A stretch of 50,455 nucleotides of DNA, from positions 1 to 50,455 of the forward strand of contig MHOT01000001.1 of the NCBI GenBank assembly GCA_001820175.1, in the 5' to 3' direction. The translations under genes and the position numbers were made by a program. Each line of letters opens with the position of its first letter. Position 1 is the first letter of the stretch. The notes under the pieces are model-generated. The model searched no databases, had not been told where the DNA came from, and saw only the letters and a program-made list of their open reading frames with translations. Shown here piece by piece: positions 1 to 50,455 of this stretch. The DNA comes from Candidatus Staskawiczbacteria bacterium RIFCSPHIGHO2_02_FULL_42_22 (GTDB taxonomy: Bacteria; Patescibacteriota; Minisyncoccia; Minisyncoccales; Staskawiczbacteraceae).

Positions 1-68
1 CAATGCCCTCAGTCGGGATTTTCCCGCCTTTCGGGCGGGATGAATCTGACAACTTTACGCAATGACGA
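1..68. repeat. Right half of a GTCATTGCGAG-type REP-like palindrome, carrying a nested hairpin module
   Basis: Ends in CGCAATGACG; the inner AGTCGGGATTTTCCCGCCTTTCGGGCGGGA recurs from 35662; followed by GTGAGGGGTTAC at 87-98. Confidence 0.8.
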
Positions 69-134
69 CGGGCGGGAGTGAGAGGTGTGAGGGGTTACCG
101 AAGTTTGGCGCTGTTCGGAAACAATCTCCTCCAC

Positions 135-229
135 CGTCATTGCGAGGCCGCGCGCATCAGCGCGGAGTTAAGCAATCCCCGCACAAACGTGGAGATTGCC
201 ACGTCGCCTGCTGGCTCCTCGCAATGACG
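135..229. repeat. GTCATTGCGAG-type REP-like palindrome
   Basis: Terminal inverted repeat CGTCATTGCGAG/CTCGCAATGACG with an inner GCAATC/GATTGC stem. Confidence 0.9.
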
Positions 230-264
230 AAAGAGGGCATTTCCAAACAGGGCCAGTTCAAGTT

Positions 265-293
265 TTGACAAAAGATAACTTTATGTGTATTAT
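265..293 (+). promoter_or_regulatory. Sigma70-type promoter
   Basis: TTGACA-17 bp-TATTAT upstream of the ORF at 341. Confidence 0.65.
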
Positions 294-340
294 TAAACCT
301 ATCGCTCTTTGAAAAACCAACAACTAAAAGGGGGCGTAAA

Positions 341-1243
341 ATGAACTCATTTTGCGACAATGTGCAACTTGCGTGGCAGGTTGTACATGCAACAGCGCAA
401 GCAGTATTGTCCATAAAGAGACCATCACAAGGAACAGAAAAAGATGAAGTTAATGTCGGTCATCACGCAATTGTTATCGAAGGAGACACTTTTTCTCAGA
501 CCCTTGGTTTGCAAATACTTGCCCACGCTGGAGGAAAATTTCTCACTGAAGAAAAACAAGACAAAGGTGTGGTCGCCGAAAGTAGACTCATTACTCAAGA
601 AGGGTTTGCTAGTGTGATGGAAGAAGAATTAGTTTGGATTTTTGACCCGCTTGATGGATCTTCATTCAAAAATCGTCAACTGCCGGAATGGAGCGTCTCT
701 TTAGGCGTTGTCAGTATGGGTAACCATATTGGTGGAGCAATATTCACTCCGGAAATTTTTGGCGGATTTGGCGTACTGGGCGAACGCACCAAAGGAGTCA
801 TGATTTATGAGCAGGGCAATTTTCGTTCAGCGTCAAATATGTTGTCTCAACAAAGGAAAAAATCAGTTGTCTTTATGGGCTTGGATACGTACTTTGTATC
901 AGGTTTTTCTCACTTTGTGCGCGAAATGGCAGTTGCCATCCAGACAACAAGTTCGACGAGTTGTGCTCTTGGGCTGGCATACTTAGTTGCTGGAAAAATA
1001 GATGCTTTGGTGCAACCAGTGCAGGCGCCCTGGGATTGGGCCGCGGGTTATCCGCTTGTCGAAGAGGTTGGGGGAAAATTCCAATTTTTCCATTATCGCG
1101 ATGGCAGTATAACAGCTCTTGCTCGGCCCGATGTAAAAAGCTATGATCCGGTTTGGAGGAATACTGCTTTTATAGCCGGAGAACCGGATATTGTTGATTG
1201 GCTCTTTGACCTTTTGCAACAAAATTGGCGCAGACCGCAATAA
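341..1243 (+). CDS. Inositol monophosphatase family protein
   Basis: EE, WIFDPLDGS and PWDWAAG motifs. Confidence 0.85.
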   Translation: MNSFCDNVQLAWQVVHATAQAVLSIKRPSQGTEKDEVNVGHHAIVIEGDTFSQTLGLQILAHAGGKFLTEEKQDKGVVAESRLITQEGFASVMEEELVWIFDPLDGSSFKNRQLPEWSVSLGVVSMGNHIGGAIFTPEIFGGFGVLGERTKGVMIYEQGNFRSASNMLSQQRKKSVVFMGLDTYFVSGFSHFVREMAVAIQTTSSTSCALGLAYLVAGKIDALVQPVQAPWDWAAGYPLVEEVGGKFQFFHYRDGSITALARPDVKSYDPVWRNTAFIAGEPDIVDWLFDLLQQNWRRPQ

Positions 1244-1256
1244 TTGCGCTAATACT

Positions 1257-1288
1257 GCCGCGTTTGTATTTTACGAATGCGGTTTTTT
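1257..1288 (+). terminator. Intrinsic terminator
   Basis: CCGCGTTTGTA/TACGAATGCGG stem (with G-U pairs) followed by a T run. Confidence 0.65.
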
Positions 1289-1307
1289 ATTATCTACAAC
1301 GGGGTAA

Positions 1308-1336
1308 TTGAAAAGAGTGGGCTTTTATGCTAATCT
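1308..1336 (+). promoter_or_regulatory. Sigma70-type promoter for the sugar operon
   Basis: TTGAAA-17 bp-TAATCT with an extended TGn. Confidence 0.5.
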
Positions 1337-1355
1337 ATTTTTAATATCTTAATAT

Positions 1356-2273
1356 ATGGATTATCTTTCAACAAAAAGAATATTAATTACGGGTGCTCAA
1401 GGATACATTGGCTCAGAGATTCTTAGGATTGTTAGGGAGCATTACCAAGAATGTTTGGCGATAGATAAATTGGCTGATGCTTCTGGTAAAGTACAAATCC
1501 TAGACCTGAAAGATGCGGTTAAAACTTCTGAACTGATACTTAATTTCAAACCCGATGCCATTATTCATTGTGCTACCCATTCGGCTTTAGCCTATAGGGA
1601 CCACTTATCGAATTCTTTCCAAGAAGATTTTTCTGCTACGGTAAATATACTTAATGCTTTAGCGGGCCTGCCGGATTGCCGTTTAATTTATCTTAGCTCT
1701 TCATATGTTTATAGCGCTTTGCCGGCGCGCCATGCTTACGATGAACATTCGCCTTTGGCGCCTAAGCATAATTTTGGCGTAGCCAAATCCTTCTTTGAAC
1801 AATTCATCTTGAAAATTCATCAAAATACTGTTATATTTCGTTTATGTTCCGTATTTGGACCAGGACAGGCGTTGCATCCCAATGTCATCTTAACTTTTGC
1901 AGAGGAATGTCTTAAGAAGAATTCTCTGACAGTATGGGGTAAGGGGGAACGTACATTACAATATATTTATATGAAAGATGTGGTTAGTATCATTTTAAAA
2001 AGTGTTTCCACCAAAGGCGGACCCGCCTCTGGCGGAGATTTGGCTGCCGGTATTTATAATTTAGGAGGGGATGATTATGTCACTGTTGGCGACACGGCTT
2101 TGGACATCGCAAAGTTTTTTAAAGTGGAAGTGAACTTTTTAGAAAATAAACCCGAGGGCGAGACCTTGCCATTTTTATCTAATCAAAAGATTAAAAATAG
2201 CTTAAAAAACAATGCGTTTACCCCTTTTGCTACTGCGCTCAACGAATACTTAACATCATTAAACAAACTATGA
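1356..2273 (+). CDS. NAD-dependent epimerase/dehydratase with an in-frame palindromic insert (STKGGPASGG)
   Basis: TGAQGYIG Rossmann motif and SSSYVY; the catalytic YxxxK appears as FGVAK. Confidence 0.85.
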   Translation: MDYLSTKRILITGAQGYIGSEILRIVREHYQECLAIDKLADASGKVQILDLKDAVKTSELILNFKPDAIIHCATHSALAYRDHLSNSFQEDFSATVNILNALAGLPDCRLIYLSSSYVYSALPARHAYDEHSPLAPKHNFGVAKSFFEQFILKIHQNTVIFRLCSVFGPGQALHPNVILTFAEECLKKNSLTVWGKGERTLQYIYMKDVVSIILKSVSTKGGPASGGDLAAGIYNLGGDDYVTVGDTALDIAKFFKVEVNFLENKPEGETLPFLSNQKIKNSLKNNAFTPFATALNEYLTSLNKL

Positions 2274-3403
2274 AAAATAGCGATGTAGTGAAATCTTACC
2301 AAGCTTATAGAAGTCGCGTGGCGCGCGAAACCATTCCTTGTTATGAACCATCGATTGGAAAAGAAGAATTGCGCCTGGTAACCGATGTGATAAAACGCAA
2401 CTGGTTATCGGAAAATAAATATACTCGAGAGTTTGAAAGCCAGCTAGCTAAGATCTGCCAAAGAAAGTATTCTGTCGCCTTTGCTAATGCTACCGCAGCC
2501 CTTATTTGTGGCATGAAAGCATTAGGCATTAAAGAAGGGGATGAGGTTATCGTTCCAAGTTTTTCTCATGGTGCGGATCCTAATTCTGTTTCTAATGCTG
2601 GCGCAACAGTGGTGTTTACTGATGTTGATCCGGTTAGCTTGTGTCTGACCCGCCAAACAATCGAAAAGGCAATAACCAAAAAAACCAAGGCCATTTTATA
2701 TGTTTGCGCTTACGGTAATGTATCGGATTTAGATGCTATGGCAGATTACGCTAAATCCAAAAAAATATTTTTTATTAATGATTGCGCTCCCGCATTATTC
2801 GGAAGTTATAAATACAGGCCCATTGCATCGTATGGAGATTTTTCCGTGCTATCATTTTTTGCTGACAAAACCATAACCACGGGTGAAGGAGGTATGCTGC
2901 TTTCTAATAATCTGGCTTTAATGAATAAGGTTAATAGGTACAAGCACGACGGACGCCGCGAGCGAGGGGTAGACGTTATTGAAGAAAAAGGTTACAATTT
3001 TAGGATAACAGAATTGCAAACCGCCGTCGGAGTAGCTCAACTTAAAAAAGCGCCTTATTTTGTTAAAAGAAAAAAAGAAATTTTACGATATTATATCAAG
3101 AAGCTTGCTGGTATAAATAGTGTAAGATTATTTACATTTAACCCCGATGGCGATATCGTTCCTCATCGCGTGGTCATTTTTGTTCCCAATGCCAAAAACT
3201 TAATTACTTATCTGACTTCATTGGGGATTGGAGTGCGAAGCATGTTTATGCCTATGCACTCTATGCCTGCTTACCAGACCAAGGGAGATCTTCCCAATAC
3301 CCAAGAAATATTTAAGACCGGAGTTTGTTTGCCGTCGGCTCCCAGTTTAACTGATAAAAATATAGAATTTATTTGTCAAAGTATTAAAAAATTTTATGCA
3401 TAA
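2270..3403 (+). CDS. DegT/DnrJ/EryC1/StrS aminotransferase (perosamine synthase-like)
   Basis: SFFADKTITTGEGG PLP-lysine motif, GYNFR. Confidence 0.92.
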   Translation: MKNSDVVKSYQAYRSRVARETIPCYEPSIGKEELRLVTDVIKRNWLSENKYTREFESQLAKICQRKYSVAFANATAALICGMKALGIKEGDEVIVPSFSHGADPNSVSNAGATVVFTDVDPVSLCLTRQTIEKAITKKTKAILYVCAYGNVSDLDAMADYAKSKKIFFINDCAPALFGSYKYRPIASYGDFSVLSFFADKTITTGEGGMLLSNNLALMNKVNRYKHDGRRERGVDVIEEKGYNFRITELQTAVGVAQLKKAPYFVKRKKEILRYYIKKLAGINSVRLFTFNPDGDIVPHRVVIFVPNAKNLITYLTSLGIGVRSMFMPMHSMPAYQTKGDLPNTQEIFKTGVCLPSAPSLTDKNIEFICQSIKKFYA

Positions 3404-3505
3404 GCATGCATAAGCAAGAACCGTGCATAAGCAAGAACCGTTCTTGCTTAATTGTTCTTGCTTAATTTCTTGCTTAATGCTTTTTGCTTATTGCTTATGC
3501 ATAAA
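3393..3505. repeat. Inverted array of short tandem repeats
   Basis: TGCATAAGCAAGAACCG x2 facing TTCTTGCTTAAT x3; terminal inverted repeat TTTATGCATAAGCA/TGCTTATGCATAAA. Confidence 0.85.
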
Positions 3506-3512
3506 CATAAAT

Positions 3513-4628
3513 ATGAAAATTCCAGCTACTAAACCTTATTTTTCAGAAGATGATATTATATTTATTACTGAAAAGTTTCAAGATATTTTACATGGAAGGT
3601 CCTTCTTATCCAACGGCCAATATGTCGCTCAATTTGAAAAAGAGTTTGCGGCATTTATTGGAACAAAGTTTGCGGTAGCTTGCAATAGCGGCACATCTGC
3701 GCTGGAATTAATTTGCCGCGCTTTAGATATTTCTGGTAAAGAAGTGATATTGCCATCAAATACTTTTATTGCTACGGCTAATGCAATTTTAAATGCCGGA
3801 GGCATACCTGTATTTGCAGATTGCGCGGATAATATGTGCTTAGATGAAAGTGATGTCATAAAAAAAATTACAAATAATACCATAGCTATTATGCAGGTTC
3901 ACATTGGTGGCATTGTTTCAGAAAGCACGTTAAAGTTAAAAAAAATCTGCGAGGATCGTAAATTATATTTAATAGAGGATGCCGCTCAAGCCCATGGTTC
4001 TAGTTTAAAAAAGACAAAAGCAGGGGCTTTTGGAGTCGCAGCAGGTTTCAGTTTTTTTTCTACGAAAGTGATGACCACAGGTGAGGGGGGAATGGTTACA
4101 ACTGACGACGAAGTTTTAGTAGAAAAAATGAAAGCAATGCGAGAGTTTGGTAAAGTGAAGCAAGATATTTATATTAACTATCATAAATACATTGGATATA
4201 ACTGGCGAATGCCGGAAGTAGCCGCGCTCTTGGGTTTGCGGCAATTGGCGGCGCTGGAACATTTCATTAAAAGGCGAAATGAGATTGCCAGGATTTATGA
4301 CCAAGAACTAAAAGAAGTTTCAAGTATAACAATGATAAAACCTGAATCAGAGTCAATTCATAATTATTTTAAATATATTATTATCCTAAAAGACCACGAC
4401 CGCCGTATGGTTCATAAGGCATTAGAGGAAAGAGGCATTCAACCAAGCGGGTATGTGTATGAGTTACCATTACATAAACAGCCCGTATTTGGCTGGGCTA
4501 ATGACTTACAGTTACCAAAAACAGAATATTTAAGCGAGCATCACTTTTGTTTGCCGATTTTTTATAGTATGACTGACGAGGAAGTTGCATTCGTTGCACA
4601 ATCTTTAAGAGAAGTTTTAAAAACATGA
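3513..4628 (+). CDS. DegT/DnrJ/EryC1/StrS aminotransferase
   Basis: EDAAQAHG, SFFSTKVMTTGEGG, GYNWR; start moved to ATG 3513 because the upstream codons are repeat sequence. Confidence 0.92.
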   Translation: MKIPATKPYFSEDDIIFITEKFQDILHGRSFLSNGQYVAQFEKEFAAFIGTKFAVACNSGTSALELICRALDISGKEVILPSNTFIATANAILNAGGIPVFADCADNMCLDESDVIKKITNNTIAIMQVHIGGIVSESTLKLKKICEDRKLYLIEDAAQAHGSSLKKTKAGAFGVAAGFSFFSTKVMTTGEGGMVTTDDEVLVEKMKAMREFGKVKQDIYINYHKYIGYNWRMPEVAALLGLRQLAALEHFIKRRNEIARIYDQELKEVSSITMIKPESESIHNYFKYIIILKDHDRRMVHKALEERGIQPSGYVYELPLHKQPVFGWANDLQLPKTEYLSEHHFCLPIFYSMTDEEVAFVAQSLREVLKT

Positions 4629-5149
4629 TTAAAAAAAGAGCCATTTTTTTAGACAGGGATGGCGTGATAAATAAAAAAGCCAAAGAACATGACTACATAA
4701 AAAATTGGGGTGAGTTTGAGTTTTTACCCCATGTCGCAGATGTGATCAGCCAACTAAATAAAAAGTTTTTAGTCGTAGTAGCATCAAACCAACAAGGTAT
4801 ATCGCGGGGGCTTATGACACTAGATGATGTAAATAGTATTCATGCCAATATGAAGTCCGAGCTTAAAAAAAGTAATGCCATCATTGATAAAATTTATGTC
4901 TGTCCGCATTACATAAAAGAAAGGTGCGCATGTCGCAAACCAGAGCCGGGCATGATACTTCAGGCCGCCAAAGAGCTGGGCATAGACCTGCCAAATTCAT
5001 ATATGATTGGCGATAGCATTACTGATATTGAGGCCGGTAAAAAAGCAGGTTGTAAAACAGTATTATTCGGGGACACAACTGCTATGCAAAAGGTAAAGCC
5101 GGATTTTATTGCTCGCACTATCTTAGAAATCCCAAATTTTATCGGTTAA
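4625..5149 (+). CDS. gmhB: D,D-heptose 1,7-bisphosphate phosphatase-like HAD-IIIA hydrolase
   Basis: FLDRDGVIN, CPH..C.CRKP, MIGDSITD. Confidence 0.85.
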   Translation: MIKKRAIFLDRDGVINKKAKEHDYIKNWGEFEFLPHVADVISQLNKKFLVVVASNQQGISRGLMTLDDVNSIHANMKSELKKSNAIIDKIYVCPHYIKERCACRKPEPGMILQAAKELGIDLPNSYMIGDSITDIEAGKKAGCKTVLFGDTTAMQKVKPDFIARTILEIPNFIG

Positions 5150-5184
5150 AAAAACTCACTCTTACATATAAGGGCGAGTTTTTT
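5148..5184. terminator. Bidirectional terminator between convergent operons
   Basis: A run, AACTC/GAGTT-closed stem, T run. Confidence 0.65.
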
Positions 5185-5187
5185 GTT

Positions 5188-6273
5188 TTATACAAATCTA
5201 TAGAGTATTTTCCCTAGATATTTTCCAAGTCCGAGGTTGATGCCGAGAAATAGTATTATCTTCAGTATTAAAACCTTTGTTCGCAATAGGTTTATATTTT
5301 CAAAAAATCCCCGAAAAAAGTCAAAAGAAAAAGAGGCATTTATCATGTTTCGGGCTTCTTTTATTTCGCCCTTGATTAAAAAATTCATGGCTCGCAGTGT
5401 ATCATCAAAGTTCTTTTGGTATGCGTATTGCCTTAAATGTTTTTGGTCAATAGTCCCGATATAATTTTTATCCTCCAAGTAGTAATCTATGACTTTAAAA
5501 AAATCGGCTTTGTCGGTTCGAAGCTGATTGTATTTTGCGCCCCTGCCACCCTTTCTCCAATTGATAAGATTTTCATGTATAATGCCGATAGGAAATTTTT
5601 CCAATATACGAAGCCACATTTCTAAGTCATCAGAGCCGCCGAAAGGCCCATGGTCGTCAAATAGCCCTACAATGTCAAAAATTTTTTTACGGGCCATAAA
5701 TGTTGGCGCGATTAAAAAAGTGTTTCCATGGTTTAGTATGGCATTGAATATTTCTTTAAACGCATATACGTTCCTTCCCTTTAATTCTGGCGGCAGTTTA
5801 TAGGTGCCGATAATTTTATCTTGCTCATTTACGATATTGCCAAGGGTAAACACCGCGGGAATATCGGGGTGTGTTAGTAGGAATTCCAATTCCTTTTTAA
5901 CAATATCATGGTGATAGATATCGTCTTGGTGGCAGAATATGACAAATTCCCCGCTAATGACCCCGGAAGTTATTATGCTATTGCAATGGTTGAATGCCGC
6001 ATCAAATGTTTTTTTTGCCGTCAGTATATTTTTAGTGCTAACATCATGGAATCCCATCGTTTTTAAGTCCCGGATATTTTTTCGGTATATAACCTCTGGG
6101 TTTTTGCTTTGTATTTTGTGGACCACTTGTTCTGTATTATCTGTGGATTGGTCATCGGAAATGATGATTTGAGTATTTGGATAGCTTTGGTTTATCAAAG
6201 ATTGGACAGCTTTTTCCAAAAGCGTTGCATAGTTGTAAGTGATCAGGCAAATTGTCACCAGGGGAGGTTTCAT
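5188..6273 (-). CDS. GT2 family glycosyltransferase
   Basis: ITYN, ISDDQSTD, HQDD, DDLEMWLR. Confidence 0.9.
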   Translation of the reverse strand: MKPPLVTICLITYNYATLLEKAVQSLINQSYPNTQIIISDDQSTDNTEQVVHKIQSKNPEVIYRKNIRDLKTMGFHDVSTKNILTAKKTFDAAFNHCNSIITSGVISGEFVIFCHQDDIYHHDIVKKELEFLLTHPDIPAVFTLGNIVNEQDKIIGTYKLPPELKGRNVYAFKEIFNAILNHGNTFLIAPTFMARKKIFDIVGLFDDHGPFGGSDDLEMWLRILEKFPIGIIHENLINWRKGGRGAKYNQLRTDKADFFKVIDYYLEDKNYIGTIDQKHLRQYAYQKNFDDTLRAMNFLIKGEIKEARNMINASFSFDFFRGFFENINLLRTKVLILKIILFLGINLGLGKYLGKILYRFV

Positions 6274-6284
6274 ATTATTTGTTT

Positions 6285-6463
6285 ATACCTTGGATTACGA
6301 AATGCCTTCGAGGTATTTTTTTCTAAATTTGGAGATAGAAATTTGATATAATTTTCAGGCTTGCCTAAAGGGCCCGCCTGAAAATTATAGCGAATTTGTA
6401 GCCCAAATTTAGAAAAAAGACCCGAAGCTCGCCTTTCTATGGGCATTTCGTAATCCAAGGTAT
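6285..6463. mobile_element. MITE-like long hairpin element (GGCTTGCC core family) overlapping a glycosyltransferase 3' end
   Basis: Perfect 22-bp terminal inverted repeat ATACCTTGGATTACGAAATGCC; core shared with the 7502 and 48492 elements. Confidence 0.75.
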
Positions 6464-7495
6464 TATAGTATTTGCGAAATATTCAGCCGAAAATGGATAG
6501 GATTTTTCGCTTTTTAAGAAGGTTTCAATAGCTTTTAAATATTCACGGTATTGTTGGTCTGGCATATGTTTAATGTGGGAATATAACGCTTCGTAGGTAC
6601 TAAATTTTCTTTTGTCTATAAAGGTGTTGGCGGGAATATGGTCGGTGATATTTTGTGCCCCCAGATAAATTGGCACGCAGCTGGCCAAAAAACAATCAAA
6701 GATCTTTTCGGTGATATACCCTGAAATATCTTTAGTGCTTTCATAGCAGATGGAAAATTGATATTTTTCGTACGTTTCCCTTTTTGAGGCAACACTTCCT
6801 TGCCAGGAAGGGTAGTGAGGTTTTAAAAGCTTTGCTAAAAATGTTAGCCGATTGAACCGGGCTAATTTAAATCCTAAAAGTTCCCCGTCAAAGTGATGCC
6901 TGTCCCATCCCTTTCCGTATAAATCAAAATCTTCGGGGTGGTTTTTTTCAAACCAGCGGATGGCTTTTATCCTTTCTGAGTAAAGTTCGTTTGGGTGAAG
7001 CGTTAATTTGTTTGATGATATGATAGCGCAAAGCTTTTTTACTTGCCCCGATCCCGCCGAAGGATTTTTTTCTAATCCAAAATCAAATTCATCGGGGATG
7101 TTATGCGAATACTGTATTTTAAAATACCTTTTATTATCAATGAGTGGATCCGACCACGTGAATATTTTTTTAAAATATCGATGGTTCTCTAAAATATAGT
7201 TATCCGGTTTTACTATGGGCGATTCCAAAAGTATTAAGTATAAGTTTTTAAAGTTGTTTTTTACCAGTTTTTTAAAATATGTATTTTCAAAGCCAGGGAA
7301 TTCAATAAATACTATCGCATCAAATTTTCCAATATTATCGGTATCAAGGGTTCTTATGTTATGCCCCAATTTTTTTAAGCGCTGCCCTAAATAAAAAAAA
7401 GGATACATTAAGTTGTCCCCGATGGGCGAACTGGGGTCTAAAAACATCTTATTCTTATTGAATTGCTTGGTGTAGTTGTAAAAACCGATGTACAT
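6437..7495 (-). CDS. GT10 (alpha-1,3-fucosyltransferase-like) glycosyltransferase with in-frame insert NPSAGSGQV
   Basis: YSERIKAIRWF and FSICYE..GYITEKIFDCF..CVPIYLG. Confidence 0.8.
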   Translation of the reverse strand: MYIGFYNYTKQFNKNKMFLDPSSPIGDNLMYPFFYLGQRLKKLGHNIRTLDTDNIGKFDAIVFIEFPGFENTYFKKLVKNNFKNLYLILLESPIVKPDNYILENHRYFKKIFTWSDPLIDNKRYFKIQYSHNIPDEFDFGLEKNPSAGSGQVKKLCAIISSNKLTLHPNELYSERIKAIRWFEKNHPEDFDLYGKGWDRHHFDGELLGFKLARFNRLTFLAKLLKPHYPSWQGSVASKRETYEKYQFSICYESTKDISGYITEKIFDCFLASCVPIYLGAQNITDHIPANTFIDKRKFSTYEALYSHIKHMPDQQYREYLKAIETFLKSEKSYPFSAEYFANTIIPWITKCP

Positions 7496-7501
7496 AATTA
7501 T

Positions 7502-7778
7502 TAGACCTGTTGCGTATTAAGGATTGTCGCGAAAATTGAAGATTTTGGATCAGAAATTTGATAGAATTTTTCGGCTTGCCTCCAGGCCCGGAGATGGGGA
7601 AATTTGTTGCTACAAATTTACCCACATCTTGACCAAAAAATTATAATTTGCTAAGCGAGAGAGGAAAGGAAGAATCGCAATTATTCTTTTACAAGCGAGC
7701 GACAAATTATACTAGGTATAGCGAATTTATGGCCAAAATATGCAATTTGCAGCAAATCCTTAATACGCAACGGGTCTA
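7502..7778. mobile_element. MITE-like hairpin element with two nested hairpin inserts
   Basis: 23/24-bp terminal inverted repeat TAGACCTGTTGCGTATTAAGGATT; core matches 48492-48651. Confidence 0.8.
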
Positions 7779-7788
7779 TTACTTTGAA

Positions 7789-8706
7789 TTAGTAGCGTCC
7801 CCGGTAGATAAGATTTTTTTTAGTTTTTATGGCTTTCCATATCATATCAATAAATTCAGGACGCCATTTTCTGGTAATAAAAACCAGCCATGCTATTATT
7901 TCTTTCACCGGGCTTTTTGTTTTTGACGGGATGGGTGATCTATTCCAATATGGTGAAGCAAGATAGTAGCTTTGAATGGGGCTTTGCATCTTTGGGTTTT
8001 CCGTTGAAGATACTTTTTTTCTGGCAAAGAACATGGTTTCAATACCGGTTTTTGAATTGAACGTCAGGTCTTGGATCATTGCCGGTTTTTTACATTGGTA
8101 GATTGCCGCTTTTTTTTCGTAGTTTAAAGCGGAACCCACTAGCATAAAGCAGTTAATATCGTCAAAACTGTTTTTGGTAAAATAATCGTAAAATAAGGTC
8201 GGGCAGATTTGATAAAATCCGTGGTTGATGGCGCCAGAGGTCCACGTGCCAAGGATAATGATGCCGCCGGGTTTAGTCATTAGCCGTATATTTTCAAGGG
8301 CCGTTGATATATCAAAAATATGCTCTAGTGTTCCCACATCCAAGATTACATCAAATGCGTTGTAGTATTTTTTATCAACGGGCAAACTAAAGTCCATGAC
8401 AATGTCGGGATTTTCGTAGGTTGAAACGTCGGCAGCATATACCTTTTGGGCGCCCAGCAACATTGCTACGGCTTGGCAGTTGGTATAGTGGCCATATTTT
8501 GTTCCCTTCCAATCGGGTATTTTATTTTTTGTATCAAAACCGGCTGGCAATTCTTTTAGGAATACGTCTTGCTGTTTAAATAATGACATCACTTCATTGA
8601 GCGGCGCATGCACCGATTGTTGGCCCAACGTCAACACATCACCCGTCATCGGGTATTTTTTATGTTCTGCCGCCAGTAAATATAAATGCCTTCTAAGTAA
8701 TCCCAT
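7789..8706 (-). CDS. Class I SAM-dependent methyltransferase-like protein
   Basis: FDVILDVGTLEHIFD...KPGG. Confidence 0.7.
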   Translation of the reverse strand: MGLLRRHLYLLAAEHKKYPMTGDVLTLGQQSVHAPLNEVMSLFKQQDVFLKELPAGFDTKNKIPDWKGTKYGHYTNCQAVAMLLGAQKVYAADVSTYENPDIVMDFSLPVDKKYYNAFDVILDVGTLEHIFDISTALENIRLMTKPGGIIILGTWTSGAINHGFYQICPTLFYDYFTKNSFDDINCFMLVGSALNYEKKAAIYQCKKPAMIQDLTFNSKTGIETMFFARKKVSSTENPKMQSPIQSYYLASPYWNRSPIPSKTKSPVKEIIAWLVFITRKWRPEFIDMIWKAIKTKKNLIYRGRY

Positions 8707-8715
8707 GCGATTTTT

Positions 8716-9279
8716 TTATATTTTGACTCCGCCGTGAGTTTCCATAAATTCTTTAAAACTTTTGCTACTGGAATCTTTTGGCGAAACGATTGGTATGTCT
8801 TTTAGTTGCCAATCAATATTTAGGTCTGGGTCATTCCATTTTATTTGATATTCTGATTCTGGGGAATAAGGGTTATCCATTTTGCAAATTGCCATGGCAT
8901 TGTCGGTAAGAGAGCAAAAAGCATGGGCGAATCCACGGGGTATGTATAGCATTTTTTTATTTTCCGTGGAAAGTATCGCACTGGCCCATTGGCCTAAGGT
9001 TGGGGAATCTTTTCGCAGGTCCACGAAGACATAGAGTGTTTCTCCGTAAATGACCCGTACTAATTTGGCTTGGGCATAGGGTGGCAACTGTAAATGCAAG
9101 CCGCGGATGGTGCCTTTTTTTAATGAAAAATTTTGATATTCTTTCACCCATATGGTATCAATGCCATGCTCCTTGAAAACCCTATCATCATATGTTTCCA
9201 TTAAAAATCCGCGGAAATCTTCCCTGGCTTCCAGCTGGATTTCAAAAACCCCCCTGATACTCGTTGCTTTAATGGTCAT
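8716..9279 (-). CDS. rfbC: dTDP-4-dehydrorhamnose 3,5-epimerase
   Basis: DFRG, RGLHLQ, KLVRV, VDLRKDSPT, PRGFAHAF. Confidence 0.93.
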   Translation of the reverse strand: MTIKATSIRGVFEIQLEAREDFRGFLMETYDDRVFKEHGIDTIWVKEYQNFSLKKGTIRGLHLQLPPYAQAKLVRVIYGETLYVFVDLRKDSPTLGQWASAILSTENKKMLYIPRGFAHAFCSLTDNAMAICKMDNPYSPESEYQIKWNDPDLNIDWQLKDIPIVSPKDSSSKSFKEFMETHGGVKI

Positions 9280-9327
9280 GATAGTATTTTATTTTCTAAA
9301 ATATTGCTATAATTTGAAGTAATTAAA

Positions 9328-9876
9328 ATGAATTTCCCTCATGATATTGATATTTCGAAGCTTTCAGGGCAGGAAATCAAGAATCTTGCGGTTTTACTTT
9401 TGAAAAAAATCGCAAAGAGTTATGATCCAAAGAAAGGGATGGGGGTAGAGCTTTTTAATGCTATTGCAAAACTTAAAGTAACCATGACGCCAGAAGCCGT
9501 ATGTTTGAGGTATAATTCCCAAAATGATAAAATTGAAGTATATCTTATACTGCGTTCATTAACCGATACGGCTTATCCTGGCCAGTGGCACTTGCCTGGT
9601 TCAGCCGTGCGTCCAGGTGAAGAAATTGATGATGTTTTTTTACGTTTGGAAAAAAATGAGATAGGTATTCGCATACTATCAAAAAAATTTGTTTTTCATT
9701 CCAATAATCCCACAGAACCAAGAGGGCATTTTTTTTCTTTGATTTTTCTTTGTGTACTTGATAGCGGGGATGGTTATGGTAAATGGTTTTTTGTAGATGA
9801 TCTTCCCGAAAACACCTTAATGCGTCATCGTAGTGTGATTATTCCTGCTATGGTGAAGGAATTTATGCAGAGTTGA
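9328..9876 (+). CDS. NUDIX hydrolase with a GDP-mannose mannosyl hydrolase-like box
   Basis: WHLPGSAVRPGE..FLRLEKNEIG variant Nudix box. Confidence 0.7.
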   Translation: MNFPHDIDISKLSGQEIKNLAVLLLKKIAKSYDPKKGMGVELFNAIAKLKVTMTPEAVCLRYNSQNDKIEVYLILRSLTDTAYPGQWHLPGSAVRPGEEIDDVFLRLEKNEIGIRILSKKFVFHSNNPTEPRGHFFSLIFLCVLDSGDGYGKWFFVDDLPENTLMRHRSVIIPAMVKEFMQS

Positions 9877-9892
9877 TGGGTATTGGAATGTA

Positions 9893-10612
9893 CTATTTTT
9901 CTTTATTTTTCATAAATTCCGCGGATTCGAACAATGTTTTAAAAGTCCCCGCATCAGACCAAAAGCTTTTTAAATTCTCATAAGTTGCCGTTCCTTGCTT
10001 GATGTAGAAATTATTTACGTCAGTGATTTCAAGCTCACCTCTTTTAGAGGGTTTTAATGTTTTAATGATGTCGAACACTTGACTGTCGTACATATAAAGT
10101 CCACTGCAGGCCATGGGGGACTTTGGCTGGCTGGGCTTTTCCTCAATCCCTACTAATTTTCCTTGGTTAAATTCTCCGATACCAAACCGATGGGCGTCAG
10201 TAACTTCTTTGAAAAAAAGTTTAGCTCCTTTTTCCTGATGTTTGAAGTTTTCTACGTGTTCTGTCATATTTTCATCAAATATATTATCCCCCAATAAAAC
10301 CACGATCTTATCATGTTCTGCAAAATCTTCTGCCAAACCAAGGGCTTGGGCTATGCCGCCAGAACCTTCCTGGTATGCAAAACGAATTTCCCGCAAGGCG
10401 AATGATTTTCCATTCTTAAGAAGCCGAAGAAAATCTCCCGGATTATTTCCACCCGTTACAATGAGCACATCTTTAATTCCGGCGGCCGCTAAAGTTTCCA
10501 GAGGATAATAAATCATAGGTTTATTATATACCGGCAATAAATGCTTATTGGTAACCATGGTAAGAGGTAGAAGTCTTGTTCCATTACCACCGGCCAAAAT
10601 AATTCCTTTCAT
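9893..10612 (-). CDS. rfbA: Glucose-1-phosphate thymidylyltransferase (short form)
   Basis: ILAGGNGTRL.P, KHLLPVYNKPMIYY, LGDN, RGELEITD. Confidence 0.9.
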   Translation of the reverse strand: MKGIILAGGNGTRLLPLTMVTNKHLLPVYNKPMIYYPLETLAAAGIKDVLIVTGGNNPGDFLRLLKNGKSFALREIRFAYQEGSGGIAQALGLAEDFAEHDKIVVLLGDNIFDENMTEHVENFKHQEKGAKLFFKEVTDAHRFGIGEFNQGKLVGIEEKPSQPKSPMACSGLYMYDSQVFDIIKTLKPSKRGELEITDVNNFYIKQGTATYENLKSFWSDAGTFKTLFESAEFMKNKEK

Positions 10613-11721
10613 ATGTTATATTGTTTTTTATAATATTCTAAGTATTCGCCGGTTTTTATTTTTTTCCACCAAGGTTCATTTTGAGTGTACCATAAAATAG
10701 TTTCCCTAATGCCGTCTTCAAACTTTATCTTGGGACTCCATTCCAGTTCGCGAGTTATTTTTTCCGGGTCAAGCAAATAACGCTTATCATGCTGAGGCCT
10801 ATCAGGAACATATGTTTTTAACGTGTGTGGTTTATGTAATATATTTAAAACAATATCGGCGATTTCTTCTATTGATTTTTCAACCAAAGTGCCTATATTA
10901 TATGATTCTCCAATTTTCCCATCTCTTAAAATTATATCAATTGCTCCGCAGTGATCCAAGACATGAATCCATTCTCTGCGGTTCTGACTACTTTTAAAAA
11001 GTGGCAATGGTTTATTTTCTAGCGCATTTGTTACAAATAGGGGGATTATTTTTTCTGGAAATTGATAGGGTCCGTAATTATTAGCGCAGTGGCTAATAGT
11101 TACAGGTAAGTGATAGGTATGGTAATAAGCCATTACGATATGATTTGACGCAGCCTTTGATGCGTTATAGGGAGTTTTAGGAGCATATGGATCAGTTTCT
11201 TTAAACATTTTTTTTTCATCAAGCTCCATATCTCCAAATACCTCACACGTTGATATATGATGAAAACGTTTTATGTTTGCGTCTTTCACTGCTTCTAAAA
11301 GAATTTGAGTGCCCAGTACATTTGTTTTTACAAAAATCCCCGGATCCATGATAGCGCGATCGTTATGCGATTCGGCGGCAAAATTCACAACCCAATCTAT
11401 TCCTTCTAATGCCCGTCTAACTGTTTTGTAGTCTGTGATATCTCCCTTGATAAATTTGTAATTGCTGTTACGTTCAACACCGGTTAAATTTTCAAGATTA
11501 CCTGCATACGTTAAAGCATCATAATTAATAACAGTATCATCCGGATATTTCCCAAGCCAATATTTTATAAAATTAGATCCGATAAACCCAGCACCACCTG
11601 TTACTAAAACTGTTTTATTTCCAGCAGATTCATTGTCATTCAAGTTATCTGACAGGTGGTGCTGGGTAAAGCCGGCCCCCCCTGTTACGATTATTTCTTT
11701 ACTCTTGGGTTGATTAGGCAT
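10609..11721 (-). CDS. rfbB: dTDP-glucose 4,6-dehydratase with a duplicated TGGAGF motif
   Basis: TGGAGFIGSN, LTYAGN, FAAESH, YNASKA, YGPYQFPEK; start moved to ATG 11721 because upstream codons run through a REP and the promoter. Confidence 0.93.
   Translation of the reverse strand: MPNQPKSKEIIVTGGAGFTQHHLSDNLNDNESAGNKTVLVTGGAGFIGSNFIKYWLGKYPDDTVINYDALTYAGNLENLTGVERNSNYKFIKGDITDYKTVRRALEGIDWVVNFAAESHNDRAIMDPGIFVKTNVLGTQILLEAVKDANIKRFHHISTCEVFGDMELDEKKMFKETDPYAPKTPYNASKAASNHIVMAYYHTYHLPVTISHCANNYGPYQFPEKIIPLFVTNALENKPLPLFKSSQNRREWIHVLDHCGAIDIILRDGKIGESYNIGTLVEKSIEEIADIVLNILHKPHTLKTYVPDRPQHDKRYLLDPEKITRELEWSPKIKFEDGIRETILWYTQNEPWWKKIKTGEYLEYYKKQYNI
11586..11667. repeat. ACCC(A/C)GCACCAC hairpin element inserted in-frame in rfbB
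   Basis: Perfect 16-bp inverted repeat ACCCAGCACCACCTGT/ACAGGTGGTGCTGGGT. Confidence 0.85.
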
Positions 11722-11751
11722 CAATTGATTTTTAGGCGAATAAATTATATC

Positions 11752-11780
11752 ATAATATAATAATTTTGTATTCATTGCAA
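11752..11780 (-). promoter_or_regulatory. Sigma70-type promoter for the rfbB operon
   Basis: Minus strand TTGCAA-17 bp-TATTAT. Confidence 0.5.
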
Positions 11781-11785
11781 TGTGT

Positions 11786-11979
11786 GTAACCCCTTCACAC
11801 CTCGTGCGCATTCCTGTCGTCATTGCGAGGAGCAGCGACCGCAATCGTGGACGACGTGGCAATCTAAACAAGAGTGACGATGGGATTGTCCCGATGGCTT
11901 TGTGCCATCGAGGATCCTCGATCTCATCGGGACTTCGTCACCCGCGTGCGCATCGCAATGACGGAGCGTGAGGGGTTAT
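11786..11979. repeat. Composite: GTAACCCC..CAC/GTGAGGGGTTA shell, REP 11818-11963, nested TCGAGGATCCTCGA module 11888-11933
   Basis: Three concentric inverted repeats visible in the sequence. Confidence 0.85.
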
Positions 11980-12003
11980 TGCAATGCTATTTTAACGGAA
12001 AAA

Positions 12004-13146
12004 ATGATGTCTGAACAAAAGATAAACGTAGCATTTTTACTTCCAACGCTTGAAACTGGCGGTACTGAAAGAAATGTGGTTAATCTGGTTAATAATATTA
12101 ACACAGAGCACTATGCTACATCTTTGGTACTCGGCAATATTTACGGGGACTTTGTCAGTCAGGTGCGCCGGGAGATTCCGATAATTGATTTGAAAGCTTC
12201 TTATAGCGTAGGACTTTTTTTTGCTTTGGTGCAGTATTTCAAGGTTCAAAAGCCCGATGTCTTCGTATCAGCTTTTCCCCGCATAAATATTATTACTATT
12301 GCTGCGAAAATTTTTTCTGGGGTACATACAAAAATTATTATTACCGAGCATTCGGTTTTTTCTTTTTTGCCGGTTATCGCCAAAACATTTTGGCGCGGGA
12401 TGTTTGCCCGTTTTTTTATGCCAAGCATATGCAATTGGTTGTATCCAAAAGCCGATGCCATTATTTGTGTCTCAAAGGGAATTGCGGATGATATTATAAA
12501 AACCGTAAACCGAGCTTTAAAAATTGTGGTAATATACAATCCGGTGATTGCGGACAATATATACCAATTGGCGCAAGAACCAGTTGACCATCCATGGTTT
12601 TTGGACTCAACTACTCCGATTATTATTGCGGTTGGGCGTTTAGTGGCATGCAAGGATTACCCGACTCTTTTTAAAGCTTTTGATCTGGTGTTAAAAAATC
12701 GCCCTGCTTATTTGGTTATTTTGGGAGAAGGTCCGCAGAGGGAAATATTAACGCAACTTGCCGATCGCATGGGGATTTCCCAAAATGTCGCCTTTTTGGG
12801 TTTTCAAATGAACCCATATGCATATATGAAAAAATCCTCGGTGTTTGTGTTATCTTCCTTGCAAGAAGGATTTGGTAATGTGATAGTTGAGGCCATGGCT
12901 TGCGGCACACCAATAGTTTCTACGAATTGTCCGACCGGTCCTGGTGAAATAATAAAAGATTTACAAAATGGCATATTGGTTCCTGTCGGGGATGAAAAAA
13001 ACATGGCGAACGCAATTTTAAAAGTTTTAAATGATAAAAATTTAGCAGAGAAGTTTTCAGTTGAAGGAAAAAAAAGAGCAGAGTTTTTTTCTATTAAAAA
13101 GAGCGTTAAAGAATACGAAAAAGTTTTCCGGGCATTAATACTATGA
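12004..13146 (+). CDS. GT4 glycosyltransferase
   Basis: GGTER, AVGRL, EGFGNVIVEAMACG. Confidence 0.92.
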   Translation: MMSEQKINVAFLLPTLETGGTERNVVNLVNNINTEHYATSLVLGNIYGDFVSQVRREIPIIDLKASYSVGLFFALVQYFKVQKPDVFVSAFPRINIITIAAKIFSGVHTKIIITEHSVFSFLPVIAKTFWRGMFARFFMPSICNWLYPKADAIICVSKGIADDIIKTVNRALKIVVIYNPVIADNIYQLAQEPVDHPWFLDSTTPIIIAVGRLVACKDYPTLFKAFDLVLKNRPAYLVILGEGPQREILTQLADRMGISQNVAFLGFQMNPYAYMKKSSVFVLSSLQEGFGNVIVEAMACGTPIVSTNCPTGPGEIIKDLQNGILVPVGDEKNMANAILKVLNDKNLAEKFSVEGKKRAEFFSIKKSVKEYEKVFRALIL

Positions 13147-14753
13147 TTAACATTTTAAAAGATTTTACCGCGATAGTAACGGATAAAAAGAAAGAGCCGA
13201 TATGTTATGCGGTAATGGCGTCGGCGCTTTTATTTTGTATCATAGGGTTTTTTAATAAGGAATTGGCCGTCGGTTTTTTTGTACTTTTACTGTTAAGTGT
13301 TGTAACAATTTTTACCATATATGAAACTGGCATCAAAGATAAAGAAATATACGCCATTTTTTTAACGGCTCTTTTGGTTCACCTTGCCGCCGTCTTGTTT
13401 ATTTATTACAGGGGGTTTCGACCGTTTGGCGGAGGCGCGGACTTTGCTTTATATGATCAAATAGCCCGGGACATAGCTTACAGATTCAGTCACGGAAATT
13501 TTTCTTTAGATGGTTTATATACCGACCATTTTTTTCCCGTTGTAATCGGAATTTTATATATGTTGACATTTCCTAGCATGATTATCGGTCAGCTTTTTAC
13601 CGTTTGGCTAGCTGCATTTTCTGTTTTATTAACTTATTTAATAGTGCTTCAAATAGGTGGAACAAAAAAAATAGCCCTTTTGACGAGCATTATTATTACC
13701 ATGTATCCAAGTTATTTGTACTTTGGAAGCGTGTTATTAAAAGATACGGTAGTTGTTCCACTTGTTTTAGCGGGAATATTGCTTATTTTAAAAATGGGAA
13801 AAAATTTTTCTTGGGTAACATTTTCGATGTTTTTTATTGTTTTAACATGCTTGATTAATCTTCGTTTTTATATCGGCTATGCTCTTATGTTTAGTTTTAT
13901 TTTTTGCTGGCCATGGTTGTCTGTCTTGAGTGTCAAGAAAAGAATTATATATTGGTTTATTATAATCTTTTTAATAGGATTTTCTCCTCAAATTGCAAAT
14001 AACGGGTATTATGGATTTAGTAGTTTTAAAAGTTTGGCTAACCCAGAAAAGATAACGTATTATAGGGAGATTGTGTATAATAATCCATCGTTAAATCCTC
14101 AACCAATCACTCCTCAACCAACTACGCCAAAACCAACTATATCAAAACCAATTACACCTCCACCAAGCGCTCCGCAACCAACTACGCCAAAACCAACTAT
14201 ATCAAAACCAACTACACCTCCACCAAGCGCTCCGCAACCAACTACCTCTCAACCAACTACCTCTCAACCAAATCCTCTTCAGCAAGAGTTTAATGGGATC
14301 GGGTCAACTTTTGAATTAGAAACCGGATTTGGTAAAGGATTTATTACATTCTTCAAAAATTCTTCCCAATCTTTCTTATACAGTTTATTGGGTCCTTTCC
14401 CTTGGCAATTGCGATACCAAAGACAAATGATGGGTTTGGTGGAGACCATTCCATGGTACATATTAATAATTGTTTCCATGTACGGTTTTGCCAGATTTAT
14501 CAAAAGAAGGGGGATTTTAGAGTTTTTAAAATTTTACAAGTTTAGTTCTCCGTTGTTGTTGTTTGGCATTTTAGCGCTAGGGGCTTTGTCTTTGTATATA
14601 AATAATTACGGAATTATCACAAGAATTCGCATACCCATTTTTATTTGTTTCATTGCAGTAATGTTTATAAGTTTTAATGGTGACCTAGAAAAATTTTATA
14701 GAAACCACCTTCGTAATTTATATAAATTAATCACTCGGTCGGAGAATAAATAA
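13143..14753 (+). CDS. Polytopic membrane protein (Wzy/GT-C-like) with a Pro/Thr-rich repeat loop
   Basis: Many hydrophobic segments, LLKD and PFPW motifs, located in a glycan operon. Confidence 0.6.
   Translation: MINILKDFTAIVTDKKKEPICYAVMASALLFCIIGFFNKELAVGFFVLLLLSVVTIFTIYETGIKDKEIYAIFLTALLVHLAAVLFIYYRGFRPFGGGADFALYDQIARDIAYRFSHGNFSLDGLYTDHFFPVVIGILYMLTFPSMIIGQLFTVWLAAFSVLLTYLIVLQIGGTKKIALLTSIIITMYPSYLYFGSVLLKDTVVVPLVLAGILLILKMGKNFSWVTFSMFFIVLTCLINLRFYIGYALMFSFIFCWPWLSVLSVKKRIIYWFIIIFLIGFSPQIANNGYYGFSSFKSLANPEKITYYREIVYNNPSLNPQPITPQPTTPKPTISKPITPPPSAPQPTTPKPTISKPTTPPPSAPQPTTSQPTTSQPNPLQQEFNGIGSTFELETGFGKGFITFFKNSSQSFLYSLLGPFPWQLRYQRQMMGLVETIPWYILIIVSMYGFARFIKRRGILEFLKFYKFSSPLLLFGILALGALSLYINNYGIITRIRIPIFICFIAVMFISFNGDLEKFYRNHLRNLYKLITRSENK
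14097..14270 (+). repeat. Coding tandem repeat (60 bp x2 plus 15 bp x2)
   Basis: Encodes PQPTTPKPTISKP(I/T)TPPPSA x2, then QPTTS x2. Confidence 0.9.
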
Positions 14754-14790
14754 CGATTGAGTTATTTATTCTCCTCCCTCCTTCATAATT

Positions 14791-15735
14791 ATGAAAAAAT
14801 ACTTAATACTTGGAGGCGCTGGGTTCATCGCCTCCCATTTATCCGAGGCGCTTTTGGATCAGGGAAATAAGGTAGTAATTATAGACACATTGTCCGTTAC
14901 GCTTGCCCCAAATCTTACCACTTATAAAATAAATATTGAAAATGCAAAAAAAGTTGCCAGTGTTTTTCAAAAAGAAAAGCCGGATTTTGTATTCCATTTA
15001 GCAGGCGCGATTAATTTAAGAAGAGCAATAACCGACCCGCTTTTTTTAAAAGACCTGGATTTTTTATCACGCACCAAAATTGTTTTAGATGCTTGTATTA
15101 AATATAATGTCAAAAAAATAATTTTCATTTCCAGTGGGGGGGCCATTTATGAAAATGCTACAATAGTTCCCACCAAAGAAGATTATAATGCTCACCCAAC
15201 ATCTTTGTATGGATTAGCAAATTTAGCAATAGAAAAATATATAGAGGCGTACTGCGTTCCTACGGTACATCTTGTGAAGGGAGACAAATATTATCATTTG
15301 GATTTTACTATTGCGCGCGTAAGTAACGCCTATGGGCCAAGGCAATGGCAAAGCGGATTTGTCCCGGCTGTGATTGCAAAAATACTAAACAACGAAAGGC
15401 CGGTTATTTATGGTACAGGAAATCAAACTAGGGATTTTATATACATCGATGATGTTATTGGATTATTAATTGTGCTGGCAGAAAAAGGCAAAAACGATAT
15501 TTACAATGTGGGAAGCGGCAAGGAAGTAAGCTTAAATAAAGTGTTGAAATTAACAGGAGAATTATTGGGTGTTAACATTAAACCGGTGTATAAAAATTCA
15601 AGTATTCAAGAAACTCAAAGAAGCGCAGTAGATATCAAAAAAATAAAAAAGGAATTGGGTTTTATTCCAAAAATTAGTATGAAAGAGGGTTTGCTAAAAA
15701 CCATTGAATCGTTTCAAAAAAATGAGAAACCATAA
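14791..15735 (+). CDS. UDP-glucose 4-epimerase-like NAD-dependent epimerase
   Basis: GGAGFIAS, SSGGAIY, NAYGPRQ, QTRDFIY; YxxxK appears as YGLAN; apparent insert VPTVHLVKGD. Confidence 0.85.
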   Translation: MKKYLILGGAGFIASHLSEALLDQGNKVVIIDTLSVTLAPNLTTYKINIENAKKVASVFQKEKPDFVFHLAGAINLRRAITDPLFLKDLDFLSRTKIVLDACIKYNVKKIIFISSGGAIYENATIVPTKEDYNAHPTSLYGLANLAIEKYIEAYCVPTVHLVKGDKYYHLDFTIARVSNAYGPRQWQSGFVPAVIAKILNNERPVIYGTGNQTRDFIYIDDVIGLLIVLAEKGKNDIYNVGSGKEVSLNKVLKLTGELLGVNIKPVYKNSSIQETQRSAVDIKKIKKELGFIPKISMKEGLLKTIESFQKNEKP

Positions 15736-16879
15736 AATTTGTTTTGTTGCGGCCGTTGATATAACCATAAAGTTTTTGTTGTTTTCTGAATTGAAATTCT
15801 TTAAAAATAAGGGATATGATGTATGCGTGGTATGTTCTCCGGGCAAGTGGCTTCAAGATATTAAAAAAGAAGGGATAACCGTAAAAGAAATAACCATAAA
15901 AAGAAATATTTTCAGTCCAGTTTCAGATGTGATTTCATTTGTTAAATTATTTCTTTATTTTAGAAAAGAAAGATTTGACCTGGTGCTTACTTATACCCCA
16001 AAGCCAGGACTTTTAGGTTGCCTGGCTGCCAAGGTAGCTGGTGTGCCCATAGTGGCCAACACTATTTTTGGTTATTATTTTCACGAGCGTACATCCTATC
16101 TTAAAAAGCGATTTTTTATTTTTATTGAAAAAGTTTCAGCTAAATGTTGCGATATTGTATTTTTCAGAAATAAAGAGGATTTTGAAACTTCCAAAAAAGA
16201 ACGTATTGTAAAACCCGCTTTGGCAGAATATATTGGCGACGGCATTGATATTGAAAAGTTTAACCGAGTAAGATTTTCACCGGATTTTATCCAAGAAAAA
16301 AAGAAAGAATTGGGAATTAATTTGGGGGTTCCCATCATTGGAATTGTCGCCAGATTGGTGCGTGAAAAAGGATATATGGAACTACTCGCGGCATTTGAGC
16401 GTGTTTTAGTAAAATTTCCTAATGCCTTGCTACTTGTAGTTGGTTCAGCCGATTTGCAAAAAAAAGACAGTGTAGACCCGCGCATCATCAAAAGTTTTGG
16501 CATAGAGAAGAGTACTATATTATTGGGCGAAAGAATCGATGTAGATGAGCTTTTTTCTGTGATGGATATGTTTGTTTTGCCTTCGTATCGAGAGGGTTTT
16601 CCGCACAGTATTATGGAAGCCAGCGCCATGGCGCTTCCCGTTGTAACCACAGATGTTCGGGGATGTCGGAGCGCGGTTGATGGCAATATTACTGGCCTAA
16701 TTGTTCCACCAAAAGATTCAGATGCGCTGGCGCAATCTTTGATAAATCTTTTATCAAATACCGGTGCTGCAAAAAGAATGGGAAAACTGGGTAGAATAAA
16801 AGCACAGCAAGAATTTGATGAAAGAATACTTTTTAGGAAAATGGAAGAAAAAATTAACAAATTGATAAAAAATGCATGA
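15722..16879 (+). CDS. GT4 glycosyltransferase (CapM/PglA-like)
   Basis: TPKPGLLG, ARLVREKG, PSYREGFP..MEA. Confidence 0.9.
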   Translation: MRNHKICFVAAVDITIKFLLFSELKFFKNKGYDVCVVCSPGKWLQDIKKEGITVKEITIKRNIFSPVSDVISFVKLFLYFRKERFDLVLTYTPKPGLLGCLAAKVAGVPIVANTIFGYYFHERTSYLKKRFFIFIEKVSAKCCDIVFFRNKEDFETSKKERIVKPALAEYIGDGIDIEKFNRVRFSPDFIQEKKKELGINLGVPIIGIVARLVREKGYMELLAAFERVLVKFPNALLLVVGSADLQKKDSVDPRIIKSFGIEKSTILLGERIDVDELFSVMDMFVLPSYREGFPHSIMEASAMALPVVTTDVRGCRSAVDGNITGLIVPPKDSDALAQSLINLLSNTGAAKRMGKLGRIKAQQEFDERILFRKMEEKINKLIKNA

Positions 16880-17466
16880 TAATTTGTCTGGCAGAAAAAA
16901 ATGATGCATTGGCAATGGCGCAAATCCACAAAACCGAAATTAACAAAGGGTTTTTAAGTTCGCTTAACATTTCTTTTTTAAAAAATTTATACGAAGCAAT
17001 TATTTTGTCATCCGCCAGTTTTTGTGTGGTGGCCAAAGAGGGTGACCAGGTCACGGGCTTTATTTCCGGTGTTACCAGTATTAAAAAACTATACCGATAT
17101 TTTTTCGCCCATTATTTTTTGTCATCATCAACGGTGCTTTTTAAAAAATTATTCAGCCTGTCATTTATAAAAAAAGTATTTGAAACGTTGCTTTATTCAT
17201 CCAAAGAACAATCGCTTCCGTCGGCGGAATTATTAACTATGGCGGTCAAGCAACAATTCCAGGGCAAGGGAATTGCCAGCCAAATGCTATTTACATTTTT
17301 GGCTGAAATGAAAAAAAGAAATATCCAGCAATTTAAGGTGTTGGTAGGGGAGGAGCTGGCGCCGGCGATTCACTTTTACGAAAAAAATGGATTTACCTTT
17401 TTTAAAAATACTACCGTTCATCAAGGCAAATCGTCAAGAGTGTATATTTATAAAATGGTAAATTAA
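16876..17466 (+). CDS. GNAT family N-acetyltransferase
   Basis: AV..QFQGKGIA acetyl-CoA motif, AIHFYEKNGF. Confidence 0.85.
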   Translation: MIICLAEKNDALAMAQIHKTEINKGFLSSLNISFLKNLYEAIILSSASFCVVAKEGDQVTGFISGVTSIKKLYRYFFAHYFLSSSTVLFKKLFSLSFIKKVFETLLYSSKEQSLPSAELLTMAVKQQFQGKGIASQMLFTFLAEMKKRNIQQFKVLVGEELAPAIHFYEKNGFTFFKNTTVHQGKSSRVYIYKMVN

Positions 17467-17469
17467 ATT

Positions 17470-18423
17470 ATGGATACAATCATTATTATTTCGGTGTTAC
17501 TGTTTATGTTTTTTCCACCATTTTTTGTTGGCATGTTTTTAATATATCTTTTAAAAAAGTTTTCTGAAAAAACGAATTTTTTAGTTGATATACCAGGGGG
17601 CGATATTTTAAAAATTCATACAAAAAATATTCCGCTTTTGGGCGGGTTGGCAATGGTGGTTTCTTTAATCATTGGTCTGTCGTTTTTTTTAGAGCAAGAT
17701 ATTTATTTGAAAGTTATAGGATTTACTTTGGGTCTTTTTATTATATTTTTACTTGGTTTTTGGGATGATCTCAAATGGAAACATATTTCCACCATAAAAC
17801 CATTTTTGAAATTCGTCCTTTTGATTTTATGCACATTTATTCCGTCGATTATTTTATCAGCTATCGGCATAAGTTTTAATTTTTTTCCTTATTATATTAT
17901 TTCCATAATCTTGGGTTTTGCCTATATTTTTGTGGTAATAAATGCGATAAATTACCAAGATGGCATAGATGGCTTGGCTGGGGGATTGGTTTGTATTTCC
18001 TTAGTAGGTTTTGCCGTAATTAGCTGGTTTTCATATGATAGTTTTACGTTAATGATTTCTATGGTCGCCCTGGGATCAGTTATTGCTTTCCTAATGTTTA
18101 ATCTTCCGCCAGCCAAAATGTTTATGGGGGATTCTGGTGCCTACTCTTTAGGATTTATTCTAGCAGTTTTAGCCATGTTATTTTCAAAATCATATAATAT
18201 GTACAGTGTTTTGGGGCCGGTGTTTATTATCGGTCTGCCCATATTTGACGGAATATACGCTAATATAAGAAGGATAGTAGCGGGGAAATCCATATTTTTA
18301 GGTGACAGGTCGCATTTTTATGATAAACTGATGCAAAAGGGGCTTTCTGTTAAAAGAACTCTTTTGGTTTGCTACTCTTTACAAATTGCGTTAGTTTTAA
18401 TGGGTGTACTAATGTATGCATAA
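17470..18423 (+). CDS. WecA/TagO (MraY-like) undecaprenyl-phosphate GlcNAc-1-phosphate transferase
   Basis: P.LGG, GFWDD, NAINYQDGIDGLA, FMGDSGA. Confidence 0.88.
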   Translation: MDTIIIISVLLFMFFPPFFVGMFLIYLLKKFSEKTNFLVDIPGGDILKIHTKNIPLLGGLAMVVSLIIGLSFFLEQDIYLKVIGFTLGLFIIFLLGFWDDLKWKHISTIKPFLKFVLLILCTFIPSIILSAIGISFNFFPYYIISIILGFAYIFVVINAINYQDGIDGLAGGLVCISLVGFAVISWFSYDSFTLMISMVALGSVIAFLMFNLPPAKMFMGDSGAYSLGFILAVLAMLFSKSYNMYSVLGPVFIIGLPIFDGIYANIRRIVAGKSIFLGDRSHFYDKLMQKGLSVKRTLLVCYSLQIALVLMGVLMYA

Positions 18424-19540
18424 TATTCCTCTTGCAAAACCAGATATAACTAATTTGGAAAAAAGGGCGGTATTGGAAGTTTTAAATACCGCTAGTTTAA
18501 GTTTGGGAAAGAAATATATAGAGTTCCAAAATGAAATAGCTAAATTTGCGTCAGTCAGGTATGCGGTGGCGGTCAATAGCGGGACCAGTGCCTTGCATTT
18601 AATCGTGAGGGCCCTGGGAATTAAAAAAGGAGACGAAGTCATTACCACTCCCTTTTCTTTTGTTGCCTCGGCAAACTGTATTTTATATGAAGGGGCCACG
18701 CCGATTTTTGTTGATATTGATGCGAAAACATTAAATATTGACGTTTCTAAAATAGAACGAAAAATTACTAAAAAAACAAAAGCTATTTTGGCGGTGGATG
18801 TATTCAGCCGTCCCGCCGATTGGGACGCGCTTAAAAAAATCGCAAAAAAACACAAGCTTTTTTTAATTGAGGACTCAGCTGAGGCCTTGGGTTCTGAATA
18901 TAAAGGCAAAAAATGCGGTAGTTTTGGCGACGCGGCGGTGTTTGCTTTTTATCCCAACAAACAAATTACCACGGGGGAGGGTGGCATGATTTTAACCGAT
19001 AATAAAAAAATTGCCGATTTTTGCAGAAGTGCTGCAAATCAGGGCAGGAGGGCCAAAGATGGAAAATGGCTAGAACATATGCGGCTTGGGTACAATTACC
19101 GATTAGATGAAATGAGCTCGGCGCTGGGCATTGCGCAGTTAAAAAGGATAAAGGAAATTCTTAAAAAAAGAGCGCAGGTGGCACATTGGTATAATACAAT
19201 ATTAAAAGGATTTGAGGGGGTAGAAATTCCCCATAAGGATCGTGCTAGCAAATTGAGCTGGTTTGTGTATGTGGTGTTATTGGCGCCTCGTTTTGCAGGA
19301 AATAAAAGAGATGTCATTATAAGAGAAATGGCAAAAAGGGGGATTGCCTGCAGTAACTATTTTCAGCCAATCCATTTGCAGCCATTTTATAAGAGCGCAT
19401 TCGGCTATAAAAAAGGAGATTTTCCTGTTGCAGAAAATATAAGCCAAAGAACATTGGCTCTCCCGTTTTTTAATAATTTACAAAAAGAACACATTGAATT
19501 TGTAATCAAGCATTTTAAAAAAATATTGGAAAATGTTTAA
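18416..19540 (+). CDS. DegT/DnrJ/EryC1/StrS aminotransferase
   Basis: EDSAEALG, FYPNKQITTGEGG, GYNYRLDE. Confidence 0.93.
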   Translation: MHNIPLAKPDITNLEKRAVLEVLNTASLSLGKKYIEFQNEIAKFASVRYAVAVNSGTSALHLIVRALGIKKGDEVITTPFSFVASANCILYEGATPIFVDIDAKTLNIDVSKIERKITKKTKAILAVDVFSRPADWDALKKIAKKHKLFLIEDSAEALGSEYKGKKCGSFGDAAVFAFYPNKQITTGEGGMILTDNKKIADFCRSAANQGRRAKDGKWLEHMRLGYNYRLDEMSSALGIAQLKRIKEILKKRAQVAHWYNTILKGFEGVEIPHKDRASKLSWFVYVVLLAPRFAGNKRDVIIREMAKRGIACSNYFQPIHLQPFYKSAFGYKKGDFPVAENISQRTLALPFFNNLQKEHIEFVIKHFKKILENV

Positions 19541-21425
19541 CCTACTCAAAAAAACTGCATTAAAAAGGACTTTATTTTTTGTCACCACTGACATTGTTTT
19601 TATCATGGTTTCCGTGTGGTTGGCTTTTATTTTAAGATTTGACGGGAGCATACCGGAGCAATACGTCCCTTTCCTGTTTAGGATGATTGTGTTGGCGATA
19701 TTTTTTACAATCCCCATATTTTACTTTAAACGACTCTACTCTTTTTCATGGTCGTACGTAAGTTCCGGTGAATTGATTTCTCTCTTTTTTTCCACTACCC
19801 TTTCATTTATTTTTCTTTCAATTACTATCTTTGCCTCGCATTATTTTCCTCGCTTTATAAATTTTCCAAGGTCAACTATTTTTATAAGTTACTTTTTGGT
19901 GTTTATTTTTTGCAGTTTGACGCGTTTTTCCAAGAGAATTTATCTGCATGTTGTCGGATTTAAAAGAATGGAGAATAAAGAAAGGACGCTTATTGTAGGA
20001 GCGGGAGACGCAGGAGAACAAATTTTGCGTAATATTCTATCCTCAAAAGAGGGCCGATATTTTCCAGTCGGTTTTCTTGATGACAGTCCCATGAAGCGGA
20101 AAATTACCATACACGGTTGCAGGGTGCTGGGAACTATTTTTGATATGCCCGAAGTGATAAAAAACAATGATATAAAACAATTAATTATTGCCCTTCCCTC
20201 CGCAAACAATAGAATCGTAAAAGAAGTTATTGCCCTGGCCAGGCAGGCTGGTTTGCGAAAAATCAAAGTCGCCCCACAATTACATCAAATCATAAGCGGC
20301 CAAATCTCTCTTAAAAACTTAAAGGATGTGGAGGTGGAAGATTTGCTGGGGAGGAATGAAATAACGGTGGATAAAAAACAGATAGAACGCCTCATCAAAG
20401 GCAAGGTGGTATTGATTACGGGGGCCGCAGGATCAATAGGGTCTGAATTATCCCGCCAAGTGGCAAAATTCAGTCCCTTGCTTCTCGTGTTACTAGATCA
20501 AGATGAAACAGGAATATTTAATATTTCAAAAGAACTACAGGAAAAATTTCCAGAGATAAAAATTCAATCATTAGTGGCCGACGTCACCGACAAGGAAAAA
20601 ATACAATCGGTGTTTGCCAAGTATAAGCCGCAAATAGTATTCCACGCCGCAGCTTACAAGCACGTCCCTTTAATGGAAGAGCAAAGCGATGAAGCGGTTA
20701 AAAATAATGTGTTCGGTTTGGAAAATGTGGCCCAGGCAAGTTTGGCGTGCGGCGCCCAAAAATTTATTTTCATTTCCACCGATAAAGCCGTAAACCCAAC
20801 TTCAGTCATGGGGGCCACCAAGCGCATCGGAGAGATGATATGCCAGGTTTTGTCAGAGCGCCAGGCAACCAGTTTTATTTCTGTAAGGTTTGGTAATGTG
20901 TTAAATAGCCGGGGGAGTGTTATTCCTATTTTTAAGGAACAAATTAGGAGAGGGGGGCCGGTAGAGGTTACCCATCCTGATATGAAGCGATACTTTATGT
21001 TAATATCCGAGGCCTGTAGTTTGGTGATGCAAGCCGGAGCCATGGGAAGCGGCGGCCAGGTCTTGGTGCTCGATATGGGTAAACCCATTAAGATCGTGGA
21101 TCTGGCAAGGGAAATGATAAAAGCATCGGGTTTTAAACCCGACGAAGATATTGCCATTGTTTTTGTGGGCATGCGGCCTGGAGAAAAATTGTTTGAAGAA
21201 ATTATGACCGCAGAGGAGGGTATTGCCTCAACGCAAAACCAGAAAATTTTTACCGCAAAACTTTCTGCTATCGATGTGGTTCACTTGCAAAAAAACATGG
21301 ATATATTACGGCAGGCGGTTAAAAATTCGGACACCGATACTATAAAGAAAACCATAAAAATGTTGATTCCTTCGTTTACTCCCACGTTTACCCCCACTAT
21401 TGCAGATCACGGGCATACCAAGTAA
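19533..21425 (+). CDS. PglF/CapD-type membrane nucleoside-diphosphate sugar dehydratase
   Basis: N-terminal transmembrane segments, GAGDAG, TGAAGSIGSEL, HAAAYKHVP, STDKAVNP..MGATK. Confidence 0.93.
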   Translation: MFNLLKKTALKRTLFFVTTDIVFIMVSVWLAFILRFDGSIPEQYVPFLFRMIVLAIFFTIPIFYFKRLYSFSWSYVSSGELISLFFSTTLSFIFLSITIFASHYFPRFINFPRSTIFISYFLVFIFCSLTRFSKRIYLHVVGFKRMENKERTLIVGAGDAGEQILRNILSSKEGRYFPVGFLDDSPMKRKITIHGCRVLGTIFDMPEVIKNNDIKQLIIALPSANNRIVKEVIALARQAGLRKIKVAPQLHQIISGQISLKNLKDVEVEDLLGRNEITVDKKQIERLIKGKVVLITGAAGSIGSELSRQVAKFSPLLLVLLDQDETGIFNISKELQEKFPEIKIQSLVADVTDKEKIQSVFAKYKPQIVFHAAAYKHVPLMEEQSDEAVKNNVFGLENVAQASLACGAQKFIFISTDKAVNPTSVMGATKRIGEMICQVLSERQATSFISVRFGNVLNSRGSVIPIFKEQIRRGGPVEVTHPDMKRYFMLISEACSLVMQAGAMGSGGQVLVLDMGKPIKIVDLAREMIKASGFKPDEDIAIVFVGMRPGEKLFEEIMTAEEGIASTQNQKIFTAKLSAIDVVHLQKNMDILRQAVKNSDTDTIKKTIKMLIPSFTPTFTPTIADHGHTK

Positions 21426-21437
21426 AATAATCTTTAC

Positions 21438-21496
21438 GCTGTGAATTACGAAACCCCCACGTTAAAAGAGTCTCGAGGGGTTTCGTAATTCACAGC
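21438..21496. repeat. Hairpin element (ATTACGAAA family)
   Basis: Perfect 20-bp inverted repeat GCTGTGAATTACGAAACCCC. Confidence 0.8.
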
Positions 21497-21511
21497 TTTG
21501 CAGTGTTGATC

Positions 21512-23227
21512 ATGATAAAAGAGAATACGTTTAAAATCATATTTTTTACTATAGCCATTTTTTTCCTGGCGGGTTTTACTGTTCCCGCAAAAGCCGCAAA
21601 CATTTCAGATGTCTTTTTTAACGTAGATGCGAATTTCGATGTCGGTGAATCATCTCAAGTCCAGGCCGTTCTCATTAAAACTGCCGCTAATCTCTATTTT
21701 TATGTCCAAAAGGACTGGTGGGAGGCGCAGGTTCCCGCCAAGCAAAGTGAAATTATAAATAATCTGGACGTTTTATCTTCTGAGTTTGATAAAAAGATAT
21801 ACCCGACATTGACTTCGGTATTTGGTTCTGAGTGGAACCCGGGAGTTGACGGTGACAGCAAGACCATTATTTTATTCCATGCTATGAAAGAGGGGGTCGG
21901 AGGATATTTTCGCTCCAACGACGAATACATCAAATTACAGATGCCAAATTCCAATGAAAAGGAAATGTTGTATTTGCCAATTTCACAGATTGATAACATC
22001 TCTAAGTTAAAAGTTTTTTTGGCGCACGAGTTTGTCCACCTTATTACTTTCAACCAAAAAGATCGATTGCGGGGAGTCCAGGAAGACGTTTGGTTAAATG
22101 AGTCTCGTGCCGAATACGCAGCAACTATTTTAGGATATAACGGTTTGTATGAGGGCAGTAATTTACAGGCGCGCTTGAAAAATTTTTTAGAAAGGCCGTC
22201 TGATTCGCTGGTCGAGTGGAAGGAAAATAAATATGACTACGGAGTTATTAATGTGTTCATGCATTACTTGGTTGATCACTACGGTATCAATATGCTGTCG
22301 GACTCGCTCCAGTCCCCGTTAACCAGTATTGCCAGCATCAACGCGGTCCTGGCAAAAAACGGGTATCAAGAAGATTTCTCCCAAATTTTTACCAATTGGG
22401 CAATTGCCCTTATGGTTAATGATTGCAAGGTTGGGCCGAAATACTGCTACTTGAGTAGCAATTTAGCAAATTTTAAAATAAATCCTACGCTTAATTTTCT
22501 GCCGCTGTCGGGCTCAAGTTCCCTGTCAGTAACCAATGTTACTAAAAATTGGGCTGGCAATTGGCAAAAAATTATCGGGGGGAAGGGGGATTTAACCTTG
22601 GAATTTTCGGGCGTCAAGGGGGTCCATTTTCAGGTGCCGTATGTTGTTGTCGATAAAGAAAATGTCTCGACAGTTCATTTTTTAGCGCTTGATGAAAACC
22701 AAAAAGGGAAAATATTCATTAAGGACTTTGATAAAAATAATAATGCATTAATTATTATCCCATTGCTTGAAGATAAAACGAGCGGTTTTTCTAATTCGGA
22801 ATTTACCTACCCCTACACCTTTAAGGTATCAATTTCCGGCCAGGTTCAAGAGGATGAAGCGGCATTGATTGAATCGCTCTTGGCCCAAATAGCTTCTTTA
22901 AAACAGCAGATCGCGGCGCTTCAGTCAGGCGAGCCCAAAAACCCCCTTGCGGTTTCCTGCTCGTCAATTACCGGCAACCTTTATATTGGCATGACTGGCA
23001 GCCAGAAAGTAACGTGCCTCCAAGAGTTTTTGAAATTACAGGGCGGGGCCGTGTATCCGGAAGGACTGGTAACGGGAAATTTCGGAGCCCTTACGCGCCT
23101 GGCCGTAGTGCGTTTTCAAGAAAAATATGCCAGTGATATTTTGGCTCCATTGGGGCTTTCTTGGGGCACTGGATTTGTGGGGTCGTCGACTCGCCAAAAA
23201 ATTAACCAGCTCTTGCAAGTAATGTAA
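21512..23227 (+). CDS. Secreted zinc metallopeptidase with a C-terminal peptidoglycan-binding domain
   Basis: Signal peptide ending AKA, AHEFVH (HExxH), WLNE; C-terminal LQEFLK..TGNFG.LT..AV.RFQ. Confidence 0.75.
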   Translation: MIKENTFKIIFFTIAIFFLAGFTVPAKAANISDVFFNVDANFDVGESSQVQAVLIKTAANLYFYVQKDWWEAQVPAKQSEIINNLDVLSSEFDKKIYPTLTSVFGSEWNPGVDGDSKTIILFHAMKEGVGGYFRSNDEYIKLQMPNSNEKEMLYLPISQIDNISKLKVFLAHEFVHLITFNQKDRLRGVQEDVWLNESRAEYAATILGYNGLYEGSNLQARLKNFLERPSDSLVEWKENKYDYGVINVFMHYLVDHYGINMLSDSLQSPLTSIASINAVLAKNGYQEDFSQIFTNWAIALMVNDCKVGPKYCYLSSNLANFKINPTLNFLPLSGSSSLSVTNVTKNWAGNWQKIIGGKGDLTLEFSGVKGVHFQVPYVVVDKENVSTVHFLALDENQKGKIFIKDFDKNNNALIIIPLLEDKTSGFSNSEFTYPYTFKVSISGQVQEDEAALIESLLAQIASLKQQIAALQSGEPKNPLAVSCSSITGNLYIGMTGSQKVTCLQEFLKLQGGAVYPEGLVTGNFGALTRLAVVRFQEKYASDILAPLGLSWGTGFVGSSTRQKINQLLQVM

Positions 23228-23252
23228 CAGGTCTAATGGTCAATAATATTCC

Positions 23253-24218
23253 ATGAACGAAGCATTTGAAGTATTAAAAAAAGAGCTGCCGGGTTTGCAA
23301 AAAAACGTTCTACTCAAAGACCATACGACATTTAAAATCGGCGGACCCGCCGAATATTTTTTCATAGCCAAGAAGAAAGAAGATGTGGAGCGAGCGATTA
23401 GGGTGGCTCAAAAACTAACATTACCACTGTTCATTTTTGGCGGAGGCAGTAATTTACTAGTGTCCGATGCGGGCCAAAAGGGGTTGGTGGTAAGAATGCA
23501 AAGCGGCGCAAAAACATTCGCTCTATTGCCCGGTAACTGCATTCGGGCATACGCAGGAGTTTCTTTGTCAGATGTGGTTTTATTTTCTATTAAAAAATCG
23601 CTTGGCGGGTTGGAATGGGCGGGCGGTTTGCCCGGAACATTTGGTGGCGCTATTCGGGGGAACGCCGGAGCATTCGGCGGCGAAGTTAAGGATTCTATTA
23701 TTTCGGTTCAGGCCTTTGACGATCACTTTACCTTAAGAAATTTTACCAACGCCCAATGCAAGTTTTCATACCGCAGTTCTATTTTCAAAGAAAAGGGCTG
23801 GACGATTATATCAGCAACGGTGGCCTTAAAAAAAGGCAATAAGAAAGAATTGCGTAGTGTTGTCGATTCGCGGATTAATTATCGAAAAGAAAAGCATCCC
23901 CTGGAATATCCCAGTGCCGGCAGTGTGTTTAAAAATGTTGATGTGAAAAAGATTCCGACGGAGTTTAAAAGTACCTTTTTAGATAAAATAAAAAAAGATC
24001 CTTTTCCAATTGTGCCGGCGGCCTGGTTTATTATCGGAGCTGGCTTAACCGGCGCAAAAATCGGCCAGGCGCAAATTTCAAACAAGCATTCAAACTATAT
24101 TGTAAACCTGGGAGGCGCCAAAGCCCAAGATGTGCTACAATTAATTCAGTTAGTGAAAGACACGGTTAAAAAAAAGTATGGCATTGAGTTGGAGCAAGAA
24201 ATACAATATCTTAAGTAA
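23253..24218 (+). CDS. murB: UDP-N-acetylenolpyruvoylglucosamine reductase
   Basis: HTTFKIGGPA, GGGSNLL, GNAGAFG, SAGSVFKN. Confidence 0.95.
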   Translation: MNEAFEVLKKELPGLQKNVLLKDHTTFKIGGPAEYFFIAKKKEDVERAIRVAQKLTLPLFIFGGGSNLLVSDAGQKGLVVRMQSGAKTFALLPGNCIRAYAGVSLSDVVLFSIKKSLGGLEWAGGLPGTFGGAIRGNAGAFGGEVKDSIISVQAFDDHFTLRNFTNAQCKFSYRSSIFKEKGWTIISATVALKKGNKKELRSVVDSRINYRKEKHPLEYPSAGSVFKNVDVKKIPTEFKSTFLDKIKKDPFPIVPAAWFIIGAGLTGAKIGQAQISNKHSNYIVNLGGAKAQDVLQLIQLVKDTVKKKYGIELEQEIQYLK

Positions 24219-24220
24219 TT

Positions 24221-24335
24221 TAAATCTCAAATCTCAAAGTGCAAAGTTTAGGCATGCCGCGCGCCTCGGCGCGCGGCTAACTTTTTAATTTTAAATTATC
24301 ATTTTGCATTTTGAGGTTTGAATTTTACATTTACT
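24221..24335. repeat. Degenerate heptamer inverted array with a central GC hairpin
   Basis: AAATCTC-type units facing TTTTG(C/A) units; GCCGCGCGCCTCGGCGCGCGGC at 24256-24277. Confidence 0.6.
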
Positions 24336-24338
24336 ATC

Positions 24339-24695
24339 ATGAATATCATCATTAAAACAAAAAATATTGAATTGACGGATTCGCTGGAAAAATTTATCCA
24401 ACAAAAAATTGGCAAATTGGAAAAATTTTCTAAAATTTTAGGGAAGGACTCTCTTGAAATGTTTGTGGAAATCGAAAAGGAAACAAATCATCATAGAAAA
24501 GGAGAAATATTTTTCGCCGAAGCCATTTTAGTCATGCCGGGCAAAAAATTGGTGGCGCGGGCAAAGAGTGACGATTTAGGTAAAGCTGTTTCTGAAGTAA
24601 AAGAAGAACTGGAAATAGAAATCAAAAAATACAAACTCAAGGCCATTGAATTGCCTCGTAGGCAAGCCAAAAAATCAAGAAAGGAAATATTCTAA
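24339..24695 (+). CDS. hpf: Ribosome hibernation factor HPF/RaiA
   Basis: MNIIIKTKNIELT..L; upstream of secA. Confidence 0.85.
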   Translation: MNIIIKTKNIELTDSLEKFIQQKIGKLEKFSKILGKDSLEMFVEIEKETNHHRKGEIFFAEAILVMPGKKLVARAKSDDLGKAVSEVKEELEIEIKKYKLKAIELPRRQAKKSRKEIF

Positions 24696-24696
24696 A

Positions 24697-24949
24697 AATG
24701 CGAATCTCGTTTGGCAAAATATAAAAAGAGTTTCGGCCGCCCCTTTGGCGAGCCTCGCCTTTTGGCGGGTCTCTTTGCGGATAATTTTGAGGATGGGGAA
24801 AATTTACTGCGGTAAATTTTGCCTCGCATCCCGCCCGCCAGCTTTGTAAAAATGTGCTCGGCGTAGGCAAGCTACGCCTAAACATTTTTCCAAACCTGGC
24901 GCCAAAATTCTCTCGCAAATAGAGGCGATTGCCAAACGAGATTCGCATT
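24697..24949. mobile_element. MITE-like multi-hairpin element
   Basis: Perfect 21-bp terminal inverted repeat AATGCGAATCTCGTTTGGCAA; inner GGCGTAG-GCAAG-CTACGCC hairpin. Confidence 0.8.
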
Positions 24950-24951
24950 AA

Positions 24952-24995
24952 AACAACAAAAAGCTGGCAGTTCAATCTGCCAGTTTTTTGTTGTT
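24952..24995. terminator. Bidirectional terminator
   Basis: AACAACAAAAAGCTGGCAG/CTGCCAGTTTTTTGTTGTT. Confidence 0.75.
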
Positions 24996-26010
24996 ACGCT
25001 TTTAGTAAATTCGTAACAATTTTCACCAACTTATCTTTTTCTTTCATATCACTGACGGCGATGAGTAGTGAAAGAGCGGTCAGCGCGTTGTCATTGATCT
25101 TTTTTTCTCCTGATTCTTTATAAAGATAGTTATTTTTATCAAGAAAATATACAAATAAAAATGAACCAATGCGTTTGTTGCCATCGATGAACGGATGATC
25201 TTTAATGATAAAATATAATAAGTTAGCTGCTTTTTCTTCAATGCTTGGGTATAGTTCCTTGCCTCCGAATGTTTGGCGGATATTTCCCAATATTCCCATT
25301 ACTTTGTCGGCTGATTCGGTGCCAAAAAACTCGCTGGCCTCGCCTTTATTTAGTAGTTCTTTTTTAATTTCAGTGATTACGTTTTTAACTGATGCATGTT
25401 CCAAAGTAAATTTTGCCTTACCGTTTTTTGACGCTACTACTTTATCTTTGTCGTATTGCTCCAGCAAGGTTAGGGTTTTGGAGTAGTCAGATAATAAATG
25501 CAATATTTCTTTTTCCTGTCCTGCTAATAATTCATACCCTGATTTTTGTCGCAAAAAATCCACCGCACTTTGTAGTTCTCTAAATTTGTCCTGTGCTTCT
25601 AGGAGTCGTTTTTCGTTTACGGCGTAACCTTTCACTAAATAATTTTTTAAAGTATTGGTTGTCCATACACGGAACTGGGTTGCCTTTTTTGAGTTAACTC
25701 TATAGCCCACAGAAATAATGGCATCTAAATTATAAGAGATTGTTTTATACTTTTTTCCGTCAGCGGCAGTTATTTCCATTTTGGAAATAACTGATTTTTC
25801 AACTAACTCTTTTTCTTTAAATATATTTTTTAAATGTTTATTAACCGCTGGGACTTGCACATTAAAAAGCGTTGCAATTTGTAGTTGTGTAAGCCAAATA
25901 GTTTCTTTCTGCAACTTAATTTCAATTGCAGGCCCTTTGGCAGATTTATAAATAATAATATCCCCTTTACTCTGAGCAGGGCCGAAGGGTTTTTTAATTT
26001 CTTTTTCCAT
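24994..26010 (-). CDS. RhuM-family N-terminus fused to a Fic/Doc domain
   Basis: YNLDAIISVGYRVNS..ATQFR.W; Fic motif HPFIDGNKRIG. Confidence 0.9.
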   Translation of the reverse strand: MEKEIKKPFGPAQSKGDIIIYKSAKGPAIEIKLQKETIWLTQLQIATLFNVQVPAVNKHLKNIFKEKELVEKSVISKMEITAADGKKYKTISYNLDAIISVGYRVNSKKATQFRVWTTNTLKNYLVKGYAVNEKRLLEAQDKFRELQSAVDFLRQKSGYELLAGQEKEILHLLSDYSKTLTLLEQYDKDKVVASKNGKAKFTLEHASVKNVITEIKKELLNKGEASEFFGTESADKVMGILGNIRQTFGGKELYPSIEEKAANLLYFIIKDHPFIDGNKRIGSFLFVYFLDKNNYLYKESGEKKINDNALTALSLLIAVSDMKEKDKLVKIVTNLLKA

Positions 26011-26126
26011 AAATCCATAATATCAGAAAAAACGGAAATATAAAGTTATTTTCATACAAAAAAAGTCAGTAACAGAATTGTTGCAGACCTTGGTTTTAAT
26101 AAAGAGAAACATTGTTGTTATAAATG

Positions 26127-26158
26127 AAAAAACTGCGCGACTTAACCAAGTCCGCAGT
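26127..26158 (-). terminator. Intrinsic terminator of the orphan gene
   Basis: Minus strand ACTGCGGACTT/AAGTCGCGCAGT followed by a T run. Confidence 0.6.
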
Positions 26159-26199
26159 CATGGTGAATTGTTCAAGCACAACTCACAAAGCTCTTTCGA

Positions 26200-26835
26200 T
26201 CACTGATCCTGCGAAGATGGAATGATCCGGTAACGCAAGGCGAAGAGGTCGAGGTCGGCTTCGTCGCCGGTGTCCATGGGGCCCATGACGGCCGTCTGGA
26301 GCTTCTCGACCGACGCGATGCGGTCTTTGCGTTCCAGTGACTTGAGGACATTTTCGTCCTTGTCACGGGCGATGGTCTTCCATGGTTTTCCGCCCCGAGA
26401 GACCTGGAGCGCCAGAGTCCCGTCCGCAGAAACAAGCTTGAAGTCTTCCTCGGTGGCCTGGTGAAGCGCAATCCTATTCCCACTACTAGCCTCGATCAGA
26501 TAAAAACCTTGCTTATCCTGATACGCGTGTGGCTCTGCAGTCATGTTGCCGGCGGCGAAGAGAGCAGCTGCTCCCATGAAGCTCCTGAAGTAGAGCAGGT
26601 TGTGGCCGCGGCCGAAGTAGAACTGCCCATCCTCGTCCACGAGAACGGTGGTGAAGGCACTCCATGCCCTCGCCAGCACGCGGAGAATGTTAGCGTGATT
26701 CTCCGGCCGTTCGCCCATGACATCCACGTTGTAGGCCCAGCCATCATCGACATTTCCATACCCGAGCCGAACATAGCCGATGGTCGGTTCTGCCGCGGCT
26801 AAGGCGGCGTTGAGAGTTTCGCGAATCATGGTCAT
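26200..26835 (-). CDS. GC-rich orphan hypothetical protein
   Basis: 211-aa ORF with an AGGAG RBS and its own promoter and terminator. Confidence 0.7.
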   Translation of the reverse strand: MTMIRETLNAALAAAEPTIGYVRLGYGNVDDGWAYNVDVMGERPENHANILRVLARAWSAFTTVLVDEDGQFYFGRGHNLLYFRSFMGAAALFAAGNMTAEPHAYQDKQGFYLIEASSGNRIALHQATEEDFKLVSADGTLALQVSRGGKPWKTIARDKDENVLKSLERKDRIASVEKLQTAVMGPMDTGDEADLDLFALRYRIIPSSQDQ

Positions 26836-26960
26836 TCTCCTGTTTGTCTAACGGCTCGAATAACCGTCCGGCTTTGGCGCGCCAACCGGCACACTTTTGC
26901 CTGATCTTTGAAAGCAGTACTACATTTCCTGTTTTCAGTTGTAAATGAGCGATGGTTAAT

Positions 26961-26989
26961 ACCATATCATGATAAATGCTATATGTCAA
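26961..26989 (-). promoter_or_regulatory. Sigma70-type promoter
   Basis: Minus strand TTGACA-17 bp-TATGGT with TGn. Confidence 0.6.
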
Positions 26990-27061
26990 TCGATGTGCTC
27001 GTTTGTGTAAGCCGGTACATCTAATTTACAAACTCATCATTTTTAGGTAGAGTTACCTTAT

Positions 27062-27185
27062 GAAATAGTTATCAGTTAATAGTTTGAAGTTTTGGTTAAC
27101 GGGTTTCTAGTTAACTAAAAACTAAAAAACTTAAACTATGAGCTGCGCCCCGCAGGGCGCGGCGAAACCTAAAACTAAAAACCAT
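27062..27185. repeat. Heptamer inverted array with an inserted GC hairpin
   Basis: TAGTT units facing AACTA units; GCTGCGCCCCGCAGGGCGCGGC at 27142-27163. Confidence 0.65.
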
Positions 27186-27186
27186 A

Positions 27187-29805
27187 ATGTCAATATTTAC
27201 TAAACTATTTGGCGATGCCAATCAAAAAAACATTAAAAATCTCCAGCCGATCATTGAAAAAATCGGGTCTTTTGATTTGGTAATGCAAGCGCTTTCCAGC
27301 GATCAATTAAAAGAAAAAACCAAGGAATTTAAGGGTCGGCTGGCTAAGGGTGAAACCTTAGATGATTTGCTGCCCGAGGCCTTTGCCCTGACCCGTGAAG
27401 CCGCGCGAAGAACGCTAAACCAGCGGCATTTTGATTCGCAGTTAATTGGCGGTATGGTATTGCACCAAGGAAAAGCAGCGGAAATGAGAACCGGCGAAGG
27501 TAAGACATTGTCGGCGACGCTGCCGGCCTACCTTAACGCCCTGGAAGGCCGCGGAGTGCATATTGTAACCGTAAACGAATATTTGGCCAAGCGAGACATG
27601 GTGTGGATGGGACAAATATACCATGCTCTTGGCATATCGGTTGGTTGTATTACAAATCAGGCCGGATATGTTTACGACGCCGATCATAAAAACCCCGGGC
27701 ATGGAATTTCCAATGACCAATTACCCTTGACCCACAGGGCATCCTCGCAGGTGCTTTCCAAATCCCGACAAGTCGAGGATCCTCGATCACAATCGGGACA
27801 AATTCCAAATTCGAATGATCCCGCCTTTGCTGAAGCTTCGGCGGGCAAGCAAAATTCAAATAATGATGAATTAGATAAAAAACGGGACTTGGTGGGCGGA
27901 TTTAAGGTTGTAGAGGATTTTTTAAGGCCTGCCAGTAAAAAAGAGGCCTATGATGCCGACATTACTTATGGCACCAATAATGAATTTGGTTTTGATTACC
28001 TGCGCGACAATATGGTGGTGAATTTGTCAGAGCAAGTGCAGCGTGGGCACCACTATGTCATTGTAGACGAGGTGGATTCGGTATTAATTGACGAGGCGCG
28101 AGTGCCGTTGATTATTTCGGGACAGGCGGAGGATGCCACCGAAAAATATTACCAGTTTGCCAAAGTGGTAGCGCGCTTGGAAAAAGAAACCGATTATGTG
28201 CTGGATGAAAAATTAAAAGCAGTGAATTTTACCGAAGAGGGGCAAAATAAAGTGGTAACACATTTGGGAGCTGATCCATGGCAAGATAACGACATTGCCA
28301 CCACCCACCAATTAGAAAGCGCCCTGAAAGCCAAAACATTATTTCTAAAAGACCGGGATTATGTTGTAAAAGGCCAGGAAGTCATGATTATTGACGAATT
28401 TACCGGACGCATGCTGCCCGGGCGGCGATGGTCGTCGGGCTTGCATCAAGCCGTCGAGGCAAAGGAGGGAGTACATATCCAGCCCGAGTCGGTTACACTG
28501 GCCACTATTACATTTCAAAATTATTTTCGGCAGTATAAAAAAATATCGGGTATGACCGGAACGGCGCTGACATCCGCCGAAGAATTAGATAAAGTGTATG
28601 GCTTGGATGTGGTGGTCGTTCCCACTAATAAAGAAATGGTGCGAAAGGACTTTTCCGACAAAATATTTAAAACCGAGGAAGGGAAATTTAAAGCGGTAAT
28701 TCGGGAAATTAAAGAGTTGCATCAAAAAGGCCAGCCGGTGCTCGTAGGCACTAGGTCTGTGGAGCGAAATGAATATTTAGGAAAGCTATTGGAAATGGAA
28801 GGCATACCCCATCAGGTGTTAAATGCCAAAAACCATGAACGGGAAGGGGAAATTATTGCCCAAGCCGGAAAGATGGGGGCGGTGACCATTGCCACCAACA
28901 TGGCCGGCCGCGGTGTGGATATTATACTTGGGGGAAACCCACCTGACCCAGAATCAGCAAAAAAAGTCCGCGAGCTTGGTGGCTTGTATGTGTTGGGAAC
29001 TGAACGCCACGATGCACGCCGCATTGATAACCAGCTGCGGGGCCGCGCCGGCCGACAGGGAGATCCGGGCGCCTCACAATTTTTTGTTTCATTGGAAGAT
29101 GATCTGATGCGTATTTTCGGCGGCGACCGGATAAAATCAATCATGACTGTCCTGAAAGTTCCCGACGATGAACCGATCCAGGCCGGTATGATTTCCAATG
29201 CTTTGGAATCGGCCCAGCAAAAAATTGAAGGGTTTAACTTTGATGCCCGTCACCACGTCTTAGAATATGATGATGTGATGAACAAACACCGGGAAATCGT
29301 ATACAAAAAAAGACATGCTTTTTTAGTAAATCCGGTATCGTCATTGCGAGGAGCCACAGCGACGCGGCAATCTACGGATGATTTTACAGAAGGCCTGGCA
29401 AAAAAAGAAAAGGACTTAGGGGAAGATCAATTTAGACAATTGGTAAAATTCGTGGGATTGAAAGTGATTGATACGCTGTGGCAGGACCATTTGTCTAACA
29501 TGGAGCACATGCGAGAGTCCGTAAAACTACGGGCGTACGGGGGCAAAGACCCGTTGGTAGAATATAAAAACGAAGGCCGGAGATTATTTACGCAAATGCT
29601 TGAGGAAATTGATGCAACGATTGGAAATAATATTTTAACCGCTCATTTGCACGCAAATGCGCCGCGGAACAACACGGAAATCCACGCAGAACAACACGGA
29701 AACGAAATCGGCCGGAATGACCAATGCCCTTGCGCTTCGGGCAAAAAGTGGAAGCGATGTGGGATGGTTAATAGTCCGGAACACCAGCAAAACATGGTGA
29801 AGTAA
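27187..29805 (+). CDS. secA: Preprotein translocase SecA with repeat-derived in-frame inserts
   Basis: MRTGEGKT, DEVDSVLIDEAR, TNMAGRG, QLRGRAGRQGD, SEC-C motif GRNDQCPC.SGKKWK.C. Confidence 0.97.
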   Translation: MSIFTKLFGDANQKNIKNLQPIIEKIGSFDLVMQALSSDQLKEKTKEFKGRLAKGETLDDLLPEAFALTREAARRTLNQRHFDSQLIGGMVLHQGKAAEMRTGEGKTLSATLPAYLNALEGRGVHIVTVNEYLAKRDMVWMGQIYHALGISVGCITNQAGYVYDADHKNPGHGISNDQLPLTHRASSQVLSKSRQVEDPRSQSGQIPNSNDPAFAEASAGKQNSNNDELDKKRDLVGGFKVVEDFLRPASKKEAYDADITYGTNNEFGFDYLRDNMVVNLSEQVQRGHHYVIVDEVDSVLIDEARVPLIISGQAEDATEKYYQFAKVVARLEKETDYVLDEKLKAVNFTEEGQNKVVTHLGADPWQDNDIATTHQLESALKAKTLFLKDRDYVVKGQEVMIIDEFTGRMLPGRRWSSGLHQAVEAKEGVHIQPESVTLATITFQNYFRQYKKISGMTGTALTSAEELDKVYGLDVVVVPTNKEMVRKDFSDKIFKTEEGKFKAVIREIKELHQKGQPVLVGTRSVERNEYLGKLLEMEGIPHQVLNAKNHEREGEIIAQAGKMGAVTIATNMAGRGVDIILGGNPPDPESAKKVRELGGLYVLGTERHDARRIDNQLRGRAGRQGDPGASQFFVSLEDDLMRIFGGDRIKSIMTVLKVPDDEPIQAGMISNALESAQQKIEGFNFDARHHVLEYDDVMNKHREIVYKKRHAFLVNPVSSLRGATATRQSTDDFTEGLAKKEKDLGEDQFRQLVKFVGLKVIDTLWQDHLSNMEHMRESVKLRAYGGKDPLVEYKNEGRRLFTQMLEEIDATIGNNILTAHLHANAPRNNTEIHAEQHGNEIGRNDQCPCASGKKWKRCGMVNSPEHQQNMVK

Positions 29806-29807
29806 AC

Positions 29808-30167
29808 ATGAAAATTAATACCGTTAAAAAAATATATGCGGTTTGGGTGTATGTCAAAGACCTTGCAGAATCTAGAAAATTCTACGAAGATGTGATTGGC
29901 CTGAAGTTTAAACTTCAAGATGGTGATTGGATTGAATTTGATTTAGGCCAGACGTCATTTGGCCTGCTGCAGAGGCGTAAAGGCGATTCTTTCGAATCGC
30001 AAAAAACTCGAGTTATGTTTGAGGTCGGTAACATTGAAGCGGCAGAAAATATCCTTAGGGATTATGGGATAAAAATAATAGGGGATTTAAGAAGCGAATC
30101 GTACGGGAAATTACTTACATTTGAGGATATTAATGGGCATTGGTTAGAATTCTTTGAACCCACATGA
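29808..30167 (+). CDS. VOC/glyoxalase family protein
   Basis: VKDLAESRKFY..GL, D.NGH.LE. Confidence 0.85.
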   Translation: MKINTVKKIYAVWVYVKDLAESRKFYEDVIGLKFKLQDGDWIEFDLGQTSFGLLQRRKGDSFESQKTRVMFEVGNIEAAENILRDYGIKIIGDLRSESYGKLLTFEDINGHWLEFFEPT

Positions 30168-30547
30168 AAGAGTTAGAAAAGAAAATTCATCAATTTTTAA
30201 AAGTAAGAAAATGGGATAATTTGCGTCCTTCCGATTTGGCAAAATCCATTATGATTGAGGGGGCTGAATTATTAGAATTATTTCAATGGGAAAATCTTTT
30301 GCTTAAAGACGTGAAGAAGAATGAAGAAAAACTGAAAGAAATTAAAAAAGAGCTTGCCGACGTGTTAATTTATGCCATTCAAATGTCAGTATTATTAGGG
30401 TTTGATACTCAAAAAATTATTTACGATAAAATTGCCCATGTTGATAAAAAATATCCGGCTGCCGTGGTAAAAAATAGGTTCCGCGACGCAAAAAGCAATA
30501 GTAATTATTGGCGCATAAAAAAAGAATACAGAAAGAAGGGTTTATAA
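30164..30547 (+). CDS. MazG-like nucleotide pyrophosphohydrolase
   Basis: IEGAELLELFQW, ELADVLIY. Confidence 0.88.
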   Translation: MKELEKKIHQFLKVRKWDNLRPSDLAKSIMIEGAELLELFQWENLLLKDVKKNEEKLKEIKKELADVLIYAIQMSVLLGFDTQKIIYDKIAHVDKKYPAAVVKNRFRDAKSNSNYWRIKKEYRKKGL

Positions 30548-30580
30548 ACATAACTCAATTTTATCGCAAGCAATAAAATT

Positions 30581-30671
30581 CGCAGATTCACGCAGATGTC
30601 ACGCAGATCAACGCAGATTACGAACGTATCGTATCCGCGAAAATCCGTGTACTAATCCGCGTATATCTGCG
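30581..30671. repeat. Inverted decamer array
   Basis: CGCAGAT x4 facing ATC(C/T)G(C/T)G x4, about 10-bp period. Confidence 0.85.
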
Positions 30672-30687
30672 GATTTTACGAAGTAAA

Positions 30688-31131
30688 ATGACAGAAAATA
30701 ATATTAGGGAATTAATTAAAGAAGTGTTGGGAAAAGGATATTTGATGAGTTTGGGTACAATAGACGATGGTGGAGTTTGGGTTTGCGACGTCATATTTAT
30801 TTTTGACGATCAGTTGAATATTTTTTGGATGTCGGACCCAAATACGCGGCATTCAAAAGCAATTTTGCAAAATAAAAAAGTTGCCGGAACGATTACGGTG
30901 AATTTGCCGGGGGAATATAATTTGGGAATTCAATTTGAGGGCCGGGCAGAAAAAATTGAAGGCGCGCGATTTGATTTGGCAAAAAAGCATTACGCAAAAC
31001 GCCGAAAATCAGAACCGAAAGAGGTCGACGATGTTTTAGATGGTGATTCTTGGTATCGGCTAATTCCAGCAAAAATAGAATTAATTCACGAAAAGTTGTT
31101 CGGTTTTAATAAGCAAAAATTCCAGTTATGA
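30688..31131 (+). CDS. Pyridoxamine 5'-phosphate oxidase-like protein
   Basis: MSLGT, TRHSK.I..N.KVA.TI, GIQFEG. Confidence 0.8.
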   Translation: MTENNIRELIKEVLGKGYLMSLGTIDDGGVWVCDVIFIFDDQLNIFWMSDPNTRHSKAILQNKKVAGTITVNLPGEYNLGIQFEGRAEKIEGARFDLAKKHYAKRRKSEPKEVDDVLDGDSWYRLIPAKIELIHEKLFGFNKQKFQL

Positions 31132-32006
31132 AAAAAATAGTTTACATACCCATATTATTGTTGTTACTGGCAGGCCTTCGGTCTGGATTTTATTTTAAGG
31201 GCGCTGTTTTGGATTTTTATAATAACGCTGCAAAGAATTTGGAACACATTCAGCAGGGTGATTTTGGCATAATCGTCAGCATGGCTACAAAAAATATTTT
31301 CACTCCGCCGCCGCTGAATATTGGCGGACAAGAAAATAATGCTGTTTTTGTAAAGGCAAATATTATTGCCCAAACCAATATTCAAAGGTTTAACAATGGA
31401 AATTTTCCGCCACTTATGGAAAATGCAAAACTAAGTGCCGCCGCCCGCGCCAAAGCCGAAGATATGTTTAAAAACCAGTATTTTGAGCACATTTCGCCTT
31501 CGGGAGTTGATCCGGGTACCCTGGTAAAAAGTTTTGGGTATGAATACATTGTGTCAGGCGAAAACTTAATTTTGGGAAATTTTGCTGATGAGAAAGAGTT
31601 GGTGCAGGCCTGGATGGACTCACCGGGGCACCGCGCCAATATATTACACAACCGTTTTACGGAAATTGGGGTGGCGGTGGTAAAGGGCATCTACCAGGGT
31701 CGCAGTGCTTGGATCTCAGTGCAAGAATTCGGTCTGCCGCTTTCGGTCTGTCCCGAGCCGCCTGTTAGCGCAAAGCAGAAGATTGAAAATAATAAAATTA
31801 CCCTGACCGAGCTTGAGGCCCAAATTAATACGAAGCGCCAAGAAATTAATAACACTAACCCGCGTTCGTCCCAATACAATGCGAAGGTGGATGAGTACAA
31901 TAATTTGGTGGCTCAATATAACCAATTGGCGAATTCAACTAAAGATTTGATTGTAAATTATAATAGTCAAATTAACGCGTTTAATGAGTGCGTAGTGGGA
32001 AATTAA
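31128..32006 (+). CDS. CAP/SCP domain protein with a C-terminal coiled coil
   Basis: YFEH.SP.G, GENL, WMDSPGHRANIL. Confidence 0.9.
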   Translation: MKKIVYIPILLLLLAGLRSGFYFKGAVLDFYNNAAKNLEHIQQGDFGIIVSMATKNIFTPPPLNIGGQENNAVFVKANIIAQTNIQRFNNGNFPPLMENAKLSAAARAKAEDMFKNQYFEHISPSGVDPGTLVKSFGYEYIVSGENLILGNFADEKELVQAWMDSPGHRANILHNRFTEIGVAVVKGIYQGRSAWISVQEFGLPLSVCPEPPVSAKQKIENNKITLTELEAQINTKRQEINNTNPRSSQYNAKVDEYNNLVAQYNQLANSTKDLIVNYNSQINAFNECVVGN

Positions 32007-32008
32007 GC

Positions 32009-32120
32009 GAAATCCCAATGACTAATTCCCAATGACCAATCAAATCCCAATTACCTAATAATCAAACCGTTTTAGAATTTAGGGTTCGGAATTTATTTGG
32101 GATTTGGAGTTTGGGATTTC
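32009..32120. repeat. Inverted heptamer-type array
   Basis: AA(A/T)TCCCAAT units facing TTGGGATTT units; centre AAACCGTTT. Confidence 0.8.
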
Positions 32121-32127
32121 AGATGTA

Positions 32128-32557
32128 GTGGAACACGTTGCTATTACGAAAAAGAACTGGGGATTTATTGAAAAGATTTTGGATGGGTCAAAAACCATTG
32201 AGTCGCGCTGGTATCTTGCAAAGCGCCCACCTTGGAATAACATTAAAAATGGGGGATACTGTGTATTTTAAAAATTCGGGCGAAAAAGTTTCAGTAAAGG
32301 CCCAAGTTAAAAAACTATGGCAATTTATTTGTTTAAAGCCCGATGTTAAAAAGATTTTAAATAAATACGGGAAAGATATTGGCATGGAGAAAAAAGATGC
32401 GGCGGAATTTGCACGCAAATTCCGCGACAAAAAATATTGCATTTTAATTTTTTTGACTCAGGCCAAAAAAATTAAGCCATTTGAAATTAACAAAAAAGGT
32501 TTTGGTGCCATGGCTTCCTGGATTACCGTTGAAAAAATTAAAAATATAGCTGTATGA
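32128..32557 (+). pseudogene. ASCH/PUA-like protein split by a 1-nt frameshift
   Basis: GTG 32128 gives MEHVAI..KILDGSKTIESRW..PWNNIK, continuing in another frame as GDTVYFKNSG at the A5/G5 runs near 32245-32255. Confidence 0.7.
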
Positions 32558-33009
32558 AAAAAATATTAACTCTGCTGATAATTCAAAAAGAAGATAAGAT
32601 ATTATTGGGTTTAAAAAAACACGGGTTTGGCATGGGAAAATGGAATGGGTTTGGGGGAAAGGTAAATAAAGGTGAAACTATTGAAGATGCGGCACAGCGG
32701 GAATTACTGGAAGAATCGGGTTTGGTCGTCCAATCCATGGAAAAAATCGGGGTGTTGAATTTTGTTTGGCAGGGAAATCCGGAAATTTGGGAAGTGAATA
32801 TTTTTAAGGCCCATGAATTTATTGGTCAGCCGCAAGAAACAGAGGAGATGAGGCCCCGATGGTTTTTATTGAAAGATATTCCGTTTGAGGCCATGTGGCC
32901 AGATGACAAACACTGGCTTCCGTTATTTCTGGAAAATAAAAAATTTAAAGGGATATTTTTGTTTAACCAAAGCAATGTGATAGAAAGTTACAACCTGTAT
33001 GAAAGTTAG
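32554..33009 (+). CDS. 8-oxo-dGTP diphosphatase (MTH1/NUDT1-like)
   Basis: GKWNGFGGKV..GETIE.AA.RELLEESG, MWPDD..W. Confidence 0.9.
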   Translation: MKKILTLLIIQKEDKILLGLKKHGFGMGKWNGFGGKVNKGETIEDAAQRELLEESGLVVQSMEKIGVLNFVWQGNPEIWEVNIFKAHEFIGQPQETEEMRPRWFLLKDIPFEAMWPDDKHWLPLFLENKKFKGIFLFNQSNVIESYNLYES

Positions 33010-33214
33010 CGCTATTACAACCAGGATTTTTTTACCCCCAAAAGATGATCTGCTTTCTTTTATAAAAGAAAGTTTTTTAATTGTAAAACTGAAAGAAAAA
33101 TCAGTTATAGTAGTTAATCAACGAATAACGAATTCTGTTGCGAATTTACGAAGCACCTGCGGGGAGTCCCTGCGGGTCCAGCGAAAATTAGTATTTCGAT
33201 TCGTTATTCGTTGA
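32999..33214 (+). pseudogene. Truncated N-terminus of a CofE-like gamma-glutamyl ligase family protein
   Basis: MKVSAITTRIFLPPKDDL...EKSVIVV, after which the frame runs into a hairpin element. Confidence 0.55.
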
Positions 33215-33215
33215 T
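33117..33215. repeat. ACGAAT-type inverted element with a nested module
   Basis: Perfect 17-bp inverted repeat ATCAACGAATAACGAAT; contains GCACCTGCGGGGAGTCCCTGCGGGTC. Confidence 0.8.
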
Positions 33216-33221
33216 ATCTTT

Positions 33222-33707
33222 ATGAAAATTGCCATCGTTTCCGACACTCACGATAACATGGCCAACTTTAATAAAGTCATTGATTTTTTGAATGCACAAA
33301 AAATTACCACCATGCTTCACTGCGGAGATATTTGTAATCAAGAAACCGTCAACGAAGCGATTAAAAATTTTAACGGGGAAATATTATTTGTCAAAGGAAA
33401 TGGGGATTATGATTTGAAAAATTATAAAGACATGATGGAAATTGAGGCGGGGGGTGATGTAAAAAAGGGGCTTGGGCCAAAAAAAATTGCGTTTATCCAT
33501 TATCCGGAACTTGCCAGAAAACTAGCCGAGTCGGGGAAGTATGATATAGTATTTTACGGCCACACCCATAAGCCCTGGGAAGAGAAAGTAGGGAATTGTC
33601 GACTGGTAAACCCCGGAGAGTTGGCCGGCCAGCGTTTCAAGCCCTGTTTTGCTATATATGATACTGAAACCGATAATCTGGAACTTAAAATTTTGGAGAA
33701 GATGTAA
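33222..33707 (+). CDS. YfcE-type metallophosphoesterase
   Basis: SDTHDN, HCGD, GNGD, GHTH, NPG. Confidence 0.9.
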   Translation: MKIAIVSDTHDNMANFNKVIDFLNAQKITTMLHCGDICNQETVNEAIKNFNGEILFVKGNGDYDLKNYKDMMEIEAGGDVKKGLGPKKIAFIHYPELARKLAESGKYDIVFYGHTHKPWEEKVGNCRLVNPGELAGQRFKPCFAIYDTETDNLELKILEKM

Positions 33708-33727
33708 TTTTAGATATTAGAATAGAT

Positions 33728-33753
33728 AAAACACCAGTAACTTTGGTGTTTTT
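33728..33753. terminator. Intrinsic terminator
   Basis: AAAACACCA/TGGTGTTTTT. Confidence 0.65.
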
Positions 33754-33764
33754 GTTTTTGCCAC

Positions 33765-33793
33765 TTGACATCACTTCTTTTATTTAGTATACT
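33765..33793 (+). promoter_or_regulatory. Near-consensus sigma70 promoter
   Basis: TTGACA-17 bp-TATACT. Confidence 0.75.
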
Positions 33794-33847
33794 CACAATT
33801 ACATACTTTTTTAAAAAGTATTAATTAAAAGTTAAATAACATATTTT

Positions 33848-34228
33848 ATGGAAGATTTAAAATTTGAAAGATTCACGAAAATTGGAGGTAGATTTAGCAA
33901 TAAAATAAGTTTAAATAAAGCAGGTGGTTTTGGTTTTTCTTCTGGCTTCTTTAAGAAAAACAATATTAGTAAATATCCATATGTTATTATATTTTATTCA
34001 AAAAGGCCTATGGCAGTTGGGTTTTCTTTTTCGAAAGAACCAAAAGAAGGTGCGTTTAAAATTACTTTTTCAAATAGTAACACGGCATCAGTAAGCCCGA
34101 ATTCTTTTATGCGTGCTTATGAAATTAATGCAAAAGATTATTATGGTAAATATGAACCCCATCAACAGAAAATTAATGAAGGAGAGAATGTTTTTTATAT
34201 TCTGTTAGAGAAAAAAAATAAGGACTAG
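33848..34228 (+). CDS. Small basic hypothetical protein
   Basis: 126-aa ORF with its own promoter and terminator. Confidence 0.7.
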   Translation: MEDLKFERFTKIGGRFSNKISLNKAGGFGFSSGFFKKNNISKYPYVIIFYSKRPMAVGFSFSKEPKEGAFKITFSNSNTASVSPNSFMRAYEINAKDYYGKYEPHQQKINEGENVFYILLEKKNKD

Positions 34229-34229
34229 A

Positions 34230-34263
34230 AATCAAAAAAACCGTTGAATACGGTTTTTTTGAT
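34230..34263. terminator. Bidirectional terminator
   Basis: ATCAAAAAAACCGT/ACGGTTTTTTTGAT. Confidence 0.75.
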
Positions 34264-34331
34264 AAATATTGACGTAAAAGATAGCGATTACTTTTGGAAA
34301 GGTTGCGCTATCAAGTACGCGCCTTTCGGCT
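34234..34331 (-). ncRNA. Candidate small RNA convergent with the 33848 gene
   Basis: Minus-strand TTGCCT-16 bp-TATTAT promoter with TGn (34338-34365); GCC-GAAA-GGC and GATAGCG/CGCTATC stems; terminator. Confidence 0.4.
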
Positions 34332-34545
34332 TTTTTAATAATAACAGATTTGGCGTAGAAGGCAATGATTATTTAACCGAGTTCAACAATCAATTGCAAC
34401 ACCCGTGTAATTTAAGTTCATTTTAGTGGCCACGTTAAAGATTTTTTAAGCTTATTTCCCATTACAATTAATAGAAATGTGATCTCAATAGCTTTTTCCC
34501 TTCAGAAGTGTTGCAATTGATTGTTGAATTCAGCTTACAAGTAAT

Positions 34546-34884
34546 ATGAATAAAAAAGTGAAAACATTTAATTTTCCACCGCCCGATAAATTCAAAATTA
34601 ATGAAGCTAATTTTGAATTAAAACTAGGAAAATTTGAAAAAAAATTAAAAAATGAGTTTTCATTTGATGATGTTTTTAGATTAGTTCCAATGGTAATATT
34701 TTATCCCCCAGTTAATAGTTTTTGGTTTTTATCTACTCAACAAATGGAAATTGTTTATTTTGGTTATTGCATTTTTATGGTATTTACATTAGTCAATAAG
34801 GTATTCAATAATATACCTAGAAAAAATAATCCAAAAAATTTTATAGAGGATCTAAAAAAATCAAGCAAAGAGCATGGTGAGTAA
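34546..34884 (+). CDS. Hypothetical membrane protein
   Basis: AT-rich 112-aa ORF with hydrophobic segments. Confidence 0.45.
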   Translation: MNKKVKTFNFPPPDKFKINEANFELKLGKFEKKLKNEFSFDDVFRLVPMVIFYPPVNSFWFLSTQQMEIVYFGYCIFMVFTLVNKVFNNIPRKNNPKNFIEDLKKSSKEHGE

Positions 34885-34896
34885 TAGTTTTTCCCT

Positions 34897-35010
34897 CGTC
34901 ATTGTGAGGGGGCGCGCCGCCGAAGCAATTTTCGATTATTAGCAAGATTGCCGCGTCGCCCCGCTTACGATCGGGGCTCCTCGCAATGACGGTGGGGGTG
35001 TGGGGGTTAC
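34897..35010. repeat. REP-like palindrome plus a GGGGTTAC arm
   Basis: CGTCATTGTGAG/CTCGCAATGACG at 34897-34991. Confidence 0.85.
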
Positions 35011-35151
35011 GCCACAAGAGATTGACATTATTTATTAATAAGTGTAAAAATAGCCCACAGGGGGTAACCTAAAAGATGGTAGCATTCCTGACGTTTGCCA
35101 GTGGAGGCAGGTGGTATCTAGGAGGTGCTATGCTTTTTTGAGGAGGGAAGC

Positions 35152-35403
35152 GTGACACGGGAAGAGGTGTTCAGAAAAATTGGGGAGGTTGGCCTCCCTG
35201 AAGACACGGATGTAACGCTGAAGGCACTGCTAGCTCTGGGGGCGAACCCTTCTGATGTCCTACAGATTTCTGAAGGATTCAAAACCGTCTTGAAGGGCTG
35301 GCAAGTTGCCCGAGGCGAAGCAGATTCCCTGAGCAGGGAAGTGGAGATTCTGCGCCGCCGCCTGGCGGATCTGGAGAAACACCGTGTTTCTCATGTGGCA
35401 TGA
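35152..35403 (+). CDS. GC-rich small orphan protein with a C-terminal coiled coil
   Basis: GAGGAGG RBS before GTG 35152; TTGACA at 35022; downstream palindrome. Confidence 0.55.
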   Translation: MTREEVFRKIGEVGLPEDTDVTLKALLALGANPSDVLQISEGFKTVLKGWQVARGEADSLSREVEILRRRLADLEKHRVSHVA

Positions 35404-35450
35404 TGCCTCGATTGTTGCGGAGGACCCCTCTTGCAACCAAATGTATTCGA

Positions 35451-35488
35451 AAGCTCGGCAGAACATGTTCTGCCGAGCTTAAATTTTT
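35451..35488 (+). terminator. Perfect 30-bp palindrome, probable terminator
   Basis: AAGCTCGGCAGAACATGTTCTGCCGAGCTT followed by a T-rich tail. Confidence 0.55.
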
Positions 35489-35497
35489 AATGGCGGA

Positions 35498-35748
35498 GTA
35501 ACTGCTCACTGGCTTCCAACCAACCACCATACCCCAGGCGTCATTGCGAGGCCGGAGACGGGGCGAATTTGTTGCGACAAATTACGCCTCGCGTCTGGCC
35601 AGCCGTGGCAATCCCTGTTCGTTTTAGTGGTGGAGATTGCCGCGTCGCGTGCGCGCTCCTGAGTCGGGATTTTCCCGCCTTTCGGGCGGGAGAAATCTCG
35701 CGACTTTACGCAATGACGGGAGGTGTAACATGTCCAGTGAGCAGTTAC
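35498..35748. repeat. Composite: GTAACTGCTCACTGG shell, REP 35539-35718, two nested hairpin modules
   Basis: Perfect 15-bp outer inverted repeat; modules at 35555-35596 and 35661-35708. Confidence 0.88.
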
Positions 35749-35759
35749 ATGGCGGACTC

Positions 35760-35788
35760 TTGCAAATTTTCATAAAACTGTTTACAAT
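35760..35788 (+). promoter_or_regulatory. secDF promoter
   Basis: TTGCAA-17 bp-TACAAT. Confidence 0.6.
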
Positions 35789-35821
35789 AAAAAATCAGTT
35801 TTTTTGAATCTCATTCATTTT

Positions 35822-37243
35822 ATGCAACAAAAATATCTCATTTTTATTGCGATTGCGATTCTGGCCATTTTGGCTGGTAATTTTGCGTATCCTAATTATG
35901 TTGACCGGGGAGTCGACTTTTTAAATGCCAAATTTTCCTGGCACTTGCCGCATATGTGGCAAAAGCCCTATGTGCTTGGTTTGGATTTGCAGGGTGGTGT
36001 TAATTTGGTCTACCAAGCAGATCTTACTGCCGTGGAAGACAAGTCCGGGGCCATGGCCGGGCTTCGCGACGTCATTGAGCGAAGAATTAATTTATTCGGC
36101 GTTTCCGAACCCGTGGTGCAAATTCAGGGTCAGGATAGGTTGCTGGTTGAGTTGCCGGGAGTCAAGGATGTCAAACAAGCTATTGAGATGATCGGCCAAA
36201 CCCCGTATTTGGAATTTGACGAAGCGCGCACCGAAGCCGAGACCCAGAAAATCTTAGACAAAATAAAAGAGGTGCAAGTAGCCCAGGAAAAAAACGAAGA
36301 TATTCAAAAAATAGAGGACTGGGAATTGGCGCTTCAAAATCCCTACATTAAGCCAACGGAATTAAACGGAAAATATTTGTCAAAGGCCACGGTGCTCTTT
36401 GACCAAATTACCTTCAAACCCCAAATTCAGCTTCAGTTCAACAGTGAAGGGGCAAAATTATTTGAAGATATTACGGCTCGAAACATCGGTAAACCCTTGG
36501 CCATTTTACTGGATGGCGCTTCTATTATAGATACCACCGGCGATAACATTATTGATCAAAATGATTTATACGCCCCGATTATTCAAGACAAAATTAGCGG
36601 GGGCACGGCCGTTATTACGGGCGACACCAGTGCTGCGGTTGCCAATAACATTGCCCGGCGCCTAAATTCAGGGGCTCTGCCCGTAAAAATCGGCAGCCCG
36701 ATTTCCCAGGAAACCGTGGGTCCATTGCTGGGGAGCGAGTCATTGCAAAAATCCCTGTGGGCGGGGATATACGGTTTGGTTGCTGTAATGTTGTTTATGA
36801 TTATTTTCTACCGTCTGCCCGGACTCATTGCTTCTGTGGCACTTTTAATTTACGTTGCGGTTACGCTTTCTATATTTAAGTTAATACCAATTACCCTAAC
36901 GCTGGCCGGAATTGGGGGTTTCGTTTTATCTATTGGCATGGCGGTGGATGCCAACATTTTAATTTTTGCCAGAATGAAAGAGGAAATCAAGCGAGGAAAG
37001 GGTTTGTCATTGGCAATTAAAGAAGGATTTTCCCGCGCCTGGCCGTCTATTCGCGACAGCAATATAAACTCGTTGATTGTGTGCGCCATTTTATTTATTT
37101 TTTCCACGTCTTTCATTAAAGGTTTTGCATTAACGCTTTCTTTGGGTATTATTGTATCACTGTTTTCCGCCATTTTTATTACCCGTATTCTATTAATGGT
37201 ATTTGTCGGGCCACGGCTGGAAAAATTCAAGTGGCTTTTATAA
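35822..37243 (+). CDS. secD: Protein translocase subunit SecD
   Basis: LGLDLQGG, RRIN.FGVSEP, SGALP, GMAVDANILIF.R. Confidence 0.96.
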   Translation: MQQKYLIFIAIAILAILAGNFAYPNYVDRGVDFLNAKFSWHLPHMWQKPYVLGLDLQGGVNLVYQADLTAVEDKSGAMAGLRDVIERRINLFGVSEPVVQIQGQDRLLVELPGVKDVKQAIEMIGQTPYLEFDEARTEAETQKILDKIKEVQVAQEKNEDIQKIEDWELALQNPYIKPTELNGKYLSKATVLFDQITFKPQIQLQFNSEGAKLFEDITARNIGKPLAILLDGASIIDTTGDNIIDQNDLYAPIIQDKISGGTAVITGDTSAAVANNIARRLNSGALPVKIGSPISQETVGPLLGSESLQKSLWAGIYGLVAVMLFMIIFYRLPGLIASVALLIYVAVTLSIFKLIPITLTLAGIGGFVLSIGMAVDANILIFARMKEEIKRGKGLSLAIKEGFSRAWPSIRDSNINSLIVCAILFIFSTSFIKGFALTLSLGIIVSLFSAIFITRILLMVFVGPRLEKFKWLL

Positions 37244-37245
37244 CA

Positions 37246-37345
37246 GCGATCCTAATTTACGAATATCATCCGAATGATCCGAATAAAAACTTCTAGGTGA
37301 CGTTATTCGGAACATTCGGATGTAGATTTGGATCATTCGGATCGC
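37246..37345. repeat. Inverted TCCGAAT/ATTCGGA array between secD and secF
   Basis: GCGATCC/GGATCGC ends enclosing repeated units. Confidence 0.8.
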
Positions 37346-37352
37346 ATATCAA

Positions 37353-38258
37353 ATGTTTTCTTTCACTAAATATTCAAAATTCTACTACCTTTTTTCGGGA
37401 GTATTAATTATTGCTTCCATAGTTTCTTTGGCGGTCTTTGGTTTGAAATTCGGCATCGAGTTTACCGGAGGAAGCACGATGGAAGTTAATTTCACAGAGG
37501 AACGTCCCGCAAATTCAACCATATCAGAAGCGTTGGCCGAATTTAACTTGGGAGAAATCGTGGTGCAGCCAACAGGAGACAAAGGAGCAATACTGCAGTT
37601 TAAAGGCGTTGATGAGGCGACTCATCAAAAAGTGCTGGAAAAATTACAGTCGGTATCTGGCTTGGAAGAAAAAAGTTTTCAGTATATTGGTCCATCGGTG
37701 GGTAATGAATTGAAAAATAAAACACAGATTGCCATCGCCTTGGCGCTGGTGGCTATCACGCTATACATTGCTTTTGCCTTCCGTAAAGTTTCCCGGCCCG
37801 TATCTTCTTGGAAATATGGAATGACTTCACTGGTTGCGCTCTTTCACGATATCATAATTCCCCTGGGGGCATTTTCTTTATTGGGGCATTTTTATCATAC
37901 ACAAATTACTATTCCTATTATTGCGGCCCTTTTGACCATTATTGGTTTTTCAGTGCACGACACCATTGTCATTTTTGACAGGATCAGGGAAAATATTTTA
38001 CAGAAAGGCACCGCTTTATTCAGCCAAACCGTTGACATGAGTTTACAGCAAACGATCGGGCGATCTATTAGTACCGTGGTCACGGTTTTAATTGTAATGT
38101 TTGCGTTATTCTTTTTTGGCGGAGAAACATTAAAATACTTTTCGTTATCACTGATCATCGGCGTGGCCTCCGGGGCATATTCTTCTATTTTTATTGCCGC
38201 GCCCCTGCTGGTAACCTGGCATAACTGGAGCGAAAAAAGAGCGCAAAAAAGAGGATAA
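37353..38258 (+). CDS. secF: Protein translocase subunit SecF
   Basis: GIEFTGG, GFSVHDTIVIFDRIRE, GAYSSIFIA. Confidence 0.96.
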   Translation: MFSFTKYSKFYYLFSGVLIIASIVSLAVFGLKFGIEFTGGSTMEVNFTEERPANSTISEALAEFNLGEIVVQPTGDKGAILQFKGVDEATHQKVLEKLQSVSGLEEKSFQYIGPSVGNELKNKTQIAIALALVAITLYIAFAFRKVSRPVSSWKYGMTSLVALFHDIIIPLGAFSLLGHFYHTQITIPIIAALLTIIGFSVHDTIVIFDRIRENILQKGTALFSQTVDMSLQQTIGRSISTVVTVLIVMFALFFFGGETLKYFSLSLIIGVASGAYSSIFIAAPLLVTWHNWSEKRAQKRG

Positions 38259-38281
38259 AAAATAGTAAAAAAATGGGCTTG

Positions 38282-38386
38282 ACCCCGCACCACTTTCACT
38301 AAATAATGATAAGCAGGTTTCATAGCATTGTTAGCTAAAAAGTATTATAAACACATCTTAAATATCTTGTGAAAGTGGTGCGGGGT
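38282..38386. repeat. ACCCCGCACCAC hairpin element at a promoter -35 box
   Basis: Perfect 18-bp inverted repeat ACCCCGCACCACTTTCAC; TTGAC present on both flanks. Confidence 0.85.
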
Positions 38387-38414
38387 TGACATATTTTTTA
38401 TGGTATGTTAAACT
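38386..38414 (+). promoter_or_regulatory. Sigma70 promoter
   Basis: TTGACA-17 bp-TAAACT with an extended TGn. Confidence 0.75.
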
Positions 38415-38437
38415 CAATTTAACGATATATATTACCT

Positions 38438-39463
38438 ATGAATAATCTTAATTACTCGCAACTTTACGCTAAAATCACCAAGGGCTTAACTCCCAAAACA
38501 AAAGATATTTTTGACCGGCGCTTTGGAGTTAAAACCGGCAAGGTGGAAACCCTTGAGTCCATTGGAACAAGCATGGGCATTACCCGCGAACGGGTTCGCC
38601 AAATAGAAGAGGTGGGTTTTACTCATGTCAGAAAAAACCACCAAGATGTGCTTGATAAAGTATTTGCTGAATTTGAACAATACTTTGAACAAAAGGGCGG
38701 TTTTAAAAAAGAAGACGCGGTGCTCACTGAATTAGGGGGCTTAAAAAACAAGGCCGCGGTGTTGTTTTTCCTTACGCTAGGAGAACAGTTCAAAAGGGTT
38801 TGCGAGAAAAAGGATTATGCTTATTTCTGGTCAACCATTGATGAGCCGGAAAAAAAAGTTAAAGAGACGTTAAATTCCCTGGCCCAGGATTTGCAAAAAC
38901 ATGCCAACCCCTTGCCAAAGCAAGAAATGATGGCCAGCTTTGCTTTAAGCCATAATCTAAGCAACGAGGCACTGGAATCGTACCTTGAGGTTTCAAAGAG
39001 AATTCAAACTAATAAAGAAGGGAAATTTGGATTAATTGAGTGGCCCGAAATCCGGCCGCGGAGCGTCAAGGACAAGGCCTTCTTGGTATTTAAAAAACAC
39101 CAAAAACCGTTGCACTTCAGGGAAATTACCACGTTAATAGATTCACTGGAAATCAACCAAGCTACTAAAAAAACGCATCCTCAAACGGTTCACAATGAAT
39201 TAATTAAAGACCCACGGTTTGTGTTGGTGGGCAGGGGAATGTACGCGCTTGGCGAATGGGGGTATGTACCCGGAACCATTAAAGATATTATTTCCAGTGT
39301 GCTTAAAGAAAAACCGACCCTGGCAAAAGAGGATATCGTAAAAGAAGTTCTGTCACAGCGGTTCGTGGAAAAAAATACCGTTTTGATTAAACTGAACGAC
39401 AAGAAATATTTCCAAAAAGATCCCGAGGGAAAATATTTTTCCGTGGAAACCCAGACGGCATAA
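38438..39463 (+). CDS. Sigma70 region-4 HTH fused to a HARE/RNAP-delta-like winged HTH
   Basis: RRFG..TLESIG..GITRERVRQIE; PLHFREI..QTVHNELIKD.RFVLVGRG.YAL. Confidence 0.8.
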   Translation: MNNLNYSQLYAKITKGLTPKTKDIFDRRFGVKTGKVETLESIGTSMGITRERVRQIEEVGFTHVRKNHQDVLDKVFAEFEQYFEQKGGFKKEDAVLTELGGLKNKAAVLFFLTLGEQFKRVCEKKDYAYFWSTIDEPEKKVKETLNSLAQDLQKHANPLPKQEMMASFALSHNLSNEALESYLEVSKRIQTNKEGKFGLIEWPEIRPRSVKDKAFLVFKKHQKPLHFREITTLIDSLEINQATKKTHPQTVHNELIKDPRFVLVGRGMYALGEWGYVPGTIKDIISSVLKEKPTLAKEDIVKEVLSQRFVEKNTVLIKLNDKKYFQKDPEGKYFSVETQTA

Positions 39464-39483
39464 GATATTATAGGATGTTATTT

Positions 39484-39515
39484 AAAAAGGCGCCCCCGCG
39501 GGGGCGCCTTTTTTT
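39484..39515. terminator. Bidirectional terminator (perfect palindrome)
   Basis: AAAAAGGCGCCCCCGCGGGGGCGCCTTTTT. Confidence 0.85.
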
Positions 39516-39584
39516 GCGCAATAGGTTGATGCATTGATTTTGGGTTTTATGGGAGTATAATAAAGGTAATTTAAATTTTAGCCC

Positions 39585-39815
39585 ATGATTATTTACTTTT
39601 TTTGGGGAAGCATCGCTTTACTTATAGCAACCCTCATTTTTTATGCGGTTTTCTTTGCTTTGGCCAACTATTGGAAAGAGACCCCAGTAAATTTGGTGGT
39701 TGTTCCACTGCTGTACACTTTCGATTTTTTCATCATTGGTTTTGTGGTCATTGCATCGCTTTCCATTTTTTTCCAATACTTACCAGATATTATCAAAGTG
39801 GCCGGCTCATCCTAA
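39585..39815 (+). CDS. Small two-TM membrane protein
   Basis: Hydrophobic 76-aa ORF; TTGATT-16 bp-TATAAT upstream. Confidence 0.65.
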   Translation: MIIYFFWGSIALLIATLIFYAVFFALANYWKETPVNLVVVPLLYTFDFFIIGFVVIASLSIFFQYLPDIIKVAGSS

Positions 39816-39968
39816 ATTTGAAATTTGAAATTTGAAATTTGAAATTTGAAATTTGAAATTTGAAATCAATTTGAAATATTTGAATTTAAAATAATTAAAT
39901 CGGTCAATATTTTGCTTTGTCAAAATGTTGACACCTAATTATTGAAAATTGAAAATTGAAAATTGAAA
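39814..39968. repeat. Heptamer tandem arrays
   Basis: AAATTTG x7 (39814-39862) and ATTGAAA x4 (39941-39968). Confidence 0.9.
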
Positions 39969-39998
39969 ATTCAATTTCAAACTTTTTTTGAAATTGTT

Positions 39999-41381
39999 AT
40001 GTCTTCCAAATATTTCTTTTTTTTAACTCCGCTCAACAATATCATATTGGGGGCTTTTTGGTGGGTTTTATTAATGTTATTAGTGCTTTTTGTGCCGTTT
40101 TTACGGGTATGGTGGTGGGTGTTTTTCCCTCTATTTTTATCTATTGAATTACGGACACTCTATTTTTGGTGGCTGAATTGGGATTTTGCTTATGCTTCTC
40201 AAAAATGGGTGGTGCTTGAAATAATTCCTCCCAAGGAAGTGTTGGTGCCATTAAAAGCCATGGAAGATATTTTTACCATTATGTGGCCGGTGCTTTATGC
40301 TCCTCCCAATTGGCGGGAACGATGGTTTGAAGGGGCGTTGGCGGATCCCTTTGGCTGGATGTCTTGGGAAATGGCAAGCATTGAGGGGAAATTGCATTTT
40401 TACGTACGGGTGACGGCTTCACATCGGTCAAGCTTGGAGACCGCTCTGTACGGGCACTACCCGGAGCTGGAAATTACCGAAGTTCCCGATTACACCAAAA
40501 ACGTTCCGCAAAATCTTCCCAATGAGGAATGGAACACCTATGGGGAAGATTTTATTTTAGGCAAACCCGCGCCCTATCCCATTCGGACCTACGAAAAGTT
40601 TTTCGAACCCCAGGGTGAAAAAATTTCGGCCGAAGAAAAAAGAATCGATCCCCTTTCTTCATTGCTTGAACTGATGTCAAAATTAGGGCCGGGTGAGCAA
40701 TTCTGGCTGCAATTTATCACCATGTCATCCGTTGAGCTCGGGTTCATAAAAGAAGCGAAACAATTAATTGAAGAGTTATCCAAGCGTCCGGTAAAAAAAG
40801 TAAATACGTTTTGGGAAGAAATTATGCAAATGGCTTTCCATTTAATCTACGGCCCCAAAAAAGAGGGTTCGGGGGAAAAAGCAACCTGGAAATGGCTTGA
40901 ATCAACCAAAACCGAAGAGGGTGAAAAGGAATTATTGCTTACCCCCGGAGAAAAAGAAATTCTCGTAGAAATTGAAAATAAATTAAAGCGGCCCATATTC
41001 AGAACCGTTATCAGGGGGGTGTATGTTGCCCGCCGAGAGAATTTTAGTTCGTCCAATAGGATCCTTACTCGGGCATATTTTTCTCATTTTCAAACTACGA
41101 ATTTAAATCATATCAGGTTTACAGTCACAACTCGTCCTAAGACCCATTATTTTTTCCGCAAAAGCATTCCCTTTGTGCGGTCAAGGAAAATGTTCAGAAA
41201 CTATATTTTAAGGTTTACCCCGTTATTTCCCGATCTAAAAAAAGAGTGCCCCCTGCTTTCCACTGAAGAATTGGCGACTTTGTTTCACTTCCCATTGAAA
41301 ATTACGGGTCTGGTGGCTCCTACCATGGCGCGGGTTGAGTCAAAGAAGGGAGGCCCACCACCAAATCTTCCTACGGAATAA
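39999..41381 (+). CDS. Membrane-anchored protein associated with the VirD4-like ATPase
   Basis: N-terminal transmembrane segments, LEIIPP, EELATLFHFP, C-terminal PPPNLP. Confidence 0.7.
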   Translation: MSSKYFFFLTPLNNIILGAFWWVLLMLLVLFVPFLRVWWWVFFPLFLSIELRTLYFWWLNWDFAYASQKWVVLEIIPPKEVLVPLKAMEDIFTIMWPVLYAPPNWRERWFEGALADPFGWMSWEMASIEGKLHFYVRVTASHRSSLETALYGHYPELEITEVPDYTKNVPQNLPNEEWNTYGEDFILGKPAPYPIRTYEKFFEPQGEKISAEEKRIDPLSSLLELMSKLGPGEQFWLQFITMSSVELGFIKEAKQLIEELSKRPVKKVNTFWEEIMQMAFHLIYGPKKEGSGEKATWKWLESTKTEEGEKELLLTPGEKEILVEIENKLKRPIFRTVIRGVYVARRENFSSSNRILTRAYFSHFQTTNLNHIRFTVTTRPKTHYFFRKSIPFVRSRKMFRNYILRFTPLFPDLKKECPLLSTEELATLFHFPLKITGLVAPTMARVESKKGGPPPNLPTE

Positions 41382-41445
41382 AATTCTAAAATCTAAACTC
41401 TAAATCCTAAACCGTTTAGAATTTAGAGTTTAGTATTTAGAGTTT
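41381..41445. repeat. Inverted heptamer array
   Basis: CTAAA x4 facing TTTAG x4; centre AAACCGTTT. Confidence 0.8.
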
Positions 41446-41466
41446 CTTTTGTAAAACAAAAGTATT

Positions 41467-43425
41467 ATGGATAACAAAAAAGTAACATTTTTTGGATTAA
41501 CTTCCTTTAGGAATCAACAAAAAAAGTTTGGCATCAAGCAGGATGATCGCCGGCGTCACTTTTATGCCATCGGAAAAACCGGTATGGGCAAGTCCAACCT
41601 CATGGAAAATATGGCCATTCAAGATATCCAAAATGGAAATGGTATTGCCTATGTCGATCCGCACGGGGAAGGCGCCGACAAGCTATTAGATTTTGTACCC
41701 GCTGAGCGCATCAAAGACGTGATTTTTTTAAATCCCGCCGATTTGGATTTTCCCATTGCCTTTAATGTCATGGAAAAGGTGGACTTTAAGTACCGGCACT
41801 TAGTGGCCGGCGGGCTGATGGGGGTGTTTAAAAAGGTCTGGCCGGATGTCTGGTCAGCCCGTATGGAATACATTTTAAACAACGTTATTTTGGCGCTTTT
41901 GGAATACCCCGATTCAACCCTTTTGGGAGTCAACCGCATGTTGGCGGACCCCGAATACCGCGCCAAGGTAGTGGCGGAAGTCAAAGACCCTATTATCCGG
42001 TCTTTCTGGGTGACTGAGTACGCCCGTTACACTCAGCGCTATGAAATAGAAGCCACGGCGGCTATTCAAAACAAAGTGGGGCAGTTTGTGTCCAATGCTT
42101 TGATCCGCAATATTATTGGACAGACAAAGTCCACCATTGATATGCGCCGCATTATGGATGAGCAAAAAATTCTCATTTTGGACTTATCAAAAGGCCGCAT
42201 CGGGGAAGATAATTCACGGCTATTAGGTGCGCTGCTTATTACCAAGATTCAGTTGGCGGCCATGTCGCGGGTGGATACTCCCGAACAAGAACGTAACGAC
42301 TTTTATTTATACGTTGATGAATTCCAGAACTTTGCCACCGAATCATTTGCCAATATTTTGTCCGAGGCCAGAAAATACCGATTGTGTTTGATTGTGGGGC
42401 ACCAGTATATCACCCAAATGGAAGAAGAAGTGCGCGATGCTATATTTGGAAACGTGGGAACGATGGCCGTTTTTCGGGTGGGCGCGGAAGACGCCGAATT
42501 TTTGGAAAAAGAATTTTCACCGGAGTTTATGGCAACGGATTTGGTAAACTTAAGCAAGTATAATATCTATTTAAAGTTAATGATTGATGGTGTGGCCAGT
42601 CACCCATTTTCGGCAAAAACATTGTCGCCGCCAGTGCCTTTAGAACAATCCAATCGAGATAAAATTATTGACGCTTCCCGCGAACGCTATGGAGTGGCGC
42701 GCGAAATTGTAGAAGATAAAATTATGCGCTGGACTGAAGGTGGTGGTGATGGCGCTTCTCAAAAAACTGAAACCAACAAAAGACCCGGCGTTTTTAGTGC
42801 CCCCAAATCAATGAGAAGCGAGGGGCGTCAAGACCATCAAAAAAACCAACAAGGCGACACCGAGCAAAAACTGTATGATGCCGTATGTTCTTTATGCAAC
42901 AAGCCGACAAAAATTATTTTTGAACCGATTGAAGGCCGCCCGGTGTATTGCAAATCATGCCTTAAAAAGATTAAAAAAGCTGCCGAAGAAAAAAATAACA
43001 TTGAGTATCCGCGTGTTTCCATGGGAGATTTCCAGCCAAAAAAAGGAGAACTGTCATCCGCGCCCTCAAGTAAAAGCACTGTAGAAAATATTCCTTTTCG
43101 CTTGTCTTCAAATAAGGGGTCCAGTCGGGCACCTGAAAATTCCCGTTCGCCAACGGCACCGGTCGGCGGCCAGAAGGGAGGGATACAACGTAAAGAAATT
43201 AATTTGTCGGAATTAAAAAAAGCCATTACTGATTCATTAGCCCACCAATCAAAGGATGTAACAGAAGAGGAAGAAGCAGATGATGCACCCGATGCACCAG
43301 CGGCGCTGCCAGAAAAACAATCTTTTGCAGAGGAAAATCCGGCGTCAAAATCGCCAAAATCACCACCGGCGCCAAAAGAAGAAAAAAATAAAATTATTAA
43401 TCCGGGTGGAAAAATTGGAATCTAG
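41467..43425 (+). CDS. VirD4/TraD-like coupling ATPase with a CxxC-x17-CxxC zinc-ribbon tail
   Basis: Walker A GKTGMGKS, DPHGE, Walker B YVDEFQ, SEARKY; CSLC-x17-CKSC. Confidence 0.88.
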   Translation: MDNKKVTFFGLTSFRNQQKKFGIKQDDRRRHFYAIGKTGMGKSNLMENMAIQDIQNGNGIAYVDPHGEGADKLLDFVPAERIKDVIFLNPADLDFPIAFNVMEKVDFKYRHLVAGGLMGVFKKVWPDVWSARMEYILNNVILALLEYPDSTLLGVNRMLADPEYRAKVVAEVKDPIIRSFWVTEYARYTQRYEIEATAAIQNKVGQFVSNALIRNIIGQTKSTIDMRRIMDEQKILILDLSKGRIGEDNSRLLGALLITKIQLAAMSRVDTPEQERNDFYLYVDEFQNFATESFANILSEARKYRLCLIVGHQYITQMEEEVRDAIFGNVGTMAVFRVGAEDAEFLEKEFSPEFMATDLVNLSKYNIYLKLMIDGVASHPFSAKTLSPPVPLEQSNRDKIIDASRERYGVAREIVEDKIMRWTEGGGDGASQKTETNKRPGVFSAPKSMRSEGRQDHQKNQQGDTEQKLYDAVCSLCNKPTKIIFEPIEGRPVYCKSCLKKIKKAAEEKNNIEYPRVSMGDFQPKKGELSSAPSSKSTVENIPFRLSSNKGSSRAPENSRSPTAPVGGQKGGIQRKEINLSELKKAITDSLAHQSKDVTEEEEADDAPDAPAALPEKQSFAEENPASKSPKSPPAPKEEKNKIINPGGKIGI

Positions 43426-43430
43426 TCCTC

Positions 43431-43581
43431 GTGACCCCTTGCATCTCACTTATTCATTCCCGTCATTGCGAGGAGGAGCGACCGCGGTCGGGACGACGCG
43501 GCAATCTCGTTTCATGTAATTAAGAGAGATTGCTTCGTCATCTGCGCCTTCCTCGCAATGACAAGAGGCGTGAGGGGTTAC
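43431..43581. repeat. GT(A/G)ACCCC shell plus REP 43461-43562
   Basis: First 52 bp of the REP differ at 1 nt from the copy at 49790. Confidence 0.88.
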
Positions 43582-43599
43582 TAGTTCTCTTGTAAAACC

Positions 43600-44637
43600 A
43601 TGAAATATCTTACTGATTTTGATGTGGAGAATAAAAGGGTGTTGGTGCGCTGCGATTTTAATGTGCCCCTTGATGATACGGGAAATATTTTAGACGACTT
43701 CAGGATTAAAAAAACGCTACCGACCTTACAATATTTGCTTTCAAAAAAAGCAAGAATAATATTAATGAGCCATTTAGGGGAGGCGGAAGGCAAGGTAGTG
43801 GAGGGCTTAAGGTTGGGGCCAATTAAAAATACACTGGAAGAATTATTGGGCCTTTCCATAAAAAAAACCACTGATTGTATCGGTCGCGAAACCAATGACC
43901 AGGTAATGCAACTTGCGGCAGGGGAAATTATACTGCTGGAAAACCTAAGGTTTCACAAAGAAGAAGCCGAAAATAATGCGGAATTTGCCAAAGAGCTTGC
44001 GGGGCTTGGCCAAGTATATATTAATGATGCTTTTTCGGTCTGCCACCGAAACCATGCTTCGGTGTCGGCCATTTGTCAATTTTTACCTTCCTTTGCCGGC
44101 TTGCTACTGGCAGAAGAAATAAAAAACTTAACAAAAATTTTGGAGAATCCCTCGCGCCCGATGCTGGCAATAATTGGCGGAGCAAAAGTAAAAACGAAAG
44201 TAATGTTTATTGAAACATTTTCAAAAATAGCTGACACGGTTATCATTAATGGACTAATAAAAAAAGAAATACTGCAAGAAAACATACATCTTAAACATCC
44301 CGAAAAAATAATAAGCCAGATTGATCCGTCGCCCTCCCTTGACATCAGCCAAGAGAGCATTAATGTGTTTAAAGAAAAAATCATGGCAGCCAAAACGATC
44401 GTATGGAACGGCCCGTTCGGAAAATTTGAAGAAAAAAAGTATGAAACCGGTACGCTGGAAATTGCCAAGGCCATTATTAAAAGCCAGGCATTTTCGGTGG
44501 TAGGCGGGGGAGAGACCATTGAATTTTTACACAAAGAGGGTATACTCTCACAATTCAGCCACGTCTCCCTGGGCGGCGGGGCAATGCTAAGTTTCCTGGC
44601 CGGAGAACAGTTGCCGGGACTGGTGGCTTTGGGATAA
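43600..44637 (+). CDS. pgk: Phosphoglycerate kinase (short form)
   Basis: RCDFNVP, LENLRF, GGAK, WNGP.G.FE, GGGET, GGGA. Confidence 0.93.
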   Translation: MKYLTDFDVENKRVLVRCDFNVPLDDTGNILDDFRIKKTLPTLQYLLSKKARIILMSHLGEAEGKVVEGLRLGPIKNTLEELLGLSIKKTTDCIGRETNDQVMQLAAGEIILLENLRFHKEEAENNAEFAKELAGLGQVYINDAFSVCHRNHASVSAICQFLPSFAGLLLAEEIKNLTKILENPSRPMLAIIGGAKVKTKVMFIETFSKIADTVIINGLIKKEILQENIHLKHPEKIISQIDPSPSLDISQESINVFKEKIMAAKTIVWNGPFGKFEEKKYETGTLEIAKAIIKSQAFSVVGGGETIEFLHKEGILSQFSHVSLGGGAMLSFLAGEQLPGLVALG

Positions 44638-44641
44638 CATT

Positions 44642-45247
44642 ATGAAAGTTATTATCGCGCGCCATGCAAAAACCAATGAAAACGCCGGGGAAATCATCAT
44701 CGGCCAGGAATCAGAAGTCCTTTTAAATGAAGAGGGGGTTTTGCAAGCAAACAAATTGGCCGATTTTTTAAGAAAAGAAACCATTCGTGTTGCATACGTA
44801 AGCCCGCAGAAACGGGCAGTGCATACGGGAAGGGAAGTGCTTGCTAATCATCCTAAAGTTAAACTCATTCACGCGCCTCATTTAAAAGAACAGAATTTGG
44901 GGATTTATGAAGCGTTGGGAAAAGCTGAATGGAAAGAGATAAAAAAACAAGCCAAGGATCCATTTCATTTATTCAAGCCACCCCAGGGCGAATCGTATTT
45001 AGAATTACAAAAAAGGGCAAGGGTTTTTTTTGATTATTTAATGGAATTCCACGAACATGACACGGTTTTTATGGTCAGCCACGGAGGAACGTTGGGCGTA
45101 TTATATTTGGATTTGTTTGGCAAGGAGCTGACTGAAGAAAATTATAGAGCCCACAAGCCGGAAAATACCGCGGTAACTATTTTGGAGATTTCCAAAAACA
45201 GCCCCATAAAGGTACACAAGCTAAATAGCTTAGAGCATCTTGATTAG
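44642..45247 (+). CDS. Histidine phosphatase / phosphoglycerate mutase family protein
   Basis: ARHAKT (RHG variant), SP.KRA..T, GES, VSHGG. Confidence 0.88.
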   Translation: MKVIIARHAKTNENAGEIIIGQESEVLLNEEGVLQANKLADFLRKETIRVAYVSPQKRAVHTGREVLANHPKVKLIHAPHLKEQNLGIYEALGKAEWKEIKKQAKDPFHLFKPPQGESYLELQKRARVFFDYLMEFHEHDTVFMVSHGGTLGVLYLDLFGKELTEENYRAHKPENTAVTILEISKNSPIKVHKLNSLEHLD

Positions 45248-45261
45248 TTACACTTTGGGCA

Positions 45262-45402
45262 CTTGGTGTTGGTGATATTGTTGAATTTTTAGAAAAAGAA
45301 GGTATGCTTTCACAATTCAGCCGCGTTTCTATTGGCAGAGGAGCGATGTTAAGTTTTTTGGCAGGCGAAGAGTTACCGGTGTTAAAAGCATTAGAAAAAT
45401 AA
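45262..45402 (+). pseudogene. Degenerate duplicate of the pgk 3' end
   Basis: Translates to GVGDIVEFLEKEGMLSQFSRVSIGRGAMLSFLAGEELPVLKALEK*. Confidence 0.85.
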
Positions 45403-45417
45403 TCAATTTTCAAGTTT

Positions 45418-45453
45418 AACTATTCGCTTGTTCGTACGAATAAGCGAATAGTT
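45418..45453. repeat. CGAATA-type palindrome
   Basis: AACTATTCGCTTGTTCG/CGAATAAGCGAATAGTT. Confidence 0.7.
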
Positions 45454-45463
45454 TGTAAAAAAT

Positions 45464-46415
45464 ATGCCAGGAGAACTGCCATCAAGCGAAAATCCAAAAG
45501 AAGAATTACAGCCAGATTTTTTATTGCCAGATCAACAGCCATCAATAGAAGAACGAGAGGGTAAAGAATATAACTTTGATATAATGAATAAAGCAGAGGT
45601 TTCAATGGCTCGCTTAGTCAAGAAATTAAAAAATAACATTGAAGATGGAGATTACAGCGCCCTACTGAGCGATGATACGGGCGGTAGAATTCCAACATTA
45701 GTTTTAAGGAAAATAATGTTGGAAAAGGGGCCGAATAAAAATATAAAGACATATTTTTTGTCGGCCGGATTGGGTAATACTCCCATGAAATTTATGGATG
45801 ATCGTTCGGAAAAAAGAAAATATCAAAAAATGATAACATACCTTAAAAATATGGATTTTGGAGATAAAAAGTTATTGGTTGTTACGGAATATATGAGCAT
45901 GGGCAATACTTTGGATGGTATAGGCGAAGCATTAAAAGACATTGGGGCAAATTTTGATTTTGCCATACAATCTACTAATGAAGATTATGATAAAGTAGAT
46001 AGGTTGACGGATGCTTTTTATGGTGAATTTAATGCAGAATCTTTTGTTGGAATAAATAAACCTATTCAATACGATAATTCTTTAATGGGAGTGTTAAAAA
46101 GAGGAGAGGATAGAGGAAGATATTCTCCCATACCAGAAACTATTATAAAGCATGTAAAAAATGAAGGAAGAGAATTGTCGGAAGAGGATATTAATAAAAT
46201 TTTTGGTATAAATTCATGGGACGACGTTTTTACAAGGGTGCATAAAAAAAGATCCAGAATTGCTAAAAAAATACAACAAAGTGAAGATGGGGCCACTAAC
46301 AAAAAAAGAAAAAAATGAAATTCAAAGGAATATAAATTTAGCAAGGGAGGATGTGAGTTTAATGATTGAAAGAATTATTGAACAGGTTTGGCCAAAAGAA
46401 GATATAGAAAAATAA
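45464..46415 (+). CDS. Hypothetical protein with a PRTase-like motif, probably frameshifted at the A7 run 46244-46250
   Basis: LLVVTEYMSMG.T motif; an alternate frame from 46251 stays open to TAA 46415. Confidence 0.55.
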
Positions 46416-46417
46416 CT

Positions 46418-46590
46418 ATGGAATTAATCAGGGATTTTAAAAAACTCAATAAACACGATGCCGTCATTGCCGGCGGCAAAGGCACTTCTCTTTTTTTGGG
46501 GGGGCGAAAATCGCCATAGATGTCATAAAAACAGGTGATGTGGTAGAGTTAGGTGCGGATAACGGTATAATTAAGATTATAAAATGGTAA
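46418..46590 (+). pseudogene. Collapsed PEP synthase/PEP-utilizing enzyme remnant
   Basis: MELIRDFKKLNKHDAVIAGGKGTSL joined out of frame to KIAIDVIKTGDVVELGADNGIIKII. Confidence 0.65.
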
Positions 46591-46733
46591 CTGCTCACTG
46601 AACATGAAAAATAGGATCAATTACCTTTTTCCGTCATTGCGAGCCGCCCGCAGGCGGCGTGGCAATCCAGTAGTTTTACGTAAAGATTGCTTCGGCGCTC
46701 CTCGCAATGACGATTTGGCCAGTGAGCAGTTAC
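46587..46733. repeat. GTAACTGCTCACTG shell plus REP 46632-46712
   Basis: Perfect 14-bp outer inverted repeat. Confidence 0.88.
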
Positions 46734-47052
46734 AAAAAAAGAATTGAAAAGAATCACTGTTGGGGAAGCGGTAGAAGAAAAGGGAAATATGGATGTTGAA
46801 ATGACGATTGACGCGCTGCATAATTTAGTCAAGTATCACACCGCAGTATTCTTTACAGGGGACAGTGATTTTTTGGCATTAGTGGTTTATCTGAAAAATC
46901 AAAATAAAAAAGTGTATATTTTTTCTTCACGAAATAATATCTCGCAGGAATTACGAACGGGCGCGGATGGCTACACGGATATTTTAGGTATCAATGAAAT
47001 GTGGGGCAGAGAACTAAAGCACAAAGAGGAATTACCTAAGCAAAGTAGATAA
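46729..47052 (+). pseudogene. C-terminal half of a NYN/LabA (PIN-like) nuclease
   Basis: KGNMDVEMTID, TGDSDF, S.ELR..AD; the N-terminal motif is missing and the frame begins at the repeat edge. Confidence 0.8.
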
Positions 47053-47123
47053 AAAAACAACCCTCCTTGCGGAGGGTTGCCCTTGGATGTAATACCCTTT
47101 TAGTTTTGGAAAACTAAAAGACA
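47051..47123 (-). ncRNA. Candidate small RNA convergent with the NYN gene
   Basis: Minus-strand promoter, 10-bp stem, and a GCAA-loop terminator with its U7 on the minus strand; no ORF. Confidence 0.55.
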
Positions 47124-47128
47124 CCCTG

Positions 47129-47157
47129 ATTGTATTCTAATTACATATGTATGTCAA
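47129..47157 (-). promoter_or_regulatory. Near-consensus sigma70 promoter, antisense orientation
   Basis: Minus strand TTGACA-17 bp-TACAAT. Confidence 0.7.
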
Positions 47158-48386
47158 TAGTCAAAAATAAAATCAAAAACTTAGAAAACGTGGCCGGGAG
47201 GATCAAAAAAGCCGTTTACGATAACGGGCGTATTATTATTTACGGTGATTCGGATATGGATGGTATTGCATCATCAGTTATTTTACAGGAAGCCATAAAA
47301 AACTTAGGGGGTGGGGTGGGCATGGTGTTGTTTCCTAATCGGGAAGAGGATGGTTACGGTATTAATTTTCGGGCCATTGAATATGTTCGCGATAAGGCAC
47401 CCGCCTTCGCCAAAGGCTTCGGCCCACTTCGCCATAGCTCCAGCGAGGCGAGCGAGGCAAGGCCCGCGCTTTTTATTACCCTGGATTTGGGGATTACCAA
47501 TATTAAAGAAGTAGATGCTTTAAACGCGCTAGGGTTTAGTGTTATCATTATTGATCATCATCAAATTTTAAACGGTTTGCCGGCGGCGGAAATTATCATT
47601 GATCCAAAACAAGAAGGCGATGATTCCAATTCAACTCATTTGGCTAACGTTGGAATTACATTTTTGTTGGCACAAGAATTGTTGGGAGGCCAAATGTCTA
47701 TGCAATTGAAGAATAGTTTTTTGGAGCTTACGGCGTTGGCCACTATTTCGGACATGGTGCCGCAAATCGAAGAAAATAAAATGTTTATTGAAGAGGGCTT
47801 GCGGTCCCTAAAAAACACCTTTCGGCCCGGCCTTCGGGCATTTTTAGATATTTTGGGCGAAGGCACCGTGTTGTCGGATGGGCTATATAAAGTAATTTCG
47901 GCGCTGAATGCGGCCGAGTCCATTGATTTTAAAAATGAATCGTATCAATTATTAACCACCGCTTCGGCTACGGAGGCCCGCGATTTGGCAGAAAAACTGA
48001 TCGGCAAGACCAATTATAAGCAGCAAAAAATTAAAGAAGCGGTGGATGAAGTTGAACGCAGGATTTCGCAAAACCCCGATGCGTCGATTATTTTTGAAGG
48101 GGATCCGGCTTGGAAGTTAACCTTGGCAGGTCCCATTGCATCTATTATTGCCCAAAAATACCAAAAACCAACCTTTATTTTTAAAAAAGGCGACAGTGAG
48201 TCATGCGGCTCAGTGCGGAGTTTGGTTGAAGGTGAGGACTCGGTCCAAGCCATGAAAACCTGCGCCGATATATTAGTTACGTATGGGGGGCACGCCAAGG
48301 CCTCGGGGTTTCGGATAAAAAATGGGAACCTTGAAAGATTTAAAAAAGCCCTAAGTGAACATTTTAAAAATATTAATTCAAGGTAA
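47151..48386 (+). CDS. recJ: ssDNA exonuclease RecJ (DHH family) with a 21-aa in-frame repeat insert
   Basis: GDSDMDG, GYG, IDHH, TISD, GS.RS, GGH..ASG. Confidence 0.88.
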   Translation: MSIVKNKIKNLENVAGRIKKAVYDNGRIIIYGDSDMDGIASSVILQEAIKNLGGGVGMVLFPNREEDGYGINFRAIEYVRDKAPAFAKGFGPLRHSSSEASEARPALFITLDLGITNIKEVDALNALGFSVIIIDHHQILNGLPAAEIIIDPKQEGDDSNSTHLANVGITFLLAQELLGGQMSMQLKNSFLELTALATISDMVPQIEENKMFIEEGLRSLKNTFRPGLRAFLDILGEGTVLSDGLYKVISALNAAESIDFKNESYQLLTTASATEARDLAEKLIGKTNYKQQKIKEAVDEVERRISQNPDASIIFEGDPAWKLTLAGPIASIIAQKYQKPTFIFKKGDSESCGSVRSLVEGEDSVQAMKTCADILVTYGGHAKASGFRIKNGNLERFKKALSEHFKNINSR

Positions 48387-48395
48387 TTGCAAATA

Positions 48396-48672
48396 GGACT
48401 TACGCGTTTGCGTCATTGCGAGCCGCAGCGAAGCAATCTTAATACGTAGATTGCCACGCCGCGCCCCGCGGGGCGCGGCTCGCAATGACACTAGACCTGT
48501 CCCTAAATAAGATTTGTTACGAAAATTACAGATTTTGAGCTAGAAATTTGATAGAATTTTTCGGCTTGCCCATAGGCCCGTCGAAAAATTCTAGCAAATT
48601 TGTAGCCAAAATATGCAATTTGCAGTAAAATCTTATTTAGGGACAGGTCTACTGACGCAAACGCGTAAATCC
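48396..48672. repeat. Composite: GGACTTACGCGTTTGCGTCA shell, REP 48411-48489, TAGACC element 48492-48651
   Basis: 19/20-bp outer inverted repeat; inner perfect 24-bp inverted repeat. Confidence 0.88.
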
Positions 48673-48686
48673 CAACAAAAATAACC

Positions 48687-49733
48687 ATGATTCTTAATCA
48701 AAAAATATATACGGTGGAAAGTGTAACTTCGGGGCATCCCGATAAAGTGTGCGACCAAATTTCAGATGCTATTTTAGATGCGTGTTTGGCCGAAGATCCC
48801 AATTCGAAAGTGGCAGTTGAATCGTTTGGCGGCCACGGGCTTTTGGTGGTCGGTGGCGAAGTGACTACCTTGGCAAGGGTAAATTATGAACAAGTAGCCA
48901 AAAACGTCTATAAAAATATTGGATACGACCAGAACTTAAACATGATCGTAAATATTGCAGAGCAATCGCCCGATATTGCTATGGGTGTAAATACCGGCGG
49001 CGCGGGCGACCAGGGGATTATGTATGGATTCGCGTGTGACCAGACACCAGAATTTCTTCCGTGGGCAATTGTAAAAGTGCATGCGTTGGCAAAAGGGCTG
49101 GAAGTACTGCGAAAAACAGGTGCTATTACGTGGCTGAAACCAGATGGTAAAACACAAATAACCATGGATCATGGAAAAGTAAGAACCGTGCTGGTAAGTG
49201 CCCAGCACGACGTTGGTGTTTTGCAAGATGAAATAAAACGGGTGCTGACAGAAAAATTAATCAAACCGATTATTGGCGATGTGACTGGTGTTGAAATTTT
49301 AGTAAACCCTACCGGTAAATTTATCCAGGGCGGATTTGAAGCTGATACGGGTTTGACGGGGCGCAAAATCATGGTAGATACTTATTGTGGTTTGGTATTT
49401 CATGGCGGCGGATGTTTTTCTGGTAAAGATGCCAGTAAGGTTGATAGGTCCGGTGCGTATATGGCTCGATTTGTTGCTAAAAATTTGGTGGCATCGGGTC
49501 GCGCCAAGGAATGCCTGGTTTCGGTGGCCTATGCTATTGGGAAGGTGGAACCATTAATGGTGCAAGCCATCAATGAAAAGGGCGAAGATTTGAGCGCATT
49601 AGCAATTGAGAAATTTGATTTTCGTCCGCAAGCCATCATTGAAGCGCTTAACCTTAAAAAACCCATCTATCAACAAACTGCCGCCTACGGACACTTTGGA
49701 AAAGCCGGTTTGCCTTGGGAGGATATCATATAA
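48687..49733 (+). CDS. metK: S-adenosylmethionine synthetase
   Basis: ESVT.GHPDK.CDQISD, GAGDQG, GLTGRKI, GGGCFSGKD. Confidence 0.96.
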   Translation: MILNQKIYTVESVTSGHPDKVCDQISDAILDACLAEDPNSKVAVESFGGHGLLVVGGEVTTLARVNYEQVAKNVYKNIGYDQNLNMIVNIAEQSPDIAMGVNTGGAGDQGIMYGFACDQTPEFLPWAIVKVHALAKGLEVLRKTGAITWLKPDGKTQITMDHGKVRTVLVSAQHDVGVLQDEIKRVLTEKLIKPIIGDVTGVEILVNPTGKFIQGGFEADTGLTGRKIMVDTYCGLVFHGGGCFSGKDASKVDRSGAYMARFVAKNLVASGRAKECLVSVAYAIGKVEPLMVQAINEKGEDLSALAIEKFDFRPQAIIEALNLKKPIYQQTAAYGHFGKAGLPWEDII

Positions 49734-49751
49734 CTCACCTTACATCCCTTT

Positions 49752-49884
49752 GTCATTGCGAGGAGCCGTAACCCCTCACCCCCACTCACCGTCATTGCGA
49801 GGAGGAGCGACCGCAGTCGGGACGACGCGGCAATCTCGTTTTATTCAATTGAGTGGGATTGCTTCGCTGTGGCTCGCAATGACG
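49752..49884. repeat. Truncated REP arm, GTAACCCCTCAC arm, and full REP 49790-49884
   Basis: Two GTCATTGCGAGGAG starts and one CTCGCAATGACG end. Confidence 0.85.
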
Positions 49885-49903
49885 AAAGAGAAATCTTATC
49901 ACT

Positions 49904-50347
49904 ATGAAAAAAATAACTATTTATACCGACGGGGGGTCGCGTGGGAACCCAGGTAAGGCCGCTATTGGGGTGGTTTTTTGCAACGAAATGGGCCAGGAAA
50001 TTAAAAAATTCGGGGAATATTTGGGGGACAACCTTACCAATAACGAAGCCGAGTACCATGCGGTGATTTTTGCGTTAAAAAAGTTTAAAGCGGTTTTTGG
50101 AAAAGCAGTGGCGGAAGTTGCCGAAGTGGAAATCCGCAGTGATTCTGAATTATTGGTTCGCCAAATGAGCGGAAAGTATAAAGTAGAAAACGAAAAAATA
50201 CAAAAGTTTTTTATGGAAATCTGGAATTTAAAAATCGATTTTCATGAAGTAAAATTCAAGGCAATTCCCCGCGAAAAAAACAAAGAGGCCGATGCGTTGG
50301 TAAACCAGGCATTAGATGCGAACGCATCGCACCAAACGCTTTTATAG
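49904..50347 (+). CDS. rnhA: Ribonuclease HI family protein
   Basis: TDGGSRGNPG, TNNEAEY, DSEL, REKN.EAD. Confidence 0.9.
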   Translation: MKKITIYTDGGSRGNPGKAAIGVVFCNEMGQEIKKFGEYLGDNLTNNEAEYHAVIFALKKFKAVFGKAVAEVAEVEIRSDSELLVRQMSGKYKVENEKIQKFFMEIWNLKIDFHEVKFKAIPREKNKEADALVNQALDANASHQTLL

Positions 50348-50377
50348 GGGTAATTCAAACCGGCTTTGTTGAATAAT

Positions 50378-50415
50378 TCATGAACACGAAGATAATTCTC
50401 CTTTCGCGTTCATGA
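50378..50415. repeat. Short hairpin
   Basis: TCATGAACACGAA/TTCGCGTTCATGA. Confidence 0.5.
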
Positions 50416-50455
50416 TCTATGCAACAACGTAGGATTGAGGCATTCCCAGGGTATT

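Follow-up and report, generated by a model that had tools for sequence, protein, structure and literature searches.

The hairpin repeats described here have their closest described counterparts in the NTS/SRM hairpins of the Ssn GIY-YIG nucleases, for which an 'IS-like' NTS-ssnA-NTS layout has been reported (Chenal 2025, Nat Commun; PMC11893778). In the available part of that report, the Neisseria and Wolbachia homologues bind the hairpin solely as single-stranded DNA, and one strand only, with the Ssn cut placed a few nucleotides upstream of CGTC. Cutting was demonstrated there and transposition was not, which counts against the reading proposed below, and the authors favour a domesticated role in the control of transformation, which is reduced by NTS-gene-NTS arrangements in Neisseria (PMC11893778). 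A second related group is the CGTC REP superfamily, defined by Di Nocera, De Gregorio and Rocco (2013, BMC Genomics; PMC3733652). As far as the available text of that article goes, every dimer of the H. neapolitanus CGTC-1 family is embedded in a palindrome of 41 bp, for which the authors report no empty target.

The window analysed here, a stretch of 50,455 nucleotides, is an entire contig of a 0.82 Mb (821 kb), probably Patescibacteria/CPR genome with a completeness of 95%. In this window, 17 GTCATTGCGAG arms were found versus 0.57 expected (at most one mismatch); none of 100 shuffles of the sequence gave as many as 17. Genome-wide, 250 such core arms pair as 96 inverted dimers within the 821 kb. 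The dominant family has the consensus GTCATTGCGAG...CTCGCAATGAC, and in each copy two CGTC-tagged hairpins form an inverted dimer. The frame of the arm is ATTGC...GCAAT with a 5′ C; base −1 is C in 217 of the 250 arms, which corresponds to the CGTC tag, and 230 arms have a pyrimidine at base −2. From the tag inwards, an arm consists of the closing stem ATTGC/GCAAT, GA-rich internal loops, an inner stem and a loop, and it ends in a tail CT. Arms are branched and 28-75 nt long, dimers measure 62-146 nt, and short and long arm forms are mixed within single dimers. The inner stem is hypervariable and perfectly paired (2-10 bp), with a loop that is usually CGCA; among 90 arms we found 56 distinct versions of stem plus loop, with 429 Watson-Crick, 2 G-T and 3 A-C pairs in the stems and no G-T bias of the kind pointing to an RNA intermediate. 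All variable parts are flanked by the conserved skeleton blocks GTCATTGCGAG and GAAGCAATCT. Across the genome, CGCA/TGCG is also the most frequent tetraloop among perfect hairpins (70 of 1767), and half of these cases lie outside core arms. The elements are predicted to fold as multibranched DNA structures (z-scores −3.9 to −6.9). The elements at 34898-35010 and 43431-43581 are each covered, without a single difference, by contigs of four other public sequencing runs, indicating that the repeats are not an artefact of a single assembly.

The preliminary description had counted about 11 core copies or halves, which were recovered as seven intact inverted dimers, one dimer with an interrupted right terminus (35540-35717) and single or incomplete arms at 29340 and 49752 and where the contig begins (features are unstranded unless a strand is given). 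At the contig start (1..98), module R (10-57) splits a core arm at its right terminus (CGCAATGAC, 58-66), followed after a spacer by a shell A arm (87-98), and the next dimer (136..228; fold z −4.4) consists of two inverted CGTC-tagged arms without a shell. Shell A surrounds core dimers at 11786..11979 (shell arms 11786-11798 and 11968-11979, dimer 11819-11962, z −4.7), where module S occupies an inner stem (11889-11932), and at 43431..43581 (arms 43431-43442 and 43570-43581, dimer 43462-43562, z −5.9). Single shell A arms accompany the dimer 34898-34990 (arm 34998-35010, element 34898..35010), with TTGACA 11 nt past the end of the arm, and the element at 49752..49883, made up of a truncated arm (49752-49767), the shell A arm (49768-49779) and a core dimer (49791-49883). 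Shell B encloses the dimer 46633-46711 (46587..46733; arms 46587-46600 and 46720-46733, z −3.9) and forms the outer layer of a four-level composite at 35498..35748 (arms 35498-35511 and 35735-35748), in which the left arm of the core dimer contains module Q (35554-35598) and module R (35661-35708) splits its right terminus directly 5′ of CGCAATGAC; this composite folds at −71.8 kcal/mol (z −6.9). Shell C, an inverted repeat at 48396..48672 (48396-48415 and 48653-48672), encloses a core dimer (48412-48489) and a TA-MITE (48492-48651) that is 100% identical to C21:5773-5932, and the metK gene is bracketed by 48396-48672 and 49752-49883. A solo long-form core arm (29338..29373, + strand), which reads VSSLRGATATRQS, lies in frame within secA, and directly upstream of this gene a lone inner hairpin, GAG-stem-CGCA-stem-CGAA, has no core arm around it (27139..27168, + strand). 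Two further elements carry Q-type hairpins: a TA-flanked MITE, TAGACCTGT...ACGGGTCTA, at 7502..7778 (hairpin tip 7601-7618), and a palindromic element with 21-nt perfect arms at 24697..24949, whose hairpin reads AAAATTTAC-TGCG-GTAAATTTT (loop at 24808).

All shell A and B arms named in the preliminary description were present, and genome-wide a hairpin arm follows within 60 nt of 106 out of 140 shell A/B-type matches (at most two mismatches); in 15 of these 106 arms, TTGAC is located outside the shell, at a distance of exactly 11 nt from its end. The third proposed shell is a genuine inverted repeat but of low copy number (one exact copy in the genome, three at up to two mismatches). Core dimers can lack shells: 49 of the 96 dimers are shell-less, about half being flanked by A or B, and the same-genus genome G003 holds 32 arms and no exact shell A. 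Shells A and B also enclose a second hairpin family, the canonical SRM. The spacers between shell and core range from 5 to 45 nt, which does not fit a precise insertion into a fixed shell site and argues against the main reading.

The four hairpin modules were confirmed at or adjoining their proposed places and recur genome-wide: R (AGTCGGGATTTTCCCGCC) at 11 and 35662, S (TCGAGGATCCTCGA) within 11889-11932 and at 27771, the TGC(G/T)-loop hairpin Q at 7601, 24808 and 35566, and the GCGCCCCGC hairpins at 27145-27164 and 48457-48477. Several non-autonomous hairpin families can thus be told apart, the modules and a MITE of about 160 nt occupying fixed sites in arms, loops or one another; two of the four small modules were found outside core arms. 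Of the 42 places that hold module Q, 14 belong to core arms, 13 to the TA-MITE, 6 to one other element and 2 to another, with 7 elsewhere; Q occupies hairpin tips of at least four types of host element and also matches G021 and G029, same-genus genomes with no core arms; modules are thus independent of any single host. Module R is directly followed by CGCA in 10 of 13 copies, at two kinds of site with only this word in common. The GATTG|TCCCGA junction of S was found at 11 places, and S copies away from core arms are present at C13:70629 and C18:53985 and within secA. Within the inner stem, S and P have the insertion point CGAAG^C. A direct repeat of 7 nt flanks P (GAAGCA...TGCGAAG in 11 of 12 copies). 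In core arms, P sits almost exclusively at a single site and in a single orientation, with most copies on the same contig, and it could therefore have been carried along passively by its host arm. Module junctions are base-exact in independent host arms of different sequence. The MITE of about 160 nt, TAGACCTGT...ACAGGTCTA, has long terminal inverted repeats, and both of its junctions carry TA in those copies that were read. These are features that it shares with the pneumococcal RUP and the Neisseria Correia elements, which are TA-duplicating MITEs derived from IS630. With its TA flanks the MITE appears IS630-like. One intact DDE_3 (IS630-type) transposase gene is present in the genome and may be a candidate for its mobilisation, but the ends of that IS630 copy (TATAGCCTGTTAAAAAC...) match the MITE ends only weakly.

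The proposed search for small GIY-YIG genes led to an Ssn-like gene of about 96 aa, which is bracketed by the same core arms, in an IS-like arm-gene-arm arrangement, in two same-genus genomes (G003 and G023) and, outside their phylum, at 4 of 120 loci. The ORF lies between inverted arms in all five loci with a phmmer match, namely L138 (G003), L041 (Oscillospiraceae), L044 (Planctomycetota), L102 (Falkowbacteria) and L112 (Bacillota). The arm-bracketed G023 protein is 77% identical to that of G003, whereas a G005 paralogue (51% identical) is bracketed instead by the canonical TGTCATTCCCGCGAAAGCGGGAATCCAG hairpin, so that protein type and hairpin type co-vary; both small proteins match PF01541. 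Two observations speak against the main reading. The assembly of the genome studied here (G000) contains no cognate Ssn gene, and its one small GIY-YIG gene is only 33-35% identical and flanked by TA-MITEs rather than arms. Moreover, the arm-richest genomes (G000, G032 and G033) have no close homologue of the arm-flanked gene, the best matches showing 29-36% identity.

Complete inverted pairs of the same skeleton were found at 67 of the 120 loci, from sources that include Chloroflexota, Planctomycetota, Bacteroidota isolates, Bacillota, Proteobacteria and Patescibacteria. Across the genus, arm counts are uneven (211, 115, 43, 32, 18, 15, 8 and 5, up to 3 in six genomes and none in twelve), so that copy number varies about 100-fold among its species; among 200 other genomes sampled from the phylum, the maximum count was 36, versus 192 here. 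Near-identical copies exist for a core composite (94-96%) and the MITE (100%); like the counts, they suggest recent activity. In G002, G021, G023, G026 and G011, the DHH gene directly neighbours the RNase H gene (0-30 nt), whereas here the two lie 1.5 kb apart, with element, metK and element between them. Against the main reading, no transposition event was seen, and no filled/empty strain pairs were found among same-genus relatives, which are about 70% identical in DNA, and metagenomes available as unitig contigs, where the read test returned paralogue-type joints only.

Altogether, we consider it probable that at least six non-autonomous palindrome families are nested here, the core being Ssn-related and GIY-YIG-linked and its copying being driven by ssDNA nicking. 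The nesting itself is real; the independent mobility of module Q is well supported and that of the remaining modules and families is plausible, while the enzyme and the mechanism of spread are what we infer. Because core arms bracket an Ssn-like GIY-YIG gene, the core family belongs with the CGTC-REP and Ssn-SRM repeats, and we take it for a class of the Ssn-related motif (NTS/SRM; the CGTC REPs of Di Nocera) that is both divergent and extended. The gene-carrying form would be 'arm, GIY-YIG (Ssn-like) gene of about 96 aa, arm', and the dimers would be its gene-less, MITE-like derivatives. Nicking of ssDNA, probably at replication forks or on incoming single strands, would copy arm pairs to new sites, with the enzyme supplied in trans by the small, distant GIY-YIG gene or else by a gene that is foreign or missing from the assembly; alternatively, the repeats of this genome may be recent orphans. 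The other layers would be separate families, each with its own site rules; shells A and B flank either SRM type. Nesting might arise since hairpin loops expose short single-stranded target words, and since repeats may be nearly the sole neutral landing ground in a gene-dense 0.8-Mb genome; it fits the preferential targeting of hairpins put forward in the preliminary description and survival in neutral repeat DNA alike.

This second aspect leads to an explanation by survivorship and recombination, in which near-random insertions persist only within existing repeats or at gene ends and gene conversion among the skeletons of the roughly 100 core copies shuffles inner hairpins and modules, mimicking mutual insertion. 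Paired core elements occupy just 11.3 kb of this gene-dense genome, the conserved blocks around each variable part are ideal for short-patch conversion, and the restriction of P and the mixing of arm forms agree with it. We nevertheless consider it unlikely, given the presence of Q in at least four unrelated hosts and in genomes lacking the core, the two kinds of R site, the S copies beyond core arms and the base-exact junctions in independent arms. It is quite unlikely that the hairpins are domesticated DNA, retained as Ssn-type nuclease sites limiting ssDNA uptake or recombination or as promoter-proximal or terminator structures, with inner stems diversified by template-switch 'palindrome correction' rather than insertion. 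The near-perfect inner stems would fit such upkeep or selection, and the TTGAC outside shell ends, the prevalent CGCA/TGCG tetraloop, the bracketing of metK and the lowered transformation reported for Neisseria point the same way; against it stand the lack of a cognate nuclease gene, the 100-fold copy-number spread, which argues against a conserved host function, the in-frame arm within secA and the recurrence of arm-gene-arm across phyla, as expected for a horizontally moving unit.

The analogy with REP/REPIN elements driven by a RAYT (Y1 HUH transposase), drawn in the preliminary description, fails on the enzyme. The architecture is REPIN-like in that imperfect palindromes are paired in inverted orientation and carry a tetranucleotide tag on the 5′ side, and most modules lack target duplications. 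However, Y1 transposase (PF01797, Y1_Tnp) and TnpB gave no matches in this 95%-complete genome, with control genomes responding to the Y1 search, and IS110 was also absent from it; the tag is CGTC rather than GTAG, the gene between arms encodes a GIY-YIG protein, and the available text on CGTC REPs reports them without transposase association (PMC3733652). A RAYT-driven REPIN is thus largely refuted for this genome and highly improbable as an explanation. The preliminary interpretation is upheld in part, for nested non-autonomous families and module independence, and not for the REP/RAYT enzyme.

Nested hairpins have a precedent in the SDR repeats of Nostoc punctiforme, reportedly hairpins of 21-27 nt with compensatory stem changes that are said to lie inside other repeats and their own copies as 'nested insertions' (Elhai and colleagues, 2008, Genome Research). 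We know of no enzyme for them. SDR differ in phylum and sequence from the repeats studied here, whose hosts are Ssn-type hairpins and MITEs, whose site rules are base-exact and whose stems lack a G-T bias. As far as they are described in the available sources, NTS/SRM (CGTCATTCCCGCGMAVGCGGGAATCYRG) and core arms (CGTCATTGCGAG..GAAGCAATCTAG) are both oriented hairpins that have CGTC on the 5′ side and a C following the palindrome; both exist in hundreds of copies, often as inverted pairs, are spread across phyla, and bracket a single-domain GIY-YIG gene of about 94-96 aa as well as other genes. This genome also contains a canonical SRM family, to which 14 of 17 matches of the published pattern belong, whereas this pattern fits none of the 250 core arms, a point against the main reading. 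Unlike SRM, the core stem is broken by GA-rich internal loops and bears a hypervariable inner hairpin, the arms host inserted modules and lie within shells, and the arm-richest genome has no close ssn gene. With CGTC REPs, the core family shares the unpaired tag, a stem opening with A-T pairs, a short tail, the prevalence of inverted dimers, a preference for heterodimers, intragenic copies and dimers inside larger palindromes; the REP families defined in the available text have stems of 8-9 bp and loops of 4-5 nt, in contrast to the longer, branched core arms, and are described without an enzyme, whereas core arms bracket a GIY-YIG gene in relatives and several more module families are nested here. 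Judged against the available parts of both publications, CGTC-REP and Ssn-SRM repeats were already known (PMC3733652, PMC11893778), and what is new is that the commonest layer of this system appears as an unrecognised variant of the Ssn hairpins.

The oriented, CGTC-tagged hairpin that we call the core arm was found to be highly repeated in this genome (821,145 nt in 30 contigs, 95% complete, G+C about 0.41). With at most one mismatch, its motif GTCATTGCGAG occurs 17 times in the window (the complete 50,455-nt contig C1) vs 0.57 expected, and defines 250 arms in the genome as a whole. At a pairing cut-off of <450 nt, 192 of these arms form 96 inverted dimers spanning 62-404 nt, a count that leaves out dimers with a terminus split by the small hairpin module R, and the other 58 are solo. 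All coordinates of the preliminary description were located again in the window, and two of the elements were spanned with zero differences by contigs of four other runs; the DNA of the contig is present in groundwater and soil metagenomes, and its source is probably of Patescibacteria/CPR type. Arm counts ranged within the genus from 0 to 211, the richest genomes being the one studied here, G000 (211), G032 (115) and G033 (43). Among 200 genomes sampled from the same phylum, with sizes of 0.4 to 2.1 Mb, the highest count was 36 vs 192 in G000.

The arm has the layout (Y)C-GTC-ATTGC-GAG-[inner hairpin]-(C)G(A/T/C)(A/G)-GCAAT-CT, and the loop between the two facing arms of a dimer measures 0-25 nt. 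Since a C occupies position -1 in 217/250 arms, the real start of the arm is CGTC; a pyrimidine is found at -2 in 230/250. Just 5 bp (ATTGC/GCAAT) close the arm, followed by GA-rich internal loops and then by an inner stem of 2-10 bp. Interiors are 10-75 nt long, the inner hairpins have discrete lengths (10, 12, 16, 18, 24, 28 and 30 nt), and most dimers pair a short arm with a long one. In the 90 arms whose inner stem has 3 bp or more, 56 versions of stem and loop occur, with a CGCA loop in 54 arms. CGCA/TGCG is also the commonest tetraloop genome-wide (70 of the 1767 perfect hairpins that have a stem of 5 bp or longer), and half of these cases lie outside core arms.

As ssDNA, core dimers are predicted to adopt branched hairpin folds (z-scores between -3.9 and -6.6), and the fold calculated for a 263-nt composite enclosed by shell B, one of the inverted repeats surrounding dimers, reached -71.8 kcal/mol (z -6.9). 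A function at the RNA level was rejected because the inner stems of the 90 arms, with 429 Watson-Crick pairs, showed no excess of G-T over A-C pairs (2 vs 3); nothing in these data favours RNA structure over DNA. No Rfam family reached the gathering score in the whole window, and at E<=1 the stretch 43380-50000 gave only chance matches to miRNAs and leaders; therefore, the elements are not explained by a known RNA family. A first repeat map based on 12-mers with at least four copies was dominated by A/T-rich low-complexity words and was discarded.

The candidate enzyme for the core family is an Ssn-like GIY-YIG nuclease. According to Chenal et al. 2025 (PMC11893778), the hairpin NTS (CGTCATTCCCGCGMAVGCGGGAATCYRG), a subset of dRS3, is bound in single-stranded form and on just one of its strands, and SsnA, a 94-aa single-domain GIY-YIG nuclease, cuts it a few nucleotides upstream. 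That paper also reports NTS-like hairpins, termed SRM, on both sides of 42% of ssnA homologues, and a resemblance of the NTS-ssnA-NTS layout to an insertion sequence. The activity demonstrated for Ssn proteins is cutting rather than transposition. In a genome of the same genus, G003, two paired core arms surround a GIY-YIG ORF of 96 aa (PF01541, E 2e-16), whose product matched none of the NCBIfam models. A gene 77% identical to it lies likewise between arms in G023 (locus L148). In G005, a 51%-identical paralogue is flanked by TGTCATTCCCGCGAAAGCGGGAATCCAG instead of core arms, and therefore nuclease type and hairpin type change together. These three relatives carry 32 (G003), 15 (G005) and 5 (G023) arms, whereas the three arm-richest genomes (G000, G032 and G033) are without a close homologue of the arm-flanked gene. 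The search for small GIY-YIG genes flanked by hairpins, suggested in the preliminary description, was thus rewarded in the relatives, where the gene is encoded between arms, and not in G000.

The core pattern was also scanned against one genome per species, yielding at least 120 loci over 596 Gb. A single match to the pattern in 596 Gb has a chance expectation of about 500 by our estimate; a complete inverted pair with the core skeleton was present, among the matches listed, in 67/120 loci. The inverted-pair loci among these matches belong to Chloroflexota, Planctomycetota, Nitrospirota, Zixibacteria, several proteobacterial classes, Bacillota and many CPR lineages, and the cultured carriers among them are Pedobacter, Chryseobacterium, Hymenobacter, Sporomusa and Chloroflexus. 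Comparison of the G003 protein with the ORFs of the 120 foreign loci listed gave matches in at least four, from an Oscillospiraceae, a Planctomycetota, a Falkowbacteria and a Bacillota MAG. A GIY-YIG ORF between inverted arms was found in 5/5 loci, namely that of G003 (L138) and the foreign loci L041, L044, L102 and L112.

The search pattern given for SRM in PMC11893778, HGTCWYN(0-2)YYVSBRHN(0-5)WNVSBRGN(0-2)RNCYNB, matched G000 17 times. Fourteen of these matches constitute a second, canonical SRM family (TGTCATTCCCGC.. / TGTCATCCCGGG..), here called family 2, to which the hairpin flanking the G005 paralogue belongs, and 0/250 core arms fitted the pattern. As the published pattern finds no core arm, the core represents an SRM class of divergent and extended form that escapes current searches.

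The enzymes encoded by G000 itself were then considered. No TnpB, IS110, rve or Y1_Tnp gene was found in the genome, which contains an intact DDE_3 gene of the IS630 type, a broken DDE_Tnp_1 fragment, a tyrosine recombinase and a reverse transcriptase, each in a single copy; the last three were rejected as mobilisers, none of them being linked to hairpins. The presence of four Avd-like four-helix-bundle genes (C12:3416-3778 and three paralogues) suggests that the reverse transcriptase (C23:34152-34763) may belong to a diversity-generating retroelement. GIY-YIG domains were matched twice, in a 526-aa frame that we take to be UvrC and in an 85-aa gene (C10:27929-28186). The latter, the only small GIY-YIG gene of G000, encodes a protein 33-35% identical to that of G003 and is flanked not by arms but by TA-MITEs, palindromic elements of ~160 nt with TA flanks. 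The largest multi-copy ORF family in a self-BLAST had six members (C13:31656-32591, C22:4116-4958, C28:8487-9227, C6:4030-4731, C8:23128-23967 and C13:35917-36237) with a shared C-terminal ILADALEDAGC..HVRGCWVLDLLL, and was not recognisable as a transposase. Its N-termini are variable, its C-terminal ...PILADALEDAGC..HCRGPGPHVRGCWVLDLLL domain is conserved, and two members adjoin core elements. Another apparent family from the self-BLAST turned out to be a repeat element translated as protein.

Many dimers are enclosed by further inverted repeats, shell A (GTAACCCCTCAC...GTGAGGGGTTAC), the related shell B (GTAACTGCTCACTG) and a low-copy shell C; around the 96 dimers, shells were present on both sides in 26, on one side in 21 and on neither in 49. 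A core or family-2 arm followed within 60 nt in 106/140 matches to shell A/B (at most two mismatches). This shell type is common to both SRM types, and the shell-to-core spacer ranges between 5 and 45 nt. Exact shell A has 39 copies in G000 vs at most 5 in any other genome of the genus and is nearly absent in G003 and G032 too; shell and core are therefore separable. One 47-nt palindrome (C12:51304-51350) is bounded by shell-A ends with nothing but CGTCATTGACG between them, and could represent an 'empty' shell or the footprint of an excision; as the sole candidate of this kind, it does not define the insertion point of the core. In 15/106 arms (window 35011-35060, for example), the word TTGAC is found at a distance of exactly 11 nt beyond the shell A/B end; the distance is 10 nt in 2 arms and a different one of up to 60 nt in 6. 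A control word was never found at these offsets, and TAnnnT follows TTGAC at -10 spacing in 14/20. These offsets indicate that the elements often lie at a fixed distance upstream of the putative -35 boxes of various promoters. A shell-A composite also stands directly after a TraG/VirD4-like coupling-protein gene (TrwB_AAD_bind, TraG-D_C; window 41467-43425) that has a paralogue on contig C8.

The occupancy of the 96 dimers was 66 plain, 11 with P, 9 with Q, 7 with S, 3 with a MITE and 1 with R, where P, Q, R and S denote small nested hairpins. Module Q (about 45 nt, AGAYG..AATTTGT-TGCG-ACAAATT..CRTCT) was found at 42 places: 14 core arms, 13 TA-MITEs, 6 and 2 copies in two other repeat elements, and 7 sites elsewhere. 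Its stems differ by compensatory changes, and matches to Q are present even where a genome lacks core arms. Module R (48 nt) is directly followed by CGCA in 10/13 copies; nine of these ten split an arm terminus at CTCCT^CGCAATGAC (or CGCAATAAC), and the remaining one lies within the loop of an inner hairpin (GCGCC^CGCAGG). Module S, which includes TCGAGGATCCTCGA and spans about 44 nt, occupies the inner-stem junction GATTG^TCCCGA at 11 places; it also has three copies outside core arms, and G003 carries one S at the same site. Module P is a palindrome of 22 nt and is flanked by the direct repeat CGAAGCA in 11/12 copies, some of them in tandem with a diverged copy. The claim of several nested hairpin families with modules independent of their host accordingly holds, the modules being present in unrelated hosts. 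Nested small repeats have reportedly been noticed in cyanobacteria by Elhai.

The TA-MITE (TAGACCTGT...ACAGGTCTA) is present in about 46 copies (93 end motifs), alone, adjoining core dimers or in dimer loops, and one window copy is 100% identical to one on contig C21. The element may be an IS630-type MITE: the copies read have terminal inverted repeats and TA flanks, and the likeness of its ends to those of the resident DDE_3 gene is limited to TAG(A)CCTGT. At window 6285-6463, a palindrome with arms of 48 nt, akin to the TA-MITE centre, is nested between perfect arms of 22 nt (ATACCTTGGATTACGAAATGCC...). The secD-secF spacer (window 37245-37345) contains an A/T-rich palindromic repeat (CATCCGAATGATCCGAATAA / TTATTCGGAACATTCGGATG) with many matches in most genomes of the genus, which is a further, older repeat family. 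Tandem heptamer arrays of AAATTTG and GAAAATT (window 39812-39996), with a summed metagenome contig depth >1000, are probably a simple repeat common to many organisms.

Regarding gene context, the gene at 33222-33707 is separated from secD by 18-146 nt in relatives vs 2.1 kb in the window, where the additional stretch (33708-35803) carries two small ORFs without Pfam match (33848-34228 and 34546-34884) and two core composites. Similarly, the DHH-family and RNase H genes abut (0-30 nt) in G002, G021, G023, G026 and G011, and are separated in the window (48396-49883) by a composite element, metK (48687-49733; TIGR01034, 419 bits) and core pieces. The secA gene (27187-29805) contains a complete long-form core arm in frame (29338-29373), which reads VSSLRGATATRQS. 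An odd stretch of secA at about aa 170-235 (nt 27700-27890), with an S-like hairpin at 27771-27788, has the look of a further insertion, here into the DEAD domain, for which Pfam gives two separate matches.

Near-identical copies, and junctions that are base-exact in host arms of differing sequence, point to movement, as do the range of copy numbers in the genus, the presence of modules in unrelated hosts and the differences at the two orthologous sites described above. No strain-level filled/empty pair was found among relatives (about 70% identical) or in metagenome unitigs, whose joints are explained by paralogues. The contig stretch was present in nine runs (Logan contigs), and in 4/4 runs compared for joints, the joint 35660->35709 omitted exactly R. 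Given that only 24 nt fit on its shorter side and that a near-identical paralogue without R exists (C2:7957-8089), this joint is counted as a paralogue and not as an allele; the other unitig joints considered as alleles were of the same kind. Nesting may result from the targeting of hairpins or from survival in neutral repeat DNA, and either reading may apply. A joint reading, which we regard as rather unlikely in its entirety, would make the arm-ssn-arm units new mobile elements driven by a GIY-YIG ssDNA nuclease and the core dimers their MITEs, with Q, R, S and P as smaller ssDNA parasites that would read words, above all CGCA/TGCG, exposed in hairpin loops and junctions. The outcome would be a self-organising, multi-level palindrome 'ecosystem' that, in a minimal CPR genome, would bracket accessory genes (metK) and dock at a distance of 11 bp upstream of -35 boxes.

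The first description of Ssn nucleases and of their hairpins dates from as late as 2025, and the question at stake is whether to regard them as mobile elements or as domesticated tools. Arm-gene-arm and gene-less forms occur in one genus with a 100-fold spread of copy number, as would be expected of an IS accompanied by its MITEs. The ATTGCGAG variant is the core class missed by the published SRM pattern, and since this abundant, cross-phylum hairpin class escapes that pattern, the SRM family is larger than reported. Each arm/nuclease pair is a candidate new specificity for ssDNA-cutting tools. Base-exact nesting rules are now defined for four smaller hairpin families with no known enzyme, and a 0.8-Mb symbiont-type genome can carry extensive repeat dynamics, including bracketed accessory genes, a fixed promoter distance and an in-frame secA arm. 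Our literature search found no paper joining GIY-YIG with repetitive extragenic palindromic repeats and, among the papers listed, nothing on palindromic, MITE or REP repeats in Patescibacteria/CPR; all matches to the core 11-mer itself were chance primer matches. The core family is a new form of a class of repeats that had no enzyme assigned to it before 2025, and to our knowledge multi-level nesting with site rules for four enzyme-less hairpin families is undescribed for Ssn-type repeats.

The analogy with REP/RAYT systems proposed in the preliminary description fails. The Y1 HUH transposase (RAYT, PF01797) gave 0 matches in the 95% complete G000, control genomes responding, and the tag of the core is (Y)CGTC rather than the 5' GTAG of REP/REPIN palindromes. 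The CGTC-tagged REP superfamily, as characterised by Di Nocera et al. 2013 (PMC3733652), is closer: it has an unpaired CGTC (or TGTC/CCTC) tag at the palindrome end, as in core arms, and occurs mostly as inverted dimers, as do 192/250 core arms in 96 pairs. Its stem of 8-9 bp begins with A-T, a start shared by core arms (ATT../..AAT), which differ in stem size and from its loop of 4-5 nt; the tail, a heterodimer preference and intragenic copies are further common features. PMC3733652 also equates Neisseria dRS3 with CGTC-1, and contains the observation of Di Nocera that REP dimers lie inside palindromes. In comparison with Ssn/SRM systems, inverted repeats on both sides of a ~94-aa GIY-YIG gene are present in G003, G023, L041, L044, L102 and L112 and absent in G000, and the counterpart in core arms to the strand-specific ssDNA binding and upstream cleavage reported in PMC11893778 is only a predicted folding as ssDNA. 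The element-gene-element layout around metK in the window is similar to the NTS-gene-NTS arrangement of Neisseria.

Follow-up and report, generated by a model that had tools for sequence, protein, structure and literature searches.

A putative mobile hairpin element that rewrites the NAD-binding motif it interrupts in the rfbB gene of an ultra-small groundwater bacterium

Results

The DNA analysed here (the window; all 50,455 nucleotides of the stretch, positions 1 to 50,455 of contig MHOT01000001.1) comes from Candidatus Staskawiczbacteria, an ultra-small bacterium of groundwater. On its minus strand a promoter-like sequence (TTGCAA-17-TATTAT, 11752..11780), a consensus match of a kind of which shuffled sequences yield 1.7 sites, lies 5' of rfbB, the gene for dTDP-glucose 4,6-dehydratase (10609..11721; ATG at 11721, stop at 10609), and the stop of rfbB overlaps the ATG of rfbA, which encodes a glucose-1-phosphate thymidylyltransferase-like protein (9893..10612, minus strand). 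The predicted RfbB protein (P0001) has 370 residues and reads MPNQPKSKEIIVTGGAGF-TQHHLSDNLNDNESAGNKTVLV-TGGAGFIGSNF. Its strand-TGGAGF motif occurs twice at a spacing of 28 codons, and the two coding copies also appear in a repeat search as a 35-nt direct repeat, 84 nt apart, with 71% identity.

The insert between the two copies is in frame and directly follows the codon for Phe in the NAD-binding motif TGGAGF (GxGxxG-type). A 16-nt inverted repeat bounds it, whose arms are 100% complementary and lie 50 nt apart (repeat search). The upstream arm (ACCCAGCACCACCTGT; 11652..11667, minus strand), whose outer 12 nt are common to the element family described below, reads ACC CAG CAC CAC CTG T on the coding strand and is translated as T19-Q-H-H-L, while the downstream arm (ACAGGTGGTGCTGGGT; 11586..11601, minus strand) reads ACA GGT GGT GCT GGG T and codes for T41-G-G-A-G plus the first base of the F46 codon. 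The 50-nt interior (11602..11651, minus strand) has an in-frame TTG at 11641-11643 and out-of-frame ATGs at 11637-11639 and 11631-11633, and ends in 15 nt (11602-11616) that code for K36-T-V-L-V, the first β-strand. A 2-bp duplication, AA on the plus strand, flanks the whole: the first copy (11668..11669; TT on the coding strand) forms bases 2-3 of the Phe18 codon and the second (11584..11585) completes the Phe46 codon. The element of 82 nt and its 2-bp duplication thus add 84 nt, or 28 stop-free codons. The arm sequence is found at these two sites only, both in the 50-kb window at up to three mismatches (shuffled windows gave a mean of 0.07 matches, and none of 100 shuffles gave two) and in the 821-kb genome at up to one mismatch.

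An initial annotation of this DNA had described the double motif, the perfect 16-bp inverted repeat with TQHHL and the second TGGAG encoded in its two arms, and the spacer-borne KTVLV, all of which we find as described. It had further proposed that the element heals the motif it breaks, and at the level of sequence it does: the downstream end (GGT GCT GGG T) followed by the duplicated TT writes G-A-G-F anew, and since the arm re-creates G-A-G-F and the interior adds a strand and T-G, the part of the protein downstream of the insertion opens with a full Rossmann N-terminus. The original copy 1, together with the upstream arm (TQHHL...), would remain as an appendage.

Which of the two copies, then, is the working one? 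P0001 matches TIGR01181 with 433.6 bits, above the curated cut-off of 365.1, in a full-length alignment that covers residues 38-355 and places profile position 2 at residue 38. The Pfam Epimerase match spans residues 38-277, and the invariant family columns are retained, G42, G45 and F46 among them, so that the N-terminal glycine motif of an RfbB is intact. An AlphaFold (AF2) model places strand 1 at residues 37-41 and gives residues 1-30 a pLDDT below 50; low confidence over residues 1-35 is to be expected, because the alignment holds no sequences there. Family profile and model together suggest that the element-encoded copy 2 is the working N-terminus of RfbB and that copy 1 has probably been turned into a floppy tail of 35 residues. 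Most likely, translation would start at the resident ATG at 11721 and yield a single protein that trails about 35 disordered residues, and the enzyme would presumably be active. A second motif within the first 70 residues was found in none of the 119 other homologues listed, in which elements may however be hidden, as gene callers would pick an internal ATG. A comparison of residues 1-45 of P0001 with a large protein collection returned the protein itself as the only match among 83 candidates (lengths 203-648). The identical 370-aa protein is present on 14 contigs, and contigs of three runs, one of them possibly the source of the window, cover positions 10900-11746 with zero differences and zero gaps; since they agree, faulty assembly of a single dataset does not account for the insert. 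No contig joint skipping the 84 nt was listed, which is silent on excision because contigs lose rare variants.

An allele of rfbB with an uninterrupted site is carried by a related metagenome contig, L073, which reads MSAQSKSKKIIVTGGAGF/VGSNF (codons GGC TTT/GTC GGA; the slash marks the site) behind the same promoter. Promoter and N-terminal codons are 93% identical to those of the window over 116 nt (11668-11783), which marks the resident N-terminus, copy 1 (codons 1-18, MPNQPKSKEIIVTGGAGF; 11668..11721, minus strand), as native to the locus. Homology at the DNA level restarts at rfbA, with 83.7% identity between the window (8771-10613) and L073 over 1867 nt. The RfbB protein of L073, by comparison, is just 52% identical to residues 35-356 of P0001, against 84-93% for the DNA flanks. 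The element therefore probably came along with a foreign rfbB allele; the empty site of L073 is not isogenic with the window, as the gene bodies differ, and insertion in place is inseparable from a joint arrival of element and gene. The L073 type of RfbB occurs again in another genome (G018, 89%), a search of 24 genus genomes brought up no close orthologue of P0001, and the allele most likely to resemble the donor is that of P0002, which is 83% identical to P0001.

Other sites can be compared in filled and empty form. An SDR gene of the same genus is filled in genome G006 and uninterrupted in its G007 orthologue (MDVKNKKVLITGGAGF/IGANFVYKFL). A histidine-phosphatase gene on contig C12 of the host genome (G000) holds a stop-free copy of 35 codons, with exactly 2 additional bases relative to G008 and G012, where the gene is uninterrupted (...KFDKRLREISFG...), and it is this comparison that sets the size of the duplication at 2 bp.

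The family has terminal inverted repeats of 16-18 nt that begin ACCCAGCACCAC and copy lengths of about 80-300 nt. G000 (821 kb) contains at least six copies, six of nine candidate pairs having extended arms (two on C1, one on C5, one on C12 and two on C23). One of the copies lies in the window itself (38282..38386): a related inverted repeat that had been pointed out there is real (38283-38385) and of the same family, with arms (ACCCCGCACCACTTTCAC) paired at 18 of 18 positions and TG/TG flanks, and it sits on a TTGACA -35 box and precedes a sigma-factor-like gene. A collection-wide scan gave at least 120 matches, and 80 loci were examined; 27 copies from 26 of these, nine from other loci and the six of G000 make up a census of at least 42 unique copies, almost all of them patescibacterial. 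The listed matches outside Patescibacteria are mostly GC-rich chance matches whose arms extend inwards by 0-1 nt. The short form with exact ends was present in 3 of 401 sampled genomes of the phylum, G000 included. The recurrence of the same ends supports the reading as an element that the initial annotation had put forward.

Over the 42 copies the arms pair across 18 nt, as terminal inverted repeats do, a figure that is partly built in because 16 of 18 matching arm positions were the threshold for entry. The inner arm covaries, position 13 being T-A in 21 copies, C-G in 13 and G-C in five, and position 14 G-C in 15 and A-T in another 15. The two dinucleotides at the flanks match each other in 29 of the 42 copies, where 1 in 16 would be expected, and the duplication varies among copies (TT, TA, TG, CA); in the remaining 13 the dinucleotides are unequal, which counts against reading the family as mobile. 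The 84 flanking half-sites yield a target of G-G-G/A-T, two variable bases and ACCC (T at -3 in 67 of 84, G enriched at -4 to -6), in support of the target GG(C/G)TT(T/G)A that had been proposed. Three kinds of site are used: the G/FT cleavage codons of pilin genes (GGN-TTT-AC), the GAGF codons of four SDR genes (GGN-TTT-AT) and promoter -35 boxes with TTGAC (GGGTTGAC). In pilin copies, which have stops between the two G-F sites, the interior gives a new ATG-led leader ending in SGAG/FT. The SDR copies differ from these, whose surplus part the host peptidase would cut off, in that the host protein is a cytoplasmic Rossmann enzyme, whose appendage undergoes no trimming, and in that the element must also supply a β-strand, which makes for a mechanistically harder target. 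The inner arm is of type TTTC in pilin copies and CTGT in SDR copies, and what links the two types is 12-13 outer bases in common and the architecture that they share.

A purely local event would predict an architecture unique to this gene; instead, that of rfbB recurs in three further SDR genes, one from the same genus and two from other Patescibacteria. The SDR gene of G006 reads MKNSKTVLITGGAGF-TQHHLQYKS and a stop, then MEKLTKRKILITGGAGFIGANF; an rfbB gene at locus L129 reads MHLLVTGGAGF-TQHHLSWFIKKY and a stop, then MRLLITGGAGFIGSNF; and the rfbB gene at L153 reads ...CAGF-TQHHL and a stop, then MIRVLVTGGAGFIGSNY. All three thus have a stop and an ATG of their own, unlike the copy in the window, which has neither a stop nor an in-frame ATG. 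A fifth SDR-type copy (L098) lies outside SDR genes, just 3' of the stop of a LexA-like ORF (named by eye). G006, L129 and L153 have exactly the downstream arm of the rfbB copy and L098 departs from it at one inner base (T for C), unlike the resident copy-1 codons, which differ between all genomes. In the SDR copies the interior next to the downstream arm writes a hydrophobic first β-strand and T-G, and alignment of the interiors of the five SDR-type copies revealed no homology. As interiors are unrelated between copies throughout the family, the SDR subtype may have more than one origin or may have changed once it was inserted.

A single relative with a gene inside was found, in G049 (L196), where the same ends (ACCCAGCACCACTTTT) and the same flanks (GGGTTTAC) enclose an ORF in which a Pfam GIY-YIG domain (residues 1-75, E 1.7e-16) is fused to a pilin N_methyl motif (90-111). 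This long form with exact ends occurs in 1 of the 401 phylum genomes sampled; its nuclease matches NCBIfam weakly, below cut-off, and has no sequence match in the PDB. In G000 we found no transposase or nuclease that bears the family ends. That genome has one small GIY-YIG gene (on C10), whose product shares 42% identity over 64 aa with the G049 nuclease; the hairpins on its flanks are different ones.

Discussion

We take the insert in rfbB to be a non-autonomous 82-nt copy of a family of hairpin mobile elements of Patescibacteria, a reading to which we assign a probability of roughly three in four. Copies of this kind may be moved in trans by a GIY-YIG nuclease, which would cut targets resembling GGGT-NN-ACCC, i.e. 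two element ends facing each other. The rfbB copy itself would have entered with a foreign allele, by recombination or by a homing-like repair, with crossovers at rfbA and at either the motif or the element.

But could the doubled motif not simply be the scar of that recombination, that is, the junction at which a foreign rfbB replaced the resident allele by crossover in the TGGAGF codons, with the inverted repeat incidental or a by-product? The divergence from L073 begins exactly at 11667 and ends at the start of rfbA (10613), a second contig type, seen in three runs, likewise departs from the window at 11667, and flanks of 84-93% identity enclose a body of 52% protein identity. However, the same 84-nt structure is present in the G006 gene, whose orthologue in G007 is uninterrupted and reads FIGANFVYKFL alike, so that no replacement is needed there, and the same ends bound the pilin, phosphatase and promoter copies with their 2-bp duplications. 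We therefore regard a scar as an unlikely origin of the repeat; the allele replacement is real and is read as the route by which the rfbB copy arrived. A local fold-back or template-switch duplication confined to rfbB deserves hardly any credence, for although a perfect inverted copy of 16 nt at a distance of 50 nt could be a product of replication template switching, arm sequence, spacing and position recur in other genomes and in other families of genes, together with empty sites and duplicated flanks.

The hairpin might also be a regulatory leader acting in cis, in which the upstream remnant is a small uORF and the pairing of codons 41-46 tunes the translation of surface genes; selection would then preserve the sequence for this role, however it originated. 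The covariation of the inner arm positions, which indicates that pairing is kept, would fit such a role, as would the folding energy of the 166-nt RNA (-48.5 kcal/mol versus -34.3 +/- 4.2 for shuffles, z = -3.4), the succession of short ORF, stop and new ATG in three of the four SDR genes, and the fact that mostly surface-related genes (glycan, pilin) are targeted. Such a leader would nevertheless be senseless for copies inside the phosphatase gene, 3' of lexA or on -35 boxes. Close relatives (L073, G007) lack the element, the covariation fits a single-stranded DNA hairpin recognised by a nuclease equally well, and Rfam has no match for it: at the rfbB and G049 copy loci the best hits were to eukaryotic families at E 0.8-0.9 and nothing was meaningful. 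A regulatory leader as the primary explanation is thus improbable, and a secondary regulatory effect besides an origin as mobile element is possible. Lower still we rate removal or skipping of the insert, be it by splicing or by ribosomal bypass between the two GGN-TTT sites, which would leave a mature protein with a single motif. A hairpin between identical take-off and landing codons (G-F) and the intervening stops of the pilin copies do bring bypass to mind; yet it is unnecessary, since the rfbB frame is open and elsewhere the ATG of the element is in frame with the gene, and intron-like Rfam families gave no match. To our knowledge, moreover, the gaps known to be bypassed by ribosomes are all shorter than the copies of this family.

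The hairpin family, which we read as mobile, resembles several described systems. Rickettsia palindromic elements (RPEs) are about 150 bp long and each encode a conserved peptide, and, going by the available part of their description (PMC10969869), they are likewise small palindromes that lie in frame in unrelated genes in many copies and are read through with the protein apparently spared. Read-through in frame is seen here as well, in the 28 stop-free codons of rfbB and the 35 open codons of the C12 copy. The same part of that source describes for RPEs no rebuilding of motifs, no codon preference and no link to a nuclease, and by this comparison of descriptions the hairpin family is set apart by conserved ends with a free interior, by specific sites (G-F codons, TTGAC), by an end that repeats what the target says and by unrelated hosts; its non-conserved interiors argue against an RPE-like conserved peptide. 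With bacterial MITEs, as far as the available part of PMC10969869 characterises them, the family shares terminal inverted repeats, a short flanking duplication, the lack of genes, multiple copies and empty sites (here in L073, G007, G008 and G012). It differs in that no IS-type transposase partner was found, the sole gene-bearing relative having a GIY-YIG nuclease, in that its 2-bp duplication varies (TT, TA, TG, CA), and in that its arms covary, so that pairing matters and not sequence alone. Another likeness is to the Ssn GIY-YIG ssDNA nucleases with their NTS/SRM hairpin repeats (Chenal et al. 2025, PMC11893778), where, in the accessible portion of that paper, a small stand-alone GIY-YIG gene lies between hairpin repeats that are also found gene-less genome-wide. 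The degenerate SRM pattern given in that portion matches neither strand of the window at any place, the element and the copy at 38283 included, and insertion at fixed codons or rebuilding of a coding motif is not among the properties it describes for SRMs. GIY-YIG insertions occur in CPR rRNA genes, according to the accessible part of PMC11270868.

Our search of the literature, which covered sources other than subscription journals, found no report of elements of the hairpin or GIY-YIG kind within patescibacterial pilin or SDR genes. Three further candidates were rejected: a DNA-uptake sequence, as the 821-kb genome has no more than about a dozen arms; an inverton (phase switch), as spacers of 50-80 nt are too short and the leader ORF exists in one orientation; and an IS200/IS605-type element, as both flanks are duplicated and the ends are long-range rather than subterminal hairpins. 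Homing endonuclease genes within introns and inteins are a familiar case of selfish DNA that occupies a conserved site of a gene while the host product is kept, and co-conversion of flanking DNA, as possible in homing, would explain the foreign body of rfbB. Introns, however, act at the level of RNA and inteins at that of protein, whereas the rfbB element heals through redundancy in the DNA by repeating the interrupted codons.

Conclusions

Mobile DNA within a gene normally means a knock-out; the known exceptions are introns, which heal in the RNA, inteins, which heal in the protein, and RPEs, which are just tolerated. Here the healing is written in the ends of the element, which repeat the codons that it splits. 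We tentatively suggest, at somewhat less than even odds, that the hairpin elements represent a distinct life-style of selfish DNA, which is associated with a nuclease, homes to the codons of conserved motifs, carries a spare copy of them and provides a portable crossover point. If this is true, the homing targets would range from the pilin G/FT codons and the GxGxxG-F motif of Rossmann enzymes to the -35 hexamer, and the spare copy would comprise motif, first β-strand, start codon or leader, hence a near-zero cost to the host. Whole downstream genes, here a surface-glycan gene, would then be swapped between distant lineages through the element. The family offers a concrete, testable case of very small genomes that carry selfish DNA within essential motifs. 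It also holds a warning for annotation, as "N-terminal extensions" of SDR and pilin proteins of Patescibacteria and small ORFs upstream of their genes can be remnants of such elements. We suggest that the elements mark, and possibly help to create, the junctions at which alleles for glycan synthesis are exchanged.

Results

The rfbB gene of the window, which belongs to an 821-kb genome of Patescibacteria type in 30 contigs, runs on the minus strand from ATG 11721 to a stop at 10609 and encodes a predicted dTDP-glucose 4,6-dehydratase of 370 residues (P0001), whose N-terminal region reads MPNQPKSKEIIVTGGAGF TQHHLSDNLNDNESAGNKTVLV TGGAGFIGSNF. A repeat search of the window returned a perfect 16-nt inverted repeat in this gene (11586-11601 and 11652-11667, 50 nt between the arms) and a 35-nt direct repeat with a period of 84 nt and 71% identity, which represents two coding copies of the strand-TGGAGF motif: copy 1, upstream of the hairpin element, and copy 2, encoded by it. 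The element and its 2-bp flanking duplication insert 84 nt between a Phe codon and the following codon, keep the frame and contain no stop. Its right arm encodes T-G-G-A-G, the 15 nt preceding this arm encode K-T-V-L-V, and the new Phe codon consists of the last base of the element and the duplicated TT. The arms, spacing and encoded motifs described in the initial annotation are correct in every detail. The arm has no further match in the window at up to three mismatches (shuffles gave a mean of 0.07 matches) and none in the 821-kb genome at one mismatch. Contigs of three sequencing runs, one of them a possible source of the window, bridge 10900-11746 without a difference, and the exact protein is recorded on 14 contigs.

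Both the TIGR01181 profile (dTDP-glucose 4,6-dehydratase; 433.6 bits against a cut-off of 365.1) and the Pfam Epimerase domain start at residue 38 of P0001. The 119 other listed homologues, which are at most 83% identical, start with M-x-x-(L/I)-V-TGGAGFIGSN, a few of them after longer leads, and none has a second motif within its first 70 residues; a search with residues 1-45 alone matched only P0001 itself. In an AlphaFold2 model (mean pLDDT 83) strand 1 comprises residues 37-41 and the glycine-loop helix residues 46-58, while residues 1-30 score below 50, which is partly to be expected because the underlying alignment contains no rows that cover the extension. Taken together, profile and domain starts, homologue N-termini and the predicted structure indicate that copy 2 would be the working N-terminus and copy 1 an appendage.

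The initial annotation had named a pattern unique to this gene as the finding that would speak against a mobile element, and the pattern is not unique. Searching the genus at the DNA level recovered the same architecture in G006 before another gene of the Rossmann-fold SDR class (29% identical), with the layout ATG MKNSKTVLITGGAGF TQHHLQYKS TGA, then GCT ATG MEKLTKRKILITGGAGFIGANF, and with arms, 50-nt spacing and 84-nt period identical to those of the window. A wider scan of the whole collection, with one genome per species, gave at least 120 matches, of which 80 loci were read. Among the matches listed are the rfbB genes of L129 (a locus labelled Magasanikbacteria; MHLLVTGGAGF-TQHHLSWFIKKY and a stop, then MRLLITGGAGFIGSNF) and of L153 (CAGF-TQHHL and a stop, then MIRVLVTGGAGFIGSNY).

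These copies belong to a larger family of elements, mostly of about 100 nt, which are bounded by the 12 outermost nt of the arm (ACCCAGCACCAC; variants ACCCCGC and ATCCAGC); in the source genome six of nine candidate pairs have extended arms. The inverted repeat at 38282, which had been thought related to that of rfbB, is indeed of the same family, with extended arms at 38283-38385. This copy precedes a sigma-factor-like gene and a second one, at C5:7072-7174 of the source genome, precedes infA; they share the arms ACCCCGCACCACTTTCAC and have unrelated interiors. Both lie exactly on a TTGAC(A/C) -35 box, which is separated by 17 nt from TAAACT or TAGTAT, and in both the hexamer is rebuilt by the duplicated TG and the element end. 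On contig C12 a copy (67046-67151, or 67047-67150 without flanks) lies in frame in a histidine-phosphatase/PGM-like gene (66795-67481, plus strand), where it supplies 35 open codons, SSTTFTKKSFFLKGGFFGKNNVDYKKVSSVKVVLD, just before the conserved RLREIDFG. Two further copies (C23:22307-22411 and 22888-22989) occupy the G-FT codon of two neighbouring type IV pilin genes, as do others in G041 and G014 (two each) and at the loci L091 and L113. In the pilin copies a short original leader M...K-G-F-T runs into the element, within which an ATG starts a new leader that ends in (E/K)SGAG-FT and continues into the pilin; in one C23 gene the old short leader (GTG-KIKKGF) persists upstream and the new one, MKKLFNLRNNHKKESGAG-FTIIELL, comes from the element interior.

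A census at 16 or more of 18 arm matches and a local GC below 0.6 comprised 42 unique copies, 27 from the wider scan, nine from other loci and six from the source genome. Their arms pair over 18 nt, with chance level beyond, and the inner pairs are of several Watson-Crick types (position 13, T-A in 21, C-G in 13 and G-C in 5; position 14, G-C and A-T in 15 each; position 15, C-G in 17 and A-T in 13). The flanking dinucleotides are equal in 29 copies, against about one in 16 expected. Nine copies lie at pilin G-FT codons (seven by pattern, two by eye), eight have T-TGAC at one junction, and five are of a subtype with the inner arm CCTGT or CCTAC, four of these within SDR genes. In the 84 flanking half-sites T stands at position -3 in 67 and G at positions -4 to -6 in 35, 38 and 31, at a background of 22% G. 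Judged by this composition the preferred target would resemble GGGT-NN-ACCC, the sequence that a pair of opposed element ends would give; this agrees with the target GG(C/G)TT(T/G)A proposed initially.

Aligning empty alleles, as had been suggested, recovered uninterrupted sites for three insertions. Most genus genomes match the C12 phosphatase in two abutting pieces, and G008 and G012 read KFDKRLREISFG at the site; compared with this the source genome has 35 additional open codons and exactly two additional flanking bases. At this place G001 and G014 have a shortened hairpin whose core measures 36 nt. The G007 orthologue (59% identical) of the G006 SDR gene reads MDVKNKKVLITGGAGF-IGANFVYKFL, and its N-terminus matches copy 1 of G006 at 85% over 41 nt. 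Finally, the metagenome contig L073 shares with the window the rfbB promoter and first 18 codons (11668-11783, 93% over 116 nt), the divergent glycosyltransferase gene (88.7%) and rfbA together with the gene that follows it (83.7% over 1867 nt), and its rfbB reads GTA ACA GGG GGG GCC GGC TTT-GTC GGA TCT AAT, that is MSAQSKSKKIIVTGGAGF-VGSNF. Copy 1 thus represents the N-terminus native to the locus, and all sequence from position 11667 onwards in the downstream direction has been added.

What was added exceeds the element. The L073 RfbB is only 52% identical to P0001 over residues 35-356, as against 84-93% for the DNA flanks, and its type recurs in the genus genome G018 (89% over residues 129-326). 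None of the 24 genus genomes searched contains a close orthologue of P0001, the best hit being a partial match of 50%; its nearest relatives (83% and 74%) are proteins of other Patescibacteria. A second contig type, found in three runs, shares 11667-11746 with seven differences, which predict a protein start MPSQTKSKKII, and departs from the window exactly at 11667. We therefore conclude that 10614-11667, the element and the whole rfbB body, replaced the resident body. Recombination or repair of a homing-like kind would have introduced the element-bearing allele, with one cross-over in the motif or the element and the other at rfbA. No replacement is seen in G006, and the element is thus independent of such an event.

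The G018 match (C9:5671-6264, L213) sits in a 726-codon open frame, the N-terminal 128 residues of the L073-type RfbB being unmatched, and may represent a fusion or other rearrangement of rfbB. The rfbB-rfbA spacer of L073 holds a different hairpin element (about 1835-2072; about 210 nt, arms of about 27 nt, ATGGACATCATATCCAGAAACCACACT); rfbB and rfbA overlap (ATGA) in the window. The stretch 11785-11975, which separates rfbB from the divergent glycosyltransferase gene, has 55-57% GC, against about 37% around it, contains hairpins of the type CGTCATTGCGAGG...CCGCAATCG and is absent from L073. It consists of dispersed repeats of which many contigs of the source genome hold partial copies, dozens in all. 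The rfbB promoter region (11723-11780) recurs at 84% identity in a further species of the genus (G015:C32:22717-22774, L024), where it precedes an SDR gene that is unrelated to rfbB (35% identical).

A search of 401 phylum genomes for these ends at a distance of 245-305 nt gave one long form, in G049 (L196). There K-G-F-T is followed by ACCCAGCACCACTTTT and then by an ATG-led frame, MYYVYTLISK, that ends SEWKSGAG-FTLLEVLL; Pfam places a GIY-YIG domain at residues 1-75 (E 1.7e-16) and a pilin N_methyl motif at 90-111. It follows that the copies lacking a gene are short relatives of an element that carries a nuclease gene between the same ends. The sole small stand-alone GIY-YIG gene of the source genome (C10:27929-28183, 85 amino acids) is 42% identical to the G049 nuclease over 64 residues and is flanked by two other long inverted-repeat pairs (e.g. 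AGACCTACTGCGTAAAG), not by ACCCAGCACCAC ends. GIY-YIG homing enzymes such as I-TevI make a 2-nt staggered cut, which the 2-bp flanking duplication would fit.

Discussion

On comparative grounds, the rfbB insert is an intragenic MITE-like, nuclease-associated hairpin element. The initial interpretation as a self-healing element at motif codons is supported by the family ends, the empty sites and the right arm that re-encodes T-G-G-A-G. How the encoded beta-strand arose can be read in two ways. The SDR subtype may move as one unit, which is suggested by L098, a copy outside SDR genes that directly follows the stop codon of a reading frame recognised by eye, in translation, as LexA-like. Alternatively, the strand may stem from remodelling after insertion, the arms staying complementary; alignment of the five SDR-subtype copies showed no similarity among their interiors.

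In three of the four SDR-gene copies (G006, L129 and L153) a stop follows the remnant and an ATG restarts translation inside the element. The rfbB copy of the window is the exception, since neither of its two interior ATGs is in frame and TTG 11641-11643 is the only alternative start that is. Lacking this layout, it would most likely yield a single protein that starts at the resident ATG and carries a tail of some 35 residues. The 166-nt RNA around the element is predicted to fold at -48.5 kcal/mol, compared with -34.3 +/- 4.2 for shuffles (z = -3.4), and the 16-bp stem can form. A regulatory side-effect of the hairpin is possible.

The element works similarly to MITEs in general and, like the Rickettsia palindromic elements as excerpts of their description present them (PMC10969869), is an in-frame, tolerated palindrome; in addition to what both of these do, it selects its site and rebuilds the motif. 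The Ssn nuclease/SRM repeat systems likewise combine a very small GIY-YIG gene with repeats that form hairpins, but the published SRM pattern (PMC11893778) does not match the rfbB element and has no match in the window. Insertions in CPR rRNA genes can contain GIY-YIG genes, which the sections available of PMC11270868 describe without such ends, and no description of an rfbB-type hairpin was found in the literature searched. Two things set this element apart: as read from the sequence, a cofactor-binding motif is restored by one of the element's own ends, and the element stands at the junction where a glycan gene was swapped.

Follow-up and report, generated by a model that had tools for sequence, protein, structure and literature searches.

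Near the end of the window (the whole stretch of 50,455 nt that was analysed, contig MHOT01000001.1 of Candidatus Staskawiczbacteria bacterium RIFCSPHIGHO2_02_FULL_42_22), a truncated gene for a LabA-like NYN nuclease is met, on the opposite strand, by a promoter, two hairpins and a U tract. The locus raises two questions: whether this minus-strand unit is a gene for a small RNA, and what such an RNA would have to do with the nuclease.

A convergent small RNA gene at the NYN stop codon

On inspection, the minus strand at 47157-47051 was seen to begin with a promoter close to the consensus, after which come a hairpin of 10 bp, a linker of 17 nt and a terminator that ends in U7 (Table 1). The −35 and −10 hexamers, the two hairpins and the U7 at the NYN stop codon described in the initial annotation are all present. 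The hexamers are separated by a 17-bp spacer and match the consensus at 11 of 12 positions, and the promoter is the top one of 29 promoter-like sites in 40000-50455. The 5' end of the RNA was predicted from the −10 hexamer, and the 3' end would lie within the U tract.

Table 1. Features of the NYN/RNA locus and its flanks
Feature	Position	Strand	Evidence or remark
Dispersed repeat element (REP/MITE-like)	46587..46733	.	Terminal inverted repeats, CGTCATTGCGAG core
LabA-like NYN nuclease gene remnant, 5'-truncated	46729..47052	+	Equals residues 79-187 of full-length relatives
Predicted small non-coding RNA, ~73 nt	47051..47124	-	Covariance model R1, fold, promoter/terminator
U7 tract of intrinsic terminator	47057-47051	-	Shares 2 nt with the NYN stop codon TAA (47050-47052)
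Terminator hairpin CAACCCUCC-GCAA-GGAGGGUUG	47079-47058	-	9-bp G+C-rich stem, GCAA loop
Single-stranded linker GGGUAUUACAUCCAAGG	47096-47080	-	Invariant columns of alignment A1
5' hairpin CUUUUAGUUU-UCCA-AAACUAAAAG	47120-47097	-	10-bp stem; length and sequence of the loop variable among relatives
−10 hexamer TACAAT	47134-47129	-	Promoter scan
−35 hexamer TTGACA	47157-47152	-	Promoter scan; overlaps the RecJ-like start codon on the plus strand
DHH/DHHA1 (RecJ-like) gene	47151..48386	+	Pfam DHH 3.4e-18, DHHA1 9.9e-07; ATG at 47151-47153; a neighbour, not part of the module

The 81-nt minus-strand RNA was predicted to fold at −31.3 kcal/mol, compared with −15.2 ± 2.7 kcal/mol for 200 shuffled sequences (z = −6.0), and none of the 200 shuffles folded as well. 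A simple terminator scan, which listed 16 sites, missed the hairpin of the unit; the stem and the U7 are nonetheless plain in the sequence and in the fold. No U tract follows the hairpin on the plus strand. Covariance model R1 matched the window at 47048-47126 with 89.8 bits (E = 1.1e-19), and this match is the sole copy in the genome. Since the unit is conserved in 80 of 80 related loci, as described below, it is not a chance match, and the minus strand at 47157-47051 is, judging from its sequence, a genuine gene, complete in itself, that specifies a non-coding RNA of ~73 nt, whose transcription and ends are predicted. Of the 17 sequencing runs listed for this DNA, none is recorded as RNA.

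Known RNA families did not account for the unit. In Rfam 15, no family matched the window above its gathering threshold, the best match below threshold being Phe_leader with 27.7 bits (55 required), and no Rfam match was found at the position of the RNA in 18 related loci. A weak window match to DUF3800-I RNA (E = 2.5) was rejected, as it was not reproduced in 18 other loci.

Conservation and covariation of the RNA among relatives

Through the protein alone, 80 homologues of the NYN subfamily (79 distinct sequences) were fetched from Patescibacteria genomes. In every one of these loci, a full-length R1 match of at least 67 bits was located on the opposite strand, directly past the NYN stop codon and convergent to the gene. 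The initial annotation had asked for a check of whether a conserved antisense promoter and terminator stand behind NYN homologues, and this arrangement was found in all 80 loci.

When the 80 sequences were aligned (A1), 97.3% of 1680 cells were paired, and compensatory changes on both sides were seen in 13 of 21 pairs. The observed values were reached by none of 500 shuffles, and slid controls paired at 39-63%. Helix 1, the 5' hairpin, was 95% paired with changes on both sides in 6 of 10 pairs, and helix 2, the terminator, was 99.3% paired with such changes in 7 of 11. Within the 18 inner pairs, 101 of 1440 cells were G.U or U.G, and these cells fit the minus strand only, because reading them on the plus strand would give A.C mismatches. 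Every row of A1 has a U-rich tail. The linker core ACAUC..G is invariant across the 80 sequences, yet synonymous sites of the NYN genes are saturated (pS 0.63-0.86). The window and one relative, G047, have the same RNA sequence. A third helix, between a 5' RUGU and the ACAU of the linker, would be compatible with 64-80 of the 80 sequences and shows no covariation among them.

The promoter is conserved as well. At least 9 of 12 consensus matches were found at the same distance in 74 of 82 related promoters, with the −35 TTGnnn kept in 77 and the −10 TAnnnT in 75, and sequence similarity among relatives stops shortly beyond the −35 hexamer. Slightly upstream of this hexamer, 32 of 96 promoters have DnaA boxes, of which 18 are perfect.

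The NYN subfamily and its fold

The NYN proteins of this subfamily are soluble and have 183-211 residues. The full-length relative P0001 matched the Pfam NYN profile (PF01936) over positions 2-144 with 80.9 bits (1.8e-22). Asp104, Asp127 and Asp129 are invariant in the 45 rows of alignment A2, and Asp10 is at least 90% conserved; the rows include the fragment of the window, which lacks the Asp10 position. The structure predicted for P0001, which was used in place of the window fragment, has a PIN-like α/β fold (pLDDT 89.4). Its closest solved structure is 2qip, which is VPA0982 of Vibrio parahaemolyticus (TM 0.80 on the target, E = 1.2e-10), followed by the NYN domain of MARF1 (6fdl and 5yaa). 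Profile, fold and acidic residues are thus shared with the LabA-like NYN proteins, whereas the copy in the window corresponds to the C-terminal half only. Among the PADLOC profiles, the NYN protein matched PDLC01154 (NYN, 1.5e-9) and HEC-09 (6.8e-7), both weakly. In a literature search, we found no dedicated small RNA gene described beside a LabA-like NYN protein, no RNA partner of any bacterial NYN nuclease and no paper on the RNA itself.

Co-occurrence, distribution and neighbourhood

RNA and protein were present in the same 6 of 79 genomes in a survey of the family, and in the same 2 of 151 genomes, again adjacent, in a sample of the phylum. In genomes that were searched whole, the RNA was never located away from NYN or an NYN remnant. 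The genome of the window has further NYN paralogues, on contigs C27, C7 and C10, and neither inspection by eye nor R1 found such an RNA behind them. The initial annotation had proposed a separately transcribed minus-strand small RNA acting as a dedicated partner of NYN, and the proposal is supported by the 80 of 80 loci, the covariation of the stems and the shared presence and absence across genomes. Comparison of these sequences strongly supports the view that, in Patescibacteria, one accessory subfamily of LabA-like NYN nucleases always has this RNA as its partner. Because the RNA accompanies this type of NYN wherever it is found in bacteria of the Candidate Phyla Radiation (CPR), the two look like an undescribed two-part system.

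The two genes face each other in a cassette of ~0.75 kb. Apart from NYN, no conserved neighbour gene was found among the relatives, including any small protein gene that might serve as a second partner, and the region upstream of NYN is not conserved among them. The RecJ-like gene adjoins the module in only one (G028) of five module-bearing relatives. The largest neighbour belongs to a restriction-modification or defence family in 22 of 79 loci (raw count). In 9 of the 79 loci, Type I or Type III restriction-modification systems enclose the cassette, which lies between hsdM and hsdS in six and between Type III mod and res in three; that of the window is not embedded in such a system. The cassette is patchily spread among Patescibacteria in unrelated genomic contexts, often in or beside restriction-modification genes.

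Mobile elements were also searched. In viral contigs, a 15-mer of the linker matched 92 stretches, of which 80 were fetched; none was the RNA according to R1, and these were dismissed as chance 15-mer matches. A tblastn search of phage records with the NYN protein gave no match, and in plasmids only NYN proteins of alphaproteobacteria with ~30% identity were found.

Uneven decay of the two parts

We also examined 23 metagenome loci that were anchored on the RNA and had room for a NYN gene, a sample drawn differently from the NYN-anchored one. NYN was intact in 16 of these, clearly decayed or absent in five and probably decayed in two, and the RNA was kept in all; in the six loci with decayed NYN whose promoters were scored, the promoters were still good. 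The window is a further case of an intact RNA with a decayed NYN. The converse, a damaged RNA, was seen in one of the 80 NYN-anchored loci (L100), where the 5' hairpin is disrupted and NYN is intact. This unevenness is partly expected, since the NYN gene of 570 nt is a target ~5 times larger than the RNA gene. Orphan copies of the RNA were found in L140 and, as a second copy, in L039; an independent function of the RNA would explain them equally well. With regard to toxin-antitoxin systems in general, the signs are indirect ones, namely the patchy distribution, the defence genes nearby and the unequal decay of the two parts.

A candidate antitoxin-like role

We lean slightly towards a candidate role for the RNA as an antitoxin-like regulator in a convergent cassette, by which the NYN nuclease would be restrained and held in check as by an antitoxin. 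In the favoured form of this mechanism, NYN would directly bind the invariant ACAUCCAAG stretch of the RNA; alternatively, if transcription of NYN continues past the one-way terminator, the RNA would pair with the resulting transcripts. Both the toxicity of NYN and any contact between the RNA and the protein are inferred.

A pairing target of the linker was also sought. With up to 3 mismatches allowed, both strands of the whole genome were free of further matches to the 18-mer of the linker. As regards ribosomal RNA as a possible target, the assembly contains only a partial 16S gene and no 23S gene. The NYN codons contain no stretch of reduced synonymous variation and thus no conserved pairing site in the coding sequence; inside the only 7-nt site of NYN that is complementary to the linker, an Asp codon varies, with GAT used by 61 sequences and GAC by 15. 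The 5' region of NYN likewise contains no conserved pairing target. As neither the coding sequence nor the 5' region of NYN offers a conserved target, antisense control would need read-through of the terminator hairpin, and transcripts from the NYN side may indeed run through it, given the lack of a U tract on the plus strand.

A wider proposal is that the cassette represents a new toxin-antitoxin or abortive-infection class, in which a PIN-like NYN would be silenced through ACAUCCAAG by a convergent RNA of ~73 nt, with an antidote tied to the DnaA box and a second line of defence within restriction-modification operons; we put it forward tentatively, as a possibility on the improbable side. 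Since a DnaA box is present in the RNA promoters of about one third of the lineages, the level of the antidote would track the replication status. On the same proposal, the cassette would spread among CPR bacteria and nest in restriction-modification operons as that second line.

Alternative explanations

Instead of toxin and antitoxin, NYN and the RNA may be the two parts of a functional ribonucleoprotein, or enzyme and substrate, that serve normal cell physiology. NYN would then be a non-toxic RNase, with the RNA as its cofactor, its guide, a decoy or a substrate that it processes. Such a pair would account for the co-occurrence and for the invariance of the single-stranded stretch as well as an antitoxin would, NYN is under strong purifying selection (dN/dS 0.04-0.075), and the DnaA boxes suggest that the pair is linked with replication status and not with conflict. 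However, the module is rare and patchy in both the family and the phylum sample, for which an accessory element is a better fit than a housekeeping one. In addition, NYN is often lost with the RNA retained, and a target for a guide is absent from the genome within the 3 mismatches allowed for the 18-mer. We consider this explanation unlikely, though with an appreciable chance of being correct.

A second alternative is that the RNA acts alone, as a trans-acting regulator, a transcriptional insulator or an antisense RNA to read-through transcripts, with NYN as a mere neighbour or as the turnover enzyme. RNA copies do exist without NYN, namely the orphans of L140 and L039 and the decayed loci including the window; the terminator works in one direction, so that transcripts arriving from NYN could continue past it and base-pair with the RNA; and the −35 hexamer overlaps the RecJ-like start codon in the window. 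Against these observations, whole-genome searches never placed the RNA apart from NYN or its remnant, a purely antisense or insulating function would give no reason for the primary sequence to stay invariant where synonymous sites are saturated, and no second genomic site matches the linker or its complement. An RNA acting by itself seems quite doubtful to us.

It is highly improbable that the unit consists of a promoter that arose by chance beside a two-way terminator serving NYN, or that it acts as a plus-strand leader for the RecJ-like gene. While the region is A+T-rich, with 29 promoter-like sites against 22 expected, and the palindromic hairpins would form on the plus strand too, the comparative data contradict this explanation: promoter, spacing, both hairpins and linker are conserved in all 80 loci, the unit travels with NYN and not with the RecJ-like gene, the G.U pairs fit the minus strand only, and the plus strand lacks a U tract after the hairpin. 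Finally, a small protein encoded by the unit, for which the 30-codon GTG frame listed at 47124-47032 and an R/TTG triplet at the predicted 5' end of 62 of 80 sequences might be taken, is hardly conceivable and was rejected, because the frame is not kept (5' hairpin lengths modulo 3 are spread 36/25/19), 49 of 80 sequences have in-frame stops, 18 of 80 have no ATG, GTG or TTG at the 5' triplet, the frame in the window crosses the terminator to a stop beyond the U tract, and the substitutions compensate pairing and are not synonymous.

Comparison with known systems

To place the candidate antitoxin-like RNA, we compared the cassette with known toxin-antitoxin systems. In type I systems, the toxin is a small hydrophobic membrane peptide whose mRNA is bound by an antisense RNA, and the bsrG/SR4 and txpA/RatA pairs of Bacillus subtilis are type I pairs with convergent, 3'-overlapping RNA antitoxins. 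As in these pairs, the protein and RNA genes of the cassette are convergent with meeting 3' ends, and the RNA has a strong promoter of its own. Unlike in these pairs, the RNA ends at the NYN stop codon without overlapping the coding sequence. NYN, a soluble nuclease of ~190 residues, also differs from the small membrane peptides of type I, and it has no constrained pairing site in its coding sequence or 5' region. Nor would cis-antisense pairing call for the invariant primary sequence seen in the RNA.

In type III systems (ToxIN, CptIN and TenpIN), an array of direct-repeat RNA lies upstream of, and is co-transcribed with, a ToxN/AbiQ-type endoribonuclease. Under the favoured mechanism, the resemblance would be that a small structured RNA binds an endoribonuclease and thereby neutralises it. 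In contrast to type III, the partner RNA of NYN is single and convergent, with its own promoter on the opposite strand and no tandem repeats, and the protein has the PIN-like NYN fold instead of the ToxN/AbiQ fold. Membership of either type I or type III was rejected, as the cassette has the defining features of neither. VapBC is a type II system with a PIN-domain toxin and a protein antitoxin. The cassette resembles it in carrying a PIN-like RNase on a compact, horizontally spreading two-part module, but the partner of NYN is an RNA and not a protein antitoxin.

HEC-09 is a candidate defence gene with a NYN domain that is embedded in Hma systems, has an extra N-terminal helix-turn-helix-like part and gave no defence against the tested phages in E. 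coli (Payne et al., 10.1101/2024.01.29.577857). Both HEC-09, matched weakly as described above, and the cassette in the nine embedded loci present a NYN nuclease nested in a multi-gene defence system. A difference is that, in the parts of that report which describe HEC-09, an RNA partner is not mentioned (10.1101/2024.01.29.577857). If the RNA does neutralise NYN, a PIN-like enzyme would join the RNA-controlled toxins, and the absence of phage defence by a NYN candidate tested without its native context might be explained. To our knowledge, almost nothing is known about small RNAs of the CPR. The present analysis provides a sharply defined RNA family that is described by a covariance model, covaries strongly and has a core of 9 invariant nt, and since its protein partner is known, the pair is directly testable by expression, binding and cleavage assays.

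The truncated copy in the window

Taken by itself, the window gives a modest result, as its copy has decayed and the RNA gene is all that survives. The initial annotation had described the NYN gene as 5'-truncated at a repeat next to an intact RNA unit, and this description was correct. The open reading frame spans 46744-47052 on the plus strand, and similarity to full-length relatives begins at 46729, corresponding to residue 79 and to the right end of the repeat. The fragment matched PF01936 with 54.6 bits (2.3e-14, gathering cut-off 24.2) over profile positions 72-144 of 145 only, and matched residues 79-187 of P0001 with 83% identity. It has neither its own start nor the first catalytic Asp, Asp10 of the IDASN motif. 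Because it starts at residue 79 and lacks Asp10, the NYN of the window is a remnant and not an active member of the subfamily. The dN/dS of the fragment against intact relatives is 0.04-0.075, the same as between intact genes. NYN was recently severed at residue 79, at the repeat, and an orphan RNA gene that still looks functional is left.

The repeat comprises the repeat families D6, D10, I2, I15 and I21. Its 13-nt termini were located at 16 genomic sites, and its core gave dozens of partial BLAST matches. The junction between the repeat and NYN is bridged by contigs from four DNA runs with 0 differences.

Structure and coding potential of the small RNA

The initial annotation had placed a promoter, a hairpin and a terminator on the minus strand behind the NYN nuclease gene, and this unit was confirmed in the sequence of the window, where its parts are arranged as listed in the table. 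When positions 40000-50455 were scanned, the promoter of the predicted small RNA ranked at the top of 29 promoter-like sites with 11/12 matches. The 81-nt minus strand folded at -31.3 kcal/mol, compared with -15.2 ± 2.7 kcal/mol in shuffles (z = -6.0). The terminator hairpin, which rests on sequence and folding, was absent from the output of a simple terminator scan. Given that no U tract is present 3' of this hairpin on the plus strand, the terminator acts for the minus strand only. The next plus-strand gene encodes a DHH/DHHA1 (RecJ-like) protein, and its ATG overlaps the convergent -35 hexamer of the small RNA, likewise in G028, a relative of the same family. The two transcription units must hinder one another.

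Coordinates of the small-RNA unit, the NYN remnant and other features of the window
Feature	Position	Strand	Description
-35 hexamer	47157-47152	-	TTGACA
Promoter spacer		-	17 bp between TTGACA and TACAAT
-10 hexamer	47134-47129	-	TACAAT
5' hairpin	47120-47097	-	perfect 10-bp stem, 4-nt loop
Linker	47096-47080	-	GGGUAUUACAUCCAAGG, 17 unpaired bases
Terminator hairpin	47079-47058	-	9-bp G+C-rich stem, GCAA loop
U7 tract	47057-47051	-	final 2 bases shared with NYN stop TAA (47050-47052)
Overlap of RecJ-like ATG and -35 hexamer	47151-47157		also in G028
NYN ORF	46744-47052	+	Pfam NYN profile positions 72-144 of 145
Repeat element	46587-46733		147 bp, core CGTCATTGCGAG
Short frame	46419-46586		within fragment-rich 45.2-46.7 kb
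Phosphoglycerate kinase 3' end, duplicated	44489-44617 and 45251-45379		129 nt, 73% identical
Insert in RecJ-like gene	47395-47470		G+C-rich, in frame, AFAKGFGPLRHSSSEASEARPA
Foldback element	7496-7784 and 48489-48654		two copies, about 80% identical
metK-like gene	48687-49733		
15-nt tandem repeat	14082-14276		at least 10 copies
REP-like repeats	132-154, 11815-11847, 29336, 34894-34994, 35536, 43458-43537, 46621-46713, 48408-48440, 49751-49887		core CGTCATTGCGAGG / CCTCGCAATGACG

We aligned 80 RNA sequences, comprising those of the window, the related loci L013 and L014, and 77 of 80 loci collected by protein similarity (L039, the duplicate L081 and L100 were omitted). The two helices were paired in 97.3% of 1680 cells, with changes on both sides in 13 of the 21 pairs (155 cells), and none of 500 shuffles attained any observed pairing measure. 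When the partners were slid by 1-3 columns, pairing fell to 39-63%. Among the 18 inner pairs, 101/1440 cells were G·U or U·G; since such pairs would turn into A·C mismatches on the plus strand, the structured RNA belongs to the minus strand. A possible third helix between 5' RUGU and linker ACAU is compatible with the sequences and showed no covariation. A small-protein gene was rejected, because hairpin length modulo 3 (36/25/19) did not favor multiples of three, 18/80 sequences lack a start-like triplet and 49/80 contain in-frame stops.

Association of the small RNA with the NYN subfamily

Using P0001, a full-length relative of the NYN protein, as a query against species-representative genomes, we collected 80 loci, all from Patescibacteria-type assemblies and with 60-100% protein identity. 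A full-length match to R1, the covariance model of the small RNA, was obtained at 67 bits or more in 80/80 loci (79 distinct sequences), on the strand opposite NYN and directly after its stop; the count represents presence rather than independent discovery, since R1 was built from these same sequences. The antisense promoter and terminator are thus conserved behind NYN homologues. The first hairpin of L100 has lost its 5' arm. In L039, a second, orphan copy of the RNA (L039:235-313, 85 bits) is located 1.8 kb from the NYN-linked copy on the same contig, behind an unrelated ORF and without an adjoining NYN gene.

In a DNA search of 79 genomes of the family, the NYN part and the intergenic unit were found in five other genomes, where NYN is full-length (185-196 residues). 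Similarity ended just past the -35 hexamer in 5/5, and the unit lies next to a RecJ-like gene in G028 only. The RNA unit travels with NYN and not with the RecJ-like gene. By whole-genome search, RNA and protein occurred in the same 6/79 genomes of the family and, adjacent to each other, in the same 2/151 genomes of a sample drawn evenly from the phylum, with the source genome included in both tallies. The module is therefore rare and patchy but internally inseparable. Two further RNA matches in family genomes (27 bits, E about 9e-4) are probably terminators. By inspection and model search, the small RNA was not found behind the other NYN paralogues of the source genome. Taken together, the proposal of a dedicated NYN partner was borne out by the conservation behind NYN and the shared genome distribution, and the comparative evidence strongly supports a partnership of the small RNA with this NYN subfamily.

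Truncation of NYN and uneven decay of the two genes

The NYN gene of the window had been described as 5'-truncated at a repeat next to an intact RNA unit, which agrees with our results. Only the C-terminal half of the Pfam NYN profile is covered by the ORF, and similarity to full-length relatives starts at 46729 (residue 79), coinciding with the right end of a repeat element. Across the 821-kb genome, the 13-nt terminal inverted repeats of this element were found at 16 sites, and its core is scattered genome-wide. Overlapping contigs of four DNA runs tiled 46300-47400, including the repeat/NYN junction, with 0 differences, so that the truncation is not an artefact of this one assembly. Considering that the remnant has no internal stop and that its dN/dS against intact relatives (0.04-0.075) is the same as that between intact genes, the cut must have occurred recently compared with the separation of these genomes. 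The copy in the window is a relic in which the nuclease gene is dead and the RNA gene looks alive.

The region 45.2-46.7 kb resembles a junkyard of gene fragments, and a copy of the phosphoglycerate kinase gene 3' end is located 760 bp downstream from the genuine gene. A short frame in this region had no Pfam match, and we take its N-terminus to resemble PEP-utilising enzymes. On the other side, the DHH domain of the RecJ-like gene is split by a G+C-rich insert, and DNA similarity to G028 ends just short of this insert.

With the exact linker 15-mer as an anchor, 118 metagenome stretches were matched and 80 retrieved, of which 28 contain the small RNA by model; the others were rejected as chance 15-mer matches. 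Of the loci confirmed by the model, 23 extend 550 nt or more beyond the RNA 3' end; in these, NYN was full-length in 16, probably broken in two (L148, frameshift; L169, N-terminus missing) and clearly decayed or absent in five. Among these five, NYN is 5'-truncated in L180 as in the window, absent in L140, without its C-terminal half in L183, internally deleted in L109 and reduced to about 35 residues in L125. Promoters of six decayed loci were placed by the anchor with scores of 9-11/12, L183 being outside the count. The RNA thus often outlives NYN; the reverse, a damaged RNA beside an intact NYN, occurred in one of 80 loci. Such uneven decay is what a toxin-antidote pair predicts, although the NYN gene presents a target some five times as large as the RNA gene does and the two samples were small and drawn differently.

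Sequence constraint and possible mechanism

Synonymous sites of NYN are saturated, with pS of 0.63-0.78 among four same-genus genomes and up to 0.86 when G011, a relative from another genus, is included, and each conserved NYN residue is encoded by all its codons. Despite this saturation, the linker core ACAUC..G was invariant in the 80 sequences, and the RNAs of the window and of the relative G047 show no difference between the predicted 5' end and the last base of the U tract. In groundwater and soil runs X3, X4, X5 and X8, the summed contig depth over 47040-47113 was about 20 times that of the flanks, which indicates that many co-occurring organisms carry identical 31-mers of the RNA core.

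The catalytic residues are conserved in the linked subfamily, and we assign it confidently to the modeled NYN fold. The small RNA would restrain NYN, and an antitoxin-like function has roughly even odds. We favor a mechanism in which the NYN protein would directly recognise the invariant unpaired linker. A purely cis-antisense role would not fix primary sequence, which argues for direct recognition. Furthermore, no conserved pairing target was found in the NYN coding sequence or upstream of it, nor any other complementary site in the genome, which also argues for direct recognition. Alternatively, NYN transcripts that extend past the one-way terminator may pair with the RNA. No Rfam 15 family reached threshold in the window or, in 18 other loci, at the site of the RNA. 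Literature searches, which covered full texts but neither subscription journals nor supplementary files, turned up no RNA that partners a bacterial NYN protein.

Genomic context and DnaA boxes

When ORFs flanking the 80 loci were clustered, no conserved neighbor emerged. The regions upstream of NYN are unrelated among loci; some contain a -10-like hexamer a few bases 5' of the ATG, and in others NYN directly follows another gene. When the largest ORF on each side (79 loci, 149 proteins) was compared with Pfam, restriction-modification families were neighbors in 18/79 loci by raw count. In six of these 18 (L046, L058, L059, L061, L071 and L076), hsdM and hsdS of a Type I system flank the cassette, and in three (L045, L049 and L069) it is flanked by mod and res of a Type III system, a nesting that occurs in several different CPR lineages. 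Other defence families (AbiEii, Shedu SduA, Schlafen/AlbA and DUF3800) adjoin four more loci, and the remaining neighbors are housekeeping genes. The NYN protein matched the PADLOC NYN and HEC-09 profiles weakly. According to one preprint, HEC-09 is an NYN candidate embedded in Hma systems that gave no defence against the phages tested, and Type I restriction-modification systems frequently contain embedded genes (10.1101/2024.01.29.577857).

Small-RNA promoters with at least 9/12 matches at the expected distance were found in 74 of 82 distinct segments placed by the anchor, which skipped 23 loci; TTG was kept in 77/82 and TAnnnT in 75/82. In 30/96 distinct promoters, the predicted RNA start is preceded at a distance of 43-60 nt by a DnaA box (TTATCCACA in either orientation, with no more than 1 mismatch), and two others have a box further upstream (32/96 in total). 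The boxes are perfect in 18 cases (L036, L044, L060, L062, L063, L065, L073, L078, L082, L090, L091, L097, L098, L114, L126, L135, L157 and L180). A hand calculation with equal base frequencies gave a chance expectation of about 2.4 sites, 0.1 of them perfect. Upstream of the promoter in the window the box is absent, and RecJ-like coding sequence occupies its place. The occurrence of these boxes suggests that the small-RNA promoter responds to the replication initiator.

Other repeats and features

A foldback element with long inverted arms, which matched no Rfam family, is present in two copies, the second just upstream of a metK-like gene. In the G000 (source genome) assembly the 23S gene is absent, and a partial 16S rRNA gene (contig C19:44734-48314) matches in pieces with long gaps between them; CPR bacteria have intron-bearing 16S genes, which are expected to match in this manner. 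REP-like palindromic repeats form a dense family across the window and the genome, and a 15-nt tandem repeat encodes a proline/threonine/glutamine-rich segment.
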